In this document: one piece after another, positions 1 through 64,000 of the stretch
Numbering within the stretch: the stretch's first letter is position 1
Layout: each line of letters begins with the position of its first letter
From: a bacterium
GTDB taxonomy: Bacteria; Zhuqueibacterota; QNDG01; JAFGCO01
Length of the DNA: 64,000 bases
Assembly (NCBI GenBank): GCA_016930535.1
Contig: JAFGGN010000041.1
Span: 88,708-152,707 of the forward strand
Direction of reading: 5' to 3'
Made by a program: the position numbers and the translations under genes
Notes under the pieces: model-generated
The model's input: only the letters and a program-made list of their open reading frames with translations
The model's database searches: none
Told to the model about the DNA's origin: nothing

Positions 1-924
1 CAAATGCCCATTCTGGACGGATATAAAACAACCCACAAATTGCGCCACTGGGAGAAAAAACACACGGGAGCCGGCATGGAAAACAGCCGTCAAAAAATCC
101 CGATTATCGCCATGAGTGCGGATGTTCTGGGAGATACCGTCCGTAAATGCTTCAGCGCCGGAATGAACGACTATATCTCGAAACCTGTCGATCCAAGAAA
201 ACTCTTCGATCTGATCGCCAGGAACTTGCTGTTGTCCGCTCAACCCCTGAGTATCCCCTCCCAGGGCTACAAGACTATGATGACGAAACAAACCATACCT
301 CCAGAATTCTCATCCATCAAAACGCTGGATGTCCGGGACGGATTGAGACGCATCACTTACAACATCCCATTGTACAGGAAGCTCCTGATCATGTTCTGGC
401 ATAATTATCAGAACTTTCAAAATGACCTCGAGAACAGCCTGGTCAGCGACCTGGAAACAGCCATACGGCTCTCCCATACACTAAAGGGCGTGGCAGGCAA
501 TATCGGCGCTGTAAAAATTCATGAAGCGGCCGAACTTTTGGAAAACAGGTTGAAACGGAAGCCATATACTGCAGATCCGGAATTGATCGGAAATCTGGTG
601 ACGCATCTTTCTGAGACACTCAGGGAGCTGTCTCCCCTTGTCAGCAATGCGGGGAAGTCGCTGCCTGAAAAAACGCCCCGGAGAAAAATCGATCCGGAAG
701 CCGTTAAAACCAAATTCAGAACACTCGCAAAATCGATTGCGGACAGCAATACGGAATCCGCATCCCTGGTGGCTGATTTACAGTCGTACAGGTTTGATCC
801 AGTTCTATTGGCCAGGCTCGAAGAACTGCATGGGCTCGTATCCAATTATGATTTTGAAGATGCTGGGGAATGCTTAAAAAAAATTATGGAAATCCATAAT
901 CCGGATTTCCCCGGCGTTGAATAA
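1..924 (+). CDS. Partial (5'-truncated) hybrid-kinase C-terminus with a receiver-domain tail and an Hpt phosphotransfer domain
   Basis: The frame is open from base 1. The receiver tail reads 'IIAMSA...GMNDYISKPVD'. The Hpt signature is 'HTLKGVAGNIGA' (HxxKG). The stop is TAA at 922-924. Confidence 0.6.
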   Translation, partial: QMPILDGYKTTHKLRHWEKKHTGAGMENSRQKIPIIAMSADVLGDTVRKCFSAGMNDYISKPVDPRKLFDLIARNLLLSAQPLSIPSQGYKTMMTKQTIPPEFSSIKTLDVRDGLRRITYNIPLYRKLLIMFWHNYQNFQNDLENSLVSDLETAIRLSHTLKGVAGNIGAVKIHEAAELLENRLKRKPYTADPELIGNLVTHLSETLRELSPLVSNAGKSLPEKTPRRKIDPEAVKTKFRTLAKSIADSNTESASLVADLQSYRFDPVLLARLEELHGLVSNYDFEDAGECLKKIMEIHNPDFPGVE

Positions 925-1257
925 ACGCATCATTCCGCTGCGAGACAACTTTTTCTTCCCAGGCTGTGCGCCGTTCAGACTGTAAGGGCCAATTTCTTTT
1001 TTTACATGCGATTACGCTTATATTCCGGTCCGAACCCGGTCAGTCAATCCTGAACTCATCCAATCCGCATGCTGAAACAGGCGCCTGCCCGAATCTCAAA
1101 TTTGAAAATCCGTTTTCAAAAATGAAAATGTCCCATAACGATATATCTGGGCCTATGTCATTAAATATCATTTATTTATATTGTTTTTTATGTTTTGGCA
1201 TCCATCTTGTATTCAGTAGAATCAGGAAAACCGAAAAGCCAAAAACAGAGGTGTCTC

Positions 1258-4200
1258 ATGCCATTGATCCGACGCAAAGAAAGGAGCCTTTTCCTGATAC
1301 TGGTTTCCGTACTCCTGGTGTCTGAATTTATCGGTTTGCAAAGCACCCATCATTTGACGGGTCTTTTCTTCTCCTTTATTAATATAACGATCCTGTTCCT
1401 GCTGATCGCCCTGTACATTCTGTTGGGAAAGGATGTGTATCTTTCAGAAAACCGGATGACGACCATTCTTGAAAATGCATCCATGATCGTATATCTGAAG
1501 GATATTCAGGGAAGGTTCATGCATGTCAACCGTGCATTCGAAGTGATATACCGCATGAACCGGATACATATCATGGGAAAAACCTGTCATGACCTTCTGC
1601 CTGCCGCTCAGGCGGACATCCTGGTCAGCCATGAGAAGGAAGTGATCAATCAGGGAAAAACACGGACCTATGAAGAAACTGTGGATATGGAGGGAAATAG
1701 ATACACATTCCACAAAACTATATTCCCGCTTCGCAATCCCGACAATAAAATTACAGGTACGGGCGCCATTCTGATCGATATAACCGACAGGATCCGGATG
1801 GAGCAGGAATTGAGGGAACTGAATGCGAATCTGGGGAAAAAGATAAAAGAACGGACTGAAAGGCTGGCACAGAGTGAGGCGAAATACAGAAGTATTTTCG
1901 AAAACATCCAGGACGTGTTTTTCAGAACAGACATGAAAGGCACCATTACTGAAATCAGTCCGTCCGTCAGCCAGTATTTTTCCGTTGAACCTGAAACATT
2001 GATCGGCAGGCATGTCCGGGAACTTCTTTATCATTCCAACGATCACAAACAACTCATGCGCCGGCTCTACAGGGAAAAATCGGTCCAGGATTATGAACTT
2101 CCGTTTCGAACACCGGACAACCGGATCATCTGGACATCGGTCAATGCCCAGTTCATCTATGATTGTAAACGGAAAAAGTGCGGTATGGAAGGCGCTTTGC
2201 GTGATATCAGCCACAGAAAAACAGCTGAGATGGAAATCCGGAAACTGTCCCAGGCCGTGGAACAGAGTCCCGCCTGTGTTATTATTACCGAAAAAGAAGG
2301 CCATATTGAATATGTAAACTCGTTTTTTGAGGAATACACGGGATACGATTCTGAATTCATTACGGGCCAGCGTCTTGAAGTCATATTCTCAACTCAGGAT
2401 AAAGACGGGATCTATGATCAGATCCGGAAAAGAATCGGCGGACTCGATGCATGGCATGGAGATGTGCCGATTCGGAAAAAAGACGGGAAAATCACATGGA
2501 GCAACGGATCCATCGCCCCAATTATTGACGATCAGGGTAAAATTACTCATGTGATCGCGGTTTTTCTGGACATCAATCAAAGAAAAGAAATCGAAGAGGA
2601 ACTGCATCAGGAAAAATATCTGCTCCAGTCCCTCATGGAAAACATACCTGACGCCATTTATTTCAAGGACTGTGAAAGCCGTTTTCTCCGCATCAACCGG
2701 TCTCTCGCAGGCTTTCTCGGGCTCAACTCGCCGAAGGAGGCTGTCGGAAGAACCGATCTCGATTTTTTTGATATACGGCACGGCCAGGAAGCCTATGACG
2801 ATGAACGCAGGATCATATCCACCGGCGATCCGATCATCGGTAAAATCGAAGAAGACATCCTTCCTTCGGGATTCAGGAGATGGGTTTCAAGCACAAAAAT
2901 GCCGGTCAGGAACAGTATGGGAGATATCGTGGGCATTGTCGGCATATCCAGGGATGTAACTGATGTAAAGAACTATGAAAGAAAAATCAAGCTGCAGAAT
3001 CAGAAGTTGAAGGCGGCGAAATTCCGGGCTGAAGAAGCCACAAGGACTAAATCAGAATTTCTGGCCAATATGAGCCATGAAATCCGGACTCCCATGAATG
3101 CTATACTGGGTTTCTCGGAAATATTGAGCCGGTCCGTGACAGACCCGGTGATGAGAAACCATGTGTATGCAATCAACAGCAGCGGGAAAATGCTGCTCCA
3201 GTTGATAAACGATATACTCGACCTGTCCAAAATAGAAGCCGGTAAAATGGAACTGAATTTTACGTCTGTCAATGTCAAACACCTTTTTCATGAAATGCAG
3301 CAGATATTTTCTCATAAAATCCGGGAGAAAAACCTGGAAATGAGGATCAGCGTCGATGACAGACTGCCGGACGCGCTGCTCCTGGATGAAATCCGCATCA
3401 GGCAGATCCTGTTGAATCTGATCGGCAATGCAGTCAAGTTCACACACAAGGGCAATATCTCCGTTTCGGTATTTCAGAGGAATTTCGATGAAGCGCATTC
3501 CCGCCTGTCTCTCTGTTTCGAAGTCAGGGATACTGGTATCGGAATAGCCAAGGATCAGCAATCGGTGATTTTCGACAATTTTAAACAGCAGTCCGGACAG
3601 GACCATGCTCTGTATGGAGGAACCGGGCTCGGACTTTCCATCACCAAGCGACTCGTGGAACTGATGGACGGATCAATCGAGCTTGAAAGCAAAGAAAATG
3701 AAGGCAGCGCATTTCGTGTGATTCTGGAAAGGGTCGTAGTTTCTTCACTGCATGATATCCGCGATTATCAACTCCATGATTCCAGGGAAATCGTGTTTCA
3801 TGGAGGGAAAGTACTCGTGGTCGACGATGTGGAATCGAACCGGACATTGATACAGACATTCCTGGAATCCGGCAATCTCGAGGTGCTGCATGCGGAAAAC
3901 GGGGAAGACGCCATCCGGAAAGCCGGCTTATACATGCCTGATGTCATTCTCATGGACATTAAAATGCCCGTAATGGACGGATACGAAGCGACCCGGGAAA
4001 TCAAGAAAGATCCGCAGTTAAATAACATTCCGATTGTCATTCTGACAGCCTCGGCCATGAAACGGGATGAAAAGAGAATCCAGGATATCGGTGCGGACGG
4101 TTATTTGAGAAAACCCGTTTCCATGAATGAATTGCTGAAGGAGCTGTCGCGCCATCTCAAATATAGTGTGGGGCGCGGACCGGATGAACGGCCCGGAAGT

Positions 4201-4524
4201 CCCGATTCTGATGACCCCTTCAATGATACCGACGATATCGGTCTGCTCGTAAAAGCAGTCCGGATTATCGAACATGACCAGATGCCCGTCTGGCAAGACA
4301 TTAAGGACACAGTCATTTTAAGCGAAATCGAAGCGTTCGCCACATCCATATTCAACATCGGTGAATCCATGCAGATCGGTACATTGACAAAATGGGGGAA
4401 AACCCTGCTGCAGAAAGTGGCCAATTACGAAATGGCTTCCATTCCGCAAGTGATCGAACAATTCCCGGAATGCGTTTCAAAAATTAGATCCCGTATCGAA
4501 GAAGAAGGAGCATCCCATGGATGA
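1258..4524 (+). CDS. Hybrid sensor histidine kinase: TM, about 4 PAS/PAC, HisKA, HATPase, C-terminal REC
   Basis: The 1109-aa ORF 1195..4524 has a GAGGTG ribosome-binding site 7 nt before ATG 1258, so 1258 is preferred. HisKA reads 'MSHEIRTPMNAILGF'. The G2 box reads 'GGTGLGLSI'. The REC reads 'VLVVDDVESNR...ILMDIKMPVMDGYE'. The stop overlaps the next start (ATGGATGA). Confidence 0.85.
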   Translation: MPLIRRKERSLFLILVSVLLVSEFIGLQSTHHLTGLFFSFINITILFLLIALYILLGKDVYLSENRMTTILENASMIVYLKDIQGRFMHVNRAFEVIYRMNRIHIMGKTCHDLLPAAQADILVSHEKEVINQGKTRTYEETVDMEGNRYTFHKTIFPLRNPDNKITGTGAILIDITDRIRMEQELRELNANLGKKIKERTERLAQSEAKYRSIFENIQDVFFRTDMKGTITEISPSVSQYFSVEPETLIGRHVRELLYHSNDHKQLMRRLYREKSVQDYELPFRTPDNRIIWTSVNAQFIYDCKRKKCGMEGALRDISHRKTAEMEIRKLSQAVEQSPACVIITEKEGHIEYVNSFFEEYTGYDSEFITGQRLEVIFSTQDKDGIYDQIRKRIGGLDAWHGDVPIRKKDGKITWSNGSIAPIIDDQGKITHVIAVFLDINQRKEIEEELHQEKYLLQSLMENIPDAIYFKDCESRFLRINRSLAGFLGLNSPKEAVGRTDLDFFDIRHGQEAYDDERRIISTGDPIIGKIEEDILPSGFRRWVSSTKMPVRNSMGDIVGIVGISRDVTDVKNYERKIKLQNQKLKAAKFRAEEATRTKSEFLANMSHEIRTPMNAILGFSEILSRSVTDPVMRNHVYAINSSGKMLLQLINDILDLSKIEAGKMELNFTSVNVKHLFHEMQQIFSHKIREKNLEMRISVDDRLPDALLLDEIRIRQILLNLIGNAVKFTHKGNISVSVFQRNFDEAHSRLSLCFEVRDTGIGIAKDQQSVIFDNFKQQSGQDHALYGGTGLGLSITKRLVELMDGSIELESKENEGSAFRVILERVVVSSLHDIRDYQLHDSREIVFHGGKVLVVDDVESNRTLIQTFLESGNLEVLHAENGEDAIRKAGLYMPDVILMDIKMPVMDGYEATREIKKDPQLNNIPIVILTASAMKRDEKRIQDIGADGYLRKPVSMNELLKELSRHLKYSVGRGPDERPGSPDSDDPFNDTDDIGLLVKAVRIIEHDQMPVWQDIKDTVILSEIEAFATSIFNIGESMQIGTLTKWGKTLLQKVANYEMASIPQVIEQFPECVSKIRSRIEEEGASHG

Positions 4525-5611
4525 GCCGAACTTGAAAAAGAGACTGGTGCTCATCGTCGATGATGTGCCAAGAAATCTGCAGGTACTGGGCAGTGCCCTT
4601 AAAAATGACCGTATCGAAATCGCTGCTGCTCTCAACGGCAGGCAGGCTCTGAGTATTCTCGAAAAAGCAAAGCCTGACCTGATTTTACTGGATGTGATGA
4701 TGCCGGAGATGGATGGCTTCGAAACAATGAAGTATATAAAGGAAAATCCGGAAACCACGGATATTCCCGTGATTTTCCTGACTGCCCGGACCGAAATAGA
4801 AGATGTGGTCAAAGGCCTGGAGCTGGGCGCTGTCGATTATATCACAAAGCCGTTCAACCGTGTCGAACTGCTCACACGCGTGCACAATCATCTTGAACTC
4901 AAATATTCACGGGATGCGCTTAGAGATGCCAATGCCGCTAAAGACAAGTTTTTCTCAATTATTTCTCACGATATAAGAACGCCGTTTGCCGTGATTATCG
5001 GATTCGCCGAATATCTCGCCGAGCATTCGAAAACCATGGAAAAAAACCGGCTTTTGGAGCTATCCCAAGACATTCTGTCCGTATCCAGACAGGCACATCA
5101 GTTGTTCGAGAACCTGTTGCAATGGGCCAGGTCACAGGCAGGCCGAATCGAATTCAAACCGGAAAAAGTCGAATTTAAAAGATTGGTCGATGAAAATATC
5201 CAGTATATAAAAAATCGGGCGAACGAAAAAGGCATTCAACTCAATGTCACAATTCCTGAGAATCTGACTGTCTATGGGGACAGAAACATGCTTCATACCA
5301 TATTCCGGAATCTCACCTCGAACGCCGTCAAGTTTACCAGGCCGGGTGGAAATGTCCGTATATCGGCGGAGCCGGAGAAGGACAGTTACATTTTCTGTGT
5401 CGAGGACACCGGTGTCGGGATGCCGGACGACATCAGGAAAAAACTGTTCCGTATCGACGAGCATGTCTCCACGGCTGGTACTGAACAGGAAGAAGGTTCG
5501 GGGCTGGGCCTGATCCTGGTGAAGGAATTCGTGGAGAAACACGGCGGATCCATATGGGTTGAAAGCGAACCGGGGAAAGGCAGCCGGTTTCACATACGAA
5601 TGCCGGCATAA
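4517..5611 (+). CDS. REC-gated histidine kinase (N-terminal receiver, HisKA, HATPase; no sensor domain)
   Basis: The REC reads 'LVLIVDDVPRN...LLDVMMPEMDGFE...DYITKPF'. HisKA reads 'FFSIISHDIRTPFAVIIGF'. The G-boxes read 'EDTGVGMP' and 'GSGLGLILVK'. A GAAGGAG ribosome-binding site is present, and the start overlaps the upstream stop. Confidence 0.85.
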   Translation: MDEPNLKKRLVLIVDDVPRNLQVLGSALKNDRIEIAAALNGRQALSILEKAKPDLILLDVMMPEMDGFETMKYIKENPETTDIPVIFLTARTEIEDVVKGLELGAVDYITKPFNRVELLTRVHNHLELKYSRDALRDANAAKDKFFSIISHDIRTPFAVIIGFAEYLAEHSKTMEKNRLLELSQDILSVSRQAHQLFENLLQWARSQAGRIEFKPEKVEFKRLVDENIQYIKNRANEKGIQLNVTIPENLTVYGDRNMLHTIFRNLTSNAVKFTRPGGNVRISAEPEKDSYIFCVEDTGVGMPDDIRKKLFRIDEHVSTAGTEQEEGSGLGLILVKEFVEKHGGSIWVESEPGKGSRFHIRMPA

Positions 5612-5639
5612 GACAGAACAACTGGAAAGAAGGTGCAAT

Positions 5640-6056
5640 ATGGATAATCAGACGAAAAATATTTTGATCATAGAAGACAACCGGAAATACAGCAAATTGA
5701 TACAGATGAATCTGCAGGCGGCCGGATATCATGTCATCACATCGGAAAGCGGATTGCAGGGGCTCAATGCAACCCGTCAATTCAAACCTGACCTGATTCT
5801 TCTCGACATCATGCTCCCGGAACTGGACGGCCACAAAATCAGCAGGCTGCTCAAGAAGGACCGGCAATTCAAACACATTCCAATTCTCATGTTGACTTCC
5901 AGGGATCTCGATAAGGACCGGTACTACGCAACCGCATCCAATGTTGAAGGCTACCTTCTGAAAACCGAACCAATAGAAAAAATTCTGCAAAAAGTCAAAG
6001 ACAGTCTCAATAAAAACCAAAGCATAGGCCGTTTCGGCCTTGCCCATGTGAGGTAA
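5640..6056 (+). CDS. Stand-alone CheY-like response regulator receiver
   Basis: It reads 'ILIIEDNRKYS...LILLDIMLPELDGHK...LMLTSRD'. The internal ATG at 5640 is preferred because ORF 5559 would overlap the upstream gene. There is no output domain. Confidence 0.8.
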   Translation: MDNQTKNILIIEDNRKYSKLIQMNLQAAGYHVITSESGLQGLNATRQFKPDLILLDIMLPELDGHKISRLLKKDRQFKHIPILMLTSRDLDKDRYYATASNVEGYLLKTEPIEKILQKVKDSLNKNQSIGRFGLAHVR

Positions 6057-6064
6057 AAATCTCC

Positions 6065-6862
6065 ATGTCGCAGAAAATTAAAAATTTACTGGAATCAAAT
6101 CGAGCGGATTCTGAAATCATGAATAAAAAACACCCAATTGCATGCCCGTTCCCCGATACGTCCGAAGAGATCCGGAAACTCTGCAGTCACGATATCAAAT
6201 CACCCCTCAGCGCCATCATGGAATGCTGCTCCATGTTGTTCGAGAAGATGCCCGATGAACCGTTCCTGCATGATCTGCATGCAAATATCAACGACGCTAT
6301 CGAGAGTATCTGGACCATGATCGAACGAATCCATGCGCTCGTTCTGCTGCAGGACAAAGTGATGCCGTTTCATCCTAAACCCGTGAATATAACGGCCGTT
6401 GTCCGACATGTTGAAGCGAGGCTGGAAGACCGGCTGAAAGCCCATAACATGAATCTCCTGATCCGGTCATCCGCCGAAAATGTTCTGATCGGAACGAACG
6501 CCTGCAGAATGCGCGGAGACGATGTGGTCATCGGTTTTATCGTACAGCTGATCTTGAGAATGATCCTGAACTCCGCACAGTCTGCCGGGAGCCTGATCCT
6601 GGACATTCTCCAGGAAGAAGATGTCCGGGTAATGATAAAAGGACAGAGTCGAATACACGAATCATTGATGCAGATTCAGCGCTGTCTTCATGACAATGAT
6701 ACGTCGGCGGTCAATCCGGAATTGGAATGGAGAATCCTGTATCATCTCTGCAGAATGTCCGAAACCTCCATATCCTGCGCCCCGGCACACGACGACTCAT
6801 GGACGATCACTGTGCGTTTTCCGATATTGCCGGAAAAAACAAGGTGCCCTGATCATGCTTAA
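6065..6862 (+). CDS. Histidine-kinase-like protein with a degenerate ATP-binding domain
   Basis: An H-box-like 'CSHDIKSPLSAIMEC' is present. An N-box-like 'LILRMILNSAQSAG' is present. I cannot find the DxGxG (G1) or GxGxG (G2) motifs. Confidence 0.55.
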   Translation: MSQKIKNLLESNRADSEIMNKKHPIACPFPDTSEEIRKLCSHDIKSPLSAIMECCSMLFEKMPDEPFLHDLHANINDAIESIWTMIERIHALVLLQDKVMPFHPKPVNITAVVRHVEARLEDRLKAHNMNLLIRSSAENVLIGTNACRMRGDDVVIGFIVQLILRMILNSAQSAGSLILDILQEEDVRVMIKGQSRIHESLMQIQRCLHDNDTSAVNPELEWRILYHLCRMSETSISCAPAHDDSWTITVRFPILPEKTRCPDHA

Positions 6863-8030
6863 AAATCAGCAAAAAGCGAAAGTGCTGCTCGTGGATGATC
6901 TGTCGACAAACATCGACATTTTAAAATCGTTCCTGGAATCGGACTATATTACAATTGCCGCAAAAGACGGAAAAAAGGCAATTGCTTTGGCAGAAAAACA
7001 GCGGCCGGATCTTATCCTTCTTGACATTATGATGCCCGAAATCAATGGATTTGAAGTATTGTCGCATCTGAAATCCGACAGTATGACATCTCAAATTCCA
7101 ATCATGCTGATTTCATCAATCGATGACCGTGAATCCATCGTAAGAGGCTTCAGGGAGGGGGCGCACGATTATATTACCAAACCGTTTGAATCGGAAGAAC
7201 TTAAGGCAAGGATTTCAACACAGATTAAAATAAAAAGGCAAAGCGACTTGTTGACTCAAATGAATAAGGTTCTTGAAAACGAGGTCGAAAAACGGACCCG
7301 ACAACTTGAAGCCACCAATCAAATGCTGAAGGAAGCAAACGCACGGCTGAATAAATTCAGTCTGATCAAAAACCGTTTTCTCAATATCATTAGCCATGAA
7401 ATGAGGACACCTCTGGCCATCATGTCCCAATATATCGAGATTCTGAGCGAGGAATTGAATTCGGGTCGCTCTTCGGACTGCATCCGGGACATCAGCCAGG
7501 CTTATAGCAGAATACAATCCTTTTCCGAAAAGGCGCTGCTGATCACACAGCTCGACTCGGATGGATATTGTCTGAATCCGGAACCATTGAATATGGCCCA
7601 GTTAACAGAAACAGTTTTCCGGCAATTGGCTCCTGTTCCGGAATCCAAAGCAATTTCAATAAATAAAACCGGGGACTCCGATGTCATGATTTTCGGCGAC
7701 CGATCACTGATTCAATCATTGATTCACATTATTCTCGAGAATGCTGTTGGTTATTCCCGGAATGGCGGTGAAATCAGACTCCATTTTGCCGCATCCGGCA
7801 ATACAGTCGGAATATCTATCTTTGACACCGGGCCCGGATTTCCCGAAGAAGTCCTGCTCTATGCCTTTCAGCCTTTCTGCATCGGGAAAGAACCGATAAG
7901 GGAAAATTTCGGCCTCTCACTGACCATCGCCAGGCTGATCATGGAAGTACACCAGGGCAATATCGAGATAGCCAATCATAAAGACGGAGCCGTCGTTCAT
8001 CTGATATTTACACAATCGAAGGAGGATTAA
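6855..8030 (+). CDS. REC-gated histidine kinase (REC, HisKA, HATPase)
   Basis: The internal ATG at 6855 overlaps the upstream stop. The REC reads 'KVLLVDDLSTN...LILLDIMMPEINGFE...DYITKPF'. HisKA reads 'FLNIISHEMRTPLAI'. The G1 box reads 'FDTGPGF'. Confidence 0.8.
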   Translation: MLKNQQKAKVLLVDDLSTNIDILKSFLESDYITIAAKDGKKAIALAEKQRPDLILLDIMMPEINGFEVLSHLKSDSMTSQIPIMLISSIDDRESIVRGFREGAHDYITKPFESEELKARISTQIKIKRQSDLLTQMNKVLENEVEKRTRQLEATNQMLKEANARLNKFSLIKNRFLNIISHEMRTPLAIMSQYIEILSEELNSGRSSDCIRDISQAYSRIQSFSEKALLITQLDSDGYCLNPEPLNMAQLTETVFRQLAPVPESKAISINKTGDSDVMIFGDRSLIQSLIHIILENAVGYSRNGGEIRLHFAASGNTVGISIFDTGPGFPEEVLLYAFQPFCIGKEPIRENFGLSLTIARLIMEVHQGNIEIANHKDGAVVHLIFTQSKED

Positions 8031-8034
8031 AAAA

Positions 8035-8412
8035 ATGGATCACAGAAAAAAGGTCATCGTGGTGGAAGATGAACTGTCTTTTGCCAAAGTAATTAAAATG
8101 CGGCTGGAATCGCACGGCTATAGCGTGGAAATCGTCAGCGATGCTTATCAGGGCACGCAGTCCATATTTAAAAATCAGTACGACCTGATCATCCTCGATC
8201 TCATGATGCCGGCCGGTGGCGGATTCTCTTTGCTGGACAGAATCAGAAAGAATCCGAACAAGTCCGCGATTCCGGTTATTGTGGTGACTGGTAAAAATTT
8301 GGATGAAACAGACCGACTGACGGCCGAAAATAATGAGGTAAAGGCGGTATTTCAAAAACCGTACAACACTGAAAAATTCATGAATGTCGTGCAGGCGCTG
8401 GCCCCGGCGTGA
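8035..8412 (+). CDS. Stand-alone CheY-like receiver of the PxGGG variant
   Basis: An AAGGAGG ribosome-binding site is present. It reads 'VIVVEDELSFA...LIILDLMMPAGGGFSLLD...VIVVTGKN'. GGG replaces the usual MDG after the phospho-Asp. Confidence 0.8.
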   Translation: MDHRKKVIVVEDELSFAKVIKMRLESHGYSVEIVSDAYQGTQSIFKNQYDLIILDLMMPAGGGFSLLDRIRKNPNKSAIPVIVVTGKNLDETDRLTAENNEVKAVFQKPYNTEKFMNVVQALAPA

Positions 8413-8599
8413 CGGTATCTTTTCTAAAGATTCCGGTCTCCGCCACCTTTGGACATGCTGGCTGCAGCCCGAAACCGGTAATAACAAGACGAGGAAACAC
8501 CGGAGTAATTCGCGGACAGCATTTGCCCGGTGATCATTGTCATTGTGATCAGTTCATCAAAACGTACGGTTGCCCCGGTGCGCCTGTTCACATGAATTG

Positions 8600-9850
8600 A
8601 CACAGAAATAACGGCTTCAACAGTCCTCACGGCTCGCGGTCCGTATGCCGACGATTCAATTTTGCCGGGATAAACTTTTTCAGAAAATCCGAATGCCCAT
8701 TTTCTTCTCCGCCATCGAATCTCATTTTCCATAAAGGATATCCACAATACATACTATCCGGTATCGGCAGTCTCGAAATGATTGAACACCTCTGCTCACA
8801 GGAGCATAACCTTATCCCATGAAGATCACCTTCAGACAACCGTCGAGAACATACACAGGATCTGATAAACGCTGATCGATGCTTATCTTATATGACGGAA
8901 CAGCAATGTCTGGTTTGAAGTCAGAATAAAACGGTTGTTGTTCATCATTCAGGGTGCCGGCACTGTAAGAACCATTCATAACTAATTGAAAAACAGGAGT
9001 TTTTTCAAAGATAGAAACACTCAAAAATATGTAAAAACCTGAAGATTTAAAATATTGGTCAAAAACACAAAATCTTTATCATGCCCGTAATCATAGAATT
9101 TGCTCGGCGTACTTTTTCCGGATAATCATTGGAAGTATAATTATTCGGTAGCATGAGTGTCTGATCGCACCTTAAATCACTGGATTTATCAATCGGATAA
9201 GAATAGATTCATGTATATTTCAAGTTGCTTTTTGCACGCGCAATGAAATAGGCATTCTCCTGATTCAGCCTGAAACACCTTTTAAAATCGATAAATACAC
9301 TGTCTAATATGTAGAATGAACCGGTTTCCGGAATGCGTTCATCGAGAATGTTAATATCATGGGTTTTACCCTCCGTAATCCATATATATGTGGGGACATT
9401 TCCTCTCAGATCGAGTAATGTATGAGGTTTTATTGCCTCTTTGGTTTTTCGGAATACAGTCCAAGGAAATAAAGAAAGACATAAATCAGCCATTATAGAA
9501 TCGAGAGTACAGACAGTATTGTCAAAGTCGACTCCAAATGTCTCTTGATGATTAAGCTATCTGGCCTGCCGGATAAATATTTAAGCGAAATCAGCATAGA
9601 TACGCGAATCTCCTCTTTATTTGCATCAGTCAATGCGATTCGTGAGATTCGTCCTCGAAAATCCATAAAAGAGTCTGGGACGCATGGATTTCAAGCATGA
9701 TACTATATCACACAGGCTTTCTCGATATATTAGTTGAGCGGACGTCATTCTTAGGTATTGATCCCGACTGTTCGTATTAAATAATAGCATGTATTATATA
9801 TACTTAGAGACTGAATTGCAATATTTTAACCGGACACTGCTGGTGAAGAA
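8600..9850. mobile_element. Decayed IS4-family insertion sequence remnant (about 23-30% GC)
   Basis: The stretch is AT-rich and has no intact ORF. It contains the transposase fragment at 9209..9493 plus frameshifted continuations on the minus strand on both sides. Confidence 0.5.
9209..9493 (-). pseudogene. IS4-family DDE transposase fragment (central catalytic region only)
   Basis: It reads 'LLDLRGNVPTYIWITEGKTHDINILDERIPETGSFYILDSVFIDFKRCFRLNQENAYFIARAKSNLKY', which matches the conserved IS4 DDE_Tnp_1 block. The ORF is 94 aa. The flanking sequence reads on in other frames. Confidence 0.6.
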
Positions 9851-9861
9851 AGGGGAATACC

Positions 9862-10281
9862 CTATGACTCGGTCAACGTGTAGACCAGTTGTACAGGTGA
9901 AGATGCGGTTTGTTCCGATTTAAAAATCAGTGTGCACTTGTCCTGCATCCCATGCAGCGATTCAGTGATATTCCGATGCGAATCTGAGAGCAGCCGTTCG
10001 GATTTTCCCCGGATTATCAATACACCGCCAGACCGGCCACTTTCCGTGCAGGAGGAAACGGTCACCAGTTTATTCTGATGTGCTGTCCGCCAGAAAAGCG
10101 TGTGTTCGGATTTATATTTCTTGCTTATATTTAAAGTACTTCCTGAATGCTTGTCTGCTGCCGCCAATGACATGGTGTTGGGTCGAATAATACGAAACCG
10201 GATCGAATGACCGGCTGAATTGCCCGCCTCAATAAACGATGAAGCGAATAACATCATCAGAATCAGAAGGGTTGTCTTCAT
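9862..10281 (-). CDS. Small secreted hypothetical protein
   Basis: The ATG at 10281 ('MKTTLLILMMLFASSFIEA' signal peptide) follows a GGAGA ribosome-binding site. The longer ORF begins at a TTG. Confidence 0.45.
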   Translation of the reverse strand: MKTTLLILMMLFASSFIEAGNSAGHSIRFRIIRPNTMSLAAADKHSGSTLNISKKYKSEHTLFWRTAHQNKLVTVSSCTESGRSGGVLIIRGKSERLLSDSHRNITESLHGMQDKCTLIFKSEQTASSPVQLVYTLTES

Positions 10282-10293
10282 CGCAATCTCCAA

Positions 10294-10821
10294 TCATTTG
10301 AAAATTTCAAACGACAGTTTGCCGGCCTGAATATGCTTTTCCGAGTTCATTCCATCAGCTTTCGCCTGCTGAATCCCGTTTGATTTTAAGCCTGACATGC
10401 GTTCCACTTCTTTGATAAGAAATTCCATGACATCTGTTTTCATCAAATACGCGTTCGCGCCGCTGTGAACGGCCTGTTCGATATCTTCAAACGAATCACT
10501 CGCAGTCAACATCAGCACGGGAATATGATGCAATCTTGTATCGAATTTAATCATTCGGCATATTTTCAGTCCCATATGCCTGTCCACAAGCGTGGTCCCC
10601 GTCGATCCGCTCGTTTCAAAACCCGGCATACGTAAATCCAGGATCACAAGGTCCGGCATTTGCTCCTGCACGAGTCGTAATCCTTCAAGCGCTCCGGCTG
10701 TAGCTGACACTTTAAAACCATTGACTTCCAACCTGATTGTCAGCATATTCAGGAAATCAGGATCGTCCTCGATGAGAACGATGCGCTTTGAATTCAATTC
10801 ATTCAATTGCAGCTCCTTCAA
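10294..10821 (-). CDS. Stand-alone receiver with an approximately 15-aa insertion after the phospho-Asp
   Basis: It reads 'RIVLIEDDPDF...LVILDLRMPGFETSGSTGTTLVDRHMGLKICRMIK...VLMLTAS'. There is no output domain. Confidence 0.7.
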   Translation of the reverse strand: MKELQLNELNSKRIVLIEDDPDFLNMLTIRLEVNGFKVSATAGALEGLRLVQEQMPDLVILDLRMPGFETSGSTGTTLVDRHMGLKICRMIKFDTRLHHIPVLMLTASDSFEDIEQAVHSGANAYLMKTDVMEFLIKEVERMSGLKSNGIQQAKADGMNSEKHIQAGKLSFEIFK

Positions 10822-11185
10822 GATTAAGTATTTTCTTTATTATAATTTGAAAACGTTCAGGATCGTAAGGTTTGATCATCAGGTCCGCGACACCAAAATT
10901 ACGCAGTTTTGCTTCCAGAGCCGGATTGATCGTCTGGCCTGTGAGTACAATGACCGGAATGTGCATCAGTCCGTTTATCCCTCTTTGTTCGAGAACTTTT
11001 ATACCGCCACCGCCCGGAACCATCAGATCCAGAATCAACAGGCTATATCGATTCGTTAAAAATGCACGGATTCCCTGCAGGGTATGATTTTCAATATCAC
11101 ATTGCCAGCCGTCGAGACTCAGCCGCAGTTGGACCATCTCAGCAAATTCTTTTTCGTCTTCTATGATGAGAATTTTACCCTGCAT
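10799..11185 (-). CDS. Stand-alone CheY-like receiver of the PxGGG variant
   Basis: It reads 'KILIIEDEKEF...LLILDLMVPGGGGIKVLE...VIVLTGQ'. It overlaps the downstream gene by 23 nt. Confidence 0.75.
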   Translation of the reverse strand: MQGKILIIEDEKEFAEMVQLRLSLDGWQCDIENHTLQGIRAFLTNRYSLLILDLMVPGGGGIKVLEQRGINGLMHIPVIVLTGQTINPALEAKLRNFGVADLMIKPYDPERFQIIIKKILNLEGAAIE

Positions 11186-11205
11186 GAGCCACTTCCTTTT
11201 TTGGA

Positions 11206-12801
11206 TCAGGCAGCGATCGCCTGCCGGACCGTTCTTCTAAGTTCATCGATTTTGAAAGGTTTCTGAATCACCGGGATTTCCTGTTGTACCTGTGTCTGTT
11301 CCAGCTTTTCCTGACTGACCGGATGTCCTGATACGATCACCAGAGGGATCTGCGTGGTTCTGCTGTCCTGTTTCAGCCGTCCTATCAGTTCATACCCGTT
11401 CATTTTTCCGAGGTGCATATCCAGTAAAATAAGTGAGGGCCTGGTTTCGACGGCCAATCGCAATGCAGTCATCCCGTCTTCGGCTTCGACGGTTTCAAAA
11501 TGATCTTTCTTCAGAATCGCCCGGATGGTTTGAAGTATTTCTTTTTCATCATCCACGATCATGACTTTGGGGAAAGGCAGTTTTGGGATTGTAAAAAAGA
11601 ATACGGCCCCTTTCCCCAGTTCCGATCTCACTCCGATTCGTCCGTCATGTTTCTCGACCAGCCCTTTGCAGATAGAGAGGCCCAAACCCGTCCCCTTGTA
11701 ACCGGACACATTCAGCCGTTCCACTTGTTCAAATTTCGAGAACAGCCGTTTTTGATCTATTTCACTGATCCCGATTCCTGTATCACGCACACTGAATTCG
11801 ATATACGTATCATGATTCCTGGCATGAATATGAATCGATCCTCCGGCGTTTGTGAAACGAAAAGCGTTGTTCAATAAATTGTTGAGAACCTGAATAATTT
11901 TATTTTCATCTGCATACAGGGGGACAACAGGCGCATTGGATTCCCACGTAAGCCGGATTTGCTTTTTTCTTGCCTGCGGATTATACGAAGAATATATATT
12001 CTCAAGCATGGGAACGACATCGAATACATACCTGTGCAGTTTCATCTTTCCAGCCTCGATTTTAGACAAATCGAGCAGGTCGGTTACAAGAGTGTTCAAT
12101 CGTTCGATATTGGCCATGGTATCAGTCAGCAATTTTCTCTGTACATCGTTCAATGTGCCGACACGATTATCCATGCATAGGGAAACACCTTCTTTCATTA
12201 CTGCTATGGGTGTTCGTAGCTCATGAGAAACCGTATTGAGGAAATCACTTTTCAGTTGATCCAGTTCTGTCAGTTTTTTATTGGATACCCTCAAGGCATT
12301 TTCCACTTCTTCATGACGATTGAAAATGATTTGAGCATAACTGCTGAACAAAAGCAGCATGCAGACAGGCAGAAAACGAATCCAGAAATCGAATACAGAC
12401 AATTGGACCATCTGATCCCAGAAGGACGGTTTCTCATAAACAAACACATCCCTGAATGCCTCGAGTATCCAGTATCCTGCTGAAAAAGCGATTCCCATCA
12501 TCAGAATGCGGACATTTTTAAACGATTTTCTTGTTGATTTTCCTCCGTCCTGTAATTTGAACCGGAATGATTGCGCATACGTCCCGAATAACATAATGAT
12601 AAAAACGACCAGCATACGCATCCAGAAGACTTTGACATCTGTGATGAATATACGGCCGATCAGTGATTCACTCTCATCAAGCACGGTGTCACGGACTGCT
12701 TCGATTATCCAGTAAATGAACGCGAATGTCACACTGATCCAGATCAGATTAATCGAACGCATTCTTGATGATTTTGTTTTTCCAGCTGGCATCATGACCA
12801 C
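11206..12801 (-). CDS. Hybrid histidine kinase: duplicated 2-TM sensor module, HisKA, HATPase, C-terminal REC
   Basis: HisKA reads 'VSHELRTPIAV'. The G-boxes read 'RDTGIGIS' and 'GTGLGLSICK'. The REC reads 'VMIVDDEKEIL...LILLDMHLGKMNGYE'. The N-terminus carries two similar 'YWIxEAxRD...YAQ' membrane modules. Confidence 0.85.
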   Translation of the reverse strand: MVMMPAGKTKSSRMRSINLIWISVTFAFIYWIIEAVRDTVLDESESLIGRIFITDVKVFWMRMLVVFIIMLFGTYAQSFRFKLQDGGKSTRKSFKNVRILMMGIAFSAGYWILEAFRDVFVYEKPSFWDQMVQLSVFDFWIRFLPVCMLLLFSSYAQIIFNRHEEVENALRVSNKKLTELDQLKSDFLNTVSHELRTPIAVMKEGVSLCMDNRVGTLNDVQRKLLTDTMANIERLNTLVTDLLDLSKIEAGKMKLHRYVFDVVPMLENIYSSYNPQARKKQIRLTWESNAPVVPLYADENKIIQVLNNLLNNAFRFTNAGGSIHIHARNHDTYIEFSVRDTGIGISEIDQKRLFSKFEQVERLNVSGYKGTGLGLSICKGLVEKHDGRIGVRSELGKGAVFFFTIPKLPFPKVMIVDDEKEILQTIRAILKKDHFETVEAEDGMTALRLAVETRPSLILLDMHLGKMNGYELIGRLKQDSRTTQIPLVIVSGHPVSQEKLEQTQVQQEIPVIQKPFKIDELRRTVRQAIAA

Positions 12802-13146
12802 CTGTCATTTATATTATCTCTGGTATAGATTTGGATCAAAGAAAATGCCAGACATAACCAATTTACATATATTATTAATATTAATATATTTACATGTGTT
12901 TGAAAATTCATTAAATTTCTCAAAATCGTAAAAACTGATCTCAATATTATTAATCATGAAACAGACGGGAAAGGCATTACAGTGATCACGGGGGGGGATT
13001 GAATCAGGATTCGATTATGCATGCGCGACCGGTTGAAACATTGGCAGCATGCGGCAGATATTACTCAAACCATTATTTTGAAGTGGTGTTTAGAAGAGAA
13101 CGAATCGAAGATGCGGACAGTTATGTCTCAGGGATCGAAACGGAAT

Positions 13147-14487
13147 CTACGAGGTTTCATTTTCCCAAATCGGCGGATACTTTATCTTCCGGCCGAGTTC
13201 CAACATCAGCGTATTGACTTCTTTTTTCATTTCAATAACCTTTATCTCACGGTCAATCATGGATTTATTGAATAGTTCCAGTTCTTTTGTCCGGGATCTC
13301 AATGCCTCGTCAATACGTTTCCGGTCCGTGATGTCTTCTGCAATCGCCACATAATTACTGATTTTACCGGATTTATCCCGGATTGGTGATATGGTCGTAT
13401 GCAGCCAGACAATTGTATTCCGTTTCTTTATGATACAAAGATCCCCGCTCCATTCAAAGCCCATCTTGATCGATGTCCATTTTTCCCCCAACAGGGCCCG
13501 GGATAACTCATCATACTTCAGGATCAATGGACTGTTCCCCAGAATGGAACCTGCGTTATATCCGGTAACTTCAAAAAAATTCGGATTCGCATATTCTATA
13601 TGTCCATCATGATCCATGATATAAACGAGCACGGGACTCTGATCGATGACCTGCGAGAAAAGTTGAAGGGAGAGGTTTGCCTTTTTAATTTCCTCGGTAC
13701 GCTTCTGAACCTGTTCTTCGAGCCTGTTTTTCATCGATTCAAGTTTATTACTGGTTTTAATACGTTCCGTAATATCGCGGACGACACCCTGGATAATTGG
13801 CTTTTCTTCCTTAATCAAGGCTGCACTGATTTCCACATCGATTATGGTTCCATCCCTGCATTTGAATTTCGATTCGAACCGTGCCGCACCGGATTTCTTG
13901 ACTGCAGCCAAGGTGCGGTGAGATTTCTCGATCTCTGTTTCAGTGTGCAACTGATGTACTTTCATGACAAGCAGTTCTTCCTTACCGTACTGCAGCATCT
14001 CACATGCACGCATATTGATATCAATTATATCGCCCTGGAGAGTACAAATGAATATGGCATCGTTGGAAAACTCGAATAGTCTGCGATATTTGTTCATCGC
14101 GATTTTTAATTTCTTGTTGTACTCATGCTTGATTAAAGCGGTTTCAATTGCAATTCTCAGTTCATTGTCCTGAACCGGTTTCATAATAAACCCGTAAGGC
14201 TGGGTCTTAAGAGCCCGGTTGAATGTAATGTTATCGGAAAATGCTGAAAGATAAACGATCGGGACATCCATCAGATTCAGAATAATCGCAGCTGTTTCAA
14301 CACCATCTTTGTTTCCTATCAGGTGGATATCCATAAGAATCAGATGGGGTATCTGCTTCTGAACCAGGGCAAGGGCTTCATCCCCGCTTTGGGCAATCCC
14401 AATGACATCGTACCCCAGTATTTCAAGGCGTTCCTTGATATCCCTGGCGAAAATTGTTTCATCCTCGACAATGAGTATGCGAATCAT
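13147..14487 (-). CDS. Receiver fused to two PAS domains, with no enzymatic or DNA-binding output
   Basis: The REC reads 'ILIVEDETIFA...LILMDIHLIGNKDG...VYLSAFSD'. Two PAS/PAC blocks follow, then a C-terminal coiled coil. Confidence 0.75.
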   Translation of the reverse strand: MIRILIVEDETIFARDIKERLEILGYDVIGIAQSGDEALALVQKQIPHLILMDIHLIGNKDGVETAAIILNLMDVPIVYLSAFSDNITFNRALKTQPYGFIMKPVQDNELRIAIETALIKHEYNKKLKIAMNKYRRLFEFSNDAIFICTLQGDIIDINMRACEMLQYGKEELLVMKVHQLHTETEIEKSHRTLAAVKKSGAARFESKFKCRDGTIIDVEISAALIKEEKPIIQGVVRDITERIKTSNKLESMKNRLEEQVQKRTEEIKKANLSLQLFSQVIDQSPVLVYIMDHDGHIEYANPNFFEVTGYNAGSILGNSPLILKYDELSRALLGEKWTSIKMGFEWSGDLCIIKKRNTIVWLHTTISPIRDKSGKISNYVAIAEDITDRKRIDEALRSRTKELELFNKSMIDREIKVIEMKKEVNTLMLELGRKIKYPPIWENETS

Positions 14488-14594
14488 CGTCTCCTCCGGA
14501 TCAATTCTAAAATGGATGATGATTTTATCTGCATGTCAACCGTCATGAAAATGCGAGAATTGAACAGAAAATGATATAGCCTCTGATGTAGTCT

Positions 14595-15821
14595 TCATGC
14601 ACTGCCGGGAATGCTGACTGTAAAAACAGTTCCCGTCCCCTCGCCGCTATCCACAACGATGCTGCCGTGATAGCGGTCTATTGTTTCCCTGCACATCCAG
14701 AGTCCTAAACCGGTTCCGGTGGGCATATCCGGACTTGCCTCGGGATCATTTCCCGCCGCCTTGGTTGTAAAAAAAGGATCGAATATGCGATCCCTGATAG
14801 CTTCGGAGATGCCGGGTCCGTTGTCCTGAACGCTGAAAAAAACCAAATTATGCTCATTCCAGGTCCGGACGGTTAGCAGGCCGTTTTGCCTTCCTTGCAG
14901 TGCATGCAGTGCATTGTTTATAATATTATGAAACACCTGCGTAATCTCACCCGGGTTGACATCGATCGGTAATTGTTTTTCGGCCAGTTCGATCTGTTTA
15001 TCAACCTGATGTTTGTATCTCATGTCCGATTCGAGAAAATTGAGTTCCAGGCGAATCAGCCCGTTTAAATCGACCCGTTTCCATCGTTCTGCTTTATCGA
15101 TCCTGCCGCGGTTCAACAGGGTTTGAATGATCTGGCTCAGCTGTTCGGCTGCATGGCCAATGACCTCACACGACTTCTGCACATCATCGATAAATGTACT
15201 GACGGTATCGGGATTACAACTGGATGTATCCGAAATCTTCAGAAAATCCTGAATATACAACTGTATCAGCTCCTGACTGTTCATAATACCGCTGATTGGA
15301 TTCGAAAGATTATGAACGATGCCCTGAACCATTTGTCCGAATACTGCCTGCCTTTCGGATTGTATCAGCTCCTTCGTGCGTATTTCGAGCATGCTCTCAA
15401 GCTTATGATTATACTGATATATCGTCTTGCGCGCCTGCTGCAGCTCCATGTGTGTTTTGACCCGGGCAATCACTTCTTCCGGCTCGAACGGTTTCGTAAT
15501 ATAATCCACACCGCCTTCGTTAAAACCCCGGATTTTGTCTTCCATATTTGTTTTCGATGTGATAAAAATGACGGGGATCGTGCAATTCTCCGGCGTCTCC
15601 TTTATTTTTCTGCACACGTCAAAACCGTTGATATCGGGCAGTATGATATCCAATAAGATAAGATCCGGTGTCGGTTCTTTCAACATCAACGCAACGCCGC
15701 TCACGCCCGTTTTCACCGCCTTGATGACGTAAAAATCCTTGAATAACGACCTGATAATTTCAATATCTTCAGGAGAATCGTCTATGATCAGCAATGTATT
15801 TTTTGTTTGCATGAAATACAC
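14595..15821 (-). CDS. REC-gated histidine kinase (REC, HisKA, HATPase)
   Basis: The REC reads 'LLIIDDSPEDIE...LILLDIILPDINGFD...DYITKPF'. The H-box reads 'GIVHNLSNPI'. The G-boxes read 'QDNGPGIS' and 'GTGLGLWMC'. Confidence 0.8.
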   Translation of the reverse strand: MYFMQTKNTLLIIDDSPEDIEIIRSLFKDFYVIKAVKTGVSGVALMLKEPTPDLILLDIILPDINGFDVCRKIKETPENCTIPVIFITSKTNMEDKIRGFNEGGVDYITKPFEPEEVIARVKTHMELQQARKTIYQYNHKLESMLEIRTKELIQSERQAVFGQMVQGIVHNLSNPISGIMNSQELIQLYIQDFLKISDTSSCNPDTVSTFIDDVQKSCEVIGHAAEQLSQIIQTLLNRGRIDKAERWKRVDLNGLIRLELNFLESDMRYKHQVDKQIELAEKQLPIDVNPGEITQVFHNIINNALHALQGRQNGLLTVRTWNEHNLVFFSVQDNGPGISEAIRDRIFDPFFTTKAAGNDPEASPDMPTGTGLGLWMCRETIDRYHGSIVVDSGEGTGTVFTVSIPGSA

Positions 15822-16160
15822 CGTATTAATACCAGCCGAGCACCCGCTTCAGCCATTATATTTCAAAACCGGTCCTGACCGATTTCATTATATATACAAA
15901 TTATACAAAAAACAACCTGTTTTTGGATCCCCTTGTTCGGTGTATATCCGGCAATGTGGGGTACTGCGCCGCTTCAATCCGGATTCAATCCGTCTTATGC
16001 CCGGTAGCATAACCGGGATCATTTGATTCAAAACTTCAACTTCATTCACAGTTTTTATGATCGATTCAGCAATGACTGCATTGTGAATTAAAATTCCATT
16101 CATTCGGCCAGCATTGCACCATTGTCCGTTTGTGTTCCCAGACTGTCACGCAGCAATCCG

Positions 16161-17516
16161 TTAAAACCTGGGATCCGGCACCCTGAACTGCGCCTTTGCG
16201 CTTCTTTCGAGCTGCTCCTTTTTCTTGTTTTTCAGATACAGTGTCTGCCGTAATCCCCGGTCACGCAGTGTATCCGATGCCACTGTCGCGGCCGTGCCGT
16301 GATAAATGCGTCTGCCGAAACGCCGGATCACGTTCCAGTCGATTTCCACACCCAGACCCGGACCGTCCGGAATTTGAATGCGTCCTTCCGGATCCCGGTC
16401 AAATCCGCCTCTGATAAAACGGGCCCAGACGCCGGGATTCCAATGCCCCTCCACAGGATATTCCAGAAGACCGCGTTCTTCGGGCGGCAGCACACCCACG
16501 AGCTGCAGGGCCAGGGCGAAACCCAGTCCCGTGGTCCAGGTATGCGGACTGTATTTTATACCCTTTGCGGATTTCTTTTTCTGCTGATTATATCGCCGGA
16601 TCTCCCGGATCAGCCAGGTCACTACCGAAACACCGCCGGCATACGTTCCACCCGCCAGTACCGCATCCGGCTGATACACATCCAGGCTTCCCAGCCCCAG
16701 CATGGTCTTGAAATCGCACCAGGTCGAATTCATCTCCCCGCCGGCGATGGGCGTATTCGTGTTTTTTCTGAGCTCCGCCAGGCCTTCAAAATCGCCCCGG
16801 TTTAAAGGTTCCTCCAGCCATTTGATGTCGAATGTCTCGATACTGCGGGCAAATTTCATGGCAAACTCGAGATTCCATTTCGGTGTTTCGTCCAGCAGGT
16901 CCACGGGCCATCCCTGATTGGCATCGACCATCAGATCGGTTTCCCTGCCGAGGGCGTCACGCGCAGCTCCGACAAAATCCGTCATCAAAGCCAGTGTCGT
17001 ACCCTTGACCCTCAGCTTCATTCCTCTGTAGCCCGCGTCCTGCACCTGTTTGCAGATATCACGGATCTTTTCCGGATCATGACCATGTGTGGCCCCGGTG
17101 GACAGGTACGGATAAACGGATCCCCCGGTTCCACCCAGGATTTTCCACAGCGGCGCTCCTTTTATCTTGCCGATAATATCCCAGAAAGCCGCATCGATCC
17201 AGCCGTTCCGCATGCCGATATACGAAAATTCCTGAATGCGCTGATTGACGAGCTCGATATCCATGGGATTGATGCCCATGATATAGTTGCCCATAAGCGG
17301 TCCGAGTCCCATACGCTCCGATCCCATCGCAGGCATGGCCGCGACGCCGTCGACTCCCTTGTCCGTTCCGAGCCTGAGCAGATAAAACCGCATTTCCGAC
17401 TGCCTGAATCCGGGTATCCAGCTCGGAAGAAAGTACCTGGGATTTCCGAAAAAACCCGGTGCATTTTTCTCGAGCGGGATCTTGACAAAATACAGGTCGA
17501 TCCTGTTGATTTTCAT
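16161..17516 (-). CDS. Enolase-superfamily (mandelate racemase/muconate lactonizing) dehydratase-like protein, with an internal insertion and a C-terminal extension
   Basis: It reads 'DANQGW', 'KWLEEP' and 'IAGGE'. These match the general-base and metal-ligand positions of the MR/MLE family. Confidence 0.6.
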   Translation of the reverse strand: MKINRIDLYFVKIPLEKNAPGFFGNPRYFLPSWIPGFRQSEMRFYLLRLGTDKGVDGVAAMPAMGSERMGLGPLMGNYIMGINPMDIELVNQRIQEFSYIGMRNGWIDAAFWDIIGKIKGAPLWKILGGTGGSVYPYLSTGATHGHDPEKIRDICKQVQDAGYRGMKLRVKGTTLALMTDFVGAARDALGRETDLMVDANQGWPVDLLDETPKWNLEFAMKFARSIETFDIKWLEEPLNRGDFEGLAELRKNTNTPIAGGEMNSTWCDFKTMLGLGSLDVYQPDAVLAGGTYAGGVSVVTWLIREIRRYNQQKKKSAKGIKYSPHTWTTGLGFALALQLVGVLPPEERGLLEYPVEGHWNPGVWARFIRGGFDRDPEGRIQIPDGPGLGVEIDWNVIRRFGRRIYHGTAATVASDTLRDRGLRQTLYLKNKKKEQLERSAKAQFRVPDPRF

Positions 17517-17875
17517 GGCATTCTCATCCCTTCTTATCTGTATATAAAACAGGATGAATCCAGGTCAGTCGTAATTTTACTGATCCTGACTCTATCCTGG
17601 ATGAATATATGTATCGATTTGAATTTCGGGGCAATTATTTGGAAATTACATGTTACACGGATAAAAGGCAAGCGAAAATTCTTCCTAAAATAATACAAGC
17701 TTATTATACAGGTATTTCTTATAAATTGCCAATTTTTCTTGATAATTCCTGAAATATTATTTACATTTATATTATTACAGCATAATGAACATGTCTGCAG
17801 ATTCTACATTAAAACATTAAAACGGTTCTCACGAAGTCTCTCTTCCGATCGATTCAATTAGTGAGGGATCCTGAA

Positions 17876-19855
17876 ATGAAGAAATCCCGATTGAGCCGTT
17901 TTTTTATGATCCTGATCGTATTTACTCAAACCCTCTATACATTGTACGCCCAGAAACAGAATATGGACGAACTCCTGGATCTAAGTCTCGAAGAACTTGC
18001 AAACGTACATATAATTACCACTTTTAAAATACCTCAAAAAATAAAAGAAGTACCGGCCGTCATAAGAGTCATCACAGATGAACAGATCAGGAACAACGGT
18101 TATCTGACTCTGGAGGAGGCCCTTTCCACCCTGCCGGGCATGCAATTCCGGAACATCAACAGTTTTAACAGTTACGTGTTCATGCGCGGAGCGCCCAGCC
18201 AGAACAATCTTATTTTGGTCCTGATCGACGGCATACAAATAAACGAGCTGAATTCGGGAGGTTTTTATGGAGGGGCTCAGTATAATTTATCCAATGTTGA
18301 ACGCATCGAGATTGTCTATGGTCCTGCATCCGCCTTATATGGCACCAATGCCATTTCCGGAATCATTAATATTATCACAAAGAAACCCGAAAAATATTCC
18401 GGACTCGATCTTAATGCTCTCGCCGGGACGTTTAATACAATGCATATAAATATGGGCTATGGATACTGGAACAGCAGCAAAAAAATGGGATTTCGTATTT
18501 CAGGTTCTGCCAAGACCAGTGAAAAGGCCGATCTGAAAGAGAAGGCCGGAGACAACAACTGGACCGCTTCTTTGGAGAATTTTGAAGACGATTATTCAGT
18601 CGATGCAAATGTGAAATGGTATAAATTCTGTTTTGAATTGAATTATCTTGAAAAACGGAGTTCAGCGGCCACATACAATAAATCTGTAGGTACTGATTAT
18701 CGTGATACCGGCACATTCTGGGATATCAGATTCTTCAACACCGCTCTGAAGCACGATACTGATTTAGGCCCAAAAACGGTGATGTCATCCCAAATCTATT
18801 ACCGCAATACATCGGTACTGGACAATTCTGTTCTGGTCGTCACCGACACGGCACAAATCGGTTATTACCGCCCCAACAGTCTTTTCGGATTTGAAAGCAT
18901 GATTCATTATTCTACACCAAAACGTTTTGACCTGATCACCGGAATATTATATGAAAACGAAAACCTCGCCCGGAAATACTCAAATACTTACAGCACTGGA
19001 CCGGATATTAGACCCCGAAAGCCCGATGAACCGCCTATGGAATACAATACACTGTTGAGTATCTACGGACAGACCAAACTGTTTTTAACACCACCGGTCG
19101 AACTCTACGCCGGGGCACGGTTCGATAACAGCAGTGCCTATCATCGCGTGTTCACACCCCGTCTGGGACTGGTATACAATAAAAACAGCTTGACTGCAAA
19201 ATTGATTTATATGGAAGCATTCCGTGCCCCAAAACCTTGGGATTATGCGAACGGACTGGGAAATCCCCTTCTAAAATCCGAGCGCATCCGTTCGTATGAG
19301 TTGTATGCTAGCCGTGTGCTGATGCCCGATCTCGTGTTGAATTTCTCAATATATTCGAACCGTCTAAGCAATCTTTTGGTTAAGGAATCCTATGCAGATG
19401 AATCGTGGCGCTGGATTAATCACGGTCAACTAAACACCAATGGGTATGAAATTTGCGTGGAATACAGAAAACGGAAAATCCGGTCTTCAGCCAACTATAC
19501 ATGGAACAATTCGACCGACGAAAACAACAGGACAATTCCCGAAATCAGCAGACATTGTTCGAACCTGATTCTGCAGTATTCTTTATCAGGTAAATTCCAT
19601 TTCAGTATCGGTTGTCATTATATAGGAAGAAGAAAAAATACCCGTACTATTTCGACGACCGGCAGTAATTTTGTGGATGCCGCATTCATCGTCCACTCGG
19701 CATTGACTTATGTTTTATCTTCGAATTGGGAAATGCAACTGGCTGTCAAGAATCTGAAGAATGCCGAATACTATCATACATCGAATCTGTCTCCGGATCG
19801 ATATCGTCAGCCGCAAAGAACCGTCATTTTTAAAGCGGGATATCATCTGAAATAA
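17876..19855 (+). CDS. TonB-dependent outer-membrane receptor
   Basis: A GAGGGA ribosome-binding site sits 7 nt before ATG 17876. A signal peptide is present. The plug domain reads 'VIRVITDEQIRNNGYLTLEEALSTLPGMQF...IEIVYGPASALYGTNAISGIINIITK'. A beta-barrel follows. Confidence 0.85.
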   Translation: MKKSRLSRFFMILIVFTQTLYTLYAQKQNMDELLDLSLEELANVHIITTFKIPQKIKEVPAVIRVITDEQIRNNGYLTLEEALSTLPGMQFRNINSFNSYVFMRGAPSQNNLILVLIDGIQINELNSGGFYGGAQYNLSNVERIEIVYGPASALYGTNAISGIINIITKKPEKYSGLDLNALAGTFNTMHINMGYGYWNSSKKMGFRISGSAKTSEKADLKEKAGDNNWTASLENFEDDYSVDANVKWYKFCFELNYLEKRSSAATYNKSVGTDYRDTGTFWDIRFFNTALKHDTDLGPKTVMSSQIYYRNTSVLDNSVLVVTDTAQIGYYRPNSLFGFESMIHYSTPKRFDLITGILYENENLARKYSNTYSTGPDIRPRKPDEPPMEYNTLLSIYGQTKLFLTPPVELYAGARFDNSSAYHRVFTPRLGLVYNKNSLTAKLIYMEAFRAPKPWDYANGLGNPLLKSERIRSYELYASRVLMPDLVLNFSIYSNRLSNLLVKESYADESWRWINHGQLNTNGYEICVEYRKRKIRSSANYTWNNSTDENNRTIPEISRHCSNLILQYSLSGKFHFSIGCHYIGRRKNTRTISTTGSNFVDAAFIVHSALTYVLSSNWEMQLAVKNLKNAEYYHTSNLSPDRYRQPQRTVIFKAGYHLK

Positions 19856-19882
19856 TTCACAATCCAAACACAAAATTTATAA

Positions 19883-20416
19883 ATGACAAAAAAAATACTC
19901 GTCTCGTTTTACCTTCTATTTTCTCCGTGTGTCTGTGAACCGAACATGACAAATCTGGATGCAGAATACGGCTACGAAGTAAAAGCCGTATTCATATACA
20001 ATTTCACTAAATACATAAACTGGATCGACGATGATCGGTCGCCGTATTTCGACATCGCCGTTATAGGAGAGAGTCCGATTACTGAACCACTGAAACAGAT
20101 TGCTCAAAAACGTCTAGTCTGTCAGAAAAAGATTAAAATCAGTCAACTTGAAAATGCAGATCAAATCGACTATTGTCATATTATATTTATACCGGAATCT
20201 GAAAAATCCCATCTGAAATATATTGTGAGTCGGGTTCAAAATAAAAATATACTAATCGTATGCGAAATAAAAAACTCGCTTGAGAGCGGCGCCATGATCA
20301 ATTTTGTACCTGCTCAGGATAAAATAAAATTTGAAATCAATCTGCTGGCAATGAATAAATCGAGTTTCAATCCGGGATCCGAATTGCTGAAGCTGGCCGT
20401 GCGGCTGATTGATTAG
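19883..20416 (+). CDS. YfiR-like DUF4154 periplasmic protein
   Basis: It reads 'KAVFIYNFTKYINW', the YfiR/DUF4154 signature. A signal peptide is present. It sits between the TonB receptor and the kinase. Confidence 0.7.
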   Translation: MTKKILVSFYLLFSPCVCEPNMTNLDAEYGYEVKAVFIYNFTKYINWIDDDRSPYFDIAVIGESPITEPLKQIAQKRLVCQKKIKISQLENADQIDYCHIIFIPESEKSHLKYIVSRVQNKNILIVCEIKNSLESGAMINFVPAQDKIKFEINLLAMNKSSFNPGSELLKLAVRLID

Positions 20417-20428
20417 GAGGATACGGAT

Positions 20429-22336
20429 GTGAAAATTATTCATGAATTCCCCATCAAGGGGAAACTGATACTGATTCAATTATTGACAACATTTACAGTG
20501 ATGCTGTTTTACAGTATATTTCACATTATTCGAGACACCCAATTTTACTTTAATTCTGTAAGTCATGAATTGACCACGATGACAAAGCTGGTTGGATCAA
20601 GCTGCATATCAGCTCTGCATTTTCTCGATAAGGAGGCCGCCCAAAAAAACCTTTCCGCACTTGAAGCGGAGGAGAATGTCGTAAATGCCTGGATTCATGA
20701 TTCGGACAGCGTACTCTTTGCTGCATACTATAAAGACGGATATGTTCTTGATAAACCGTTGGATAAAATCATTAAAAAACAGGATAAATTTATCGTCACT
20801 TCGAGACCGATTGTGTACGAGGGGGAAATCATCGGTTTTATTTCCATTCGTTATGATATGAAAGTATATCGGCAGATAATTTATAAAAACACAATGATCA
20901 CTCTGATCATATTTCTGATAGGTATGGGAACCGCCTGGTTGCTGGCGATTTTTACACAAAGAACCATTTCAGATCCGATTCTGAAATTGCTGGAGAGTAT
21001 GAGAATAATTTCTGAAACCGGAAACTACGGTATTCGCCCGGTTAAACAGAGAAACGATGAAATCGGCATACTCTCAGATGGCATATGCGAAATGCTGGAA
21101 CAAATACAAATTCGTGAAAATGAAAGAAATGCTGTAAACAGAGCCTTACATGAGAGCGAAGACAAATATCGAAACCTTGTGGAACGTGCGAACGACGGTA
21201 TCGTTATCCTGCAGGACGGTATTTTCAAGTATGTTAATCCGAGCCTGGTGACAATGGCCGGATGTACTGAACAAGAGCTGTTGGGTAAACCTTTTGTCGA
21301 TTTCATACATGAGGAAGAACGATCTAAAGTGATGGAGAATTATTTCAGGCGAATGGCCGGGGAGACAGTCTACAGCATGTATGAAACCCAATTTAAAACG
21401 AGCAGTGAAGAAGTGATCGATGCGGAGGTTAATGCGGGTTTCATCTCGTATCTGGGAAAACCGGCCGATCTGGTCATTATCCGGAATATTACCCGACGAA
21501 AACAGATGGAACGGGAACTAATTAAACACCGCAACCATCTCGAGGAGCTTGTTGAAGAACGGACGAAAGAACTGGCCGAAGCGAATAAACGTCTACTTGA
21601 ATTGGATCGTTTGAAATCAATGTTTTTGGCTTCGATGAGCCACGAACTTCGAACTCCGTTGAATTCGATTATCGGTTTTACGGGAATTCTGCTTATGGGA
21701 ATGGCTGGCACCCTGAATCCTGAACAAAAAAAACAGCTGGAAATGGTGAAAAGCAGTGCCAGCCACCTGCTGGATCTGATCAACGACATTTTGGATATTT
21801 CAAAAATCGAATCGGACAAGGTAGATCTTTCAATTCAAACATTCGATTTGGTCGATGTCATTCTTGAGGTAATAAAATCCATTCGGCCGATCGCGGACAG
21901 TAAAAATTTGCATTTATCTTATCATGGCATTGAAAATATCCGGATTGACAGCGATAGACGACGGGTTAAACAAGTTCTAATGAATCTGATTTCAAACTCT
22001 GTTAAATTCACGGATAGCGGTTCAGTGACGGTTACCCTCACCTCTATAAATGACCTATCCGTTTCCGTAGAGGTAAAAGATACCGGAATAGGTATTCGTA
22101 AAGAGGAACTTAACATACTGTTCCATCCATTTCAACAATTGGATATGTCATCCACAAAGAAATACGAGGGTACCGGACTGGGTTTATATCTTTCGAAAAA
22201 AATCATAAGCCTTCTGCACGGTGAAATTTCCGTTGCCAGCAAGTACGGTGAAGGAAGTGCATTCACATTCGTGCTGCCGATCCAATGGCAAAAGGAGAAA
22301 AAAAGTGAAAACTGTGTTGATCATCGAGGACAATGA
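20429..22336 (+). CDS. Sensor histidine kinase (TM, HAMP, PAS, HisKA, HATPase)
   Basis: The start is GTG, with an AGGAGG ribosome-binding site 9 nt upstream. HisKA reads 'MSHELRTPLNSIIGF'. The G-boxes read 'KDTGIGI' and 'GTGLGLYLSK'. Confidence 0.85.
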   Translation: MKIIHEFPIKGKLILIQLLTTFTVMLFYSIFHIIRDTQFYFNSVSHELTTMTKLVGSSCISALHFLDKEAAQKNLSALEAEENVVNAWIHDSDSVLFAAYYKDGYVLDKPLDKIIKKQDKFIVTSRPIVYEGEIIGFISIRYDMKVYRQIIYKNTMITLIIFLIGMGTAWLLAIFTQRTISDPILKLLESMRIISETGNYGIRPVKQRNDEIGILSDGICEMLEQIQIRENERNAVNRALHESEDKYRNLVERANDGIVILQDGIFKYVNPSLVTMAGCTEQELLGKPFVDFIHEEERSKVMENYFRRMAGETVYSMYETQFKTSSEEVIDAEVNAGFISYLGKPADLVIIRNITRRKQMERELIKHRNHLEELVEERTKELAEANKRLLELDRLKSMFLASMSHELRTPLNSIIGFTGILLMGMAGTLNPEQKKQLEMVKSSASHLLDLINDILDISKIESDKVDLSIQTFDLVDVILEVIKSIRPIADSKNLHLSYHGIENIRIDSDRRRVKQVLMNLISNSVKFTDSGSVTVTLTSINDLSVSVEVKDTGIGIRKEELNILFHPFQQLDMSSTKKYEGTGLGLYLSKKIISLLHGEISVASKYGEGSAFTFVLPIQWQKEKKSENCVDHRGQ

Positions 22337-22664
22337 TAAAAACCTGTATTTGTTACGCTTTCTTATAGAGAAACTCGGCCATCGTGTCATCGAAGCCAGG
22401 GACGGCTTGAACGGAGTGAAAGTGGCCATGATCGAAAAACCGGATGTCATTTTAATGGATATACAGCTTCCGGCGATGGACGGATATGAAGCCACGCAAG
22501 AAATTCGATCGATGGATTCATTCAGAAATGTTCCCATAATTGCAATCACATCCTATGCCATGGAAGGAGACCGCGAAAAATCATTGGCTGCCGGGTGTAC
22601 GGATTATATTGAAAAGCCCATAAAACCCGAGCAGTTTATTGAAAGAATCAAATCATACCTTTAA
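22305..22664 (+). CDS. Stand-alone CheY-like receiver
   Basis: A GTG start at 22305 follows an AAGGAG ribosome-binding site and overlaps the kinase's 3' end. It reads 'VLIIEDNDKNL...VILMDIQLPAMDGYE...IIAITSYA'. Confidence 0.75.
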   Translation: MKTVLIIEDNDKNLYLLRFLIEKLGHRVIEARDGLNGVKVAMIEKPDVILMDIQLPAMDGYEATQEIRSMDSFRNVPIIAITSYAMEGDREKSLAAGCTDYIEKPIKPEQFIERIKSYL

Positions 22665-22675
22665 GGGAGCCATCC

Positions 22676-23833
22676 ATGAAAATCCTGATCGTCGATGATA
22701 AAGACGAAAATCTGCTGTTACTCAACACCCTGTTAAAAGGAATCGGTCACGATGTGGAACAGGCGGAAAACGGTAAAAAAGCTCTGGAAAAGTTGAAAAA
22801 AAATACTTTTGAAATGATTATATCCGATATCCTTATGCCTGTAATGGATGGATATGAACTCTGCCAGGCATGTAAAAAGGATCCTGAATTAAAAAATATT
22901 GTTTTTGTTTTCTATACAGCCACCTATACAGAAAAAAACGATGAAATATATGCCATGCAATTGGGTGCAGATAAATTTCTGATCAAACCCATGGAACCGA
23001 AAGCATTCCTGTCGGCCATAACCGAACTGGCCAAGAAAGTAGAACAGCATAAAATCATCGTGAAAAAGCCCGAAATTGCAGATGCCGAAGCAATTAAAAT
23101 GCATCGGGATCGGCTTCTGAACAAACTCAGTAAAAAAATAGAGGAATTGCAATCAGAAATAGAAAGGCGCAAAAAAGCCGAAGAACAGGTCCAGAAAGAT
23201 TTAATGGAGAAAGAAATCCTGCTCCGTGAACTTTATCATCGGACAAAAAACAACATGCAGGTTATTTGTTCAATGCTTCGACTGAAGGCTCGCTTTACAA
23301 AGAACCAGGAATTGACCGGAATTTTAACGGAAATTGAGAATAAAATATCATGCATGGCACTCGTTCAACAAAAACTTTACGATTCAAACAACCTGTCTTA
23401 TATAAATCTAATAGAATACATCGAAAGTCTTGTCCAGTTGATTAAGGAAAGTTATGCTTCATCATTGGAAGGAATAGTAATTTCTGTCAATGGTGACGTC
23501 ATCAAAGTTCTGTTGGATACGGCGATTCCGTGTGGCCTGATAATCAATGAACTGATGACGAATACAATCAAGCATGCCTTCCCCGATACATCCAAAGGCA
23601 ATTTGGATATATCCCTGAACTTGAATGAAACAAGAGAACTCGTTCTCAGGGTTTCGGATAATGGCATCGGTCTTCGGGATGACTTGAACACAGTGAAGAG
23701 CCGAGGTCTCGGAATTCAAACCATACTGGATCTGGTCGAGTACCAGCTCGACGGAGTAGTGAATTTTGAAAACAGAGACGGCCTCTGCTGTACGATTATC
23801 CTGAAACAAGAACTTTACGAACCAAGGATTTAA
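22676..23833 (+). CDS. REC-gated HisKA_2-type histidine kinase
   Basis: The REC reads 'ILIVDDKDENL...ISDILMPVMDGYE'. The H-box is of the HisKA_2 (HWE-like) type, 'HRTKNNMQVI'. A HATPase_c_2 region follows. Confidence 0.75.
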   Translation: MKILIVDDKDENLLLLNTLLKGIGHDVEQAENGKKALEKLKKNTFEMIISDILMPVMDGYELCQACKKDPELKNIVFVFYTATYTEKNDEIYAMQLGADKFLIKPMEPKAFLSAITELAKKVEQHKIIVKKPEIADAEAIKMHRDRLLNKLSKKIEELQSEIERRKKAEEQVQKDLMEKEILLRELYHRTKNNMQVICSMLRLKARFTKNQELTGILTEIENKISCMALVQQKLYDSNNLSYINLIEYIESLVQLIKESYASSLEGIVISVNGDVIKVLLDTAIPCGLIINELMTNTIKHAFPDTSKGNLDISLNLNETRELVLRVSDNGIGLRDDLNTVKSRGLGIQTILDLVEYQLDGVVNFENRDGLCCTIILKQELYEPRI

Positions 23834-23834
23834 T

Positions 23835-24227
23835 ATGTGTGGCAATTTAAAGGTCCTGATTGTTGAAGATGAGTATTTGACAGCAAAATGCATCTTCCAT
23901 GAATTAAAAGATTTGGATACTGATCCGCTGAATCCAGTCGCAAAAGGTGAACTTGCTGTCCAAGTGGCTTTAAATGAAAAACCGGATCTTATTCTGATGG
24001 ATATCCGTTTAGCCGGTAAAATGGATGGTATCGAAGCCGCACAAAAAATCAAGAACCAGATAGATATCCCAGTTGTATTTTTTTCAGGATATGCAACGGA
24101 GCAGATCGTTAAAAAAGCAAAAACCGTCAATTACCTTGAATTCCACGAAAAACCCGTGACAATTGGGCTGTTAAAATCCATTATTGATCGATTAAAAGTA
24201 CAAATTAAAGAAAGGAAATCACTTTAA
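23835..24227 (+). CDS. Stand-alone receiver
   Basis: It reads 'VLIVEDEYLTA...LILMDIRLAGKMDGIE...VVFFSGY'. The start codon abuts the upstream stop. Confidence 0.75.
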   Translation: MCGNLKVLIVEDEYLTAKCIFHELKDLDTDPLNPVAKGELAVQVALNEKPDLILMDIRLAGKMDGIEAAQKIKNQIDIPVVFFSGYATEQIVKKAKTVNYLEFHEKPVTIGLLKSIIDRLKVQIKERKSL

Positions 24228-24875
24228 TACTTTTCAGTTCGGGCTCAATAGGCATCAGAATAGATGCCAGGTTCAGATACATCACATCCTCCGGTCAAGA
24301 TTTATGGATATTCATACTTACAGATAAACGTACTGGTGAAATTATAGCTGCTACCGCTGCATCGGATCATCCTTTTTACGGCAATGGAGGAGATCCCCGC
24401 AAAATTCCGCATCCTTTTGTAAAATACTACACTGAAGATTTACTGGATAACCGTGAGATAGTTCTTCTCGATAAAGAAACAACTACCATGTTAAAGTGAG
24501 AAAACTTATTAGGCTAACAGACAAGGACATCGAATATATAAAACTGAAAACGGCAGAATTAATAAAATTACAGGAACAAGAAAAGAGGGAAAAAAACTAT
24601 ATGCTTTAAAACAAAAGTTCGATTTGACCGATGAAGAATTGCTGTTATTGACCGGCAGTCAAATTCATCATGAAAAGTCACGGATATATGCGGCACTGCC
24701 AAAAAATACAGATACGCCTCATTAATTTGACACTTGTTATTAAAAATCTGCTTGAAAATTTACATTCATGGAGGTCTAATAAGAAAGCGGTTTTTATATG
24801 TTATTTTAATTGATAAAATATGGTATTAATTCAGATAGAAACAGCCAACTACATTTATTACAGTACAATAAATTG

Positions 24876-24952
24876 ATGGTGGGCGATACGGGATTCGAAC
24901 CTGTGACCTCTGGTATGTGAGACCAGCGCTCTAACCAACTGAGCTAATCGCC
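24876..24952 (-). tRNA. tRNA-Val (anticodon CAC), CCA encoded
   Basis: The reverse complement folds as GGGCGAT | TAGCTCAGTTGGTTAGAGC | GCTGGTCTCACATACCAG | ... GGTTCGAATCC ... ATCGCCC A CCA. The acceptor stem is 7 bp, the TPsiC arm reads GTTCGAATC and the anticodon loop reads CTCACAT. Confidence 0.85.
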
Positions 24953-24973
24953 CGAAATTTTTGTATTGTTTAA

Positions 24974-25807
24974 TTATTCCGGAACACCAAATTCCAGAAT
25001 CAGTGTCAGACAATTGCCCCCTTCACCGAACTCATATCGGATTTCGTCCACGGACTGCTGAATGATATAAAAGCCGTAGCCTCCGCGAAGCCTTTTCTCG
25101 AACGCTTCCTGAACATTGTAATCGCTTCGGCCGAATTTCTCGAATGGAACGCCCCAGTCTGAAATCTTTACCATGAACCGGGTTTCTTCCGGAATCACCT
25201 CCACCTCGATTTCATGGCCCTCTTCGAACTGATATCCATGTTCGATCACGTTCATGCATGCTTCGTATACGGCGATCCGCAGCTTGCTTTGCGCCGTGGG
25301 CGTGATCCGGTCATCCCTGGCCCAGACCGTCACAAAATCCGTCACATCCTGAAGCGCGTCCACATTGGCCATGATGCGCATCCGTCTGGGTCTCTCGCCT
25401 TCTTCGATGACCAGGTCTCCGGACTCTGAACCGGCAGGTATAGGCTGAACGGATTCAGCGGCCGGAGCAATCTTCTCACCGTTTGAGACAATGGACAGAA
25501 ACGTCAATGGCGTAAAAAACGAAAAGTTATTGCGGGCCGTATCCAGAAGATTGACGATCTGCATGTCGCCGCCGTAAAACCGGGCCTCCTCCGTTTTCGC
25601 GATAAGCAGTGCGATAAAACTGCCGCTGGGAAACGGGATATTTCCCATATCGAATACGATTTGTTTGACACCGTCATTAAACAATTTTTCAAAGAACCCG
25701 TGCAGTGCGTCCAGAATATCGTTGGGATTGATTGAATCCCTGAGTTTTACCAGCACATGACCTTCGTTAAACCGTGTCTCCGTAATGGTTTGAATGTCAT
25801 GCGCCAT
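24974..25807 (-). CDS. Fused partner-switching protein: N-terminal STAS (anti-sigma antagonist-like) and C-terminal RsbW/SpoIIAB-like HATPase serine kinase
   Basis: The N-terminal STAS fold has 'IVFDMGNIPFPSGSFIALLI' and 'GGDMQIVNL'. A Pro/Ala/Glu linker follows. The C-terminus reads 'AVYEACMNVIEHGY...GGYGFYIIQQSVDE', like HATPase_c_2. Confidence 0.6.
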   Translation of the reverse strand: MAHDIQTITETRFNEGHVLVKLRDSINPNDILDALHGFFEKLFNDGVKQIVFDMGNIPFPSGSFIALLIAKTEEARFYGGDMQIVNLLDTARNNFSFFTPLTFLSIVSNGEKIAPAAESVQPIPAGSESGDLVIEEGERPRRMRIMANVDALQDVTDFVTVWARDDRITPTAQSKLRIAVYEACMNVIEHGYQFEEGHEIEVEVIPEETRFMVKISDWGVPFEKFGRSDYNVQEAFEKRLRGGYGFYIIQQSVDEIRYEFGEGGNCLTLILEFGVPE

Positions 25808-26002
25808 AAATCGGACCTTCTGCGTTCAAAATTAAATATACACGTTTTTATGATTTTTTTCAACTGTTTTTTTTATGGGGTCGCCGTTTCACTGTGTTCC
25901 GGTTCGCCGCCTCCGACGGTCCCGTTTATCTCTCATTAGTAGAATTTATAAAAATCATCCGAGCATAAATATAAAGGCCTATGATGTCGTCAGGCATGAT
26001 CC

Positions 26003-26175
26003 TGAAACGGAGCACCGGAGATGAGGAGAATCGGAGAAAAAGCCAACGTCCTTCTCCGTTTCACCGTTTCTCACATCACCGTTTCACTATCCTCATCAAC
26101 GACCCTTTCAACCTGCCGACCCAACGACCCAATAGACCCAAAGACCATAGAAATCTCCGATTCACCGTTTCACAG
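26003..26175 (+). repeat. Copy R1 of the composite interspersed repeat (short form)
   Basis: It contains GGAGAATCGGAGAAAAA ... CTTCTCCGTTTCACCGTTTCTCACATCACCGTTTCACT ... CGACCCAACGACCCAATAGACCCAAAGACC. Confidence 0.8.
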
Positions 26176-26189
26176 GACGGGCAGCACTG

Positions 26190-27059
26190 CTAATAAAACT
26201 TTTTCTGCTCCCCCGGCGGTCTGGTCTTCCATCTCTTGTGCATCCAGAAATAATGCTCCGGGTATTCCCGGACATAACTTTCGAGAATGGACGCGTAGGC
26301 CTGGGTTACCTTTTGAATGTTTTCAGGCGTGGCTTTGTCATACTGCCCAGTCGGGCAATGCGTGTAGACCAGGCGATGACGGCCCTTGCCGACCGGAGTG
26401 TCCGCACCAAAAACCAGCCGCGCACCCGTTTTGATGGCAAAAGCGGCCGCTCCCTGCGGTGTGGCAGCGGGAATCCCGAAAAAATTCACAAACACGCCGT
26501 CCTTTCGTATGTTCTGATCGGACAGGAATATAAGCACCCTGTTGTTCCGCAGTGCTTTCAGCGCACCGCGGACCGCGACCCCCCTGCGGATGATTTCGGC
26601 ACCGGACAGGGCGCGGTACCGGTTGATGATTTCATCCACCATGGCATTATGCTGCCGTCCGACCAGAAACGACGTCGGGAATCCCAGTACGGGGACCATG
26701 CTTCCCATGGATTCAAAATTTCCGAAATGACCGCCAACCACAACCACGCCTTTTCCCTTTTCAAGCCCCTCACGGATATGTTCAAGTCCCCCGATATCCC
26801 GTGACGCCAGTACGGTCTGTTTTTTTTCATAGGGGATGCGCATGTATTCCATGACAAATTTACCGAAATTTTGATAAGCTGCCAGACCGATGGCCCTTTT
26901 TTCAGCATCTGATTTTTGAGGAAACGCCATGGACAGGTTTTTCATCACCACGGACCGCCTGATGCGCAGTACCTGAAATGCAAACCACCCCAGCATTTCA
27001 GCGGCCCTGAATGCAACCGGCAGCGGCGCCAGCCAGACAAACAGCATCATCCATCGCAT
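26190..27059 (-). CDS. Lipid A biosynthesis late acyltransferase (LpxL/HtrB family)
   Basis: It reads 'VVVVGGHFGNFE' (the HX4D/E-like region) and 'IFLSDQN...FFGIPA'. An N-terminal TM helix is present. The start is taken at M 27059 to avoid overlap. Confidence 0.7.
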   Translation of the reverse strand: MRWMMLFVWLAPLPVAFRAAEMLGWFAFQVLRIRRSVVMKNLSMAFPQKSDAEKRAIGLAAYQNFGKFVMEYMRIPYEKKQTVLASRDIGGLEHIREGLEKGKGVVVVGGHFGNFESMGSMVPVLGFPTSFLVGRQHNAMVDEIINRYRALSGAEIIRRGVAVRGALKALRNNRVLIFLSDQNIRKDGVFVNFFGIPAATPQGAAAFAIKTGARLVFGADTPVGKGRHRLVYTHCPTGQYDKATPENIQKVTQAYASILESYVREYPEHYFWMHKRWKTRPPGEQKKFY

Positions 27060-27069
27060 GACAAAATAC

Positions 27070-28032
27070 TCAAGCCAGTGTTGTATTCTCTTCGCTCTCG
27101 AAAATTTCATGAATGCCCTCTTTTCCCCAGCTCTGTTTCTGTTCCCGTGCCTTTTTCCTTTTCACGGCCCAGACCGATAAAAACAAAACAACAAATACAA
27201 GGCTCAAAATCACATGGGTATCCAGCACCGCAACCCATACATACTTTTTCCTGATATAATCCATCCAGCGGCGCTCGAATGCGACCAGGTTTTCACCCGT
27301 AATCCGTTCCATGGCCCGCTCCACCGGCTGGCCGTCCCTGAAGGCCAGTATGAACCTCGGCAGTACTTCGGGACCATAATCCTGTATAATTAATTCAACG
27401 GCGGACAATGCCTCCCGGTAGGCCAGCATTGCCTTGTCCCTGCGATAGAACAGAATATCGTCGATTTCAGCCAATGTCAGCACCTGCGAGGTCAATATGG
27501 CCCTGGAAAGGTGGAGTGTGCTGCCGATTCCCAGTTCTCCGGAGTGATAAAGGGCCAGCCCTTCATCGAACCATTTCGGAACCGGATGCGGATATACGGC
27601 CTGTCCCAGCATGACATGGCTCAATTCATGAACCACAATCGTTCTGAATTCACCCTGCCATCTGAAAATCCTGGGTGATTTAAGGTAGATCACGCCATTC
27701 TGGGGATCGGCTGCAGCTGCACCCCAGTCCGGAATCCGGCCGCCGGTCATGTACCGGAACTCCTGTTCCGTATGTGCAATCAGCACATGCACGCGGCAGC
27801 GAAATCCGGTACCGAAGGTTTTCTCAAGTAATCCCTGCTCCTTCTGTATCAGTTGAACCACTTCTTCACCAAAGGCCCAGTCCTTCTCGTTTGCCTCGAG
27901 AATCACATTGTCATATTGCCTGCTTGACGGCCCGGCATCGAGCATGACCGGACGGCCGAGCAGAAACAGGATTATAAAAACGGATCCGAATGAAAGATGA
28001 TGATTTTTCTGAAATTGATTAAAAAACGGCAT
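27070..28032 (-). CDS. Membrane-anchored HExxH zinc-metallopeptidase-like protein
   Basis: It reads 'VVHELSHVM' followed 20 aa later by 'WFDEGLA', a zincin HExxH...E arrangement. It has an N-terminal signal or TM segment and a C-terminal TM plus basic tail. Confidence 0.5.
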   Translation of the reverse strand: MPFFNQFQKNHHLSFGSVFIILFLLGRPVMLDAGPSSRQYDNVILEANEKDWAFGEEVVQLIQKEQGLLEKTFGTGFRCRVHVLIAHTEQEFRYMTGGRIPDWGAAAADPQNGVIYLKSPRIFRWQGEFRTIVVHELSHVMLGQAVYPHPVPKWFDEGLALYHSGELGIGSTLHLSRAILTSQVLTLAEIDDILFYRRDKAMLAYREALSAVELIIQDYGPEVLPRFILAFRDGQPVERAMERITGENLVAFERRWMDYIRKKYVWVAVLDTHVILSLVFVVLFLSVWAVKRKKAREQKQSWGKEGIHEIFESEENTTLA

Positions 28033-28034
28033 GA

Positions 28035-28973
28035 TCAGAGTGTCATATACACCGTAAATTGATGAATACTTCCCAGAACACCATGAAATGAAACCGCATA
28101 ATCGATGGCAATCTGCCGGATCATGGTGCCGAATCCAAGTGAAATTCCCGTAAACCGGTCCTTGTCCGAGTCGACTTTCTGTTCCTGACCGATGGAATCA
28201 TAACCCCACCTCAGAAAAGACCGTTCACTGATTTTGAATTCACCGCCCAGGGCCCAGTACATGCCGAGCAGCATATCACTTTCCTGATACTGGTATCGCA
28301 ATAACTGCAGATGCAGTGTCAGAGGCAGATGGGCCAGGGTTTTTGACAGGCCCGCCCGGCAGGCCAGCGGCAGGTTTTCTTTCACCCGGATGAAGGCCGA
28401 CGTGGACTTGCCCAGGTTGGTGACGCTGAGTCCCAGATTCATTTGCTGCTTTTCAATATGGTACAGCAGGCCCGCATCCATGGCGACCGCATCCGCACTG
28501 TAGTTCTGAATCTGTGAACGGATGTACTTCGCGGAAACGCCGTAGCTGAAACCATGGGATGCCCGGCGCGCATAGGCGGCCTGAATCAGGAAGTCTCCCG
28601 GAGCCGAAGACCCCGTCACTTCACCGGTGTAGGCATCCGTCCAATCCATGCTTCCGTAATTCATATAGGCCATACTGATGCCCAGTATATGCTGGCCCCG
28701 AAATACATGCCCGTATGCCGCATTCCCGGTTTGAAAATCCGCAAATGTGTTCATATAAGTAAAAACGGCCGTGTTCCGCTGCAGTCCAGCGACCCCCGCG
28801 GGATTGGTTGACATGGAACTCAGGTCGCCGTCTCCGCAGATGAATGCGCCGCCCATTGCGGCCGGTCTCGCACCGAAAGACGTTTTCAGAAACTCGAAAC
28901 CGGATCCCCGGGAGGCATATACCTGACCTGCGGACATGAAAATGATGGCGGGAAATAACAATCGTTTGATCAT
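28035..28973 (-). CDS. PorV/PorQ-like outer-membrane beta-barrel (T9SS-associated family)
   Basis: A signal peptide is present. It reads 'ARPAAMGGAF...DLSSMSTNPAGVAGL', the PorV/FadL-like N-terminal motif. The protein has beta-barrel-like composition. Confidence 0.5.
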   Translation of the reverse strand: MIKRLLFPAIIFMSAGQVYASRGSGFEFLKTSFGARPAAMGGAFICGDGDLSSMSTNPAGVAGLQRNTAVFTYMNTFADFQTGNAAYGHVFRGQHILGISMAYMNYGSMDWTDAYTGEVTGSSAPGDFLIQAAYARRASHGFSYGVSAKYIRSQIQNYSADAVAMDAGLLYHIEKQQMNLGLSVTNLGKSTSAFIRVKENLPLACRAGLSKTLAHLPLTLHLQLLRYQYQESDMLLGMYWALGGEFKISERSFLRWGYDSIGQEQKVDSDKDRFTGISLGFGTMIRQIAIDYAVSFHGVLGSIHQFTVYMTL

Positions 28974-29022
28974 AGGCGATTCTCGTGAGGAATTCCGGGA
29001 GGTTTCCTCTTTTGAATGATTG

Positions 29023-29095
29023 AGCCACCCGTCGGACTTGAACCGACGACCTGCTCATTACGAGTGAGCTGCTCTACCAGCTGAGCTAGGGTGGC
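29023..29095 (-). tRNA. tRNA-Thr (anticodon CGT), CCA not encoded
   Basis: The reverse complement folds as GCCACCC | TAGCTCAGCTGGTAGAGCA | GCTCACTCGTAATGAGC | ... GGTTCAAGTCC ... GGGTGGC T. The anticodon loop reads CTCGTAA. Confidence 0.8.
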
Positions 29096-29224
29096 CAAGA
29101 TCTTGCAGGACATAAATTTAACAAAGTATTCCGTGTTTGTCAAGTGTTATGTCTCACCGGAATTAGCACAGAGATTACGGGTCATTGGGTCATGGAGTCG
29201 GAAGGTCGACAGGTTCGTTGGGCC

Positions 29225-29366
29225 GGAGAGTGAAGCGGAGAACCGGAGATGGGGAGAGACGGAGAAAAAAACCAGGATCTTTCTCCGTTTCACCGTTTCT
29301 CACATCACCGTTTCACTCTCCTCATCAATGATCCTTCAGACCCAAAGACCCAATGGACCCTTTTGA
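29225..29366 (+). repeat. Copy R2 of the composite interspersed repeat (short form)
   Basis: It contains GTGAAGCGGAGAACCGGAGATGGGGAGAGACGGAGAAAAAAA ... TTTCTCCGTTTCACCGTTTCTCACATCACCGTTTCACTCTCC ... CAGACCCAAAGACCCAATGGACCC ... TCCGTTTCACTCTCC. Confidence 0.8.
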
Positions 29367-29464
29367 CTTCTCCGTTTCACTCTCCATGTACTGCGAATCT
29401 ATCCATATAAAAAAAGGAGGCAACATCCCTGCCGCCTCCTTTTTTCTTACAGCATGACCTGATG

Positions 29465-30673
29465 CTATCTGCCGTAATGAGGGGCCCCTTCCTGACCTAT
29501 ATCCAGCCTGTATACATTTTTATCCGCCTGTGCCTGGACATCACAGTATATGTACAGGTAATTGTCCTGCCCCCAGTCCAGCATGGTCACGGGACTGGGA
29601 ATCATGCCTTTATAAAGAGGCAGAATGGTTCCGCCGGACACTTTGACCACTGGCTGTTCATGATCGCTTGCGATGAACAGGGTGCCGTCCGAGGCAAACT
29701 CGAGATCCGTGGGTATCGCTTCGCCGTATATCGTTTCGCTCCAGTTGAAAAACAGCTGTTTGGCCGAAACGGTGCCGTTGCCCGTAATGCCGTTCTTCCA
29801 GACTGCCACAGCCGGTACGGATTCATCATCTCCATCGTACTGGGCCAGTACATACACGGCATTATCATATACACGGATCGCCAGACAGTTAAAGGATGAA
29901 TAGTCGTCCGCAACCGAAATATCATCGGGAGATTTCATGACCAGCAACCCCTCACCATTGCCGCCCACCCAGGCGTTTCCGTCCTGGTCATAATCGAACA
30001 CACTCATGCTGGCCGGGAAGGTGACATAGGCTTCCTCCGTGGCCGTTTCGATCGTGAACTTGTACATGGCCGGGTTATTCTCACGGATATAATACAGATT
30101 GCCGTCCGGACCGAAACGCATGCGGCCGATCGAACGCTGAGTAATCTCTGCCAGTGCTTCGTCCACATCACTGCCGGCGGCCCGTCTGTGCATGGTCCTG
30201 TCTCGTGTGATCCAGTAGAAATTGCCCGCATTGTCGATGCCCATTGCCCTGAGATTGCCGGCGTCAAAACCGCCTTCCGTGAAATTTTCCACCACGGCAG
30301 TGACACCGTAGGGGCTGAACCGGGCAATCTGCAGCGCACCCGGCACCACGACCTTGATTGTCACCTGGTCGCTCACGATATTGGGCCTCAACACGACCAG
30401 TTGCTGTCCGGATTCCGCGATCAGCTCGGCGGCGACATTGTTGAAATAGACCAGATTGGCTCCGGCCACGTTGCTGAAATTGGATCCCTGAATTTCAATT
30501 TCATTCACACCTCCTGCAGCCGAACCGCCTGGTGTCACCTGCGAAATCGCCGGATCGGGTGCGTTTCCCGTGGCATCCGCATCCCATAATGTGGTCGGCG
30601 CATCGTATTCACATCCGGCCATCACCAGAAGCAGAACAACGCAAATGATTCCGGTCTTTATGATGGATTTCAT
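29465..30673 (-). CDS. Lipoprotein with an IPT/TIG-like domain and a beta-propeller (hypothetical)
   Basis: The lipobox signal reads 'MKSIIKTGIICVVLLLVMAGCEYD', with its start at 30673. The IPT-like block reads 'VTPGGSAAGGVNEIEIQGSNF'. Propeller-like repeats follow. Confidence 0.5.
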   Translation of the reverse strand: MKSIIKTGIICVVLLLVMAGCEYDAPTTLWDADATGNAPDPAISQVTPGGSAAGGVNEIEIQGSNFSNVAGANLVYFNNVAAELIAESGQQLVVLRPNIVSDQVTIKVVVPGALQIARFSPYGVTAVVENFTEGGFDAGNLRAMGIDNAGNFYWITRDRTMHRRAAGSDVDEALAEITQRSIGRMRFGPDGNLYYIRENNPAMYKFTIETATEEAYVTFPASMSVFDYDQDGNAWVGGNGEGLLVMKSPDDISVADDYSSFNCLAIRVYDNAVYVLAQYDGDDESVPAVAVWKNGITGNGTVSAKQLFFNWSETIYGEAIPTDLEFASDGTLFIASDHEQPVVKVSGGTILPLYKGMIPSPVTMLDWGQDNYLYIYCDVQAQADKNVYRLDIGQEGAPHYGR

Positions 30674-30828
30674 GGTTTGCTCCTTTTTAATTTGAAATGC
30701 TGCCCGATCCTGATAATTCCCTCTCCGCCTCAGGCGGAAGGGAATAAGGTATCGGCAACACATCTTCATCATCTTTAATCTTTTATCTTTGTTCTTTGTT
30801 CTTTAATCTTGCCTCTTTAATCTTGCTT

Positions 30829-31851
30829 TTACATAGAAAATCTGGCCGTCATTCTCTGGACCTTGTCGAACACGCCGAACGGCGTGTATGCATAATCCAG
30901 CTGCAGCCCGTACTGGGTGACGCCCACACCGAAACTGACATTGTCTTCGTCGTTGTTCGTGACATATCCGCATCGAAGTGACAGCATGTTCATCAGTGTG
31001 TAATCGAGTCCCACGATCACCTGTTCGGGGTGAGACCGGTAATGCGTGGCATCCACGGACAGAAGCAGGCTCTGCATACCGCCTTCCGGCTGAATGAAAT
31101 CCAGAAGATTCATGGAGGCGCCGATGGTGAAAACCAGGGGCAGCTGAAATCCCTCTTCCGCATACTCGATTTCCTTTGAAAAGTGCCGGACGGACATACC
31201 GAAAATCAGGCTCTTGTAACCGGTTTTGAACAGGGTGCCGAAATCGAAGGACATGGGACTCAGATCGTTTTCGATCGTGATTGTATCCCCGTCCACCTCG
31301 TACTCCGCCGAGGGCAGGTAGGAGCTGCCGAGATTCTGCGTGACCCAGCGTACCTGTCCGCCCACACTGAACTGTGTGGACAGGGCCTTGGCATATCCGA
31401 CACCGATGGCCCTGGCCTCCGGAGTGATAGGATCGATGTCCCGATACCCGTCCGTGTTGCCGGACCAGATCGTTGCTTCCACCTCCCCGTAATCCACGTC
31501 CTGAACCGAGATTCCCAGCACGCCCCATTTCCCGCCGGCCGGATCCGGATTAAACGCCAGGCTGAACGTATTGTGGCCGATATCCGCGATCCAATCGTTC
31601 CTGCTAGCTGAAATATCGAGCATGGTCGTCATATGGGCCATGGCCGCAGGATTGAAGAAAAGGGCGCTCGAGCCCATGTCCAGACTGTTTACGGCACCGG
31701 CCAGACCCGCTGCCCTGGCATCGGAAATGACGCTCAGAAACTGGAATCCGGTCTGGGCCAGTTTTTTATTATCCGCGGACAGTCCCCGGGATGTCATCCC
31801 CAGAATTGCGCCCGCGGCGAAAATGGCTACCCAATATCTTTTCATATTCAT
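30829..31851 (-). CDS. PorV (LptO)-like T9SS outer-membrane shuttle protein
   Basis: A signal peptide is present. It reads 'ARAAGLAGAVNSLDMGSSALFFNPAAMA', the PorV N-terminal motif. The protein is about 340 aa and ends in an aromatic-rich barrel. Confidence 0.55.
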   Translation of the reverse strand: MNMKRYWVAIFAAGAILGMTSRGLSADNKKLAQTGFQFLSVISDARAAGLAGAVNSLDMGSSALFFNPAAMAHMTTMLDISASRNDWIADIGHNTFSLAFNPDPAGGKWGVLGISVQDVDYGEVEATIWSGNTDGYRDIDPITPEARAIGVGYAKALSTQFSVGGQVRWVTQNLGSSYLPSAEYEVDGDTITIENDLSPMSFDFGTLFKTGYKSLIFGMSVRHFSKEIEYAEEGFQLPLVFTIGASMNLLDFIQPEGGMQSLLLSVDATHYRSHPEQVIVGLDYTLMNMLSLRCGYVTNNDEDNVSFGVGVTQYGLQLDYAYTPFGVFDKVQRMTARFSM

Positions 31852-31880
31852 TTTCCTGTTTTTGAATGTGATGCCCATAA

Positions 31881-34013
31881 TTACCGAATAACGATGAACT
31901 TTTTGGTGATTGAATCGCCTTTTTGAACCGATTTGCCGGAGGCTTCGTCGATGGCACTCTCCGTGGCTTCGACATAGGCGATATACAGCCCGCTCACAAG
32001 TATCTGATTAGAATCGGTTGTGCAGTCCCACTTTTCATCACCGCTTCCGTCCACATGGTTCAGGGTCTTGATCAGATCTCCCCGTTCGGTATAAATCCTG
32101 ATGGTACATTTGGGCGGCAGGTTGAAAAATGCGATTCGGTCGTCCGCATTGGGAAACTGAAGCACGCGCGCCCGGATATGAAACGGATTGGGTACGATTC
32201 GTATGGCGTTCAGATCCATTCTGGCCTGTCTGCGCAGGTAGGCCGGTGCATTGGTCATCGTATAATACTTGCTGCTGCAAAGCGGAACACCCGGTTCCTC
32301 GATATTCGCGGAGCCGTCGTCCTTGGACTGAATATAATAATAGTAATCCACCGAACGTAAAGCGGTCATGTCTTCGAATTCATGTACCGCATCGCCTCGG
32401 TCACAGGAAAATATCTCGGTGTAGAACGTATCGGGTTTGCCGACGGCCCGGAAGATCCGGTATCCGTCGAAAACCGGCCATGCCGTGGCATTGTCCGCCC
32501 AGCTCAGGAGAATGCGGTCGCCGCCCGACCGGACTTCGAACGTGGCCGGAGGAGGCGGCGGCTGTGGAATCTGATAGCCGCTGTTGAAGTTGTCCAGGGC
32601 ACGGTGATAGGTCTGCATGATGGAATCCCTGGCCGTGAAAACCCAGGCTTTTTTATAGGCATTGCGGTCATTCGTGGTCGTTCCGTCAGGCATGTCGAAC
32701 GGCTTCGCATCCATATACCAATTGGTACCGACTTCCTGGCTCTTTTTGCGGCACAGTCCGGCCACGGCCTCGGCGATCACGATACGCACACTGTCGCCGG
32801 GTCCCAGCGTATAGGGACCGTACCCGACACTCTGTATATAACCGCCCGCATCCGTACCGAATTGATCCGCAAAAGAATCCCCCATCTGTTCGGCCTGGTC
32901 CCCGTCCGCAGGATGGCCGATCAGAATGATCTCATACTGGGCCGCCATTCTTTCGGCATTGTAGGAATCGATCGAAGAGGTAATGGCCGCATCCGAACCC
33001 ATAAACGGCGTGGACCTGGGCTGTGCAGGATCGTCTGATGGATCATTGGGCCCCCTGTCCGCATGCATAGTGGCAATGCCGACAAAGGCCGGAGCGCCGA
33101 GCACGGACGGCCTGTCAGGCCTGGGAGCTCCCCAGTCTTCCTCATACCCGATACTGCCCGAATGGGGTCCGTAATAGGAATAAAATCCGCGCAAGTCGAA
33201 ACCGGGCGCATTGGGGTCCTCACCGAATACATCGCTCACCGTGTTTCGTCCCCAGCCGACATTTCCGCTCGCGCCCCACCCCGTAAACCGGGTCGCTTCC
33301 CAGCCCGGCGTGTGCCGGTACAGGAACTGCAGATACACGCCGGTCAGTGTTCTCTCTATGGGATCCTCGTCCGGATCATAGATGCCCGTATTCTTGATGG
33401 TATACTCATAGATATGGTAGTTGTTGTGATACTGCTGGCTGAATGCCATGATCCTGCGTGTCACCGTGGCGCCCACATTCGTGTGAAGCACACCCACAAT
33501 CATACGGTCCGCCAGCAGTTCCGGATCTTCCTCGTCCACCTGATCGTTCAGAAAATTGTCCGTGGCCACATCCCCGTCCACCACCACGATCGGCGCCTTG
33601 AACCGGCCGACCATCTTGAATTCGGCAGGCATAAAATTGGTCAGGTTGTTGGCATACCGGGGACCCGTCTGCACCACTTTATAGGCGTAGAACTCCCCGG
33701 AAACCGGATCCTGGAAATCCGTGGTTGCCAGCCAGGTGCCTTTGGCCGCATTCCGGTCCGTATTCTGAAACATGGCTTCCCAGTACATATTGTCCGCCTG
33801 ATCCGTGGCTTCGCAGCAGGCGCGTCCCCGGCGGCCGTATTCGACCTCGGCTCCCGAATTGGAATACCATGTATGCAGATCTCCCACGCGGAGCCACCGG
33901 ATTTCATGTGCACCGATGACTTCCTGGGCGATCGAATGGCCGCATACCAGAAAAACACAGCATGCCATGACCATTTTCACGGTCGTGAGGCTGATTCGAT
34001 TCAAAAGTTTCAT
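31881..34013 (-). CDS. Secreted 710-aa hypothetical protein with a T9SS C-terminal sorting domain
   Basis: A signal peptide is present. The C-terminus reads 'IVPNPFHIRARVLQFPNADDRIAFFNLPPKCTIRIYTERGDLIKTL...SGLYIAYVEA...KKFIVIR', like a T9SS CTD. I recognise no catalytic family. Confidence 0.5.
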   Translation of the reverse strand: MKLLNRISLTTVKMVMACCVFLVCGHSIAQEVIGAHEIRWLRVGDLHTWYSNSGAEVEYGRRGRACCEATDQADNMYWEAMFQNTDRNAAKGTWLATTDFQDPVSGEFYAYKVVQTGPRYANNLTNFMPAEFKMVGRFKAPIVVVDGDVATDNFLNDQVDEEDPELLADRMIVGVLHTNVGATVTRRIMAFSQQYHNNYHIYEYTIKNTGIYDPDEDPIERTLTGVYLQFLYRHTPGWEATRFTGWGASGNVGWGRNTVSDVFGEDPNAPGFDLRGFYSYYGPHSGSIGYEEDWGAPRPDRPSVLGAPAFVGIATMHADRGPNDPSDDPAQPRSTPFMGSDAAITSSIDSYNAERMAAQYEIILIGHPADGDQAEQMGDSFADQFGTDAGGYIQSVGYGPYTLGPGDSVRIVIAEAVAGLCRKKSQEVGTNWYMDAKPFDMPDGTTTNDRNAYKKAWVFTARDSIMQTYHRALDNFNSGYQIPQPPPPPATFEVRSGGDRILLSWADNATAWPVFDGYRIFRAVGKPDTFYTEIFSCDRGDAVHEFEDMTALRSVDYYYYIQSKDDGSANIEEPGVPLCSSKYYTMTNAPAYLRRQARMDLNAIRIVPNPFHIRARVLQFPNADDRIAFFNLPPKCTIRIYTERGDLIKTLNHVDGSGDEKWDCTTDSNQILVSGLYIAYVEATESAIDEASGKSVQKGDSITKKFIVIR

Positions 34014-34048
34014 ACTTGCTCCTTTAATTGATGCGGTGCGTGCCGCAT

Positions 34049-37000
34049 TTAATTCAGATCAAAGCTCAGTTTGACGCCGAAGAACCACTGCCTGGGATTC
34101 AGGAAATTGAACGAGGTCTGGTTGGGCATGTCGATATAGGCCTTGTCCTCCAGCACCTTGTCCATGCGTGCCTTGTCCACCGGAACCCATGCATTGTCGA
34201 CGTATTCCATATAGCGGCCCCACTGTTCTTCGTAATAAATCACGCCGTCCAGGGGATTGGGTTCGTTTTCCACACTGTAACGCTGTTCGATGGGCTGAAA
34301 CGTCACATTGTCCTTGCGGTAATCTCCGGGACGGTCATGGCCGGGAATATTATCCCAGTCGTCGCTTTCGGGCAGATGCAGGGATTTCATATAGTATTCA
34401 TAGTCGAAATAATCATAGAATCCGGCACCCGAAAGACGTTTGGTGCCGAACAGATTGTCCACATCCGCGAACAGGGTCAGCGTGACCTTTTTCATGGGAA
34501 TGGTCTTGTTGATGCGCAGCGTAAAATTATGATAATCGCGCACCTGAATGTTGTCGTAGATATCCATCTGATTGGACGGATTCCAGTCGATCCAGTCACC
34601 GGCCTTCCAGTTGTATATCATGCTCATGGTCCAGTTGTTCGTCGGATTGAATCCCAGTATATGCATGCCGAAATCAGGCGGGGTCCTGAAAACCAGGTTC
34701 ACCCTGGCATAGGGCCTGGGCAGCGGCTTACCCTGGTAGAGGTTCCGGGTCAGCTCGTTGTACTGCCGCTGTTCGGAAGGATTCTCGAACACATTGCGCG
34801 TACCGAAATACCCGTATGTGTTGACCTGATAGGTATAATTCGCAAATCCCGTGAACCAGCGTCCGCTCTGCTTCCGGAGCGTCAGCTCGAATCCGCGTAT
34901 GTCTTCATAGTTGTTGTTGCTGCTCGTCTGATAAATCACGGATCCGTCGGCACTGGTATAATTCGTGAAGGTCTGCTGATCCGTGATGTCATGATAGAAT
35001 GCCGCGGCCTGAATCAGGAAAGAATTGAGCAGCATGTGATCGTATCCCAGTTCATACGAAACGGTTTTTTCCATTTCCAGATTGGGATCGCCGTAATTCT
35101 GCATGCCGCCCGTGACCGTGCGGCTGATACGAAGCAGCTCTTCGTATGTGGGCAGCTGCTTGAAATGGCCGTAATTGAAAAACAGCTTGGAATTCTCGGA
35201 GATCGGATGCGAGATGCCGAGACGCGGGCTCAGGGACCATTTCATTTCCGATTTGATCGTCGTGTAATCCGCATTCGGATCGTAACGCGTGGACAGATAA
35301 TCCTTGTCGAACGGCGTGCTGCCGATATCGACCCATTCGGTATTCGCATCGCTGAAATCCAGTCTCAATCCGAGATTCAGGATAAATCCCCTGGCCTCGA
35401 GTTTGTCCTGTACGTAGAGGGCGCCCTGAATCGGGAAGTTATGCTCCCGGTTGAAGATGGTCTTGCTCGTAAAACTGTTGACCTGTCCCCAGTCCAGTTT
35501 CAGGTCATGATAGGCCAGCTCGGCGCCTGCTTTGACCAGGTTGTTGAAATTGACCTGGCTTGTCAGATCGATTTTCAGTTTCGTGGATGAAATTTCGCTG
35601 GAATCACGGGCCTCTCCGGTATGACCGCCATGAAACGGCTCCGGATCGCCGATGGCATTCTCGGACAGGGGGCTCCAGCCGTTGGGCGCCTCGGTCACCC
35701 AGTAGCCGGGCACGATTTCCTGAATGAGCGAATCGCTGCGCAGGCCGATCGGGCCGGTTGCATATTTTCTGGACACATGTTCCAGGCTGACCTCGTAAAA
35801 GGTTTCCGGGTTAAGTGTATGCGTCAGTTTCGCCCCGATGGACCGGTGGCTGACCCTGGCGTTGTTGTACCAGCCGTCGTTGAAAATGCGGCCGGAGCGC
35901 TTCTCTGCCGTAATCTTCGCGATTTCTTCGGGCGTACGGATAAACGTGGTCGGCGTCCAGATCACGGTCGGCCTGGCATCATTCGGACCGAATTCCGTGG
36001 TCAGGTAAATTTCATCCCCGTCATTGATGGCCACATTGTAACTGTTGCCCATTAACCCCGTCACGGTCAGTTTCATGGAGGGGCTGATATCGGATGCCAG
36101 CTGGAAACTGCCTGAATTGGTCAGATAATCATCCCGTGTCAGGGGAATGAGCAGCATTTCACGTTCGCGCTGATAACTGCCGAAAAACCGGAGATCGCCC
36201 AGCATGCCGCCGACCACGGGAACCGGACCGCCGATACCCAGGTCGATGTTGTAATCGGGCTGATCGTTCACCTCGACACGCCGGTGCTCCCATTTGTACA
36301 GTTTCTGGGCCGCTTCCGGTGACAGATCGTTGCCGGGATCCGAATCTTCCAGAAGCCCCTGTGAGATGCTGTTCCAGCCTTCGAAAGTCGGATATTGCCG
36401 CTGCGTATATATGTCCCATGCACCGTTCTGCGTGCCCGTCCAGCAGACGGCGTCGTCCAAATAAGGCCGGTTCCACATGGAGTTGGCATCGAAGGGGGAA
36501 ACCCCGAAGTACTTGGCAGTCGGCGGGCTGGCCTTGGTACTGATCGAACCGTGATAGCCGGATTTGCTGCCCTCCTTGGTCACAACATTGATGAGACCGG
36601 CCCGGACCTGTCCGTATTCCGCGTTGAAACCGCCGCGCTCGACCGAGATTTCCTGAATGGCGCTCATGGCGATGCCCGTGATCGGCTGATTGTTTCTCGG
36701 ATCCCGCATGGTGAAGCCATCGATCTGAAACAGGGTTTCCCTCGGATCCCCGCCGCGGATAATCAGGCCGTCTTCCACACCGGCCTGCAGCTCGACCACC
36801 TGGTCCACATTGACCACGGGCATCAGGGCCACTTCCTGGGTTGAAAACGAGGCCACACTGGTCGCCACATCGCGTTTGACACCGCCCCGTTCCGCCACGA
36901 TCGTGACGGCTTCGCCCTGAAGCGCCTCCATACTCAGATCAAAATCGACCTGGGCGGTCTGATCGATAAACACGCGCACCTGGGTCGCATTGACTTTGGC

Positions 37001-37252
37001 ATAACCAATCACAGATGCCGTCACCGAATATACACCGGGCGGCACCTGGAGAATCGTGAAATTGCCGTCTATGTCCGATGCCGCACCGAATCCGGTTCCG
37101 GCCACAAGGACATTGGCGCCGGGAATGGGATCTCCGGTCGACTGATCCGTCACCTTTCCCGCAATTTTACCTGTGGTTCCCGCAAAACCTGCCGATATAA
37201 ATATCAGCATGAATATTGAGAACAGCACAATCCACGTTCTTCTTCTACTCAT
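34049..37252 (-). CDS. SusC/RagA-like TonB-dependent receptor with an N-terminal carboxypeptidase-regulatory-like domain (1067 aa)
   Basis: A signal peptide is present. It reads 'GKIAGKVTDQSTGDPIPGANVLVAGTGFGAASDIDGNFTI' (CarbopepD_reg). The plug reads 'IIRGGDPRETLFQIDGF...NVVTKEG'. It has a large barrel and a C-terminal 'LSFDLN'. Confidence 0.8.
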   Translation of the reverse strand: MSRRRTWIVLFSIFMLIFISAGFAGTTGKIAGKVTDQSTGDPIPGANVLVAGTGFGAASDIDGNFTILQVPPGVYSVTASVIGYAKVNATQVRVFIDQTAQVDFDLSMEALQGEAVTIVAERGGVKRDVATSVASFSTQEVALMPVVNVDQVVELQAGVEDGLIIRGGDPRETLFQIDGFTMRDPRNNQPITGIAMSAIQEISVERGGFNAEYGQVRAGLINVVTKEGSKSGYHGSISTKASPPTAKYFGVSPFDANSMWNRPYLDDAVCWTGTQNGAWDIYTQRQYPTFEGWNSISQGLLEDSDPGNDLSPEAAQKLYKWEHRRVEVNDQPDYNIDLGIGGPVPVVGGMLGDLRFFGSYQREREMLLIPLTRDDYLTNSGSFQLASDISPSMKLTVTGLMGNSYNVAINDGDEIYLTTEFGPNDARPTVIWTPTTFIRTPEEIAKITAEKRSGRIFNDGWYNNARVSHRSIGAKLTHTLNPETFYEVSLEHVSRKYATGPIGLRSDSLIQEIVPGYWVTEAPNGWSPLSENAIGDPEPFHGGHTGEARDSSEISSTKLKIDLTSQVNFNNLVKAGAELAYHDLKLDWGQVNSFTSKTIFNREHNFPIQGALYVQDKLEARGFILNLGLRLDFSDANTEWVDIGSTPFDKDYLSTRYDPNADYTTIKSEMKWSLSPRLGISHPISENSKLFFNYGHFKQLPTYEELLRISRTVTGGMQNYGDPNLEMEKTVSYELGYDHMLLNSFLIQAAAFYHDITDQQTFTNYTSADGSVIYQTSSNNNYEDIRGFELTLRKQSGRWFTGFANYTYQVNTYGYFGTRNVFENPSEQRQYNELTRNLYQGKPLPRPYARVNLVFRTPPDFGMHILGFNPTNNWTMSMIYNWKAGDWIDWNPSNQMDIYDNIQVRDYHNFTLRINKTIPMKKVTLTLFADVDNLFGTKRLSGAGFYDYFDYEYYMKSLHLPESDDWDNIPGHDRPGDYRKDNVTFQPIEQRYSVENEPNPLDGVIYYEEQWGRYMEYVDNAWVPVDKARMDKVLEDKAYIDMPNQTSFNFLNPRQWFFGVKLSFDLN

Positions 37253-38285
37253 ACTTTCTTCCTCCTGTTGACGATTTTTTTAAAGTTGATTCCCGAACGA
37301 CGAGTTCTGTTTTAAGCACGTATTTCTTGAGCCGGTAGGTTCTCTGTTTCTGCTGGATGAGACGGTGCAGGACATTCATCGCTTCCTGACCGATTTCATA
37401 CGTAGGCTGCCGTACCGTGGTCAGCGGCGGATCCAGAAGCGATGCAATGTTGCTGTCGCTGAATCCGGCCAGCGCCACATCGTCCGGAATTCTGTAGCGA
37501 TGCTCACGCAGACGCTGAAACACGCCGTAGGCAACCGGATCGGTGACCGCAAAAATCGCATCCGGAAACTGCGGACACTGTTCCTGGAGCCGGTTGAATC
37601 CAGACAGGCCGTCTTCCTCATTGAGTCCGCCTGTAACGACCAGGGCGGGATCGAACGGCATGCCCGCCTCTTTCAGTGCATCCCGGTATCCGTCGAGCCG
37701 CTGTTTTCCAATACTGAGATATTCCGGACCGGCAAGATGGGCGATGCGCCGGTACCCGGTATCGATCAGGTGCCGGACCAGCTGATAGGCGCCGTCATAA
37801 TCATCGACCACAACCTGGCTGACCGGAATTTCGTCACAACCGCGGTCAAAAAAAACGATGGGTATGTCTTTATCCACAAGCTGAAGAAAATGATCGTAAT
37901 TCTTGGTGGCCTTGGAGATGGATACCAGAAAACCCGCGGCACGCTGGGCCATAACCGCCTTCACGTTCAGGACCTCGCGTTCATAGGTTTCATTGGATTG
38001 AAAAATCATCACGGAGTATCCTGCATTGTAGGCCACATCCGCAATACCGCTCATCACGGTCGCAAAAAAATCATGCTTCACCTGGGGAACGATCACGCCG
38101 ATCAGATTCGTGCGGTTCCTCTTCAGGCTCTGGGCGATCGCGTTGGGATGGTAATCCAGTTCATCCGCCATGGCGATCACACGCCGTTTGGTCTCCGTGC
38201 TGATATCCGGATGGTTGCGCAATGCGCGTGAGACCGTGGAAACCGAAATATTCAGCCGGGACGCAATGTCTTTGATTGTGATCAT
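37245..38285 (-). CDS. LacI-family transcriptional regulator
   Basis: The HTH reads 'MITIKDIASRLNISVSTVSRALRN'. A periplasmic-binding-fold effector domain follows. It overlaps the receptor start by 8 nt. Confidence 0.85.
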   Translation of the reverse strand: MITIKDIASRLNISVSTVSRALRNHPDISTETKRRVIAMADELDYHPNAIAQSLKRNRTNLIGVIVPQVKHDFFATVMSGIADVAYNAGYSVMIFQSNETYEREVLNVKAVMAQRAAGFLVSISKATKNYDHFLQLVDKDIPIVFFDRGCDEIPVSQVVVDDYDGAYQLVRHLIDTGYRRIAHLAGPEYLSIGKQRLDGYRDALKEAGMPFDPALVVTGGLNEEDGLSGFNRLQEQCPQFPDAIFAVTDPVAYGVFQRLREHRYRIPDDVALAGFSDSNIASLLDPPLTTVRQPTYEIGQEAMNVLHRLIQQKQRTYRLKKYVLKTELVVRESTLKKSSTGGRKYE

Positions 38286-38315
38286 CGATTTTTCGGAATT
38301 TTATGGATGAATTGC

Positions 38316-38335
38316 AAACGTTTCCGATAACGTTA
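38316..38335. promoter_or_regulatory. Two CG-centred palindromes (AAACGTTT at 38316-38323, TAACGTTA at 38328-38335): candidate LacI-type operators
   Basis: They lie 30-50 bp upstream of the lacI start, in a 490-bp divergent intergenic region. LacI-family operators are AT-flanked CG-centred palindromes. Confidence 0.35.
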
Positions 38336-38776
38336 CCGAAAACGATTGTAATATAACTGATATTCGCTGAATGTCAAGTAAAAAATGCACGCATGAAAAT
38401 AATTCATTCTTTTTCGATGATCGGCCAGCCTCCCCATATCGCATCCATGCCGGATGTCCGCCAAAAATCGGCCACTGTTGGCGTTAATTTGTCCATATGG
38501 AAAACGCAATTTTCACCGGCCGTCTGGACGCCGGATCCAAGCCGGACCGGAACCCTGAAGGGGACAAATCCGATTAAACCCTTATAATCAAAAGATATAT
38601 CATATGATTAAAAACAGCCTCCGGATTCCCAATGGCAATCGTTCATCGATCGTGTTTTTAAAATCAGCGCCGATTAAATTAAGAAACTGTCACAACCCCT
38701 GTCACGGGTTTGGTTCTTGCATCCTGCACCTGTAAAGCGGCGATAACTTCATGGAAGTTGAGTAAGGAGGAAGAAG

Positions 38777-39646
38777 ATGAAACGCGGAATCATGATACTG
38801 ATCTTATTACCCTGCCTGATCCATGCACAGGACATATGCGGGATTTTCAATAATTCCATTATCATTCAGAACGGCCGTGACATCGGGCCCGTGGGTGATG
38901 TCAGGTGGGTCGTGCGCGAGACGCGGACCGGCTTCATGTCAATAGGGCAGGTTAAAATCAAGGAACGTTTTGAAGACATGGTGATCGCCACAGTTGTTTA
39001 TACAAAAGCGGGATACCAGATATCCGTCGGTGATCTGATCGCCACGGAAGAGGAAGAAATGGCATCGGACCTGACCATTATACAGCACGTCCAAACGAAC
39101 AGGGCGCTGAATGCCGGCGCGGGCATAAGTCCCGGCAACGTATTCATGGAAAGATCCGATCCATTCCGGCGGCTGCGGTTCGGGCTCTCGGTCGGCACAT
39201 TGCTGCCCTATCAGACACTGTACCAGAGAACCAATTATTCCTACCAGATCGGTCCGGTCATGCAGCTGGGATTCAATCCCAGATCCGCCGTACTGTTCGA
39301 CCTGATGGTTTCCGTGGCGGATGAACGAAGCCAGCCCAACCAGATCGCTCAGATCAACAATCAGTCCGTTGTCAATCTGAATGCATTGTACAGACAGGGT
39401 GTCTATCATTCGATTTTCATGGACGTGGGCGCCGGTGTCTATGTTCCGAAAGTGTCTGTTACAGCCACGCCCGAGCAGAGAAAAGTGAATTCACTCGAAT
39501 ACCATTACGGTGTCTGTGCCGGCCTGGCTATTCAGTGTATCCGGTCCAACGGGCTTTCCCTGTTCATCAATCCCAGGTATCATACATACCTGATGCGGAA
39601 CGAACTGGTCGAAAATGTATCGGTTGGCATGAATTTCATACTGTGA
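38777..39646 (+). CDS. Hypothetical secreted / outer-membrane protein
   Basis: A GGAGG ribosome-binding site is present. The signal peptide reads 'MKRGIMILILLPCLIHAQD'. The protein ends in '...MNFIL'. Confidence 0.5.
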   Translation: MKRGIMILILLPCLIHAQDICGIFNNSIIIQNGRDIGPVGDVRWVVRETRTGFMSIGQVKIKERFEDMVIATVVYTKAGYQISVGDLIATEEEEMASDLTIIQHVQTNRALNAGAGISPGNVFMERSDPFRRLRFGLSVGTLLPYQTLYQRTNYSYQIGPVMQLGFNPRSAVLFDLMVSVADERSQPNQIAQINNQSVVNLNALYRQGVYHSIFMDVGAGVYVPKVSVTATPEQRKVNSLEYHYGVCAGLAIQCIRSNGLSLFINPRYHTYLMRNELVENVSVGMNFIL

Positions 39647-39681
39647 TAAGCAGATCGTTTAACATTCCCTCCCCCTAAAAA

Positions 39682-39733
39682 GATAGTCTCCTTCCTTCGA
39701 GATACCGGGTTGGAGACTATCTTTATTTTTTTT
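39682..39733 (+). terminator. Rho-independent terminator candidate
   Basis: A 10-bp stem (GATAGTCTCC / GGAGACTATC) is followed by TTTATTTTTTT, 35 nt after the stop of 38777..39646. Confidence 0.5.
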
Positions 39734-40005
39734 ACCTCCATGCCCGGATTGACACTCCCCGCGGCAAGCCGCAGGGAATCTTCAGCTGTAAAGTAAAAAT
39801 AATTTTTATCCGCTGTCCGGATTCATCCAGGCCCCCGGCCGCGAACGGCCCCTTTTTCATTGCTTTTTTTTGTTTTTTTTTGTACCATGCACACATTCTG
39901 TACAAAACCCCCCTGCTCATGGTAGTAAAAACATTTGATAAAAATGGCCGTATACAAACCATCCGAAAGCCATCGAATCAATAACGGATACGGAAAAAGG
40001 AATGC

Positions 40006-40623
40006 ATGATAAAAATAAATAACACGATCGGAAAAAAACTGCCCGTCGCGCATCATCTGCCGGTCCGATTTGTATTGTGCCTGATTCTGTTCAGCGCCAT
40101 TCCGGCCCAGCCGAGAAATCATATGGCCGCCGGGGCCTGTATGACCCTGATCCGGACGACCGGGGACGATCGTTTCACGATCTATGCCCCGTCCATGAAT
40201 TACACGGGCGATTTCCGGATCCGGGATTACCGGTTCGTGTTCAGCAGCTCGCTCCTGATGCCGTTCTGGTCCGGGCAGGACCATCATCACTATTTCAATC
40301 CCGACTACTACAGCAGCTGCCTGGGGGTCGATCTGTTTATCGGATTTGCACGCGATTACCCCGTTGTGGACCGGTTCGGAATTTCGCCGGCACTCGGTTT
40401 TCATCTGAACGGCATCCGGCTTCGCGGCAAATCCACATATCTGGATTTTTACAGCCTGACCTATGGGCTGGGCGGCACTCTTTTCACACGCTATCGCGGC
40501 AGCAGAAACCTGCTGAATTTTGGTTATGTGTCGGCAAACCTGGATATGATGGATCTGCTTTATATCAACAACCGGTTGAGGCGGGGGATAACGTTCAAGG
40601 CCGGAATCGGGCATTCATTTTAA
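40006..40623 (+). CDS. Hypothetical small outer-membrane beta-barrel protein
   Basis: A signal peptide is present. The protein ends in '...GIGHSF', a C-terminal Phe typical of outer-membrane proteins. It is preferred over the overlapping Arg/Pro-rich frame of ORF 40077. Confidence 0.5.
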   Translation: MIKINNTIGKKLPVAHHLPVRFVLCLILFSAIPAQPRNHMAAGACMTLIRTTGDDRFTIYAPSMNYTGDFRIRDYRFVFSSSLLMPFWSGQDHHHYFNPDYYSSCLGVDLFIGFARDYPVVDRFGISPALGFHLNGIRLRGKSTYLDFYSLTYGLGGTLFTRYRGSRNLLNFGYVSANLDMMDLLYINNRLRRGITFKAGIGHSF

Positions 40624-40646
40624 AAAAGCTGTTTCCGGAGAATGGT

Positions 40647-41660
40647 ATGAAAAAAGCCTGGCTGCCATTTATGCTCTGCAACCTGTCATTCGTGATCTCC
40701 TGCAACATGAACGGATATCATGACCTGGCCGAACCCGTCGACCGGTTCAGCCAGCTGGGCCCCGGATCCGCCACGTTCATGAGAACGTTCCCCTCGGAGA
40801 CGGGAACAGATGTGGAATTACTGACCCTGAGTGATCCGGACAGGACTCTGGGCACCTGCGCTTCGCTGGTGGTTCGCACGGATCCGCAGGCCGTGGACAC
40901 GAAACTGCGGCTGGGTACATATCAGATCCTCCAGGACATGATCCGGATCAATTATACGATCGAATACAGAAATTCCTACATGAAAAACAGCAAGCCTTCC
41001 GGTGTCCCCGGGGCTGTTCATGCGGATATCGTCTGCAACGCATGTGTCACAGGTGCCTGGGATCATGATCCGGCTGCCGGCACGATAACCATCGGGAACC
41101 GCCTGTTCACGCGCTTCGACCGCGTTCTGGAATCCGTGATTGATCATCCGTTACCTGACCGCCCCGACCGTTTCCTGAAGATGTTCCTTCTCTGCACCAT
41201 GTCCGCGCATGCACGCATCGACGGCTTCAACGGCATCGGAATGCTTCAATATATCGATAAAACCACCGTGTTCAACGGCCTTCTGTTCGGGTCACTGGAG
41301 TTCAGTGCCGAGGGTTTCAGAAACATCAGCACACGGTTCAGGTACAGGAACCAGTGCGATATCTCAGGAATCATTCTTGATGGAGAATTCAGAAATCATT
41401 CGGACATGAGCGGGGACGGTTATATGGACGGTTTTCTGGACTTTACGGTTCACGGCCCTTCCAGATTATGGGAGGGACGGGTGACTTATACGTCTCTCGA
41501 AATCACCAGCACATTGCCCAGCGGGGGTGTATATGGTGTGATTCTGGACGGCGATTCCAGCACCGTCAGTTATGATTACGGCAATCCCGGCAATTTCGAC
41601 TTTTCGGATATCCTGGAGCCGGACGGCGAAATGCTGTCCGTGCTTGCTGTGCAGCGCTGA
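40647..41660 (+). CDS. Hypothetical lipoprotein
   Basis: The in-frame ATG at 40647 gives a 'MKKAWLPFMLCNLSFVISC' lipobox. The upstream part of ORF 40077 is an out-of-frame artefact of the previous gene. Confidence 0.5.
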   Translation: MKKAWLPFMLCNLSFVISCNMNGYHDLAEPVDRFSQLGPGSATFMRTFPSETGTDVELLTLSDPDRTLGTCASLVVRTDPQAVDTKLRLGTYQILQDMIRINYTIEYRNSYMKNSKPSGVPGAVHADIVCNACVTGAWDHDPAAGTITIGNRLFTRFDRVLESVIDHPLPDRPDRFLKMFLLCTMSAHARIDGFNGIGMLQYIDKTTVFNGLLFGSLEFSAEGFRNISTRFRYRNQCDISGIILDGEFRNHSDMSGDGYMDGFLDFTVHGPSRLWEGRVTYTSLEITSTLPSGGVYGVILDGDSSTVSYDYGNPGNFDFSDILEPDGEMLSVLAVQR

Positions 41661-41692
41661 GCATTATTCGTCCTATCAGCCGTATACCGGAG

Positions 41693-42185
41693 TTGAAACG
41701 GAGAAACGGAGAAGATGAGAAACGGGGATGTTTAAAACAGACCGCGGACGGCTAGACCGCTGACCGCTTAAAAACGGTATAAGAGTATATGGGTATATGA
41801 GTATATGAGTGTATGGGGCCCCTTTACCCTTCCCCGGTGGGTGGCCGCGGACGGCGGACCGCGGACCGCGCGCCGTAACCGGGCACCGTTTCCGGCGTCG
41901 GAGAAACGGTGAGACGGAGAACCGGGGATAAGAAACACGGCTCTTTTCTCCGTTTCTTATTTTCTCCGTTGCTCCGTTTCACTCTCCGAACCTACGACCC
42001 AATGACCCTATGACCCAATGGACCATTAAATCGCTGCGTCTGCAGTCTTCTCTTCTCTCCGTTTCTCATTTTCTCCGTTGCTCCGTTTCACTCTCCGAAC
42101 CTACGACCCAATGACCCTATGACCCAATGGACCCTACGACGCAATGGACCCAAAGACCCTGAAAATCTCCGCTCCCTGCCGGATA
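41693..42185 (+). repeat. Copy R3 of the composite interspersed repeat (long form, with two tandem core units)
   Basis: It contains GAAACGGAGAAACGGAGAA ..., a (GTATATGAG)n run, ... GCGCGCCGTAACCGGGCACCGTTTCCGGCGTCGGAGAAACGGTGAGACGG ..., and then the unit TCTCCGTTTCTYATTTTCTCCGTTGCTCCGTTTCACTCTCCGAACCTACGACCCAATGACCCTATGACCCAATGGACC twice. Confidence 0.8.
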
Positions 42186-42657
42186 AAATGGTCCTGAAGC
42201 ATTTCCTGATCGTTTTGCTCCGGTGCTTCCGGCCGACACTCATGATATAAGCGGGGCAGCCGGCAGAACCGCCATCCTGATCAAAAACCGCATCCAGATA
42301 GCACCGGGCGGCATCTTCGAGCGTCTGGCTGTCAGAATCCGCCGTGCTGATCCGGGTCCTGATATTGGTGCGGATATGGTCCGCTGCATGCACGATTCCG
42401 CTCACTTCTTCGAAAACCGCCTTCAGCCTGTCACAACCCTGCCCCCATACATACAGGCAGGCCATCCCGGTCTTGACCGTATGATAGGCAAATGTGTAAA
42501 GTGCGTCATCCCGGAGCAGGGCGGCATCCATTGCGAGAAAAAGATGGTAGAACGGACCGCCAAACACCTGATCCAGCGGCAGGCTGGCCTCATGCTTGTA
42601 GAATACGCGATGCAGGCCGTCCTTTTTATTACTGATTTTTTTGAATTTTGCAGACAT
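42088..42657 (-). CDS. Hypothetical protein whose 3' end runs into repeat R3
   Basis: The start is taken at 'MSAKFKKISNKK...', upstream of the repeat-encoded part of ORF 42088..42885. I recognise no family. The last 30 or so codons are repeat sequence. Confidence 0.35.
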   Translation of the reverse strand: MSAKFKKISNKKDGLHRVFYKHEASLPLDQVFGGPFYHLFLAMDAALLRDDALYTFAYHTVKTGMACLYVWGQGCDRLKAVFEEVSGIVHAADHIRTNIRTRISTADSDSQTLEDAARCYLDAVFDQDGGSAGCPAYIMSVGRKHRSKTIRKCFRTILSGRERRFSGSLGPLRRRVHWVIGSLGRRFGE

Positions 42658-42781
42658 ACGGACCCCCCTGATGACCGGATTCCGGCACCAAACGGCGGTT
42701 TTACGCCCTTTCCAGGCTGCATTCCTTGTATGTTTCCGTAGAACCGGTATAACTGCAAAATGTGTTCCGTTTTGCAGGAAA

Positions 42782-43089
42782 AATGGTCGTTGGGTCGTTG
42801 GGTCATTGGGTCTTAGGGTCGTTGAGTCATCAGGGCGTAGTGTGAAACGGAGATACGGAGATGGGGAGAAACGGAGAATTAGCAACGTTGTATTTTTCTC
42901 CGTCTCTCAATTTCTCCGAGGCTCCGCTTCACATTCTGACTCTGCGATACAGTTGACCCAACGACGCTAAAGACCCGGCAGAACCAAGGATCTTTTTGTA
43001 TTCTCCGTCTCACTTTCCGACCCAACGACTCTATTGACCTGCAGACCCAACGACCCAAAGACCCAATGACCCAATGACCCGATGGACCC
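42782..43089. repeat. Copy R4 of the composite interspersed repeat (8-mer array inverted at the left edge, then direct modules)
   Basis: It begins TGGTCGTTGGGTCGTTGGGTCATTGGGTCTTAGGGTC, the reverse complement of the GACCCAA array. It continues GTGAAACGGAGATACGGAGATGGGGAGAAACGGAGAA ... TTCTCCGTCTC ... CGACCCAACGACCCAAAGACCCAATGACCCAATGACCCGATGGACCC. Confidence 0.8.
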
Positions 43090-44130
43090 TTAATTAATCT
43101 TGATTTCCTCAAGCTCATACTCCCTTTCCCCTACGCCCAGGGACTCCGCATAAGCCAGAATGTGCCGTCCGCGTCCGAACACCCTGCGGCCGGCCCTTTT
43201 ATCGAGCAGATCGAGGGAGGCCCGGTCCAGGGCTACGGGATCCGCGGATGCCAGGATACCGAGATCCGGAACAATCGGCTTCATGCGCTGCCCGACGCAG
43301 TCGCACTGCCGCGTGATATTGAAGGCGAATGTCACGTACACATTGCGTTTTCCCTGCTGCGCCGCCAGTGCATATTCGGCGATCCGTTCCGAAAATCCTT
43401 TGTCCAGGGAACGGAGCCAGTTGATCATCACCGCATTCGAGGGGCATACGGCCATGCAGCCCAGGCAGCCCACACACTTATTCCGGTCGATTCTGGACCA
43501 GCGGCCGATATGAATGGCGTCTTCCGCGCACTTTTTCAGACAGGCGCCGCATTGTTTGCACTGCAACGGATTGATAAACGGTTTGACTCCCATATGCTGA
43601 TCCAGTTTGCCGCGTCTGGCCGCGCAGCCCATGCCCAGCTGTTTAAGCGCGCCTCCGAATCCGGCCATCAAATGCCCCTTGAAATGACTGCACACGACAA
43701 TCTGTTCCTGTTCCGCGATGAGCCGGCCCACATGGCATGTTTTGAAATACCTGCCGTTGATATCGATATCCGCCATGTCCTCCCCCGCTTCACCATCCGC
43801 AATCCAGACAGGAACCCGGGTAAAACCGTGTCTGTGCGCCAGTTCCGTGTGCGCTTTTCGCGTTGTCCGGTGTCCGCCGTACAGTACATTGCTTTCGATA
43901 AACGCGGTCTCCGCATGCTGTGCCTCCAGCCAGTCGATAATACCGTCATAATAGGATGCCGGGATAAAGGTGTGGTTTCCGTGCTCCCCGAAATGCACTT
44001 TCAAGGGGACCCTTGATGCCGGTGTCCACTGCTTGTACCGGAAAACCCTATCGACGAGCAGGCGGGCCGCATTCTGCAAAGTGTTTAAATCATTCTGATG
44101 GGGCATGGCATAAAAAAATACAGGTTCCAT
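43090..44130 (-). CDS. DUF362 domain protein with a 2x[4Fe-4S] ferredoxin insert
   Basis: Two motifs are present: 'CKQCGACLKKC' and 'CVGCLGCMAVCP' (both CxxCxxCxxxCP-type). The DUF362-like flanks read 'VHFGEHGNHTFIP...GHLMAGFGGALKQLGMG'. Confidence 0.6.
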   Translation of the reverse strand: MEPVFFYAMPHQNDLNTLQNAARLLVDRVFRYKQWTPASRVPLKVHFGEHGNHTFIPASYYDGIIDWLEAQHAETAFIESNVLYGGHRTTRKAHTELAHRHGFTRVPVWIADGEAGEDMADIDINGRYFKTCHVGRLIAEQEQIVVCSHFKGHLMAGFGGALKQLGMGCAARRGKLDQHMGVKPFINPLQCKQCGACLKKCAEDAIHIGRWSRIDRNKCVGCLGCMAVCPSNAVMINWLRSLDKGFSERIAEYALAAQQGKRNVYVTFAFNITRQCDCVGQRMKPIVPDLGILASADPVALDRASLDLLDKRAGRRVFGRGRHILAYAESLGVGEREYELEEIKIN

Positions 44131-44149
44131 GAAATTTCCTTTCTTACGA

Positions 44150-44165
44150 TTGACTGATCAGTCGA
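44150..44165. promoter_or_regulatory. Perfect 12-bp palindrome GACTGATCAGTC (candidate TetR operator)
   Basis: It lies about 20 bp upstream of the DUF362 start codon and 20 bp after the tetR stop. Confidence 0.4.
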
Positions 44166-44183
44166 TGCGTCGATAAATTTTTT

Positions 44184-44756
44184 TTATTTTTTCCGTATCA
44201 TATCCCAGATGGCCTCGAAAATGCGCCGCTTTACATCCGGATCATGGATATGATCCGGATGCTCGAAAAAATAACTCTGGGTGCTGCTCAGGCTGCTCAT
44301 CATGAACTCCATCAGCAGATCCGTGGGTAGATCCTTGAGCATGCCCTGCTTTTTTCCCTGTTCGATCACGTCGAAGATGAAGGCAAAATGCTGCATGCCC
44401 TGTTCCCTGGTCGCCTGTGAAATATTGGGCGAGGCACCGAACAGGCGGAAGAACTGAATTTCCCTGGGTTTTTCCTGAATCCAGCGAACGCTGCTCGTCC
44501 AGAGGCACCCGAACCTTTCTTCTGTATTCCCCGCCCGATCCAGCCCTGCGGTCAGACGCGAACGCATACGGATCTTGATTTCGAGGTACAGTGCATTGAT
44601 CAGATCCTCTTTGGTGGCGAAATAGTGAAACAGCGTGCCCACTGCCACATCCGCTTTTTTAGCGATGGCGGCCGTGGATGTCCCGTGAAATCCGAGCTCC
44701 GTGAACAGGTCCAGTGCGGCTTCCAGTATATGCGTTCTCTTGTCCGAAGTCTGCAT
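44184..44756 (-). CDS. TetR/AcrR-family transcriptional regulator
   Basis: The HTH reads 'ILEAALDLFTELGFHGTSTAAIAKKADVAVGTLFHYFATKEDL'. Confidence 0.85.
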   Translation of the reverse strand: MQTSDKRTHILEAALDLFTELGFHGTSTAAIAKKADVAVGTLFHYFATKEDLINALYLEIKIRMRSRLTAGLDRAGNTEERFGCLWTSSVRWIQEKPREIQFFRLFGASPNISQATREQGMQHFAFIFDVIEQGKKQGMLKDLPTDLLMEFMMSSLSSTQSYFFEHPDHIHDPDVKRRIFEAIWDMIRKK

Positions 44757-44765
44757 TGTTATATC

Positions 44766-44785
44766 TCGACTGACTATTCAGTCGG
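44766..44785. promoter_or_regulatory. Inverted repeat CGACTGA-ctat-TCAGTCG (candidate TetR autoregulatory operator)
   Basis: It lies 10 bp upstream of the tetR start. It has the same GACTGA/TCAGTC half-sites as 44150..44165 but with a 4-bp spacer. Confidence 0.4.
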
Positions 44786-44831
44786 CAATTTCGTTTATTA
44801 TTCTGAAAAAGTCAAGCAAATTATGAAATGA

Positions 44832-44876
44832 CCGGCATTTCGTGTGTGAACGGACACGAAATGCCGATTTTTTTTG
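44832..44876 (+). terminator. Strong intrinsic terminator-like hairpin with no upstream plus-strand gene
   Basis: A perfect 13-bp stem (CGGCATTTCGTGT / ACACGAAATGCCG) with an 8-nt loop is followed by A + T8. It lies between divergent tetR and the GEVED gene, 290 nt before the GEVED ATG. Confidence 0.55.
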
Positions 44877-45166
44877 AGAAAAATTCCACGGAATCCGGCT
44901 CTTTATTCAATATTTGACAAAATACTTCTAATATATTAATATCGGGATACGACATACCCATGCAGGGGCAGAATGCATTGTCGGCAAAAAAAGCCGCGAC
45001 CGGGATTTTCTCATGTATCATCCGGACGGCCTGGCTTTCGTCGATTTGTTCTTGACAATATTCCGGGAAATGTGCAGATTCAAATATTCAAACCTGCATT
45101 CCCCTTTCATACGCCTGCATCCCTGCTGCCACTGAATAAACAGATCAAACCGAAGGAGGGAGTATT

Positions 45167-48100
45167 ATGAAGCGTTTTTCCCTGTCTGAAAAATCACCAC
45201 TGTGTCTGGGATGTCTGCTGGTCATACTCTGCCTTGCACCGCAGATATTCGCCCAGTGCCAGGCCGATTTTTACGCCATACCCAAGGAGGGCACGGCTCC
45301 TTTGCTGGTCACATTTTATGACAATTCAACCGGAGCCTATGCCTGGAGCTGGAGCTTTCCCGGAGGCAGCCCCCCGACCGGTTCGGGTAACGGCCCGATC
45401 ACCGTGACCTATGCCCAGCCGGGCACCTACGATGTCACGCTGAAAATCGCCTGTCAGAACGGCAACGATACACGCACACGGACCGGATACATCGAAGTGA
45501 ACGAACTGGTGATCCGGTACGATTACGGGGATGCGCCCGAGGACGTGATCGCATATCCGGACCTGGGCGTCATCGGCCGTTTTCCGACCTGTCTGGTGGG
45601 ATCCGCGGGATTCATCCGGCATACCGAAGAGGGCCGTACGTTTCTGGGGCATCATGCGGATTACGAGCGCGAGGGGAACGGCGATTTCTGCCCCAGTTTC
45701 ATACCCGATATGTACGACATGGACGAACAATGCGGCGAAGGCGAATCCTGCCTCTGGAAACCCGACGTTTTCACCATCGTGGACGGCAGTGTCGTTCCGC
45801 TATGCTCGGATATGTCCGGAGACCACATGGGCTATCCGTGTTCCCTCGCCCGCTGGGGGGACAACATCAACATCTGGTTCGACACCTGGGAGATAGACGG
45901 CGCCTACGTCAATGTGATTATCGACTGGAACCAGGACGGCCAGTGGGGCGGAGCCAGCAGCTGCGACAATGTCAGTATCCCGGAGCATATCCTGCAGAAT
46001 TTCCATGTGCCGGGTGCAATGAACGGGCACCTTTCCGTGCTCGATCCGCCTGCGTTCCGTATCGGGCCCAATTCAGGATACGTCTGGGCACGGTTTACCA
46101 TCACGAACGAGCCCATTCCCCTGCCCTGGGACGGCGGGGGCGGTACGTTCCACGCAGGCGAGACCGAGGATCATCTGCTGAAAGTCGGCGACCTGTCCGA
46201 ACTGTTCGATTACGGTGATGCCCCGGCTTCTTATTCGACGCTGGCCTCCGACAACGGCGCATACCACATCATCATGGACGGCGTTTATCTCGGCCATGCC
46301 GTGTCGGGTGACGATGACGGAAAACCATCGGATAAAGCCGACGGAGACGACGATGACGGCGTCACTTTTCCCGAACCTGTCGTGGCAGGAAAACCGACGC
46401 CGGTCCACGTGCTGGCTTCCGTGAACGGCAAACTGAAAATCTGGTTTGACTGGAACCATGACGGCGACTTTGACGATGAGGGCGAGGAAGTATTCGACGA
46501 TGAAGTACCGGAAGGAGAAAACGACCTGGACATCGATGTACCCGAATATGCCAGAGAGGGCGAAACATATGCACGGTTCCGTTTTTCGGGGGGATCGATT
46601 CTCACACCGCACGGCCCGGTGATGGGTGGTGAAATCGAGGACTACGTGGTGGTCGTGGAACTGGAATTCGAATACGAATTCGGGGACGCACCCGAAGGGA
46701 AAACCGCGTACCTGGCCGAATTCGTCGAAATGTCCGATACGGACGTGGAAGGCAGTTTCATGACTTGCGGCGATTACGGACGCGTCCGCCACGGCAACCG
46801 CGGCGAGAGGTATTTCGGGAATTCCGTGGATTTTGAAACCGAAGGCAATGCCGGCTGCTGCTCCTGCGGCTACGATCAGGATGAAACGATCTGGGACGAC
46901 GATGCCGGATTGACCGACGGGCATGTGTATACGATCGTGGGCGATCCGGGCGCCGAGCATGTCGAATACGTCGGCGGATCCGGACTGCAGATGGTTTCCT
47001 GCGAAATCGGACGGTGGGGACGACATCTGGATATCATGTATCATTGCACGGCCGAGGAAGGGGCCTATATCAATGTACTCGTGGACTGGAACCAGAGCGG
47101 CGGCTGGAACAATGGCGGCGCCATCTATCACTGCATGGATCCGGGAGCGCCGCATATACAGGAACATATCGTCCAGGACCTGTACGTGCCCCAGGGATGG
47201 GGTTTTCTGAGCGATGCCGGCGCACCTGATTTCCGCATGGGCGGTCCGGGCGGATATGTCTGGGCACGGTTCACCATTTCGGACACGCCGGTCGGAACGG
47301 ATGAGTGGAACGGCCACGGCGATTTTGCGGACGGTGAGACCGAGGATTACCTGCTCCACGTGGCACGTGCGGAATATCGGGATTACGGGGACGCGCCGAG
47401 CGGCGACATCGCCTATCCCTCCTCCGGCGTGGTCGGCAATTTCCCGACCTGTCCGGTCTCGGGCAGCCATACCATCCGTCATGGCAGCGACGATCATGAG
47501 TTCGCCATCTGGTTCGGGGGCGGCGGGGCTCCTCCAACCACCGAACCCAGCGGAAACCGGGGCATGTGCCGCGGGGCATACAACCTGGATGACGATAACG
47601 GGCTGCTGTACACGGTTTCCTATAATATCGTGCGCGAAGACGGCCATCTCCGGGTGGTGCCGCTCTACGAGGGTCCCGAAGGGGGGTGCTCCGGCTCTGA
47701 GTGGAGCAACACCATCGGCACGACGACCCAGATGGCGGACTGGTGCGGATGCAATTTTGATCTGGCCTGGAGCAACCAGTACTGGGATGACTGGGCCTAT
47801 GTCAACGTGATTATCGACTGGGATCAGGACGGCGAATGGGGCGGCAGCTCCTTTATCGACATCCATGCATCGGCGCCGGAACATGTTCTTCAGAATTACC
47901 GCATTCCTCCGGCACGGGGCGGAAGCGGTCTGGGCGCCCATCCCTATGAAAGGCCTCCGGGATACCGTATCGGTCCGAACGCAGGTTACGTGTGGGCGCG
48001 CTTCACGATAACGCCCGAGCCGGTTCCGCTGCCCTGGGACGGCAGCGGGGATTTCGAGGACGGAGAGACGGAAGATTACCTGCTCAAAGTCGCTCCCGGC

Positions 48101-49444
48101 AGCCTGACCAGCATGTTCGATTTCGGAGATTCGTGGATTCTCGAGACACTGGCCAATCAAAGCGGCGCCATGCATACCATCGTCGCCGGATTCCATCTGG
48201 GTGACCTGATCGACGGAGACGGTGACGGACAATCCAATGAGGGCTCCACCGGCGATGACGATGACGGAACGGACGACGATGACGGCGTGGAATTTGTCAA
48301 CAGCCTGAACGCCGGATCCGCGGGCCAGATCGTGGTGACGGCATCCGCGGCCGGCATACTGAGCGCATGGATGGACTTCAACCGAAACGGCAGCTGGGAT
48401 GATGAAGAGGATCAGATTATCGAGGACGAGCCCCTTGACGAAGGGGCCAATCAGCTCTCGTTCCCGATTCCCGGAACCGCCGCGCCCGGAACGACCTACG
48501 TGCGTTTCCGCTTCAGCGACCAGGGCGGCCTGGGACCGAGCGGTCCTCATTACACGGACGATCCCTTCGACAATCCCGATGATCTGCCTCCCATCGGCGA
48601 GGTGGAGGATTATGCGGTAGTCATCGAGGGCGGAACCGGTAATTACGATTTTGGCGACGCGCCCGATCCCTATTACTCAACCCTGGCGGTACATTTCGGC
48701 GCCTGGCATTACATAGACGGTTCGCTGTGGATGGGGAATACCGTGGACGCAGAAACGGACGGGCTCCCCGATGCCGATGCCAAGGGAGATGACGCAAACG
48801 GTACGGATGATGAAGACGGCGTGGTGTTCCACAACACCTGGACCGCCGGAGTTCCGGCCTCGTTCACGGTCACACTTTCGGACAGCGCTTATCTGAACGT
48901 CTGGGCGGATTTCAACGGGAACGGCGACTGGAACGATCCCAACGAGCATATCGTGGACGATGATTTCTTCGGTCCCGGCAGCAAGCTCTACGATATCCTC
49001 ATTCCGGATACCGTGTACCTGGATTCGACCTATGTCCGTTTCCGGGCCAGCCGTATTCCTGATCTGACTCCCACCGGTTATGCGCCCGACGGCGAGGTGG
49101 AGGATTATTATATCCAGGGGATTTCGACCGAGATTCAGGAAAGACCGCAATCCGGAATGGCTCCGGAAGTATTCGAGCTGAAACAGAACCGGCCCAATCC
49201 GTTCAATCCGACCACGCAGATTCAATATGCGGTCCCGCGTCAGTCCCATGTCCGGATCATGCTGTTCAACACGCGCGGGCAGCTGGTTCGCACACTCATG
49301 AATGAAGAGAAAACTGCCGGACGGTACGTTGTTCAGTGGGACGGCCGGAACGAGCAGGGTGCGATGCTTCCGACCGGTGTCTATATATACACCATTCAGG
49401 CGGGATCCTTTTTCGATGCAAAGAAACTGCTGCTGTTAAAATAA
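45167..49444 (+). CDS. Giant secreted multi-GEVED-domain protein (1425 aa) with an N-terminal PKD domain and a T9SS type-A C-terminal sorting domain
   Basis: A GGAGGG ribosome-binding site and a signal peptide are present. The PKD block reads 'GTYDVTLKIACQNG'. Six 'GE(V/T/I)EDY' signatures are present (GETEDHLL, GGEIEDYVVVV, GETEDYLLHV, GETEDYLLKV, GEVEDYAVVI, GEVEDYYIQG), each preceded by a 'DYGDAP' module. The CTD reads 'NRPNPFNPTTQIQYAVP...VYIYTIQAG...KKLLLLK'. Confidence 0.75.
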   Translation: MKRFSLSEKSPLCLGCLLVILCLAPQIFAQCQADFYAIPKEGTAPLLVTFYDNSTGAYAWSWSFPGGSPPTGSGNGPITVTYAQPGTYDVTLKIACQNGNDTRTRTGYIEVNELVIRYDYGDAPEDVIAYPDLGVIGRFPTCLVGSAGFIRHTEEGRTFLGHHADYEREGNGDFCPSFIPDMYDMDEQCGEGESCLWKPDVFTIVDGSVVPLCSDMSGDHMGYPCSLARWGDNINIWFDTWEIDGAYVNVIIDWNQDGQWGGASSCDNVSIPEHILQNFHVPGAMNGHLSVLDPPAFRIGPNSGYVWARFTITNEPIPLPWDGGGGTFHAGETEDHLLKVGDLSELFDYGDAPASYSTLASDNGAYHIIMDGVYLGHAVSGDDDGKPSDKADGDDDDGVTFPEPVVAGKPTPVHVLASVNGKLKIWFDWNHDGDFDDEGEEVFDDEVPEGENDLDIDVPEYAREGETYARFRFSGGSILTPHGPVMGGEIEDYVVVVELEFEYEFGDAPEGKTAYLAEFVEMSDTDVEGSFMTCGDYGRVRHGNRGERYFGNSVDFETEGNAGCCSCGYDQDETIWDDDAGLTDGHVYTIVGDPGAEHVEYVGGSGLQMVSCEIGRWGRHLDIMYHCTAEEGAYINVLVDWNQSGGWNNGGAIYHCMDPGAPHIQEHIVQDLYVPQGWGFLSDAGAPDFRMGGPGGYVWARFTISDTPVGTDEWNGHGDFADGETEDYLLHVARAEYRDYGDAPSGDIAYPSSGVVGNFPTCPVSGSHTIRHGSDDHEFAIWFGGGGAPPTTEPSGNRGMCRGAYNLDDDNGLLYTVSYNIVREDGHLRVVPLYEGPEGGCSGSEWSNTIGTTTQMADWCGCNFDLAWSNQYWDDWAYVNVIIDWDQDGEWGGSSFIDIHASAPEHVLQNYRIPPARGGSGLGAHPYERPPGYRIGPNAGYVWARFTITPEPVPLPWDGSGDFEDGETEDYLLKVAPGSLTSMFDFGDSWILETLANQSGAMHTIVAGFHLGDLIDGDGDGQSNEGSTGDDDDGTDDDDGVEFVNSLNAGSAGQIVVTASAAGILSAWMDFNRNGSWDDEEDQIIEDEPLDEGANQLSFPIPGTAAPGTTYVRFRFSDQGGLGPSGPHYTDDPFDNPDDLPPIGEVEDYAVVIEGGTGNYDFGDAPDPYYSTLAVHFGAWHYIDGSLWMGNTVDAETDGLPDADAKGDDANGTDDEDGVVFHNTWTAGVPASFTVTLSDSAYLNVWADFNGNGDWNDPNEHIVDDDFFGPGSKLYDILIPDTVYLDSTYVRFRASRIPDLTPTGYAPDGEVEDYYIQGISTEIQERPQSGMAPEVFELKQNRPNPFNPTTQIQYAVPRQSHVRIMLFNTRGQLVRTLMNEEKTAGRYVVQWDGRNEQGAMLPTGVYIYTIQAGSFFDAKKLLLLK

Positions 49445-49467
49445 CTGCTTCAGGACCGTTTTTTACA

Positions 49468-49503
49468 GGGCCGTTCCGGTATCCCGGGACGGCCCTTTTT
49501 TAT
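49468..49503 (+). terminator. Rho-independent terminator after the GEVED gene
   Basis: A GC-rich hairpin GGGCCGTTCCGG..CCGGGACGGCCC is followed by TTTTTTT, 24 nt after the stop. Confidence 0.6.
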
Positions 49504-49650
49504 TATTCCGCATCCTGACTCGCATCCTGTATCAAGCCGAATGGGTCTACGGTTTATTTTAGAAACCGATCCGAATTCGGTTTTCGGAAAAAATGTATTA
49601 TATTACAGTTCGATATTTGATTCATTCCGGTTTGTCGTGAGGCCGATTCG

Positions 49651-52188
49651 ATGAAAATTCGCCAATGGTTATGCCTGTTCTTCCTGGCCCTGAATGCAGC
49701 CGCGGATGCGGGAGAGGATTTCTCGTATGTATATCCGTTCCCGAACAGCGATCAGGTCTCGCCGCATACCACCCTCATATTCAAATCCGCACCGGAACAG
49801 ATTAAACACCTGATTCTGAATCCCGGATGCATCACGGTCAGCGGTTCGGTCGGCGGCGCCTGTCAAGGTACGGTGACGGGCTCGGATGCGGCCAATACCT
49901 GCATTTTCAAACCGGCCCGGGTGTTCCAGGAAGGCGAAACGGTTACCGTGATTCTGGCAACTGCCCGTTGGGGAATGCCGGACCGGTCGTACTGTTTCCG
50001 GATCGCCCGCAGCGATTCCGGCCGGGAGCAAACCGGACGGTTTCAGGACGCGTGTCTAAAAAAAACCGGCGCCGCGCAAACAGGCGGCTCTCCCCGAATC
50101 ATCAACGGCGTGGCCGTACCGGGCGACTTTCCAACCGTCCGCCTGATTCAGAACGGCGAAACAGCACCCGGCAGGCTGTTCCTGGGACAGACCTTTCCGG
50201 ATGACGCGGTCACCAATTTCTACCTGCTCGTTCTGAACGAAGACGGTACACCCTATTTTTTCAGGCGGGGCAGGGAATGGCGGACCGGCGATTTCAAGGT
50301 GCAGCCCGGCAACCGGCTTTCCGTATTCAGGTACTGGGACAGAAAGTTTATCCTGTTCAACGACCATTTCGAAGAAACGGATTCGTACAAGGCCGGACAC
50401 AATTATGCAACGGACAACCATGATCTGGTGCTTCTGCCCGACGGCCATGCCCTGATCATCGGCATGGGATCGGCTGTCGTGGACCTGAGCGGCAAAGTGC
50501 CCGGCGGCCGTAAAAATACGTTCGTCGATATGCCGGTTCTGCAGGAGCTGGATACCGCCAAAAATGTCATCTTCGAATGGAGAACGCTCGATCATGTTCA
50601 TGTGGAAGATGCCGTGTACGAGGATTTGACCGGATTTTTTGTCGATTTTTCACATCTAAATTCAGTGGCGGTGGATTATGACGGCAATCTGATCATTTCA
50701 CAACGTCATCAGAGCGAGGTTTCCAAAATCGACCGTGAAACCGGCGCCTTTATCTGGCGCCTGGGCGGACAGCACAATCAGTTCACATTCGTCAACGATC
50801 CGGAACAGATCCGGTATCAGCACCACTGCCGGCCAGTGCCCGGACAACCCGGACATTATACCATATACGATAACGGCAATCACCGCAGCCCGCAGCGCTC
50901 CAGAGCGGTCGAATACCGGATCGACACGGATGCCATGACGGCCGAAAAGGTGTGGGAGTACCGTTTCCCCCCGGACGGTCATTTCAACGACATGATGGGA
51001 AGTGTCCAGGTTCTGCCCAACGGCAACAGGCTCATCGACGGATGCGCAAGGCCGCCCTATTACGGCGTGGAAGTGTCTCCGCAGAATGAGCTGCTTGCTG
51101 AGATGATCATCGATGAAATATCCAGCTACCGGACCATGCGTTTCGAATGGCAGGGCCTGGCTGAAGCACCCGACCTTTTTGCCGTAGCGGACAGGGAAAA
51201 AATTATCCTGGGCTTTAACAAGTTCGGGGACACCGATATCGATCATTACCGCATCTATGCGGACGAAACCAACCCGCCTGTCACGCTTCTGGCCACTTCT
51301 GGTCTGCCCCTGTTCGAAACCCGTGACCTGAAAAACAGGACCACGTATTATTTTCAGGTCGCAGCCGTGGCGCCTGACGGCAGCGAAAGCCAGCCGTCAA
51401 ATATCGTTTCGGTTACAACGGATCTGTATGATTTTACCGGAAACATCGTTCACAACGGCAGTTTTGACGGCAATGCGGCCGAAGACTGGACGCTCGTGCT
51501 TTCCAACGGCGCTCAGGCCTCCGGATCCGTAACGGACGGTGTGTACGGGATCCGGATATCATCCGCCGGGTTCCTGACCAGGGATATTCAGCTGGTTCAA
51601 AATCCGGTTCCGCTCACGGAAGGATCCTGGTACCGGTTTGAATTCGACGCCCGTGCCGCAGAACCGCGAAACATCGATGGAAGGCTGGAAAAAGGAACCG
51701 CCCCTTTCGCCCTCTACAAGCAGTTCCCGGCCGCCCTCGAACAGGAATTCCGGCACTTTGCATTCGATTATCAGATGAACCGGGAAACGAACGAATCCGC
51801 ACGGGTGGCCTTCTACCTGGGCCAGAATGACAAAGACGTGTTCATCGACAATATCCGCCTCCGGGAAATGACGGAAACCGGCATCTCCGGAATCCCGGAA
51901 AACCTCCCCGTGCATTTCTCCTTAAAACAGAACCACCCAAATCCATTCAACATGGTCACTGAAATAGCGTATGAGGTGAACCGTGCAGCGGCAATCCGGA
52001 TCGTGATCCGTAATTTACAGGGACAGGAGGCGGCCGTTCTGAAAAACGCGCTGCATCAACCCGGGCAATACCGGGTCCTCTGGGACGGACGGACCGGAGA
52101 TCTTCATCCCGCCGGATCCGGCATCTATTTCCTCACGCTGGAGAGCGAAAACCGCTGTATCACAAGAAAGCTGATGCTGCTGAAATAA
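49651..52188 (+). CDS. Arylsulfotransferase (ASST)-like beta-propeller protein with FN3 and CBM4_9-like domains and a T9SS C-terminal sorting domain (845 aa)
   Basis: A signal peptide is present. It reads 'FEWRTLDHVHVEDAVYEDLT...DFSHLNSVAVDYDGNLIISQRHQSEVSKIDRETGAFIWRLGG', the ASST-family block as I recall it. The CTD reads 'NHPNPFNMVTEIAYEVN...SGIYFLTLESE...RKLMLLK'. Confidence 0.55.
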   Translation: MKIRQWLCLFFLALNAAADAGEDFSYVYPFPNSDQVSPHTTLIFKSAPEQIKHLILNPGCITVSGSVGGACQGTVTGSDAANTCIFKPARVFQEGETVTVILATARWGMPDRSYCFRIARSDSGREQTGRFQDACLKKTGAAQTGGSPRIINGVAVPGDFPTVRLIQNGETAPGRLFLGQTFPDDAVTNFYLLVLNEDGTPYFFRRGREWRTGDFKVQPGNRLSVFRYWDRKFILFNDHFEETDSYKAGHNYATDNHDLVLLPDGHALIIGMGSAVVDLSGKVPGGRKNTFVDMPVLQELDTAKNVIFEWRTLDHVHVEDAVYEDLTGFFVDFSHLNSVAVDYDGNLIISQRHQSEVSKIDRETGAFIWRLGGQHNQFTFVNDPEQIRYQHHCRPVPGQPGHYTIYDNGNHRSPQRSRAVEYRIDTDAMTAEKVWEYRFPPDGHFNDMMGSVQVLPNGNRLIDGCARPPYYGVEVSPQNELLAEMIIDEISSYRTMRFEWQGLAEAPDLFAVADREKIILGFNKFGDTDIDHYRIYADETNPPVTLLATSGLPLFETRDLKNRTTYYFQVAAVAPDGSESQPSNIVSVTTDLYDFTGNIVHNGSFDGNAAEDWTLVLSNGAQASGSVTDGVYGIRISSAGFLTRDIQLVQNPVPLTEGSWYRFEFDARAAEPRNIDGRLEKGTAPFALYKQFPAALEQEFRHFAFDYQMNRETNESARVAFYLGQNDKDVFIDNIRLREMTETGISGIPENLPVHFSLKQNHPNPFNMVTEIAYEVNRAAAIRIVIRNLQGQEAAVLKNALHQPGQYRVLWDGRTGDLHPAGSGIYFLTLESENRCITRKLMLLK

Positions 52189-52298
52189 GATGTAAATTAA
52201 ATTGGCTGAAATGGCGTCGAATTAAAAATCTGAATCTCCAACCTGGAAAAATTTGTTCGGATAACCATGAAGCGATTTCAACACAGGAGAGTTGCGCA

Positions 52299-54541
52299 AT
52301 GAGAAAAATACGAACGGTTTCTTGCCTGGCCGGATTGGTGCTGACAGGCCTGCTGCAAATATCCGGAGTCGGTTCCGTCGGGCAGATCACGGATGATATG
52401 ATCCCTTTCATGAACAACGGGATCCGAACGCTGAACACGCTCGGACAGCCGGCAATCATCAACGGTGTCGCGGTTCCGGGTGATTTCCCGGATATTCAAA
52501 TCAGCAGCAACGGTGAACCCGCACCTGGCATGCTTTTGTGCGGCACTATTTTCAACCTGTCCCAGGTTTGTAATATTTATCTCCTTATGCTGAACAGCGA
52601 CGGCTCGCCCTATTTTTACAAACGGGGCGCGCAATGCCTGAACAAGGATTTTTCCGTTCAGCCCACGTGAGACCTGATCGTATGCCTCAACATCGGCGGT
52701 GCCGCATATGTGGTGATGGACCGGACTTTCACCATGACCGATACATTCCGCTGCGGCAACGGGTACGAAACCGATTCACATGTTTTTCTGATGACGGCCG
52801 ATGGGCATGCATTCATGATCGGGCTGGATCATGTTCAGACCGATCTCAGCGGCAGGGTACCCGGAGGCTGGCCGAATGCGTCGGTCATCGAGTGTGTGGT
52901 TCAGGAGCTGGATCAGGATAAAAGCGTAATTTTTGAATGGCGCACCATCGATCACATGAACGTGGAGGACGCCGTATATGAGGACCTGACTCAGGGCACA
53001 ATCGATTATTCCCATCTCAATTCCGTGGCCCTGGACTATGATAATCAGCTTCTGATCTCCCAGCGGAACCTGAGTGAAGTGTCGAAAATCGACCGGCAGA
53101 CCGGCGCATTCGTCTGGCGTCTGGGCGGTGTGCACAATCAATTCACCTACATTAACGAGACTGCTCCCATCAGTTATCAGCATCATTTCCGTCCGGTGCC
53201 CGGGAAACCCGGCCATTACACGATACTGGACAACGGCAATTTCCGGGATCCGCAATACACACGCGCCGTGGAGTACAAAATCGATCCCGCGGCCATGACC
53301 GCGGAGAAGGTCTGGGAATACCTCTTTCCCCCGGACGGCCATTATACCGAAATGATGTGCAGTGTGCAATTGTTGCCCAAAGGCAATCGGCTCATCGACG
53401 GTCCCGGCTTCACCTATACCTGGGCCGATGAAATCAACGAAAACAACGAAGCCGTGCAACATCTGTACATCAACGGTATATCGAGCTATCGCACCATGCG
53501 TTTCGAATGGGACGGCGTGGCCGCGGTCCCGGATCTTTTTGTCGAGGCGGATAACGAGAAAGTGATACTCGGCATGAACAAATTCGGCGATACGGAGGTG
53601 GATCATTTCAATATATACCATGGGCTGTCCGATCCGCCCGTGTCCCTGATTGCCGTTTCAACGGAACCCCTGTATGAAATCAGGGATATCAAGAATCAGA
53701 CCCGGCATTATTTCAGGGTGACAGCTGTGCACAGGGACGGAACCGAAAGCCCGCCCTCGGAGGTTCAGTCGATAATGCCGGTTTTTTACATACTGGGCGG
53801 TAATCTCATCCGGAATCAGGGATTCGAAAATACGGACCAGTGGACGCTCGAGCTGGAAGACGGGGCAGCTGCGGAAGGCCGGGTGGAAGACGGGACTTAT
53901 GTCGTACGTATCACGAGTCCGGGTGACCAGATCACCAGCGTACAGCTGATACAGACCGGCCTGCTCATTGAGAACGGCTTCCGGTATCAGCTGGAATTCG
54001 ATGCCTGTGCCTCGGTCCCCCGAAGCATTGCCGTCCGTATCGAAAAAGGCGTCTCCCCTTTTACATCCTACGGCCGTATCATTAAAAACCTGGGTTCGGC
54101 CCCGGCGCATTTCGTGTTCGATTTCGAGATGAAAAAAGACAGCAATCCCGGTGCCAGAATCAGCTTTCAATGCGGAAAATACGAAGGCGACGTTTTTATC
54201 AACGATGTCTCCCTGCAGCAAATCGTTCCGACATCCGTCCGGGACCGGAATCCGGAAGTGTGCCGGACCTTCGAACTGCTGCCCAATTATCCGAATCCGT
54301 TCAACGGAGTTACGCGAGTATCATATAAGATCAATTCGGTTGCTTTCATCAAATTTATAATTTTTAACATGCAGGGACAACGGATAAAATACTTTTGCAC
54401 GCAACACAACAGCCGGGACAGTACACACTGCAATGGTACGGAGACAACGATTTTAATCGACCTGTTTCCTCAGGCATTTACTTGATAACACTCGATAACG
54501 GGTTTTCCTGTAAACCAATTAAGTGTGTTATATTGAGATAA
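52299..54541 (+). pseudogene. Tandem paralog of the ASST-like gene, disrupted by an in-frame TGA (52668-52670) and a -1 frameshift in an A4 run (about 54386-54392)
   Basis: It is about 75% identical to 49651..52188 across the propeller. The N-terminal piece 52299..52670 and the body 52710..54485 are in the same frame, separated only by the TGA. The T9SS CTD ('PGQYTLQWYGDNDFNRPVSSGIYLITLDNGFSCKPIKCVILR') is readable only in the -1 frame after 54392. Confidence 0.6.
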
Positions 54542-54867
54542 TAAAAATGTAAATATTTTCGACTTTGTGTGTTAAATATTATAAAGGATTTGCTAACCGC
54601 CTGCAATGGCCAGGTTGTTATCAATCCTTTTTCTTTTATACACGTTTCGCTTGACCTTTTAATTTTTTTTATATATTTTTCGGTACCTGCCAATAACAAT
54701 TATAATATACTTCATCCAACAATAGAACAAGGCAGTTCTAGTACTGAATCAAGTCAGATTCCTGTTGACTTAATTATCAGTACATTCACATCATTCTTAC
54801 ATCATGTGAATTACCAACTTTATGTGCAACAATTATTCCGTCAATGTGTTTTTTAGGAGGTCTGAAC

Positions 54868-57800
54868 ATGAAAATAAAAAAAATCTGTTTCGCAGCTATT
54901 TTTATGTTGATTTCCTCAACATTTTCAAGACCGTTTCAAACCATGAACGGTATCCATTATTTCATACGGAATAGGGGCCAATGGCCTGATGATGTCGAAT
55001 TTCTTTCAAAAATCAATGGATTGAATGCCTGGATAACTAAGAAGGGTGTTGTTTATGACTTTTATGATTTGAAATCGGTGAAACCAATGTCTGAAATACA
55101 CCTGCATAAAAAAGTTATCCCAATAAATTCTTCATTCAGGTCAGGACACATTATAAGAATGAATTTTTTTCGTAATAATGAAAAAACCGAAACAAAAATC
55201 ATGATCGATAATACAGAAAAGTTGGATGCCTATTTTAATTACTTCATAGGATCCAATAGATCGGTTTGGAACAGTAATGTGCCATTATACAAATCTGTAA
55301 AAATGGAACTTTTCAATAAAGTATATATACAATTCTATTTTACTGCGGAAGGATTCAGATATGATTTTATACTGGAGCCCGGTGCACAACCGGAGAATAT
55401 CCGTTTGGCATTCGAGGGTCAAAATGGGATGTGTATTACCGCAGATGGCGAAATATCTCTATTCACCACGCTCGGGGAAATACTATTTAAAGACATAAAC
55501 GCATATCAGGTTATAAAAAACAAAATCATTAAAATGCGCTGTCGGTTTGTTAAATATGACAATGAACAAATTGGATTGGACGCTGAATGGAAAGATTTAA
55601 AAACTCCGCTTATCATCGATCCCTTGTTGTACTCCACATTCCTGGGAGGCAGCAGTACCGAGGGTGCCTGTATGCTGGGATTTGATTCGAATGTCTCTTT
55701 GGATGGCGCGGGCAATGTGATTGTCAGCGGGTATACACGATCAGATGATTTTCCGACAACTTCGGGTGCATATGATCAGACATGGAATGGCGAAGGCGGA
55801 TTGTTATCCGGATATCACGGAGATATTTTTGTAAGTAAATTGAACAGTACCGGTTCTGGTTTAATATTCTCAACATTCATAGGCGGCGATCTATGCGAGG
55901 CTGCCACATGTGCTATCGACAACCAGGAGGATATATATTTGACTGGATGGACACTTTCAGATAACTTTCCTATAACCACTGGCGCTTTTGACAATACATA
56001 TAATGGAAGCACAGGAGACCCGAATGGAATGGATGCGATAATTGTAAAACTTTCAAATGATGGAAGAAATCTGATCTATTCCACATATATTGGAGGGAAC
56101 AGCCTTGATCAAGGAATGGATATAGATATCGATTTCAATGGAAATTGCTACATAACAGGGGTTACAGCATCGGAAAATTTTCCTGCTACCGATGGTGCAT
56201 ATGATGAAAGTTATAATGGCGGAGGATCCGTAGGGGGTGGCTCCTATGGCGATGTGTTCGTGACAAAATTGAATCCTTCAGGCAGCAACCTTGTTTATTC
56301 AACTTATATCGGAGGTTCCAGCATAGATTGTGGTAATAGTTGTACCCTTGATCCCAGTAATAACCTGATACTGACCGGACATACTTATTCGAATGATTTC
56401 CCGGTCACACCTGGATCGTATGACAATACTTATAATGGCGGCGCTGTCGATGCATTTCTTTTAAAGTTAAACGCATCTGGCGATAATCTCAATTTTTCAA
56501 CATACATGGGGGGCAGTGGAAATGATTGGAGCCACGGTCTTTACTTGGAGTCTAATGGTGACATTCTAACCGGCGGCAGAACAACATCCAGTAATTTTCC
56601 TGTAACTTCAGGATCATATGACACAAACTACAAAAGCGGTGAAGATGTTTTTATCACCAGATTGAATAATTCAGGAAGCCTAATATTGAATTCAACATAT
56701 ATCGGCGGAACACAGGATGATCAATGCCTAAGCCTGAATGTGGACTATAATGACGAAATAATATTTACTGGTTATACTCAATCACCCAATTATCCTTGTA
56801 CTTCATGGGCAGACGATTTGACATATAATGGCGGTTCGAGCGATATAATTATAAGCAAGTTTAGTTCTGGTTTGAACCATTTACTATATTCCTCTTTCCT
56901 CGGTGGCACAGGTGCAGAAACAGGTGTGGGCGTAGTTTTGGATGCGGCCGGGGATGCATTTATTACTGGGGTTACAGGATCTTCAGATTTTCCGATAACT
57001 GCCAATGCATATGATGCAGTGTTTGCCGGAGGGCCATCGTGGGGTGAAGCATTTATTAGCAAAGTCGAGTTCAATAGTCAAACTGCAATTGTTGCCTTAT
57101 CCGAATATTCAGCTGGGAGATTCAATTACTCCTTAACGTATGGTGAAGGATTGATAACTGAATGGTCTCTTGCCACTCCGGGAGGCATTACGAGTGCGGA
57201 AATTGCTTCAGGCACCAGCGCTCAGACAAATGGCTGGGATGGCGTAAGTTATACATCTACCACTGCCACTTTTACATGCTCAGGTGGATGGTCAGGCACA
57301 GGTTCCCCAATAGAAGGATTCTATATATATGGTGTTCCAGGCGGAATGGGCACATGGACATGTCATAATAGTAATGGTATAATCGAAGCGACTCTTTCTG
57401 TAGAAATCAGTTCAATAACGGCCATTTTGAATGGTACATCCGTTTTGATCTGTTGGACCACTGAAAGTGAAATTGAAAACGTCGGTTTCAACATATATCG
57501 TTCAACAGACATGTCAAATCATCCGAATAGAATAAATACGTCTGTGATAACAGGCTGTGGAAATTCTTCATCCTCAATTGAGTATAAATATATTGACGAT
57601 GATATTGAACCAGGCAGGCAGTACTATTACATGATTGAATCTCTAGATAGTCATGGAAATACTACAAAATATGAAACTGTACAAGCTTTACCCTGCGGAT
57701 CAGAAAAACCAGTCGATTACGCATTTTTTTATAATTATCCAAATCCCTTTAATCCAACTACGACATTTACTTATGATGTCCCAATAGAGACGCAGGTCGA

Positions 57801-57990
57801 ATTGTGTATCTATAATATTATTGGTGAAAAAATAAAATCTCTTGTCCATTCGTCTAAATCTGCTGGAAGACACGTGGTCATTTGGGATGGCTTAGATGAA
57901 GAAAATCATAAAGTCGATTGTGGTGTGTATATCGCAGCATTAATTACTACTGATTATCAAAGATCATACAAAATAACCTTACTAAAATAA
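54868..57990 (+). CDS. SBBP (beta-propeller repeat) protein with a T9SS C-terminal sorting domain, in an AT-rich (about 35-38% GC) segment
   Basis: An AGGAGG ribosome-binding site and a signal peptide are present. About 8 repeats read 'GYT.S.DFP(T/V)T.GAYD.TYNGG...D.FV.KLN..GS.L.YST(Y/F)IGG'. The CTD reads 'YNYPNPFNPTTTFTYDVP...CGVYIAAL...YKITLLK'. Confidence 0.7.
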   Translation: MKIKKICFAAIFMLISSTFSRPFQTMNGIHYFIRNRGQWPDDVEFLSKINGLNAWITKKGVVYDFYDLKSVKPMSEIHLHKKVIPINSSFRSGHIIRMNFFRNNEKTETKIMIDNTEKLDAYFNYFIGSNRSVWNSNVPLYKSVKMELFNKVYIQFYFTAEGFRYDFILEPGAQPENIRLAFEGQNGMCITADGEISLFTTLGEILFKDINAYQVIKNKIIKMRCRFVKYDNEQIGLDAEWKDLKTPLIIDPLLYSTFLGGSSTEGACMLGFDSNVSLDGAGNVIVSGYTRSDDFPTTSGAYDQTWNGEGGLLSGYHGDIFVSKLNSTGSGLIFSTFIGGDLCEAATCAIDNQEDIYLTGWTLSDNFPITTGAFDNTYNGSTGDPNGMDAIIVKLSNDGRNLIYSTYIGGNSLDQGMDIDIDFNGNCYITGVTASENFPATDGAYDESYNGGGSVGGGSYGDVFVTKLNPSGSNLVYSTYIGGSSIDCGNSCTLDPSNNLILTGHTYSNDFPVTPGSYDNTYNGGAVDAFLLKLNASGDNLNFSTYMGGSGNDWSHGLYLESNGDILTGGRTTSSNFPVTSGSYDTNYKSGEDVFITRLNNSGSLILNSTYIGGTQDDQCLSLNVDYNDEIIFTGYTQSPNYPCTSWADDLTYNGGSSDIIISKFSSGLNHLLYSSFLGGTGAETGVGVVLDAAGDAFITGVTGSSDFPITANAYDAVFAGGPSWGEAFISKVEFNSQTAIVALSEYSAGRFNYSLTYGEGLITEWSLATPGGITSAEIASGTSAQTNGWDGVSYTSTTATFTCSGGWSGTGSPIEGFYIYGVPGGMGTWTCHNSNGIIEATLSVEISSITAILNGTSVLICWTTESEIENVGFNIYRSTDMSNHPNRINTSVITGCGNSSSSIEYKYIDDDIEPGRQYYYMIESLDSHGNTTKYETVQALPCGSEKPVDYAFFYNYPNPFNPTTTFTYDVPIETQVELCIYNIIGEKIKSLVHSSKSAGRHVVIWDGLDEENHKVDCGVYIAALITTDYQRSYKITLLK

Positions 57991-58002
57991 GAAGTCATCG
58001 GA

Positions 58003-58230
58003 TCGGAGCGTGAAGCGGAGAACCGGAGCAGAGGAGAGACGGAGACAAAACAAACCCCTTCTCCGTTTCTCATTCTCTCCGCATCACCGTTTCACTCTCC
58101 GACACTACGACATAATGACCCAATGACTCAATGACCTTCTTGTATTCTCCGTTTCTCCCCATCTCCGAAGCTCCGTTTCACTCTCCAACCCAACGACCCA
58201 ACGACCCAAAGACCCTAAGACCCGATGGAC
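58003..58230 (+). repeat. Copy R5 of the composite interspersed repeat
   Basis: It contains GTGAAGCGGAGAACCGGAGCAGAGGAGAGACGGAGACAAAACAAACCCCTTCTCCGTTTCTC ... CACCGTTTCACTCTCCGACACTACGACATAATGACCCAATGACTCAATGACC ... CCGTTTCACTCTCCAACCCAACGACCCAACGACCCAAAGACCCTAAGACCCGATGGACC. It ends exactly at the rSAM stop codon. Confidence 0.8.
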
Positions 58231-59658
58231 CTATATACTTACTTTTTCCCTGTACTGCACCTCGATATCCGCATTTTTACCCGGTGTCAGGAGATCCACG
58301 ACTTTCAGGAACGTTTTGTTCTTGCGTTTCCATGACCGGTTGAGATCACGGGCCATGTGAGCCAGTCCCAGATCGAACCATTTGCCGCGCAGAAAACGTC
58401 GGATCATCTCCAGCTTTGAATAGAACCGGTCGTGGCTCACAATCTGGGCCCACTGCAGACCCTTGAAAGAGAACCGGGACGGTCTGAACACCACATGATG
58501 CGCATCGTACAGGCTCCAGTCCCTGAACTGTATACGCCCTTCCTGCACCATTTTCTCATAGAATTCGGAACCGGGCAGCGGCGTCAGAATCAGAAACTGA
58601 CTCGAAGTCAGGCCGGACCGTCGTGCAAATTTCACGGTTTCCTTAACGGTCCGGCTGTCGTCCTCGTCGAACCCGAACACGAACATGCCGTGTACGTGAA
58701 TCCGGGCCTTTTTCAGAATCCGGACGGCCCGTACGATGTCTTCGACAGTCTGGCTTTTCTTCATGGCTTTCAGACTCTCGGGATTCACGGATTCCATGCC
58801 GATAAAGAGCGTATGACATCCGGCCTTTTTCATCAGACGGACCAGCTCCGCGTCTGCGGCCACGTCCACACGCACCTGCGTGGACCATTTGAATCTGAAT
58901 TTCTCCCTGATCATCGCCTCCAGAAGATCACGCGCCCGTTTCCGGTTGGCCGTAAAATTATCGTCGTAGAAAAACACGTAATTGCCCCGCGCATTGTACT
59001 GGCGCAGCTCCTCGATAATGTTTTCCGTGGACCGGTACCGGTACTGTTTACCGAACATACCGGTCACTGAACAAAAGGAGCAGTTGAACGGACAGCCCCG
59101 TGATGTCTGGACCGGGACGATGCGGTGCCTTGCGATTTTCCGGATCTGTCCCTTCAGAAGCGAAAAATCCGGAAAGGGAATCGCGTCCAGGTCCCGGCAC
59201 AACCCCGACTGCGGATTGTGCACGATACGGCCCTCGCGCACGAAGGACAGACCCGGAACCGTATCGAAGGGCAGTCCTTTTTCCCAGCACGCCGCAAATG
59301 CCGCCAAGGGGGCCTCCCCTTCCCCGCGAATCACATAATCGGCATGTTCCAGCGCCTCGTCCGTCAGATAGGTCACATGCGGTCCGCCCATCATCACGGG
59401 AATGTTCATGGACCGGATCCGGTCAGCGATGGCATAGGCCCGGGGCGCCGTGGCCGTAATGGTGGAAATGCCAACCAGGTCGGCGTCATACAGGCTGTCA
59501 AACCGGATCGGAAACTGTGCCTCGACCACGATATCCACGTCCCAGCCGCGGTTTTTCATCAATGTGCCCAGCACGAAACTGCCCAGCCTGGGCAGCGGGA
59601 ATTTTGAAAAGATATGAATGTTCGAACTTTTCGGCTCTATAAAAACCATTTTAGGCAT
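58231..59658 (-). CDS. B12-binding-domain radical SAM protein (class B)
   Basis: The N-terminus has a cobalamin-binding Rossmann-like domain. The radical-SAM motif reads 'SRGCPFNCSFCS' (CxxxCxxC). Confidence 0.75.
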   Translation of the reverse strand: MPKMVFIEPKSSNIHIFSKFPLPRLGSFVLGTLMKNRGWDVDIVVEAQFPIRFDSLYDADLVGISTITATAPRAYAIADRIRSMNIPVMMGGPHVTYLTDEALEHADYVIRGEGEAPLAAFAACWEKGLPFDTVPGLSFVREGRIVHNPQSGLCRDLDAIPFPDFSLLKGQIRKIARHRIVPVQTSRGCPFNCSFCSVTGMFGKQYRYRSTENIIEELRQYNARGNYVFFYDDNFTANRKRARDLLEAMIREKFRFKWSTQVRVDVAADAELVRLMKKAGCHTLFIGMESVNPESLKAMKKSQTVEDIVRAVRILKKARIHVHGMFVFGFDEDDSRTVKETVKFARRSGLTSSQFLILTPLPGSEFYEKMVQEGRIQFRDWSLYDAHHVVFRPSRFSFKGLQWAQIVSHDRFYSKLEMIRRFLRGKWFDLGLAHMARDLNRSWKRKNKTFLKVVDLLTPGKNADIEVQYREKVSI

Positions 59659-60361
59659 TTTTCGCTCCTTCGCTCTGTTTCCGGTTCCGGTTTTTCAGGT
59701 TCTGAACTTCTTTCCGTTTCTTCTTCAGGAGATCTTCCCAACGCTGAATTCCTTCTTTCAAAAGATTCATCTGACCGAAAAGCTTGTCGATCGCTTCCAG
59801 CATGTCATCCAGTTTTTGTCCGGTCTCGGCCCTGCCCAGTAATTCCGGATCGGACTGAATCTGCAAAAACTCCCTGAAATAATCGGATACCTGTTTGATG
59901 TCTTCCAGCGAGTATCCGAAGCGCTGCAGGTCCTGAACCAAATGTGATAAAAATATGTAAACTTCAGAGTAAAGCCTGAATCCCCCCTCACTGCGCATAT
60001 CGGGTTCGATGATGCCGATGGTTTCCCAGTGTTTCAGTGTTCTCGGACTCACTCCCACCTTGTCGGCGAGCCCGCCTACCGTCAGGTAATGGTCCATCGC
60101 CTTGTCTGACTGTTTGTGTTCTGTTTTCGGCAGCCCGACCCGTTTCACGATTTTCTGAATCTCCTCCAGGCTGTATCCCAGATCGGTCAGTTTGCTGATT
60201 TTCTCCACCTGGCCGATGGCGCTCTCCGAATAAAAAGGCACCTTGTCTTCGGTATAGCCGACCGGCGCGATCAGTCTGGCTTTCTCCCAGGTTTCCAGTA
60301 TGTCGTCATGAATACCGACCTTGGCCAGAAACTCGTCCCGAATATAAATCTGTCCCGCCAT
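59651..60361 (-). CDS. MerR-family regulator with two tandem MerR HTH domains and a C-terminal coiled coil
   Basis: HTH 1 reads 'IRDEFLAKVGIHDDILETWEKARLIAP'. HTH 2 reads 'YLTVGGLADKVGVSPRTLKHWETIGIIEP'. It has no effector-binding or B12 domain. It overlaps the rSAM start by 8 nt. Confidence 0.65.
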   Translation of the reverse strand: MAGQIYIRDEFLAKVGIHDDILETWEKARLIAPVGYTEDKVPFYSESAIGQVEKISKLTDLGYSLEEIQKIVKRVGLPKTEHKQSDKAMDHYLTVGGLADKVGVSPRTLKHWETIGIIEPDMRSEGGFRLYSEVYIFLSHLVQDLQRFGYSLEDIKQVSDYFREFLQIQSDPELLGRAETGQKLDDMLEAIDKLFGQMNLLKEGIQRWEDLLKKKRKEVQNLKNRNRKQSEGAKNA

Positions 60362-60469
60362 AATACCCCTGTACGTTATTTTTTATTTTATTTTTTTTCA
60401 ACCTATACGTGAACGTACAGGAATATAATTTATTCATCAGGGAAAGTCAAGCGGTTTTTTAAATGCAGC

Positions 60470-61030
60470 AGAAGAGTATATGGGTGTATGGGTATATAAA
60501 ACCGCAGATCGCAAAAGACAGTGACACGGAGAAACGGAGCAGAGGAGAGACGGAGACAAAACAAATCCCTTCTCCGGTTCTCCGCTTCACACTACACGCT
60601 GACGACTCAATGACCTTTTTGTGTTCTCCGTTTCCCCGTTTCACTCTCCGACCCGACGACCATATGACCCGATGACCCTACAGATTCTATAGACCGCCGA
60701 AAATCCCAAATTACAAATCCCAAAAAACAAATAAATCACAAAAAACAAATTCTAAAATCCAAACACAAGAATCAGACCGCTGACAGCCGACCGCATGACC
60801 GCGCGCCGTAACCGGGCACCGTTTCCGGTGGCGGAGAAACGGTGAGACGGGTATACAATCCATGACCGAAGACGGCTGACTGCAGACCGCATATCATGGA
60901 CGGCCAAGCTGGCCGTCCTACATCAGTTTTCTCCGTTTCTCATCTTCTCCGTTTCCCCGTTTCACGCTCCGACCCGACGACCCAATGACCTGATGACCCA
61001 ATGACCCGATGACCTCATGGACCTGAAACG
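60470..61030 (+). repeat. Copy R6 of the composite interspersed repeat (long form, homologous to R3)
   Basis: It contains the AGAGTATATGGGTGTATGGGTATAT run, then ACGGAGAAACGGAGCAGAGGAGAGACGGAGACAAAACAAATCCCTTCTCC, then GCGCGCCGTAACCGGGCACCGTTTCCGGTGGCGGAGAAACGGTGAGACGG. It continues TCTCCGTTTCTCATCTTCTCCGTTTCCCCGTTTCACGCTCCGACCCGACGACCCAATGACCTGATGACCCAATGACCCGATGACCTCATGGACC. Confidence 0.8.
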
Positions 61031-61093
61031 GTAAACATTTTCCCCGCTGACATCGTCATACCATTGTCGAATCATTACGAGGAGGACAGCATC

Positions 61094-62995
61094 ATGAAAC
61101 GGATTTGCATGATCTTGTTGTTCCTGCCGGTCCTGGCGTGGGCCGGAAAAACCGGCTTCATTGCCGGTAACATCACGGAAAACAGCACCGGAGATCCCAT
61201 TCCCGGCTGCAATATCATACTGGAAGGCACAAAACTGGGTGCCGCTTCCGGCATGAACGGAGACTATCTCATTCAGAATGTGCCGCCCGGCAAATACACT
61301 CTCATTGCTTCTGCCCTCGGATACGAACAGGTGCAGCGTATGAATGTAAACGTGAAAAAGAACGATACGACTCGCGTCAATTTCCAGATGGTTGCCGGCG
61401 CGCTTCCGGATGAGGTCGTTGCACTTCACACGGAAAAAACCGACTCGGAAAACGACGTTTTTTCCATGGCTCCCCAGACGGTCCAGATGCAGGCCGGCGT
61501 CCTGTCCAAGGCTCAGGGAGCCCCGGGCCAGGCCCCGCATCGCATGCTCGGATTCACGGCCGCGGAAGCGGGAACCGACTGGAACACCGAAGAATACGAC
61601 AGGATCAACGAAAGCGGATTCCTCGAGGTACTGAAAAATCCCATGTCCACGTTCGCCGCGGACGTGGATGCCGCCTCCTATGCCAATGCGCGGCGTTTCA
61701 TCATGATGGACAGGCTGCCCATGAAAGACGTGGTGCGGTCCGAGGAGTTCATTAATTACTTCGATTACGATTATCCCCAGCCAAAGCAGGATCATCCGCT
61801 CTCCATCAATATCGAATACGGAAAATGTCCCTGGAACCAGGCGCATCACCTGGTGCATATCGGCCTTCGCGGAAAAAGCCTTAACCGTGAAGAGGCCAAA
61901 CCCAGCAACCTGGTATTCCTGATCGACGTGTCCGGATCCATGGACCATCCCAAGAAACTGCCGCTGCTTCAGAAGGCTTTCAATCTGCTTGCGGATCAGC
62001 TGCAGGAAAAGGACCGGGTGGCCATCGTGGTGTACGCCAGCGCAACCGGCCTGGTACTGCCGTCGACCCCGGGGTCCGAAAAGCAGACAATCAAGGATGC
62101 CATCAACAGGCTGGAAGCCGGCGGATCGACCGCTGGCGGCGCAGGCATTAAACTGGCCTACGAAGTGGCCAAAGAAAACCGGATCAAAGGAGGCAACAAC
62201 CGCGTGATCCTGGCCACGGACGGGGACTTCAATGTGGGCATTTCATCCACGGCCGAGCTGACCCGCTTCATCGAGGAAAAACGGGACGAGGGCATTTTCC
62301 TCACCGTGCTCGGATTCGGCATGGGCAATTACAAGGACCACCGCCTGCAGGAACTCGCGGACCGGGGGAACGGAAACCATGCCTATATCGACAATATAAT
62401 GGAAGCCAAAAAGGTCCTGGTGCATGAAATTACGGCCACGCTCTTCACCATCGCCAAGGACGTCAAGATACAGGTGGAGTTCAATCCGGCCAAAATCGCC
62501 TCCTACCGGCTGATCGGCTATGAAAACCGGAAACTTGCGGACAAGGATTTCGAAGACGACACCAAGGATGCCGGGGAAATCGGGGCCGGGCACACGGTCA
62601 CGGCCCTGTACGAAGTGATCCCGGCGGATCCGGATAAAGACACGGAAACCATGGACCTCAAATATCAGACCACACAGATCAAAAAGGATGCGGAAAAATC
62701 GGATGAAGTGCTGACCGTGCGCATCCGGTACAAGCCGCCGGACGGGGATACCAGTCTCGAATTCTCGAAAGTGCTCAAACGGGGTCCCGAAGATCCGGGG
62801 CAGCTTTCGGATAATTTCAGATTTTCCGCCGCGGTCGCCGAATTCGCCATGATTCTGAGGGATTCCGAGTTCAGGGCCGATTCGGAACTGGACCAGGTCA
62901 GGGCGCTTGCTAAATCCGCCATGGGCCGGGATCCGTACGGTTACAGGGCCGAGTTCCTGCAACTGGTCGGCCGTGTTGAAATGCTGAATAAGTGA
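61094..62995 (+). CDS. VWA-domain protein (YfbK-like) with an N-terminal carboxypeptidase-regulatory-like domain
   Basis: The ATG at 61094 gives the signal peptide 'MKRICMILLFLPVLAWA'. The CarbopepD_reg block reads 'GFIAGNITENSTGDPIPGCNIILEGTKLGAASGMNGDY'. The vWA MIDAS reads 'LVFLIDVSGSM...TAGGAG...ILATDGDFNVG'. Confidence 0.7.
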   Translation: MKRICMILLFLPVLAWAGKTGFIAGNITENSTGDPIPGCNIILEGTKLGAASGMNGDYLIQNVPPGKYTLIASALGYEQVQRMNVNVKKNDTTRVNFQMVAGALPDEVVALHTEKTDSENDVFSMAPQTVQMQAGVLSKAQGAPGQAPHRMLGFTAAEAGTDWNTEEYDRINESGFLEVLKNPMSTFAADVDAASYANARRFIMMDRLPMKDVVRSEEFINYFDYDYPQPKQDHPLSINIEYGKCPWNQAHHLVHIGLRGKSLNREEAKPSNLVFLIDVSGSMDHPKKLPLLQKAFNLLADQLQEKDRVAIVVYASATGLVLPSTPGSEKQTIKDAINRLEAGGSTAGGAGIKLAYEVAKENRIKGGNNRVILATDGDFNVGISSTAELTRFIEEKRDEGIFLTVLGFGMGNYKDHRLQELADRGNGNHAYIDNIMEAKKVLVHEITATLFTIAKDVKIQVEFNPAKIASYRLIGYENRKLADKDFEDDTKDAGEIGAGHTVTALYEVIPADPDKDTETMDLKYQTTQIKKDAEKSDEVLTVRIRYKPPDGDTSLEFSKVLKRGPEDPGQLSDNFRFSAAVAEFAMILRDSEFRADSELDQVRALAKSAMGRDPYGYRAEFLQLVGRVEMLNK

Positions 62996-63342
62996 TATTC
63001 CATAAGATGCCTTCTCCCTGCTCCCGGGCAGATCCGGCAAGGGCTGTCCAGAAAGCTGTAAAAATGGTCGTTGTTGATATCGTCTTCAATATGTAATTAT
63101 CAAAAACTGACTATTGGACAGCCCCCCGAATCTGCCGTCCTTACCGGAGCCCGGAACTCAGGCATCGCACAGGCATTCCGCCGCAGGTTGACTATACTAT
63201 CTCCGTTTTCCCCGCCCGTAAATTGTATTTGCTTCCCGCCTTGAATTTTACTATTTTTCATCAGGTTCATCATCACCGTCAATCATCTTTAGTAAAAATC
63301 GCCTGAAAAACCACGCGCCAGTTAAACCGGAAAGGCCTCGCC

Positions 63343-64000
63343 ATGTTACGCATGACCATGATTGCAGTCCTGATATTTCTTTCCTGCGCATCAGACACAC
63401 GAAAATCCGGAGATGCGGCAGCCCCGCCGACTGCAGCCGGACTGTTCGCCCGGGACCGTATCGCCACGGGGCTCAATGAACGGGATGCCGCTTTTACGCC
63501 GGACGGCCGCATGTTTTATTACACCGTACAGCACGGTAATGCAGGCACCATCGTGTTTACCGAAAAAACCGGAAGCGGCTGGTCCGAACCCGAAGTGGCG
63601 CCTTTCTCCGGGCGGTTCAGCGACGTGGAGCCGTTTATCACACCGGACGGCAGCCGGTTTTATTTCGCATCCAACAGACCTTTGGACGGGTCTGACACGC
63701 CCAAGGACTATGATATCTGGTTCATGCAATGGAAAGACGGCTGCTGGTCCGATCCTGAAAATCCGGGTCTGCCTGTGAATACCGAAAACAACGAATTTTT
63801 TCCGACACTGACCAGGGACAACACCCTCATCTTTACGGGCAAGCGGGACGGGCAGCGTGACGAAGACATATTCAGGAGCCGCTGGACGGGTGACAAGTTC
63901 GACGTCCCTGAAAAAATGGATGCCGCCGTCAATTCTCCGGGTGAAGAATTCAACGCCATGATCTCTCCGGACGACAGCGTTCTGATTTTTACGGCCTGGG
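63343..64000 (+). CDS. Partial (3'-truncated) TolB-like PD40/WD40-like beta-propeller lipoprotein
   Basis: It is open to the window end and is absent from the ORF track because it has no stop. The lipobox reads 'MIAVLIFLSCAS'. The PD40 repeats read 'ERDAAFTPDGRMFYY', 'DVEPFITPDGSRFYFAS' and 'EFFPTLTRDNTLIF'. Confidence 0.6.
   Translation, partial: MLRMTMIAVLIFLSCASDTRKSGDAAAPPTAAGLFARDRIATGLNERDAAFTPDGRMFYYTVQHGNAGTIVFTEKTGSGWSEPEVAPFSGRFSDVEPFITPDGSRFYFASNRPLDGSDTPKDYDIWFMQWKDGCWSDPENPGLPVNTENNEFFPTLTRDNTLIFTGKRDGQRDEDIFRSRWTGDKFDVPEKMDAAVNSPGEEFNAMISPDDSVLIFTAW

Follow-up and report, generated by a model that had tools for sequence, protein, structure and literature searches.

How eight kinase-type genes and 14 receiver (REC) domains, gathered in the first 24 kb of one bacterial sequence, might act together and upon what is the question raised by this locus. 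The window, the whole stretch of DNA analysed, is 64,000 nucleotides long. The initial annotation had described a single signalling supercluster without transcriptional output, an interpretation that is partly supported by the present analysis.

Signalling genes of the 24-kb stretch

Both Pfam and our own HMM scan reproduced the parts list of the initial annotation, that is, 8 kinase-type genes, 14 REC domains and one Hpt in the 24-kb stretch, including four REC-DHp-CA kinases (Rec-HKs) and one pseudokinase by domain calls. All 14 REC domains and all 8 kinase genes were located inside the first 24.2 kb and none was detected by the HMM scan in the remaining 40 kb, indicating that the clustering is real; for comparison, 1-9 REC per 21.6 kb or less were found in 80 loci centred on related REC-kinases. 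The features are as follows (domain calls by Pfam; other sources in brackets).

g01, 1..924, plus strand: 3' end of a larger gene truncated by the window edge; C-terminal half of a REC (Response_reg profile positions 52-110, from residue 1), then Hpt (E 3e-11)
g02, 1258..4524, plus: membrane-anchored hybrid kinase; two closely spaced TM helices (TM scan), four PAS, HisKA, HATPase, REC
g03, 4517..5611, plus: soluble Rec-HK (REC-HisKA-HATPase), D59/H151
g04, 5640..6056, plus: single-domain receiver, active site intact (alignment)
g05, 6065..6862, plus: pseudokinase; a weak HisKA match is the sole domain call
g06, 6855..8030, plus: second Rec-HK (REC-HisKA-HATPase), D57/H181
g07, 8035..8412, plus: single-domain receiver, closing the block-1 operon
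Transposase (DDE_Tnp_1) fragment, 9209..9493, minus (E 1e-5)
g08, 9862..10281, minus: small secreted protein with N-terminal hydrophobic leader, ending the g11 operon; no family assigned in the domain search
g09, 10294..10821, minus: single-domain receiver, start codon uncertain
g10, 10799..11185, minus: single-domain receiver
g11, 11206..12801, minus: hybrid kinase (TM, HisKA, HATPase, REC), probable start 12792
g12, 13147..14487, minus: REC-PAS-PAS protein with coiled C-terminal tail
g13, 14595..15812, minus: Rec-HK (REC-HisKA-HATPase), D55/H167
g15, 17861..19855, plus: TonB-dependent receptor (TBDR), plug and barrel, about 660 aa
g16, 19883..20416, plus: secreted YfiR/HmsC-like protein, DUF4154 (E 2.8e-36, full length)
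g17, 20429..22336, plus: inner-membrane kinase TM-CHASE8-TM-HAMP-PAS-HisKA-HATPase (TM scan)
g18, 22305..22664, plus: single-domain receiver
g19, 22676..23833, plus: Rec-HK of HisKA_2/HWE type (REC-HisKA_2-HATPase), D51/H188
g20, 23835..24227, plus: single-domain receiver, closing block 3
tRNA-Val (cac), 24877..24953, minus (ARAGORN)

One REC of the 14, that of g01, is incomplete at the window edge; in the 13 complete ones the alignment showed the acidic pair, phospho-Asp, Thr/Ser and Lys all retained, and the H-box His is present in every kinase-type gene. The sole Hpt of the stretch, also in g01, has its His (SHTLKG), and g01 probably represents the end of a hybrid kinase of the unorthodox type. 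As this gene extends past the window, the cluster's left end lies outside. As had been claimed, no OmpR, NarL, NtrC, LytTR or other effector domain was detected in the 24-kb stretch at E<=0.01 by Pfam, and no che genes were found within the window. The linkers between REC and His in the four Rec-HKs are 28-72 residues long, from 28 (g03, REC to DHp) to 72 (g19), both of these helical, and are thus too short to hold a hidden sensor domain.

Several genes carry individual features. The last 100 or so residues of g02 are unassigned and showed no likeness when compared with Hpt; the G2 box of g06 is partly degenerate; the H-box of g13 is NtrB-like (VHNLSNP); g09 has an insertion of roughly 14 residues past the phospho-Asp loop by alignment. 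The N terminus of g11 is an unannotated multi-TM sensor with a repeated YWI-EA-RD motif (TM scan), and neither a catalytic nor a DNA-binding domain was found in g12 by Pfam.

Operon-type junctions are tight across the signalling genes, and those listed by the initial annotation were confirmed. The g02 stop and g03 start overlap by 8 nt (ATGGATGA at 4517-4524), the g06 ATG at 6855 sits inside the g05 stop region ending at 6862, a 4-nt gap separates the g06 stop (8030) from the g07 start (8035), and g18, with a GTG start at 22305 preceded by AAGGAG, overlaps the end of g17 (22336) by 32 nt. The three blocks were retained with altered limits: the block-3 operon begins with g15 at 17861, not at 20429; an AT-rich gap of 345 bp (12802-13146) divides block 2, which also takes in g08 (9862-10281); and gene 1 runs off the window.

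Separate conservation of the operons

Neighbourhood comparison indicated that parts of this region recur apart from each other. Locus L001 holds orthologues of g03, g04, g05 and g07 (69, 70, 32 and 69% identity), is without g06, and is followed by non-coding DNA. The g11-g10-g09 triad recurs in L087-L089 (g10, 42-62%; g09, 47-57%), standing alone in the KSB1 locus L089 and inside another receiver-rich cluster in L087; g11 has about 25 full-length orthologues (46-62%), one of them in a KSB1 MAG. The six-gene operon g15-g20 was found in L082-L086 and L090-L099. All six orthologues are in L083, with order kept and unrelated genes around, and five of the six in the Acidobacteriota locus L085; g20 is present in L082 and L083, not in L085. 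Identities are 44-63% for g15 in L082, L083 and L085, 41-72% for the large g17 family, and 64-76% for g18 at the same position. Orthologues of g19 also occupy the same position, some with additional PAS domains.

The blocks differ in composition from the remainder of the window (GC 0.41-0.47 against 0.52), and an intervening enolase-family gene has a GC of 0.55. Other signs of a mosaic are an IS fragment and the boundary tRNA-Val. The transposase fragment lies among broken ORFs that occupy 1.4 kb (8424-9790 in the ORF list) between blocks 1 and 2, and is found too on Logan contig L170, which carries an identical copy of g04. Since GC did not deviate around the orthologues of these modules in L083, L085 and L089, the evidence for horizontal acquisition of the region is no more than suggestive. 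Taken together, we consider it fairly probable that at least four phosphorelay operons, each self-contained and with the relays proposed below, make up the region as a mosaic of distinct composition, in place of one designed network. As modules occur also in receiver-rich neighbourhoods of relatives (L082, L087), an advantage of co-location or cross-talk is possible.

Proposed relays and their readout

Kinase-receiver partners were assigned from gene order, and the steps and directions of phosphotransfer given here are proposals. The most interesting module is operon D (g15-g20), in which a kinase cascade would be coupled to a receptor of the outer membrane and a YfiR-like protein of the periplasm. 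The nearest solved structures to g15 are CirA and BtuB; its plug begins at residue about 48-60, with no N-terminal signalling (STN) extension. YfiR itself is a DUF4154 protein, and the strong match of g16 comes from the Pfam profile alone, the direct match to solved YfiR being weak (E 0.88). The periplasmic domain of g17 spans residues about 32-156. Among 67 non-redundant metagenome loci, with a sample of calls verified by Pfam, DUF4154 was directly upstream of 21 of the 23 CHASE8 kinases, and TBDR plus DUF4154 were upstream in 13 of 15. This pair precedes CHASE8 sensors regardless of effector (HK, HK-REC or GGDEF), and is often followed downstream by REC then REC-HK, or by REC-GGDEF. YfiR represses YfiN via a domain now classed as CHASE8 (PMC8085984, PMC4655355). 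Because the operon opens with g15 and g16, and both are conserved ahead of CHASE8 kinases, they are probably inputs, not the readouts that had been suggested. Periplasmic g16 would bind the CHASE8 domain of g17 and control this kinase, with g15 filling the outer-membrane place of YfiB in YfiBNR; g17 would then phosphorylate g18, the receiver of the HisKA_2 Rec-HK g19, or both, and g19 would signal to g20. Operon C (g11-g10-g09-g08) may likewise join a membrane hybrid kinase to two single receivers, and operon B (g13-g12) may pair a Rec-HK with its REC-PAS-PAS partner.

The relays may be read out by terminal single-domain receivers that bind unlinked proteins, or by response regulators encoded elsewhere. 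It is quite possible, if somewhat less than probable, that the absence of output is an artefact of view, the cascades ending on DNA-binding or enzymatic response regulators beyond the left edge or elsewhere and thus regulating transcription or c-di-GMP. The truncation of g01 by the window start and a REC-GerE gene at the cluster margin of the closest block-3 relative (L082) point this way, and for the same reasons 'no transcriptional output' goes too far as a conclusion. OmpR-type, GGDEF, GGDEF-EAL and CheB regulators occur in comparator REC-kinase clusters, and REC-GGDEF ends distant TBDR-DUF4154-CHASE8 systems. In Leptospira, the earlier unknown factor of LvrB, LvrC (lic11110), was picked from 50 L. 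interrogans response regulators by structural modelling and phosphotransfer profiling (PMC13269768). However, no such regulator lies within 10 kb of the orthologous operons isolated among unrelated genes in L083, L085 and L089, indicating that the lack of an output, with single receivers at the end of the operon, is conserved among these modules.

In operon A (g02-g07), g02 is proposed to be the upstream kinase of g03, in a role of LvrA type. The arrangement of hybrid HK then Rec-HK is that of LvrA and LvrB, and makes the kinase-phosphorylates-kinase cascade of the initial annotation plausible (PMC13269768). Membrane-anchored g02 would phosphorylate the receiver of g03; because REC-to-REC transfer is impossible, its His would serve this receiver directly, or the g01 Hpt would intervene. 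The phosphorylated receiver would switch on the g03 autokinase, as LvrA does for LvrB, and the phosphoryl group would pass from the g03 His to g04, next to the conserved g05 His and finally to g07 as terminal receiver, with g06 as a lineage-specific second Rec-HK branch.

The degenerate kinase pointed out initially, g05, is a soluble HisKA-family derivative without any ATP-binding motif. Its DHp has a conserved H-box (CSHDIKSPL, His42), identical among homologues of just ~30% overall identity, and alignments showed that the N, G1, F and G2 boxes are missing from its CA-like domain, as from those of all five members of the family, which comprises only five representatives. The AF2 model adopts an HK-core fold. 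Against PDB sequences no match was found at E<=1, a relationship to ChpT, Spo0B or PhyT being undetectable. We propose that g05 is a His phosphotransferase or phosphatase between receivers; by analogy, its position would match the order HK, REC, HK-like His carrier, REC known from Pak-SdrG-PhyT-PhyR. It seems rather unlikely that g05 is instead a regulatory pseudokinase that inhibits or dephosphorylates a bound partner and is no phosphoryl carrier, acting by DHp heterodimerisation (RetS on GacS), receiver binding (DivL/DivK~P) or ATP-independent phosphatase activity (RedE). The RetS kinase region and DivL are among the best Foldseek matches of the model, the HisKA phosphatase-type motif H-D-x-x-S is kept, and a Rec-HK on either side offers DHp domains for pairing. 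Yet conservation in the family is highest at the phospho-acceptor His and its surroundings, for which pure binding would have no need, and the place between two single receivers, kept in L001 without g06, suits a relay. PhyT too was first regarded as a phosphatase and later turned out to be a bifunctional phosphotransferase (PMC5898713).

That the 24 kb form one integrated, layered kinase-on-kinase network, with protein-protein readout via the STAS-RsbW gene product (g21), the TonB receptor and the YfiR-like protein, as initially put forward, appears improbable. The adjacency of all receivers and kinases in the window would fit, as would receiver-rich superclusters in relatives, with at least 8 REC in L082, and 11 REC in 12.5 kb plus a REC-Hpt protein in L087. 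A partner-switch readout is not far-fetched, since Lvr terminates in an RsbW-like anti-sigma protein, and the C-terminal half of g21 is RsbW-like (E 2.5e-7), its N-terminal half faintly SpoIIAA-like (E 0.65). Against this, other organisms have the modules apart from one another, next to different or unrelated genes, and the blocks are interrupted by the IS remnant and the core-like enolase-family gene. Moreover, g21 has no receiver domain, lies past the tRNA-Val that follows the low-GC signalling region, is transcribed convergently to block 3 with core-like GC (0.50), and is absent beside every block-3 orthologue examined; TBDR and DUF4154 lead their operon whatever the effector, as input parts would. 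It is most improbable that the island is DNA imported by a mobile element and now decaying without function, as low GC, transposase fragment, broken ORFs and neighbouring tRNA might suggest, for 20 of 20 signalling ORFs are intact, catalytic residues are complete save in g05, where degeneracy is family-wide, and orthologues at 45-76% identity keep the gene order.

Comparison with known signalling systems

The structural prototype of REC-controlled kinases, termed frequent, is the Leptospira Lvr system, in which LvrA (hybrid HK) acts on LvrB (Rec-DHp-CA kinase) and LvrB on LvrC, a REC-RsbW-like anti-sigma protein (PMC13269768, PMC5863495). As in Lvr, the gene for a PAS hybrid kinase (g02) is followed by that for a sensor-less Rec-HK (g03) in an operon without DNA-binding regulator. 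The REC-DHp linker is helical, g03 aligns with LvrB (8vc9) over residues 46-363 (E 2.4e-21), a similarity not above that to generic kinases, and Asp/His spacing is similar (D59/H151 against D56/H161). In contrast to Lvr, this region has four Rec-HKs, one of HisKA_2 type, the partners downstream comprise single receivers plus a pseudokinase, and the REC-RsbW protein is missing, the head of g21 being STAS-like instead of REC.

KinA-Spo0F-Spo0B-Spo0A is a relay from HK to REC to HK-like His carrier to REC. Related His phosphotransferase relays are Pak-SdrG-PhyT-PhyR (PMC5898713) and CckA-ChpT-CtrA/CpdR (PMC3433190). Operon A has the same order: a kinase, a single receiver, a protein of HK fold that keeps a conserved His and lacks ATP-binding motifs, and a receiver. 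The likeness is read from the genes; g05 is HisKA-derived and the terminal acceptor is without output domain.

As in YfiBNR and HmsCDE, a secreted DUF4154 gene adjoins an inner-membrane TM-CHASE8-TM-HAMP gene (PMC4655355, PMC8085984, PMC5550408), and operon D encodes a third, outer-membrane component. In place of a GGDEF cyclase, however, its effector is a histidine kinase that feeds receivers, its outer-membrane partner is a TonB-dependent receptor instead of an OmpA/Pal-like lipoprotein, its gene order is outer-membrane protein, YfiR-like protein and sensor, and g16 resembles solved YfiR only marginally in direct comparison.

Myxococcus RedCDEF is a four-component system. Multikinase networks include GacS/RetS/LadS (PMC5992135, PMC5812489) and Caulobacter HmrABCX (PMC11481889). 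All three, like this region, bring together kinases, hybrid kinases, pseudokinases and single receivers, with no DNA-binding domain in the signalling genes themselves, and the g05 model resembles RetS in its kinase region. Those systems converge on known regulators or c-di-GMP, whereas the modules here look separable.

FecA-FecR-FecI is a TonB-dependent transducer system of cell-surface signalling. There, as in operon D, a TonB-dependent receptor is encoded alongside an inner-membrane signalling protein; here the receptor is without STN extension, the anti-sigma/ECF sigma pair is absent, and the link, if any, would run via the YfiR-like periplasmic protein. The initial annotation had considered the locus not to be a described system type, and yet Rec-HKs (PMC13269768), PhyT (PMC5898713), ChpT (PMC3433190) and the reviewed multikinase networks all precede it. 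In this region, relay operons of types described before stand side by side, each conserved on its own.

Domain inventory and receiver-gated kinases

ORFs were listed for positions 1-30,000 of the window, and every plausible gene was scanned with Pfam. The scan reproduced the parts list of the initial annotation, with totals of eight kinase-type genes, 14 receiver (REC) domains, one Hpt domain and four REC-kinases. The genes form block 1 (g01 to g07), block 2 (g08 to g13) and block 3 (the six-gene operon g15 to g20).

Genes of the signalling region, with the gene between blocks 2 and 3
g01: 1-924, plus strand; gene tail cut by the window start, position 52 of the REC profile falling on residue 1, then Hpt with its His
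g02: 1258-4524, plus strand; two TM helices, four PAS, HisKA, HATPase and REC
g03: 4517-5611, plus strand; REC-HisKA-HATPase
g04: 5640-6056, plus strand; single REC
g05: 6065-6862, plus strand; weak HisKA match only
g06: 6855-8030, plus strand; REC-HisKA-HATPase
g07: 8035-8412, plus strand; single REC
g13: 14595-15812, minus strand; REC-kinase
g12: 13147-14487, minus strand; REC-PAS-PAS
g11: 11206-12801, minus strand; multi-TM hybrid kinase
g10: block 2, minus strand; single REC
g09: 10294-10821, minus strand; single REC
g08: block 2, minus strand; small protein without family
Enolase-superfamily (MR/MLE) gene: 16161-17516, minus strand; between blocks 2 and 3
g15: 17861-19855, plus strand; TonB-dependent receptor
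g16: 19883-20416, plus strand; YfiR/HmsC-like DUF4154 protein
g17: 20429-22336, plus strand; CHASE8-HAMP-PAS-HisKA-HATPase
g18: block 3, plus strand; single REC
g19: 22676-23833, plus strand; REC-HisKA_2-HATPase
g20: block 3, plus strand; single REC

Alignment with CheY indicated that the acidic pair, the phospho-Asp, the Thr/Ser and the Lys are kept in all 13 complete receivers, and the H-box His was present in every kinase of the cluster. The gene overlaps claimed at the junctions are real. The reported absence of che genes was also upheld: CheA, CheW and MCP genes were not found among the window ORFs scanned with Pfam, setting the region apart from a chemotaxis-like pathway. HMMs derived from the domains of the window placed every REC and kinase match of the 64-kb window within the first 24.2 kb. 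Since 80 comparison loci, each built around a related REC-kinase and together spanning many phyla, contain 1-9 REC domains per 21.6 kb or less, the receiver density here is at the top of the range and not of another order of magnitude; L007 has 7 REC domains in 8 kb. In L087, from another uncultivated organism, a stretch of 12.5 kb (1-12471) around the g11-type triad holds 11 receiver domains together with four kinases and a REC-Hpt protein, and no output domain is recorded there either. Superclusters so rich in receivers seem characteristic of the lineage.

The receivers of the REC-kinases g03, g06, g13 and g19 keep the D/E-D pair, the Asp (at 59, 57, 55 and 51, respectively), the Thr/Ser and the Lys, and all four proteins carry HisKA or HisKA_2 with HATPase_c by Pfam; the N, G1 and G2 boxes could be aligned, the G2 box of g06 being partly degenerate. 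The linkers between REC and the His are 28, 60, 48 and 72 residues long, and neither a Pfam match nor a TM helix was found in them, leaving no room for a missed sensor. The claim that these kinases have no other recognised sensor thus holds. Each consists only of receiver, DHp-CA core and putative helical linker, as in the Rec-HK class, of which LvrB of Leptospira is the prototype. There, the hybrid kinase LvrA phosphorylates the LvrB receiver and the catalytic domain is freed; the previously unknown downstream factor of LvrB, the REC-RsbW-like anti-sigma factor LvrC (lic11110), was picked by modelling and phosphotransfer profiling among the 50 response regulators of that organism (PMC13269768). 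If the four REC-kinases of the window work alike, their autokinase activity would be turned on once an upstream kinase phosphorylates their receivers. Because g03 aligns to LvrB, the g02/g03 pair shares the LvrA/LvrB arrangement, and the Rec-HK architecture was detected at 27-43% identity in Bacteroidales, Chloroflexota, Verrucomicrobia, cyanobacteria, Thiomargarita and other groups (a genome scan with a g03 alignment, which is keyed on a generic receiver motif and serves as a density control, not for synteny), a kinase-on-kinase cascade is plausible by analogy and belongs to a type already described. The initial annotation had regarded the network as a system type not yet described; precedents are established for Rec-controlled kinases, for pseudokinase phosphorelays and for multikinase networks.

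Several further features were observed among these proteins. About 100 residues of g02 after its receiver (4225-4521, plus strand) match no family; this tail was considered as a degenerate Hpt and rejected (BLASTP E 4.9 against the g01 Hpt, no Pfam match). The g09 receiver carries an insertion of about 14 residues (GFETSGSTGTTLVDRHM) directly after the phospho-Asp loop, which seems conserved, since the proteins orthologous to g09 in L087, L088 and L089 have nearly the same length in the alignment. The first 160 residues of g11 (12400-12792, minus strand) hold a duplicated membrane motif (IYWIIEAVRD / GYWILEAFRD) and three to four TM helices, and match no Pfam family; about 25 g11 orthologues of 511-546 aa, one of them from a KSB1 MAG, match over 96-100% of the g11 length. 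This segment looks like an unannotated membrane sensor domain.

Separately conserved operons and their flanks

Comparison of gene neighbourhoods indicated that the three blocks recur apart from each other. A relative of block 1 is found on L001, a 3-kb contig of a second organism from the same sample, carrying in order g03-, g04-, g05- and g07-like genes (69%, 70%, 32% and 69% identity), with non-coding DNA after the g07-like gene and no g06. Of block 2, the genes g11-g10-g09 recur as a triad (50-62%, 42-62% and 47-57% identity), which g13 and g12 do not accompany. The triad stands alone among unrelated genes in L089 (KSB1), is embedded in L087 in another receiver-rich cluster, one that includes a REC-Hpt protein, and is also carried by the L088 contig. 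Orthologues of g15 to g20 were found in the same order in L082 (63/57/71/76/48/55% identity) and in L083 (57/46/61/74/55/45%), the latter flanked by an esterase and a glycoside hydrolase, and five of the six in L085 (Acidobacteriota); no orthologues of blocks 1 and 2 were located near these three loci. Because the blocks recur separately, the supercluster is, as judged from gene order, an accretion of independently conserved operons, of which relatives assemble different combinations, and not the single integrated network that had been proposed. The region is probably best described as a mosaic of phosphorelays of known types.

The GC content is 0.47 in block 1, 0.44 in block 2 and 0.41 in block 3, against 0.52 in the remaining 38 kb; along the sequence it stays at about 0.36-0.43 between 18 and 25 kb, and is 0.52 from 26 kb onwards. 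As no GC deviation was observed around the orthologous modules in L083, L085 and L089, the deviation is only a suggestion of horizontal transfer. The enolase-superfamily gene at 16161-17516 (GC 0.55) stands between the low-GC blocks as if these were inserted on either side of a core gene. Three further elements lie between or beyond the blocks.

Elements between and beyond the blocks
tRNA-Val(cac): 24877-24953, minus strand; separates the low-GC signalling region (block 3) from g21, the STAS-RsbW-like gene
tRNA-Thr(cgt): 29022-29095, minus strand; 4 kb beyond tRNA-Val
DDE_Tnp_1 transposase fragment: 9209-9493, minus strand; within a 1.4-kb run of short broken ORFs (8424-9790) at the junction of blocks 1 and 2

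The two tRNA genes could form a tRNA-flanked island boundary. The transposase remnant is also present on an independent Logan contig, L170 (5.1 kb, run SRR13394437), found via g04 and identical over about 4.7-9.8 kb of the window, and is therefore not an assembly artefact of the MAG. Exact-protein look-ups aimed at the left flank with g03, g02 and P0001 (the NCBI version of g05) gave no match. In NCBI, g05, g11 and g17 are deposited as proteins of a MAG with locus tag JW948_, on a 162-kb contig. Promoter and terminator scans did not exceed shuffled expectation, and the operons were therefore defined without them.

Outside the signalling region, the window has genes for type IX secretion cargo, a PorV-like protein, LpxL and TonB receptors. 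The host is probably a relative of the FCB group. Large cargo genes form a run at 45167-57990 (plus strand), encoding a 1425-aa GEVED/PKD protein, a tandem pair of arylsulfotransferase-like proteins with a CBM, and a DUF7948/SBBP protein. The gene for this last protein falls within a further low-GC patch, of 0.39-0.40 at 54-58 kb. Long ORFs at 38777-42885 and 30829-34013 (289, 527, 265, 349 and 710 aa) matched no Pfam family at E<=0.001.

The g05 pseudokinase and the readout

Aligned with the true kinases of the window, g05 was found to lack all of the N, G1, F and G2 boxes, while its H-box is invariant among homologues that share only about 30% overall identity: CSHD[IM]KSP is conserved in g05, P0002, P0243 and P0244, and P0245 is truncated at the N-terminus. 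Exhaustive HMMER search of 1.84 billion representatives yielded a family of no more than five (E<=4e-29), with generic kinases following from E 1e-14; every family member lacks the ATP boxes. In a 5.8-billion-protein index the sole close relative was that on L001, and a genome scan with g05 alone gave no relative. No match was obtained among PDB sequences. The AlphaFold model, of modest quality (pLDDT 63), has the HK-core fold, and the best Foldseek matches include RetS, DivL, HK853 and LvrB; these searches identify an HK core only and do not separate carrier, phosphatase and inhibitor roles.

In its DHp-like hairpin with a conserved His and its C-terminal CA-like fold without ATP-binding boxes, g05 resembles the ChpT/Spo0B/PhyT type; it has no detectable homology to any of the three (no PDB match at E<=1). 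Along the conserved gene order, a kinase is followed by a single receiver, g05 and a further single receiver. The Spo0B relay likewise follows the order kinase, receiver, HK-like carrier, receiver. The gene order around g05 mirrors Pak-SdrG-PhyT-PhyR (PMC5898713) and the ChpT relay (PMC3433190). From its position between single receivers, g05 would shuttle phosphoryl groups between the two. By this analogy a role as His carrier is favoured; g05 may instead be a phosphatase or a RetS-like inhibitor, RetS being among the fold matches. As a probable His carrier, the g05 family deserves attention: it would be an independent and rare case (five cluster representatives among 1.84 billion) of a kinase converted to carrying phosphoryl groups.

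For the readout, the initial annotation had pointed to g21 as one candidate. This gene matches HATPase_c_2 (E 7e-24), with an RsbW-like C-terminal half (E 2.5e-7) and a faint SpoIIAA-like N-terminal half (E 0.65). It has no receiver and lies beyond tRNA-Val in DNA with a GC content like that of the core, and none of the block-3 orthologous loci examined (L082, L083 and L085) contains it; no sigma factor was found in the window. No specific link of g21 to the cluster is seen at the level of sequence and gene order, and this proposal is not borne out.

The absence of a fused output domain is upheld, and the cascades may nevertheless end on a regulator encoded elsewhere. No DNA-binding or enzymatic output domain was detected by Pfam at E<=0.01 in the cluster ORFs, and no output regulators were found near the stand-alone orthologous operons in L083, L085 and L089; ending in single-domain receivers is therefore a conserved trait. 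On the other side, the left end of the cluster is cut by the window, L082 has a REC-GerE regulator at the cluster margin, and comparator clusters and distant triads use OmpR-type, GGDEF or CheB regulators. The final step may be protein binding by the single receivers or may be left to an unlinked regulator.

A TonB receptor and a YfiR-like protein ahead of the CHASE8 kinase

YfiR, a member of DUF4154, represses the cyclase YfiN via a periplasmic domain now classed as CHASE8, and is itself sequestered by the outer-membrane lipoprotein YfiB (PMC8085984, PMC4655355). In block 3, g16 matches PF13689 over the whole profile (E 2.8e-36) and carries an N-terminal hydrophobic leader; direct phmmer comparison with the solved YfiR gave an E-value of only 0.88. 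The next protein, g17, has TM helices at 13-31 and 157-175, CHASE8 (E 1.6e-12), HAMP and a C-terminal PAS-HisKA-HATPase. The receptor g15 matches Plug (from residue 61) and barrel only by Pfam, its plug aligning from residue ~48 to the start of CirA and BtuB.

We then used a four-sequence alignment of CHASE8 N-termini to search JGI metagenome contigs. Annotation covered 67 non-redundant loci, and sampled domain calls were confirmed by Pfam. DUF4154 was located directly upstream in 21 of the 23 CHASE8 kinases with enough upstream sequence, and the TonB-dependent receptor together with DUF4154 in 13 of 15. Downstream of the kinases, a REC followed by a REC-kinase was often found (L093, L099, L114, L117, L136, L137); for CHASE8-HK-REC-REC proteins, REC-GGDEF often takes this downstream place. 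As the receptor and the YfiR-like protein are conserved upstream of CHASE8 kinases, they are conserved front-end parts, most simply taken as inputs and not as the readouts for which they had been put forward. Of the earlier interpretation as a whole, the parts list, the REC-kinases without sensor and a plausible cascade are retained, and the new system type, the integrated network and the proposed readouts are not supported.

GGDEF versions of CHASE8 systems are present in more distant loci. These YfiN-like CHASE8-GGDEF proteins (25-30% identical in the sensor; L152, L154, L157, L160, L167) mostly have no co-directional DUF4154; the divergent gene nearby is TBDR-DUF4154 (TBDR, TonB-dependent receptor) in L152, L157, L160 and L167 and DUF4154 alone in L154, so that gene order differs from the kinase type. 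Two TBDR-DUF4154 pairs accompany a single CHASE8 protein in L137 (4476-9878, one divergent and one co-directional) and in L167 (4531-9700, both divergent), which hints at several receptors feeding one sensor.

The six-gene operon is worth attention because it puts a CHASE8 kinase and a Rec-HK cascade behind a TonB-dependent receptor and a periplasmic YfiR-like protein, and because this front end recurs across metagenome loci with kinase or cyclase effectors. Within the literature collection searched, nothing was found on a TonB-dependent receptor with a DUF4154/YfiR/CHASE8 system. One tentative reading, which we regard as rather unlikely in its entirety, is that the triad is an undescribed trans-envelope route, in which the state of an STN-less receptor would be reported to the inner-membrane kinase by capture or release of the YfiR-like protein, driving a REC, the HisKA_2-type Rec-HK and a further REC in turn, on an island that also holds the rare, independently evolved His-phosphotransferase pseudokinase of the g05 family. 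If the receptor does gate the kinase via the YfiR-like protein, YfiBNR logic would be extended to outer-membrane sensing of nutrients or ligands, and TonB-dependent receptors would have a second signalling mode.

Among known systems, g15 differs from the TonB-dependent transducers of cell-surface signalling: it has no N-terminal STN signalling domain and no adjacent anti-sigma/ECF sigma pair, and no sigma or anti-sigma genes were found among the Pfam-scanned ORFs of the window. If the above reading is true, the triad would be a two-component counterpart of FecA-FecR-FecI. With YfiBNR the operon shares the YfiR/CHASE8 pair, reproduced by g16 and g17, the latter as an inner-membrane partner of TM-CHASE8-TM-HAMP type. 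It differs in that g17 has a histidine kinase in place of the GGDEF cyclase and that the adjoining outer-membrane protein, g15, is a TonB-dependent receptor in place of YfiB, no OmpA-like gene being present in the g15-g20 operon or its orthologues (L082, L083, L085).

Follow-up and report, generated by a model that had tools for sequence, protein, structure and literature searches.

Gene organization on either side of tRNA-Val

The window, a stretch of 64,000 nucleotides of bacterial DNA, is divided by a tRNA-Val(CAC) gene into a left side (compartment A, 1-24,876) and a right side (compartment B). The tRNA is encoded on the minus strand and its 3' CCA end points left, as a preliminary description of the locus had it, and the coordinates given there were one base off those assigned by ARAGORN. 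The following features were located.

1-8412, plus strand: block A1, seven co-oriented two-component genes (Pfam, GC segmentation, GC3)
4-924, plus strand: A1 RR-Hpt, cut by the window edge
1258-4524, plus strand: A1 PAS hybrid kinase
4517-5611, plus strand: A1 RR-kinase
5640-6056, plus strand: A1 RR
6119-6862, plus strand: A1 HisKA-like gene
6855-8030, plus strand: A1 RR-kinase
8035-8412, plus strand: A1 RR
8750-9850, minus strand: IS4-family transposase pseudogene (Pfam, ORF map)
9209-9493, minus strand: DDE_Tnp_1 fragment of the IS4 pseudogene (Pfam E=1e-5)
9626-9790, minus strand: DUF4372 fragment of the IS4 pseudogene (Pfam E=1.2e-5)
9862-15812, minus strand: block A2 (Pfam, gene calls on a Logan contig, segmentation)
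9862-10293, minus strand: A2 signal-peptide protein
between the signal-peptide protein and the kinase-RR, minus strand: two A2 RRs
11206-12801, minus strand: A2 kinase-RR
13147-14487, minus strand: A2 RR-PAS
14595-15812, minus strand: A2 RR-kinase
16161-17516, minus strand: enolase-superfamily (MR_MLE) gene (Pfam, segmentation)
17876-24227, plus strand: block A3, in the order TonB-dependent receptor, DUF4154 (YfiR-like), CHASE8-PAS kinase, RR (22305-22664), RR-HisKA_2 kinase, RR (Pfam, gene calls, orthologous block in L197/L198, GC3)
24218-24650, plus strand: phage tail-fibre-family pseudogene (homologue search, alignment, tblastn fragment map)
24739-24783, minus strand: decayed vestige (hairpin part) of a post-tRNA element (local alignment to relatives)
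24877-24953, minus strand: tRNA-Val(CAC) (ARAGORN)
24974-38285, minus strand: start of a conserved, syntenic, higher-GC block, in the order STAS/HATPase_c_2 kinase, LpxL, Peptidase_MA_2, PorV-like, tRNA-Thr, TIG, PorV, 710-aa protein, TonB/CarboxypepD receptor, LacI (Pfam; order common to L081 and L082/L132)
25986-26175, no strand assigned: first copy of an octamer-built composite repeat of TCTCCGTT and GACCCAAT units (repeat search)
29179-29360, 41694-42170, 42785-43090, 57994-58232, 60508-60690 and 60916-61023: further copies of the composite repeat

Two-component signalling accounts for 17 of the 20 left-side genes, when DUF4154 is taken as part of a sensor module; the remaining three are the gene at 9862-10293, the MR_MLE gene and the TonB receptor. 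The Pfam domains identified in 1-24,876 were of signalling, TonB, MR_MLE and IS4 types only. The MR_MLE product shares 73-76% identity with proteins named from several phyla.

Base composition and the composite repeat

GC amounts to 44.0% on the left of the tRNA and to 52.1% on the right, or 53.6% when the low-GC patch of the right side is left out; values of ~60% are reached on the right side only at 45-49 kb. The earlier estimate of 58-62% was too high for the right side, and the step is therefore ~8-9 points. Segmentation placed the top GC change-point of the whole window at ~25,070, beside tRNA-Val(CAC), with a log-likelihood ratio of 203; the second-ranking change-point had 97. GC3 also differed, being 0.505 in left-side genes (n=20) and 0.609 in right-side genes (n=24; Mann-Whitney p=2.6e-5).

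Composition within the left side is mosaic in turn, with segments of 46.7% (1-8670), 42.8% (8671-16100), 55.7% (16101-17480) and 39.9% GC (17481-25070) and a per-gene GC3 ranging from 0.34 to 0.64. Block A1 is 46.7% GC (GC3 0.49-0.60) and block A2 42.8% GC; the MR_MLE gene, with 55.7% GC and a GC3 of 0.64, has a right-side-like composition within the low-GC left side, and block A3, at ~40% GC, has the lowest GC3 of the left-side blocks (~0.43). A second low-GC patch (39.0% GC, 54111-57990) is flanked on both sides by right-side sequence, which indicates that this genome does take up low-GC DNA.

The composition-normalised tetranucleotide signatures of the left and right sides were correlated at r=0.94. 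Compartment A gave r=0.93 with the conserved block of the relative L082, and values against unrelated phyla were 0.18-0.79. The profile proposed in the preliminary description consequently gave a divided result: GC and GC3 deviate but tetranucleotide usage is host-like, and a signature uniform across the window is what that description had itself held to count against an acquired island. Such a lineage-like signature would point to related donors or to long residence of the left side.

The composite repeat occurs in six of the 13 right-side spacers and in none of the eight left-side spacers, a difference of marginal significance (Fisher p=0.046), with 53 units on the right and two on the left. 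The reported lack of this family from the left 25 kb was reproduced at that level of significance. The repeat was not found in L081, L132 or six other related loci, and the remaining four carry at most three units each, scattered and unclustered. Synteny and this repeat family mark the right side as probably host-typical.

The tRNA-Val boundary and scars of mobile DNA

Over 75 nt the tRNA-Val of the window does not differ from that of the distant relative L142; no element-derived 3' end is therefore visible, and a hybrid tRNA-Val was ruled out by this identity. The tRNA-Val 3' end (17 or 25 nt, allowing up to 2-3 mismatches) had no match in 1-24,200, and local alignment over the same interval gave nothing above shuffled sequences, and so the direct repeat suggested to lie further left was not recovered there.

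The 649 bp preceding the tRNA (24228-24876) are 34.4% GC and contain no intact gene, in agreement with the AT-rich, gene-free stretch of ~650 bp described previously. Within them lies the vestige of the post-tRNA element, which is intact in L132 and L133, ~100-150 nt past tRNA-Val, and consists of three ATTTGTRSC repeats, a sigma-54-like TGGCAC-N5-TGGCAC motif and a CCUCC hairpin; L135 retains the promoter-like part. The vestige aligned over 47 nt with the element of L132, both lying equally far from the tRNA, with a local alignment score of 35 (shuffles 21.9 +/- 2.8; 0/500 reached 35). This vestige lies between tRNA-Val and the phage pseudogene, and the first foreign DNA starts behind it, ~150 bp past the tRNA.

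The orphan reading frame noted beside the tRNA proved to be real, and represents a truncated, frameshifted tail-fibre pseudogene. Its family yielded 504 matches at E<=1e-3 (best 1e-30), the alignment contains an invariant DHP.YGNGGD...PHPF and the homologues bear tail-fibre N-termini. The pseudogene reads towards the tRNA and keeps the conserved core at 24218-24496, followed by an internal deletion of ~45 aa and by two changes of frame, with fragments at 24487-24597 and 24594-24650; at its 5' end at least 190 N-terminal residues are gone. The family is represented on 40 IMG/VR contigs, and tape-measure, tail-fibre or virion-structural neighbours were present on four of the six that were checked. 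In L093 the family gene comes after tape-measure and tail-fibre genes, and in L099, L108 and L126 it adjoins virion-structural genes; phage structural neighbours were not recognised in L097 or L110.

The second scar is the IS4-family pseudogene, in which the frame is broken by stops and frameshifts into fragments of no more than 94 aa. The DUF4372 and DDE_Tnp_1 fragments substantiate the remnant, though not the 23-30% GC ascribed to it, since it is 36-39% GC, ~38% for the pseudogene at 8750-9850, with a lowest 200-bp window of 31.5%. No other phage-type domains were found by Pfam in 1-24,876, integrase, replication, packaging and lysis modules being absent, and no tyrosine or serine recombinase was detected in this interval among all ORFs >=100 aa and the spacer fragments.

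These data bear on the possibility of a classical island, or a large composite, placed in the tRNA-Val 3' end by an integrase that would lie, together with attR, beyond the left window edge. As in tRNA-linked islands and integrative elements, the region lies next to a tRNA 3' end at a step to lower GC than its surroundings, lacks the host repeat family, holds IS and phage remnants and accessory sensory cargo, and is missing from the same site in the nearest relatives (62-66% protein identity). The flank past the tRNA is variable in all relatives and contains mobile-element genes in several. In elements that target tRNAs the integrase gene reportedly adjoins the tRNA as a rule, whereas none is present in the tRNA-proximal 25 kb of the window. 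The region also differs in having no att duplication above chance (1-24,200), in a tRNA shared with a distant relative rather than one with an element-derived 3' end, in foreign DNA separated from the tRNA by the vestige of a conserved sequence, and in a signalling-only cargo of mosaic composition and host-like tetranucleotide signature. Integration of this kind is accordingly considered unlikely. From the earlier proposal of a classic horizontally acquired island, we retain a compositionally distinct, non-syntenic region that starts beside tRNA-Val, bears scars and includes the deviating GC3 of block A3, but neither a recombinase, a tRNA 3' repeat nor a hybrid tRNA accompanies it within these 25 kb.

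Comparison with related loci

In the nearest relatives, L081 and L082/L132, LpxL and the kinase are 62-66% identical to those of the window, and at least nine collinear genes are retained with tRNA-Thr and tRNA-Val (44-79% amino-acid identity). The tRNA-Val of these relatives thus adjoins the STAS-kinase/LpxL region, as it had been suggested to check. Past the tRNA the synteny breaks: no collinear genes are common to the window and L081 or L082/L132, and the left gene order is, as anticipated, not conserved there, in relatives of only 62-66% protein identity. L081 has M28/AraC at this position and L132 a kinase-RR with IS4 fragments; the likeness of L132 to the window is confined to this inverted kinase-RR pair, the domain architecture of which differs. 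The order kinase then tRNA-Val is kept in nine further metagenome relatives (41-48% identity). The neighbour past tRNA-Val was readable in five of these and was different in every one: an S9 peptidase, a TPR protein, an IS3 transposase, PIN with AAA_14/DUF4143, and MFS/Sua5/tmRNA. GC was lower after tRNA-Val than before it in all related loci examined except L134.

A collinear block orthologous to A3 was found elsewhere, on a contig (L197/L198) of the metagenome that also yielded L082, with amino-acid identities of 66/54/58-66/73/51/56%. L197/L198 and L082 probably come from one organism, given the common sample, similar GC and a tetranucleotide r of 0.85-0.89. The GC3 of this block (0.449) is about that of the L082 core block (0.435), which means that a higher AT content is not inherent to signalling genes in this lineage. 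In the window the corresponding values are 0.428 for A3 and 0.633 for the core block, a gap of 0.20, from which it follows that the GC of A3 did not rise along with that of the core genes. Between orthologues, this GC3 contrast argues for a later arrival of A3 from a lower-GC relative.

The same comparison weakens the proposal that the region is native and was never acquired, with signalling genes, or genes that are weakly expressed or rarely recombining, simply being AT-richer and the tRNA an incidental boundary. A native origin agrees with the host-like tetranucleotide signature, with a cargo typical for the lineage and with the drop in GC past tRNA-Val in the related loci. It fits poorly with the GC3 values above, the abrupt GC step, the mobile-DNA scars and the lack of left-side synteny with relatives, and it appears improbable.

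A further explanation is an assembly chimera, in which contigs of two related organisms of ~53% and ~44% GC from the same sample were joined through a common tRNA-Val. The 75-nt identity with the tRNA of the diverged L142, in which the kinase beside the tRNA shares only 47% identity with that of the window, means that tRNA-Val can serve as an inter-genome repeat. A Logan contig of SRR13394437 covering 12962-24908 stops inside the tRNA, as at a graph branch, and with a tRNA identical in widely diverged relatives a mis-join would look alike. The left side moreover shows the lineage signature at a GC and GC3 like those of relatives with lower GC, and lacks the right-side repeats. Conversely, contigs built with k=31 are interrupted at every conserved tRNA, and a Logan break would be expected here regardless; the GC3 range of the left side, which includes A1 at 0.55-0.60 and a gene of right-side GC, is unlike that of the homogeneous relatives; and the low-GC insertion within the right side indicates that the genome really carries such DNA. 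We regard a chimera as fairly unlikely.

Origin of the left side

The left 25 kb was probably acquired from related bacteria. That it is a mosaic plasticity zone, built up stepwise from related lower-GC lineages, and not one tRNA-integrated island, is the reading that we favour at roughly even confidence. Compartment A is a lineage-specific region of lower GC starting ~100-150 bp past the deeply conserved gene pair of STAS/HATPase_c_2 kinase and tRNA-Val(CAC), in which several two-component blocks of different compositional ages may have been brought in or replaced at separate times. The donors would be relatives of lower GC within this uncultivated lineage, exchanging DNA by recombination, and A3, closest to the tRNA, would be the latest arrival. 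Entry was likely by homologous or illegitimate recombination, in which the prophage and the IS perhaps helped, and not by an integrase acting on the tRNA.

The finding is ordinary in kind. Chromosomal hotspots, or plasticity regions, are variable segments between core genes which collect transferred genes; they are often found close to tRNAs and contain no intact mobility genes. The region resembles these in having one conserved flank, content that is different in each relative, blocks that differ in age and decayed mobile elements. It differs in that one flank is visible in the window, the relatives are distant (41-66% protein identity) and nearly all of the cargo belongs to two-component signalling. 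It is conceivable, though unlikely, that the DNA past the kinase-tRNA-Val pair is an exchange site throughout this uncultivated FCB-type lineage, at which relatives would trade whole sensory cassettes (TonB receptor, YfiR-like protein, kinase and RR modules) without a dedicated integrase, and which would be marked by the post-tRNA element that was lost in the window.

The two scars may each be compared with a known type of element. The IS4-family remnant has DDE_Tnp_1 and the DUF4372 N-terminus of such insertion sequences, though not an intact frame. As a cryptic prophage would, the window holds a truncated, frameshifted homologue of a tail-module gene of uncultivated phages; unlike one, only ~430 bp is left, with no other phage genes, integrase or att site. 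Signal peptides occur in some members of the tail-fibre family, and these members may be fibre proteins of cells.

Base composition and tetranucleotide signature

The sequence to the left of tRNA-Val (1-24876) has a GC content of 44.0%, compared with 52.1% to the right (24954-64000). Likelihood segmentation placed the strongest change-point of the window at ~25,070 (log-likelihood ratio 203, next 97), and GC3 was 0.505 +/- 0.073 for the 20 left-side genes and 0.609 +/- 0.101 for the 24 right-side genes (p=2.6e-5). The GC step is therefore genuine and coincides with tRNA-Val. It amounts to ~8-9 points, smaller than the roughly 15 estimated in the preliminary description, and the right side, there put at 58-62% GC, reaches ~60% only at 45-49 kb. 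The same segmentation divided the left side into segments of 46.7%, 42.8%, 55.7% and 39.9% GC. The 55.7% segment corresponds to an enolase-superfamily (MR_MLE) gene with a GC3 of 0.64, and the leftmost block, A1 (1-8412), has a GC3 of 0.55-0.60, close to the bottom of the right-side range.

Tetranucleotide usage deviation was normalised for base composition and then correlated. The two sides correlated at r=0.94, as against 0.96 inside the right side and 0.89-0.94 inside the left; the two window sides gave 0.93 and 0.92 with the conserved block of L082, a contig of one of the nearest relatives, and loci of unrelated phyla gave 0.18-0.79. A uniform signature had been proposed as evidence against an island; the signature is host-like, while GC and GC3 deviate. 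The left side bears the lineage's own tetranucleotide signature. Recent acquisition from a distant donor and a chimera involving an unrelated organism are thereby excluded, whereas native origin, transfer from a relative and a chimera with a relative are all compatible with it.

A second low-GC patch lies at 54111-57990, with right-side sequence on both flanks (3.9 kb, 39.0% GC, GC3 0.27-0.34). It codes for a DUF7948/SBBP beta-propeller protein with a T9SS-type C-terminus and looks more foreign than the left compartment, since its tetranucleotide r is only ~0.73 to either side.

Gene content and gene order around tRNA-Val

Two-component signalling accounts for 17 of the 20 left-side genes: Hpt, PAS hybrid kinases, RR-kinases, single RRs and a module of DUF4154 (YfiR-like), CHASE8-kinase, RR, RR-HisKA_2 kinase and RR. 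The other three are a TonB-dependent receptor, which is the first gene of the DUF4154/CHASE8-kinase module, a small signal-peptide protein and the MR_MLE protein, whose homologue search was uninformative (73-76% identity to proteins named from several phyla). The right side opens with a STAS/HATPase_c_2 kinase, followed by LpxL, Peptidase_MA_2, PorV-like genes, a TonB/CarboxypepD receptor, LacI and many T9SS-type secreted proteins, and ARAGORN located tRNA-Thr(CGT) at 29022-29095. The gene repertoire is that of an FCB-group bacterium; the sequence comes from a metagenome-assembled genome in NCBI (locus tags JW948_). Two adjacent arylsulfotransferase/CBM_4_9 genes (50542-51247 and 52902-53607) are tandem paralogues with T9SS-tail-like matches and 70-74% DNA identity across several hundred bases.

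Among GTDB representative genomes the best match to LpxL was 36% identical, so the source genome and its close relatives are absent from that set. A large protein collection yielded relatives at 64% and 62% identity, on contigs L081 (GCA_042566775.1) and L082/L132 (JGI 3300030616). The window and both relatives share the order LacI, TonB receptor, 710-aa protein, PorV, TIG, tRNA-Thr, PorV-like, Peptidase_MA_2, LpxL, kinase, tRNA-Val, with 44-79% amino-acid identity between the window and the relatives. Past tRNA-Val they have nothing in common. L081 continues with Peptidase_M28 and AraC-type genes, and L082 with an AT-rich spacer, a PAS-HisKA_2 kinase and RR, IS4-type (DDE_Tnp_1_4) fragments, DUF438 and NrfHA.

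A metagenome scan with the kinase recovered the kinase and tRNA-Val pair on nine further contigs at 41-48% identity. The gene after tRNA-Val was readable in five of these and differed in each: an S9 peptidase; a TPR protein; an IS3 transposase; PIN plus AAA_14/DUF4143; and MFS/Sua5/tmRNA. Because the neighbour differs in each relative, the tRNA-Val 3' flank is a synteny breakpoint throughout the lineage, and mobile-element genes are present there in several genomes. At 41-48% kinase identity synteny is gone on the other side of tRNA-Val too, so that only the two closest relatives give an informative asymmetry. Two contigs with LpxL at ~50% identity (L085 and L087) keep only tRNA-Thr, a PorV-like gene, Peptidase_MA_2 and LpxL; as neither has the kinase or tRNA-Val, they have no bearing on the junction. 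The P0004 relative contigs stop short of tRNA-Val.

Peptidase_M28, encoded after the tRNA in L081 and close to LpxL in L087, was considered as the ancestral neighbour and rejected, since these two proteins share only 29% identity over ~100 aa. The post-tRNA kinase and RR of L082 (48-52% identity) were likewise rejected as orthologues of window 22676-24227: the kinase has PAS instead of an RR N-terminus, the pair is inverted relative to the tRNA, and a far better collinear orthologue is present elsewhere, on contig L197. Genes for an IS3 transposase, PIN-domain and AAA_14/DUF4143 proteins and small DUF2442/DUF4160/PIN genes flank tRNA-Val or surround an A3-like block in relatives (L136 1381-2394; L139 3495-5966; L198 11446-14372), a content typical of variable or defence-type neighbourhoods.

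tRNA-Val as an integration site

ARAGORN placed tRNA-Val(CAC) at 24877-24953 on the minus strand with the 3' CCA end facing left; strand and orientation agree with the preliminary description, and the coordinates differ from it by one base. No recombinase domain was detected in ORFs or spacer fragments of 1-24,876. The 3' end of the tRNA (GGTTCGAATCCCGTATCGCCCA), taken as 25 nt or 17 nt, had no second copy at up to 2-3 mismatches, and the 3' half gave no local alignment above shuffles against 1-24,200; a direct repeat, proposed as a check further left, was thus absent from 1-24,200. One classical tRNA-integrated island is not supported, and an island of this kind whose machinery lies outside the window is judged quite unlikely.

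The T-stem of tRNA-Val contains an A.C mismatch (ACAGG/CCCGT), and the CCA end is encoded in the window and in none of the relatives examined. These features, which set it apart from L081 and L082, led to consideration of a hybrid tRNA with an element-supplied 3' end. This was rejected because contig L142 (10850-10924) carries a tRNA-Val identical over 75 nt, mismatch included. The kinase adjacent to this identical copy is only 47% identical, and the tRNA is taken to be native.

The A3 block in a related genome

The closest homologues of the RR-HisKA_2 kinase led to a block orthologous to A3 (17876-24227), the left-side block nearest tRNA-Val, on a contig of the JGI metagenome that also yielded L082; the contig is present in an ENA assembly too (L198 and L197). 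The whole A3 order is kept, with an extra hybrid kinase before the last RR; it reads TonB receptor, DUF4154, CHASE8 kinase, RR, RR-HisKA_2 kinase, extra hybrid kinase, RR. Amino-acid identities between the window and L197/L198 are, in order, 66, 54, 58-66, 73, 51 and 56%, matching those of the core genes (the conserved right-side genes from the kinase onwards) between the window and L082. No tRNA adjoins the block in L197/L198.

GC3 of core and A3 genes
Eight core genes: window 0.633; L082 0.435; L081 0.313
Six A3 genes: window 0.428; L197 0.449

Sensory and core blocks have the same GC3 in the relative (0.449 and 0.435), which rules out that signalling genes are intrinsically AT-richer. In the window the core genes have risen in GC and the A3 block has not risen with them. 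Two explanations fit this contrast: later entry of A3 from a lower-GC relative, or the joining of two related genomes at an identical tRNA-Val. A purely native left side, with which the tetranucleotide signature is compatible, is considered very unlikely.

A collinear four-gene module (sensor kinase, RR, RR-HisKA_2 kinase, RR) recurs at 48-60% identity in genomes that differ widely in tetranucleotide signature, some named Cloacimonadota; in L091 the setting is an ordinary chromosomal one.

Four-gene kinase/RR module
Window 20429-24227
L090 5999-9030
L091 7118-11537
L197 7376-11185

A conserved element following tRNA-Val

Directly after tRNA-Val, contigs L132, L133 and L135 of relatives have in common an element of ~150 nt.

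Post-tRNA element
L132 10912-11070
L133 1781-1935
L135 3704-3810
Window 24739-24783, vestige

The three contigs share three ATTTGTRSC repeats and, 86-87 nt past tRNA-Val, a sigma-54-like TGGCAC-N5-TGGCAC motif; L132 and L133 alone have a short CCTCC (CCUCC) hairpin followed by a T-run (U-run). The element is ~78% identical between L132 and L133, whose kinase genes have 47% protein identity and are undetectable by blastn; its conservation far exceeds that of the neighbouring protein gene. In the window a decayed 47-nt remnant survives at the same offset from tRNA-Val (alignment score 35; shuffles 21.9 +/- 2.8, 0 of 500 reaching 35). If the element is ancestral, the first foreign DNA would begin behind it and not inside tRNA-Val. 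L134, which is closely related to L133, lacks the element, so that it could instead represent one arm of a mobile element. Searches of IMG/VR with the element, or with the tRNA end plus element, found nothing, and Rfam gave no match to it and nothing beyond tRNAs.

Remnants of mobile DNA

An IS4-family transposase pseudogene (~38% GC) lies at 8.75-9.85 kb; it consists of broken minus-strand fragments of DUF4372 and DDE_Tnp_1 and has no match in plasmids. The spacer 24228-24876 (649 bp, 34.4% GC) is without an intact gene. The orphan reading frame reported in it was confirmed (24209-24496) and has 504 protein matches at E<=1e-3 (best 1e-30), always with an internal or C-terminal stretch of the homologues, which are mostly 230-630 aa.

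The N-termini of these homologues match PHROG tail/tail-fibre families (P0259 with phrog_1640 at 3e-32), and 40 IMG/VR contigs carry a family member. Neighbours were inspected on six of these: in L093 a tape-measure protein and a tail-fibre protein (phrog_11439, 1.8e-72) precede the family member, in L099, L108 and L126 it adjoins virion-structural genes, and none of its neighbours in L097 and L110 was recognisable as a phage gene. The family had no match among GenBank phages, and on the viral contigs neither tRNA genes nor partial 3' ends of tRNA-Val occurred near the homologues. Tblastn resolved the window copy into fragments in three frames.

Tail-fibre pseudogene fragments
24218-24496
24487-24597
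24594-24650

The copy has a ~45-aa internal deletion, lacks at least 190 N-terminal residues, is oriented toward tRNA-Val and is cut off at the end of the last RR gene. The phage-like N-termini and neighbours, the three frames, the deletion and the missing N-terminus together identify 24218-24650 as a decayed phage tail-fibre gene.

The homologues (P0248-P0397) share a C-terminal domain with an invariant R-Y-x-T-x-S-G...W...DHP-x-YGNGGD...P-x-PF pattern; it is fused to a phage tail-fibre N-terminus in some and to a signal peptide in others. As some members carry signal peptides, cellular fibre-like proteins make use of the domain as well. Pfam searches of the homologues gave no domain; the orphan frame thus exposes a widespread, un-annotated C-terminal domain of phage tail fibres without a Pfam model.

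Origin of the left side

The left side is distinct, non-syntenic and scar-bearing, as the proposal of an island next to tRNA-Val implied; the single classical tRNA-integrated island is the part that did not hold. Most likely at least the tRNA-proximal block was acquired. We give about an even chance to the left side being a plasticity zone of mosaic make-up, filled by related lineages of lower GC.

An assembly chimera of two related genomes joined at tRNA-Val is rather unlikely. The tRNA is a perfect inter-genome repeat, and a Logan contig (per-run assembly of SRR13394437) identical to 12962-24908 stops inside it, a break of little weight because assembly at k=31 is interrupted at any conserved tRNA. 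Against a chimera, the left side is heterogeneous both in segment GC and in the GC3 of A1, whereas the GC3 ranges of relatives are tight, and an insertion of 3.9 kb and 39% GC lies within the right side itself (54.1-58.0 kb).

Should the junction be real, the mosaic zone would be one more tRNA-flanking plasticity zone, made up almost only of sensory genes from lower-GC relatives; the phenomenon is known in kind and not surprising, and its use lies in the annotation of a poorly known lineage. As tRNA-Val can be identical where the neighbouring protein is only 47% identical, a GC step at this position could equally be a mis-join, and read-level validation is needed before an island is named in a metagenome-assembled genome.

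A composite repeat of the right side

A composite repeat of TCTCCGTT and GACCCAAT octamers is present in 6 of the 13 spacers on the right side and in none of the 8 on the left. The repeat family is thus missing from the left 25 kb as described, with a contrast that is only marginal (Fisher p=0.046) and so constitutes weak supporting evidence. The 8-nt units are intergenic and form long imperfect palindromes.

Composite repeat copies
25986-26175
29179-29360
41694-42170
42785-43090
57994-58232, at the right edge of the 54111-57990 patch
60508-60690
60916-61023

L081 and L132 have no octamer units at all, orthologous spacers included, and the other related loci examined have at most three scattered units and no clusters. 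This points to a recent expansion specific to this genome, and the repeat may be MITE-like.

Follow-up and report, generated by a model that had tools for sequence, protein, structure and literature searches.

Results

We found a composite repeat family interspersed at six intergenic loci (R1 to R6) of the window, the whole stretch of 64,000 nucleotides of bacterial DNA that was analysed. On balance, we infer that it is probably a lineage-specific, non-coding, mosaic intergenic foldback repeat, that is, selfish or neutral inserted DNA. Ordinary DNA of this kind is the most likely explanation, and there was no sign of a new function.

Six loci are built from one 8-bp-periodic arm

The family is real, and its presence at the six loci is far above chance. 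The motif GACCCAANGACCCAA matched 34 times with up to two mismatches allowed (expected: 0.52), CCGTTTCACTCTCC 13 times (expected: 0.39) and GGAGAAACGGAGA 40 times (expected: 1.67); for each of the three, 0 shuffles reached the observed count. Motifs were enriched 24- to 65-fold. Outside the six loci, only three matches to GGAGAAACGGAGA, each with two mismatches, and none to GACCCAANGACCCAA or CCGTTTCACTCTCC occurred. An nhmmer arm profile detected 12 arms on the + strand and 7 on the - strand, every one within the six loci, and zero arms in the first 25 kb of the window. The orientation was common to all six loci, a sample from a single 39-kb stretch. An earlier note had described a composite, interspersed family here, and its motifs were indeed present at every locus.

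The building block is a pyrimidine-rich arm of ~90 nt (X) with the structure (TTCTCCGT)n-CCGTTTCACTCTCC-(NNGACCCA)n-ATGGACC and the consensus 5'-TTGTATTCTCCGTTTCTC...CCGTTTCACTCTCCGA-(NNGACCCA)n-ATGGACC-3'. The entire arm shows 8-bp periodicity (lag-8 self-identity 0.43-0.57 vs 0.25 background): conserved positions (CGGAGA/TCTCCG, GACCC) recur every 8 nt and those between them vary. What the earlier note had listed as three separate modules are actually consecutive parts of this arm and its reverse complement (X'), and one 8-bp-periodic arm in both orientations is the better anatomy. Three details also changed: the reported (GTATATGRG)n run has the 8-mer GTATATGR as its unit (TRF), R2 starts at ~29178 rather than 29225, and the reverse-complemented array at the left edge of R4 is not the sole one, as R2 has another at its left edge (29177-29215).

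Each locus is a cluster of two to four arms in fixed order, one inverted and then one or two direct (X'-loop-Xa-CTTTTTGT-Xb, loop of 12-16 nt; Table 1). Direct-repeat families of 13 and 16 copies were found, together with inverted pairs of up to 86 nt (80-88% complementary), and the X'-loop-X arrangement gives imperfect hairpins of 45-86 bp. The long forms R3 and R6 add (GTATATGR)n and (GACCGCN)n arrays and a conserved block of 60 nt; these lie within the hairpin or next to it.

Table 1. Coordinates of the repeat loci, their parts and associated features (window positions unless stated)
Feature	Positions	Strand	Remarks
R1	25979-26178	+	nhmmer E 1e-16 and 4e-8
R1 partial X'	25979-26040		followed by loop
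R1 Xa	26050-26138		with (GACCCAAN) array
R1 partial extra arm	26153-26174
R2	29178-29397	+
R2 full X'	29183-29269		includes (GGGTCNTT) array; followed by loop
R2 Xa	29278-29361
R2 partial extra arm	29368-29397
(TCTTTRN)n heptamer array	30769-30828	+	solitary, different family; TRF
R3	41689-42174	+	nested long form
R3 outer X'	41689-41728
R3 (GACCGCN)n array	41739-41768
R3 (GTATATGR)4.9 array	41777-41815
R3 (CCGCGGA)n array	41845-41870
R3 D block	41865-41920		conserved, with small hairpin
R3 inner X'	41894-41936
R3 Xa	41944-42027
R3 Xb	42053-42134		array continues to 42160
R3 partial arm start	42163-42174
ORF between R3 and R4	42088-42657	-	189 codons
R4	42784-43090	+	most complete copy
R4 array'	42785-42828		(GGTCGTTG)5.5; X' continues to 42879, then loop
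R4 Xa	42893-42977		followed by CTTTTTGT connector
R4 Xb	43000-43089		(GACCCAAN) array of at least 6 units
R5	57994-58232	+
R5 X'	57994-58047		followed by loop
R5 Xa	58058-58137		followed by connector
R5 Xb	58141-58231
R6	60470-61026	+	long form
R6 (GTATATGR)2.8 array	60476-60497
R6 X'	60517-60557
R6 two short arms	60569-60616 and 60619-60684
R6 A-rich spacer	60695-60770		AAATCCC / AAATCACAAAAAACAAAT
R6 (GACCGCN) units and D block	60772-60853
R6 GC hairpin	60898-60918
R6 full arm	60926-61024
Foldbacks of relative L032	940-1390 and 17680-18080 (L032 positions)		opposite orientations; also JGI 3300056888

The inverted arms of the long forms could be taken as the bounds of phase-variable segments inverted by a site-specific recombinase. 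In R3, the outer X' (41694-41728) and Xb (42056-42090) show 91% complementarity and lie on either side of 327 bp; in R6, which is located in a divergent promoter region, X' (60517-60557) and the full arm (60926-61011) flank about 370 bp. This reading is highly improbable: no recombinase gene lies nearby, the bounded segments yielded no promoter-like site, the internal modules of R3 and R6 are ordered differently, and the loops of the short forms are too short for inversion.

The repeats are not an assembly artefact

Breaks of short-read contigs fall within repeats, and low-complexity sequence could give rise to collapsed or chimeric joins. For the present loci this explanation is hardly credible and is largely refuted already. 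In an independent short-read assembly, Logan contig L001 (run SRR13394437) matched 58025-60555 at 100% identity, a span that includes 206 bp of R5 and runs 86 bp into R6, and contig L008 includes the last 37 nt of R4. Since this assembly reproduces the R5 sequence exactly, the repeats are not assembly artefacts. Moreover, the copies are diverged rather than identical, and the genes on either side are intact and keep their synteny with relatives.

The family was not found among the 185,579 species genomes of GTDB (one chance coding match), in JGI metagenomes (chance or partial matches only) or in IMG/VR (unrelated simple arrays only), and an Rfam search returned no family, only sub-threshold miRNA-precursor look-alikes. 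These results agree with its description as an undescribed family. Identity as a CRISPR array was rejected, and the statement that the repeats are neither a CRISPR array nor a simple REP was upheld.

Position relative to genes

Five of the six loci lie at gene 3' ends, and in five of six a - strand gene has its stop codon next to the array end. The G-rich strand directly follows such stop codons at R1, R3, R4 and R5; at R6 it is antisense, upstream of a + strand gene. The end of R1 is 15 nt away from a stop codon, that of a lipid A acyltransferase-like gene [26190-27110(-)], and the right end of R4 adjoins that of a DUF362 gene [43090-44130(-)]. R3 and R5 each take up a gap between convergent genes; R5 occupies the entire 240-bp gap between 54844-57990(+) and 58231-59658(-), overlapping the stop codon of the latter by 1-2 nt. 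R2 has tRNA-Thr (29022-29095) on one side and an ordinary terminator-like hairpin (29405-29445) on the other.

The repeats had been called strictly intergenic, which does not hold for R3: the reverse complement of its terminal array supplies the last ~28 codons of the ORF 42088-42657(-). Homologues of this ORF have 153-163 aa and align to residues 1-160 only, which shows that R3 has replaced the native stop codon. The shared orientation and the placement at stop codons are not predicted by a purely selfish model and could point to a function.

Hairpins and the 8-nt register

As DNA, the entire R4 element folds into one nested hairpin (-71.2 kcal/mol, z -7.8). The five single X'-loop-X hairpins had z-scores of -2.6 to -5.8 (R1: -2.6; R2: -5.3; R5: -5.8). 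As RNA, the hairpins reached z -4 to -10 overall (R4: -10.4; R2: -5.4).

Such strong hairpins, able to form in the transcript of either strand, at gene 3' ends, at or across the stop codon in R4 and R5 and in convergent gaps that hold no canonical terminator (R3 and R5), would suit an element acting at the transcript level, be it an mRNA 3'-end stabilizer, an unconventional bidirectional terminator or a structured non-coding RNA family. We regard this as unlikely. Compensatory changes were found in 0 of 18 predicted pairs, the covariation term was unfavourable (+1.22), and the X' arms are more complementary to the arms of other loci than to their own neighbour. These results speak against the structured-RNA family that the earlier note had considered, as does the outcome of the Rfam search. 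The stems are not followed by a U-tract, and identity as a canonical terminator was rejected; R6 sits in a divergent promoter region, and the orthologous spacer of a relative holds an ordinary GC hairpin in its place.

The recurrence of conserved positions every 8 nt would also be expected if the register itself were functional, as a multi-site protein-binding platform (DNA, single-stranded DNA or RNA) or through G-quadruplexes of (GGGTCNTT)n. The window contains four canonical (G3N1-7)x4 motifs, each of them within an array. However, shuffled sequences contained 1.6±1.3 such motifs, four intact G3 tracts occur in only 4 of about 13 arrays, and G4Hunter scores did not exceed about 1.2-1.3. Degeneracy affects several arrays (GACAT, GACTC, GACCT), no candidate for a binding protein emerged, and sites spaced 8 bp apart do not share one face of B-DNA. 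A functional register thus appears doubtful, even though the G-rich strand is placed past stop codons as in the repeats of Rehm et al. (2015, PMC4692102).

Copying, duplication and insertion

Several observations support copying and insertion of units, as judged from sequence comparison. R1 and R2 share 83% identity over 88 nt, and R5 and R6a share 85% over 75 nt; both stretches include the non-periodic loops. Connectors and the D block are common to several loci, and arms at the same position are more similar across loci than are both arms of a single locus. As entire composite units are common to different loci, dispersal beyond in-place slippage has occurred. Within R3, Xb is a tandem duplicate of Xa, 98% identical and 109 bp downstream, which demonstrates local duplication.

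Relatives L032 and L033 have a 195-bp VWA-MerR spacer in which both flanks of R6 are kept and R6 is missing; relative to it, R6 is an insertion of ~560 bp. At the site orthologous to R5, the nearest relative found lacks R5 and has 66 bp of spacer that hold a plain GC hairpin. In the organism used for comparison, which is distant, the radical SAM protein orthologous to 58231-59658 shows 74% identity; insertion here and loss there are not separated with certainty. The copies are 15-25% diverged and include no near-identical dispersed pair among the six loci, and recent mobility is therefore without support.

These data bear on the suggestion of a non-autonomous mobile element in two ways. Inserted DNA is favoured by the missing R5 and R6 in relatives, the stop codon overrun by R3 and the shared composites; the features of a classical MITE are lacking. 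A cut-and-paste MITE or foldback transposon, with octamer arrays as terminal inverted repeats and mobilization by a DDE transposase from another part of the genome, would account for the array-built inverted termini of R4 (43 nt, 88% complementary) and R2, the element size of 200-300 bp and the intergenic sites that are empty in a relative. Nevertheless, it is quite improbable. None of the six loci has a consistent target-site duplication, four of six copies miss the left terminal array, partial arms make up the ragged ends, additional arms are in direct orientation, and the 64-kb window contains no transposase or RAYT-like gene.

For the preferred reading, selfish or neutral inserted DNA, we propose that units would be extended in place, through slipped-strand or tandem duplication that keeps the 8-bp register, and would reach new intergenic sites as copies made by a recombinational or trans-acting process. 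Our leading guess for the agent is a hairpin-recognizing single-strand transposase of the RAYT/IS200 type. Copies would persist where tolerated, chiefly hard against gene 3' ends. As a side effect, transcripts of both strands would end in a long hairpin that may stabilize or end them, as with REP/BIME.

Comparison with known repeats

In the best reading, the family resembles REPIN/BIME and STRR (short tandemly repeated repetitive) elements. REPINs are hairpin-forming REP doublets, and BIMEs are bacterial interspersed mosaic elements. As in REPIN/BIME, the present copies are clustered, nested and mosaic with other conserved motifs, often at gene 3' ends. Both are short, non-coding and extragenic and have inverted copy pairs able to form hairpins in single-stranded DNA or mRNA (PMC3116915). 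Compensatory changes are common in REPIN hairpins (PMC3116915), unlike here. The present arm also differs in being ~90 nt long, 8-bp periodic, not itself a palindrome and equipped with a microsatellite tail; its arms follow an inverted-direct-direct order instead of alternating; and REPIN/BIME are mobilized by RAYT transposases, none of which was seen in the window.

Intergenic heptamer repeats are the second likeness. In Xanthomonas and Nostoc, the G-rich strand of GGGAATC/GGGGAYT repeats lies just past stop codons when on the sense strand, and upstream of ORFs when antisense (Rehm et al. 2015, PMC4692102), and TAACTGA repeats have been described by MacGregor (2015, PMC4679880). As in these and the cyanobacterial STRRs, tandem units of 7-9 nt are over-represented in intergenic DNA, vary in number and sometimes form inverted arrays able to fold into hairpins; the placement of the G-rich strand is also common to the repeats of Rehm et al. 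In contrast, the present units are octamers, their imperfect arrays are the tail of a longer conserved arm with non-array parts (the CCGTTTCACTCTCC core, loops and D block), and entire composites are common to several loci.

Eukaryotic Foldback transposons have long terminal inverted repeats made from short tandem repeats. R4 and R2 resemble these and MITEs in size, in inverted termini of tandem short units and in folding as a single hairpin; unlike them, the present copies mostly miss one terminus, are without target-site duplications and have no known autonomous partner. BOX (Streptococcus pneumoniae) and NIME/Correia-type elements (Neisseria) are likewise modular intergenic repeats with stable hairpins and one copy-variable module, but are unrelated in sequence, have modules of 45-60 nt where the present units have 8 nt, and belong to another host lineage.

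Foldbacks of the nearest relatives

Foldbacks made from short-unit arrays are a clade trait, as L032, the closest relative found, carries analogous elements of ~450 bp with arms of other 7-8-mer arrays. Like those of the window, they are intergenic; their arms of ~130 nt, each a succession of short-unit arrays, lie in inverted orientation on the two sides of a central segment. Their units differ (AAGAAWC, AATGTTG), no X arm was detectable in them, and a single exact 10-mer, alone not significant, is common to the window and the relatives. A GACCGCGGAC module and a (GTTGCATG)4 octamer run in the relatives' foldbacks are similar to two modules of R3 and R6, GACCGCGGAC and (GTATATGR)n. The solitary heptamer array of the window occupies the entire 57-bp spacer between two - strand genes and is listed in Table 1 as a link between the window and the elements of the relatives: it resembles their (TCTTGNT)n arm and terminates in ...TCTTGCTTTTAC, as does the foldback arm of L032.

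Repeat content of the window and integrity of the assembly

The six repeat stretches described in the earlier note all carry the motifs reported there. Allowing up to two mismatches, we counted 34 matches to GACCCAANGACCCAA, 13 to CCGTTTCACTCTCC and 40 to GGAGAAACGGAGA, compared with 0.52, 0.39 and 1.67, respectively, expected from shuffles; the observed count was not attained in any shuffle for any of the three motifs. When the window was searched by nhmmer with a profile built from eleven copies of the repeat arm described below, we obtained 12 matches on the + strand and seven on the − strand, every one within the loci R1 to R6; the first 25 kb and the other spacers had none. The repeats make up about 5% of the 39-kb stretch that bears them.

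A contig of the Logan assemblies (L001, run SRR13394437) matches the window at 100% identity, extending over 206 bp of R5 at one end and 86 bp into R6 at the other, and a second (L008) takes in the end of R4. Both contigs end within repeats, where the copies have k-mers in common. An assembly artefact is ruled out, because L001 reproduces the R5–R6 stretch exactly and L008 the end of R4.

Coordinates of repeat loci and other features in the window and in retrieved contigs
Feature	Sequence	Coordinates	Strand
R1	window	25979–26178	
R2	window	29178–29397	
Inverted array, left edge of R2	window	29177–29215	
R3	window	41689–42174	
Outer X′ of R3	window	41694–41728	
R4	window	42784–43090	
R5	window	57994–58232	
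R6	window	60470–61026	
GC-rich hairpin in R6	window	60898–60918	
Stretch matched by L001	window	58025–60555	
ORF entered by R3	window	42088–42657	−
Heptamer array	window	30769–30828	
Radical SAM gene	window	58231–59658	
Region upstream of MerR-family gene	window	60362–60460	
Region upstream of MerR-family gene	L032	9190–9290	
Low-GC stretch	window	1–24953	
tRNA-Val	window	24877–24953	−
Gene for GEVED/PKD protein	window	45167–49444	
Tandem paralogues	window	49651–52188, 52710–54485	
Gene for DUF7948/SBBP protein	window	54844–57990	
Foldbacks	L032	940–1390, 17680–18080	opposite orientations
Inverted heptamer-array pairs	L028	380–470, 2010–2125, 8814–8880	
Inverted heptamer-array pair	L004	2482–2657	
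Octamer microsatellite	L040	1505–1780	

Anatomy of the arm and of the loci

Tandem Repeats Finder detected a period of 8 in nearly the whole of R1 to R6, in the form of (GAAACGGA)n, (TCTCCGTT)n, (GACCCAAT)n and (GTATATGR)n, the last of which had been read as a GTATATGRG run and is an octamer. The same program found a (GACCGCN)n array with a unit of 7–8 nt. Self-identity at lag 8 was 0.43–0.57 in every locus, compared with 0.25 in the remaining window. What had been listed as three modules proved to be successive parts of one arm (X) of ~90 nt, which starts with TTGTATTCTCCGTTTCTC, continues through four or five TTCTCCGT-like units, CCGTTTCACTCTCCGA and (NNGACCCA)n, and usually ends in ATGGACC. 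The reverse complement of the arm (X′) is the source of the GGAGAAACGGAGA elements and of the (GGGTCNTT)n arrays in R2 and R4; a reversed array had been claimed for the left edge of R4 only, yet the left edge of R2 is an inverted array as well.

All loci have one layout in common, consisting of X′, a loop of 12–16 nt, a first direct arm (Xa), a connector of the CTTTTTGT type and a second direct arm (Xb) or a fragment of it. The most complete copy, R4, folds into a single nested hairpin (−71.2 kcal/mol and z −7.8 as DNA; z −10.4 as RNA), and the five single X′–loop–X hairpins had z-scores of −2.6 to −5.8 in DNA folds. R3 is also nested: its outer X′ is 91% complementary to Xb, 327 nt off, and its inner X′ pairs with Xa. 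The long forms R3 and R6 have (GTATATGR)n, (GACCGCN)n and a 60-nt block (D block) as extra parts; this block is near-identical between the two and contains a small hairpin. An A-rich spacer is found in R6 only. R6 also holds a perfect 8-bp GC-rich hairpin, GGACGGCC-AAGCT-GGCCGTCC, which has no counterpart in R3.

Copying, local growth and insertion

R1 and R2 share 83% identity over 88 nt, and R5 and part of R6 (R6a) 85% over 75 nt, the non-periodic loop being included in both cases. Connectors and the D block recur between loci, and arms in the same position of different loci are more alike than Xa and Xb within one locus. These comparisons support the copying of composite units between loci. 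Local growth by duplication evidently occurs too, R3a and R3b being a tandem duplication with 98% identity, 109 bp apart.

The nearest relatives that we found were the contigs L032 and L033, with a radical SAM orthologue 74% identical to that of the window, and L037 (75%). The gene order VWA–MerR–radical SAM is conserved in L032 and L033. Their VWA–MerR spacer is 195 bp long and has flanks that can be aligned with the window, GGTATGACGA...TGTTTAC and GCTTGACTT...TACGTTCACGTATA; R6 (about 560 bp) lies between these conserved flanks and replaces about 28 nt. R5 has no counterpart in the relative, whose spacer downstream of the radical SAM gene measures 66 bp and holds a plain GC hairpin. Arm X could be detected in none of the relative loci. 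From the aligned spacers we conclude that, compared with the nearest relative, the repeats are inserted DNA. Upstream of the MerR-family gene, the window and L032 have a conserved promoter/operator, GCTTGACTT-N24-TACGTTCACGTA, with a palindromic ACGT-rich core, which is kept between organisms with 74%-identical radical SAM proteins.

The copies had been described as strictly intergenic; R3, however, runs into a 189-codon ORF. Homologues of this ORF are 153–163 aa long and align solely to its first 160 residues, and its last ~28 codons are the reverse complement of the R3 array. Since the homologues end at about residue 160 and the ~28 codons that follow are repeat-derived, the native stop codon was replaced by the repeat.

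Comparison with known repeat classes

A REP/REPIN unit is an imperfect palindrome of about 20–40 nt, unlike the ~90-nt arm with its pyrimidine content of 66%, and the hairpins predicted here pair X′ with X and not positions within one arm (in folds that contained both arms). As in REPINs, inverted doublets with a spacer fold to a hairpin, X′–loop–X being present at six of six loci (z −2.6 to −7.8 as DNA). Compensatory changes that preserve pairing are a further trait of REPs and REPINs; when the six hairpins were aligned, none of the 18 predicted pairs was altered on both sides (n=6, low power). With an arm that is not a palindrome and with no compensatory changes, the family is indeed not a simple REP, as the earlier note had stated. 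REP/REPIN systems also have a single-copy RAYT (Y1 HUH transposase) gene flanked by repeats. Searches of Pfam and NCBIfam with the sizeable ORFs of the window returned no domain of a transposase, a RAYT or a recombinase.

R4 (43 nt, 88% complementary) and R2 have terminal inverted repeats, a MITE trait; in R1, R3, R5 and R6 these are absent or truncated. Target-site duplications, which the earlier note had proposed to look for at the copy boundaries, did not appear: no consistent direct repeat of ≥4 nt lies within ±10 nt of any boundary. No parent IS element with matching termini was found in the window. A classical MITE is very unlikely, because consistent target-site duplications are absent and most copies are without one terminus. 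The wider proposal of a non-autonomous mobile element holds in part: insertion, shared composite units and the overrun of a stop codon agree with it, whereas the missing target-site duplications and the absence of a transposase from the window do not.

CRISPR arrays consist of identical 23–50-nt repeats at a regular pitch with unique spacers, and as a rule have cas genes close by. The arrays here have periods of 7–8 nt and lack spacers, and the window yielded no cas domains, which bears out the earlier exclusion of CRISPR. STRRs and G-rich heptamer simple sequence repeats (SSRs) are head-to-tail 7-nt arrays over-represented in intergenic DNA (Rehm et al. 2015). Our arrays are intergenic too, but they are 8-nt, imperfect and part of a larger conserved arm. 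The heptamer SSRs prefer four units, which gives them G-quadruplex capacity; of the arrays here, four have a canonical G4 motif and about nine have none. By analogy, the family would work most like REPIN/BIME-type mosaics, with a resemblance to cyanobacterial STRR or Xanthomonas-type short-unit arrays.

Distribution in databases

The exact pattern TCTCCGTTTCN{0,30}CCGTTTCACTCTCC was scanned in one genome per species (185,579 species) and matched only once, in a Lachnospiraceae MAG; this match falls in an acidic coding repeat and is due to chance. In JGI metagenomes the pattern gave five matches, and none of the three that we read (L003, L004 and L007) has a full arm. L003 and L007 were rejected as coding or chance matches, and L004 has a short intergenic (TCTCCGTT)-like run without the remainder of the arm. 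A shortened arm pattern, TCTCCGTTTCN{0,30}CCGTTTCAC, gave eight matches in IMG/VR; among the three read, L028 alone was arm-like, with a (TCACCGTT)n octamer run amid STRR-like inverted heptamer arrays that resembles the arms of R1 and R2. The heptamer-array pairs of L028 (IMG/VR 3300033490_000004; GATTAGC/CCAGTCG, CCAATCG) and a pair in L004 (JGI Ga0315282_10024087; AATGATG/ATCATTC) are STRR-like foldbacks in unrelated contigs.

In IMG/VR, (GACCCAAN)3 was found in 14 contigs and (GTATATGN)3 in 19, all those inspected being pure microsatellites, compared with 24 and 50 contigs for permuted control octamers. Since the controls are at least as common, these octamer arrays are generic and unrelated to the family. 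BLAST against plasmids returned only (GTATATGA)~30 microsatellites of Psychrobacter and Citrobacter plasmids, and against phages there was no match. Pure (GACCCAAY)n and (GTATATGA)n arrays, which occur in phage contigs and in those plasmids, are ruled out as relatives of the family by the same controls. One such microsatellite, in Psychrobacter sp. WB2 plasmid pWB2 (L040, NZ_CP124527.1), is unannotated, has about 34 units (GTATATGA / GTGTATGA) and precedes a toxin–antitoxin pair; similar arrays are present at several sites in Psychrobacter, Citrobacter, Morganella and Cronobacter plasmids. R3 and R6 contain this octamer too, which the controls suggest to be a coincidence. A protein-space search with concatenated peptides of the spurious ORFs found nothing at E ≤ 10, a weak result given the word filter and low complexity. 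Interspersed intergenic mosaic repeats are a well-known kind of element; the present family is undescribed and an unusual variant, with arms wholly in 8-bp register and an inverted–direct–direct layout.

Proposed origin and alternative roles

We consider it somewhat probable that the family is selfish or neutral non-autonomous DNA that grows in register, is copied to new spacers and survives where tolerated. Growth would proceed by slippage or tandem duplication in 8-bp register. Spread would require copying to new spacers by a trans-acting or recombinational process, for which our leading guess, by analogy with the proposal made for REPINs (PMC3116915), is a single-strand transposase that recognises hairpins. 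Insertions would persist wherever a site tolerates them, as far as stop codons and occasionally beyond.

Two features are not predicted by this selfish or neutral model, namely the shared orientation and the placement at stop codons. The orientation is identical at six of six loci (chance about 1 in 32), and five of them have the array end turned towards a − strand gene's stop codon; in R2, an ordinary terminator-like hairpin lies between the array end and the stop codon. Either replication direction or gene direction might underlie both features. GC skew is uniformly negative in the window and most genes at 26–44 kb are on the − strand, so that replication direction and gene direction are inseparable within it. 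Because of orientation, placement and the G4 motifs in arrays, we kept an RNA-level role and a protein-binding or G-quadruplex role as rivals.

A function of the repeats at the transcript level would fit their placement at gene 3′ ends, and we regard it as unlikely. Rfam 15 at gathering score gave two tRNAs only and no family for the repeats, and a relaxed scan returned solely sub-threshold miRNA-precursor look-alikes on the hairpins, which arise because the hairpins are long. The covariation term was unfavourable in the six-hairpin alignment. X′ arms complement arms elsewhere better than their own partner (R4 X′: 40 against its own Xa, 70 against R5b). The structured-RNA family suggested earlier thus finds no Rfam match, no compensatory pairs and no favourable covariation, at the low power of six sequences. 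Intrinsic terminators are ruled out, as the hairpins have no GC stem with a U-tract and counts were at or below shuffle expectation; canonical terminators or promoters within the repeats did not exceed expectation.

That the arrays bind protein or form G-quadruplexes is also improbable in our judgement. All four canonical G4 motifs of the window fall in arrays, and the G-rich strand follows straight after stop codons at R1, R3, R4 and R5, a placement like that of the G-quadruplex-forming GGGAATC / GGGGAYT heptamer repeats (Rehm et al. 2015, PMC4692102). However, only four of ~13 arrays qualify, about nine being without a canonical motif, and G4Hunter scores are modest (about 1.2–1.3).

Register, layout and placement might all reflect dedicated machinery, either a protein reading single-stranded DNA or RNA 8 nt at a time or a new hairpin-dependent single-strand transposase that builds and spreads the arms; this we think very unlikely. 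If it were true, the arms would represent either a ‘foldback’ transposon class, the first in bacteria, or a post-transcriptional 3′-UTR system of a new kind, and the machinery would be common, in diverged form, to a whole uncultured lineage with type IX secretion genes. Real novelty would lie in such a mobilising enzyme or binding protein, if one exists. What the analysis shows is that this lineage and its relatives have intergenic DNA filled with hairpin-forming mosaics of 7–8-nt units, a repeat style best known from cyanobacterial STRRs and enterobacterial BIMEs. In practice, the effects of the repeats are broken short-read assemblies, spurious ORFs and an altered C-terminus in at least one gene.

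Foldbacks of relatives and the host lineage

The relative L032 (JGI 3300056888, Ga0568905_0000012) has two intergenic foldbacks of ~450 bp. Their arms of ~130 nt consist of (AAGAAWC)n, a GACCGCGGAC-like or (GTTGCATG)4 middle and (AATGTTG)n, and enclose a hairpin-rich centre of ~200 bp. In the window, the GACCGCGGAC motif is found chiefly in R3 and R6; among 39 loci compared it has a single occurrence, which lies in element A. This is suggestive, though not significant alone. The window also has a solitary (TCTTTRN)n heptamer array, which fills the whole 57-bp spacer from stop to start codon between two − strand genes. On the sense strand it reads as purine-rich (AAGAWNA)n directly upstream of the start codon, and its end, ...TCTTGCTTTTAC, matches an arm of the L032 foldback. 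From the L032 foldbacks, the motif and this array, array-built foldbacks appear to be a trait of the clade, with unit sequences turning over quickly.

Genes for PorV-like proteins and for Por_Secre_tail / FlgD_ig C-terminal sorting domains point to a host lineage with type IX secretion. The repeat-free first part of the window has a GC content of about 0.38–0.48, compared with about 0.50–0.58 in the remainder, and its genes are almost all for two-component signalling (hybrid histidine kinases, response regulators, Hpt). It ends at a tRNA-Val gene, on the 3′ side of the tRNA, with no integrase seen, and could be a genomic island or a mis-join. A gene for a 1048-aa protein with DUF7948, SBBP beta-propeller repeats and a FlgD_ig C-terminal domain has R5 as its right boundary. 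Its GC content is about 0.39 (regional value about 0.53) and the relative has a different neighbour in this place, so it was probably acquired recently. Arylsulfotransferase-like, CBM_4_9 and Por_Secre_tail domains are found in each of two tandem paralogues, whose DNA is 70–74% identical across several hundred bases (offset 2360 bp). A 1425-aa protein combines three GEVED domains and a PKD domain with a type IX secretion tail of the FlgD_ig / CHU_C kind, and its gene contains internal DNA repeats with a mutual identity of 68–86%.
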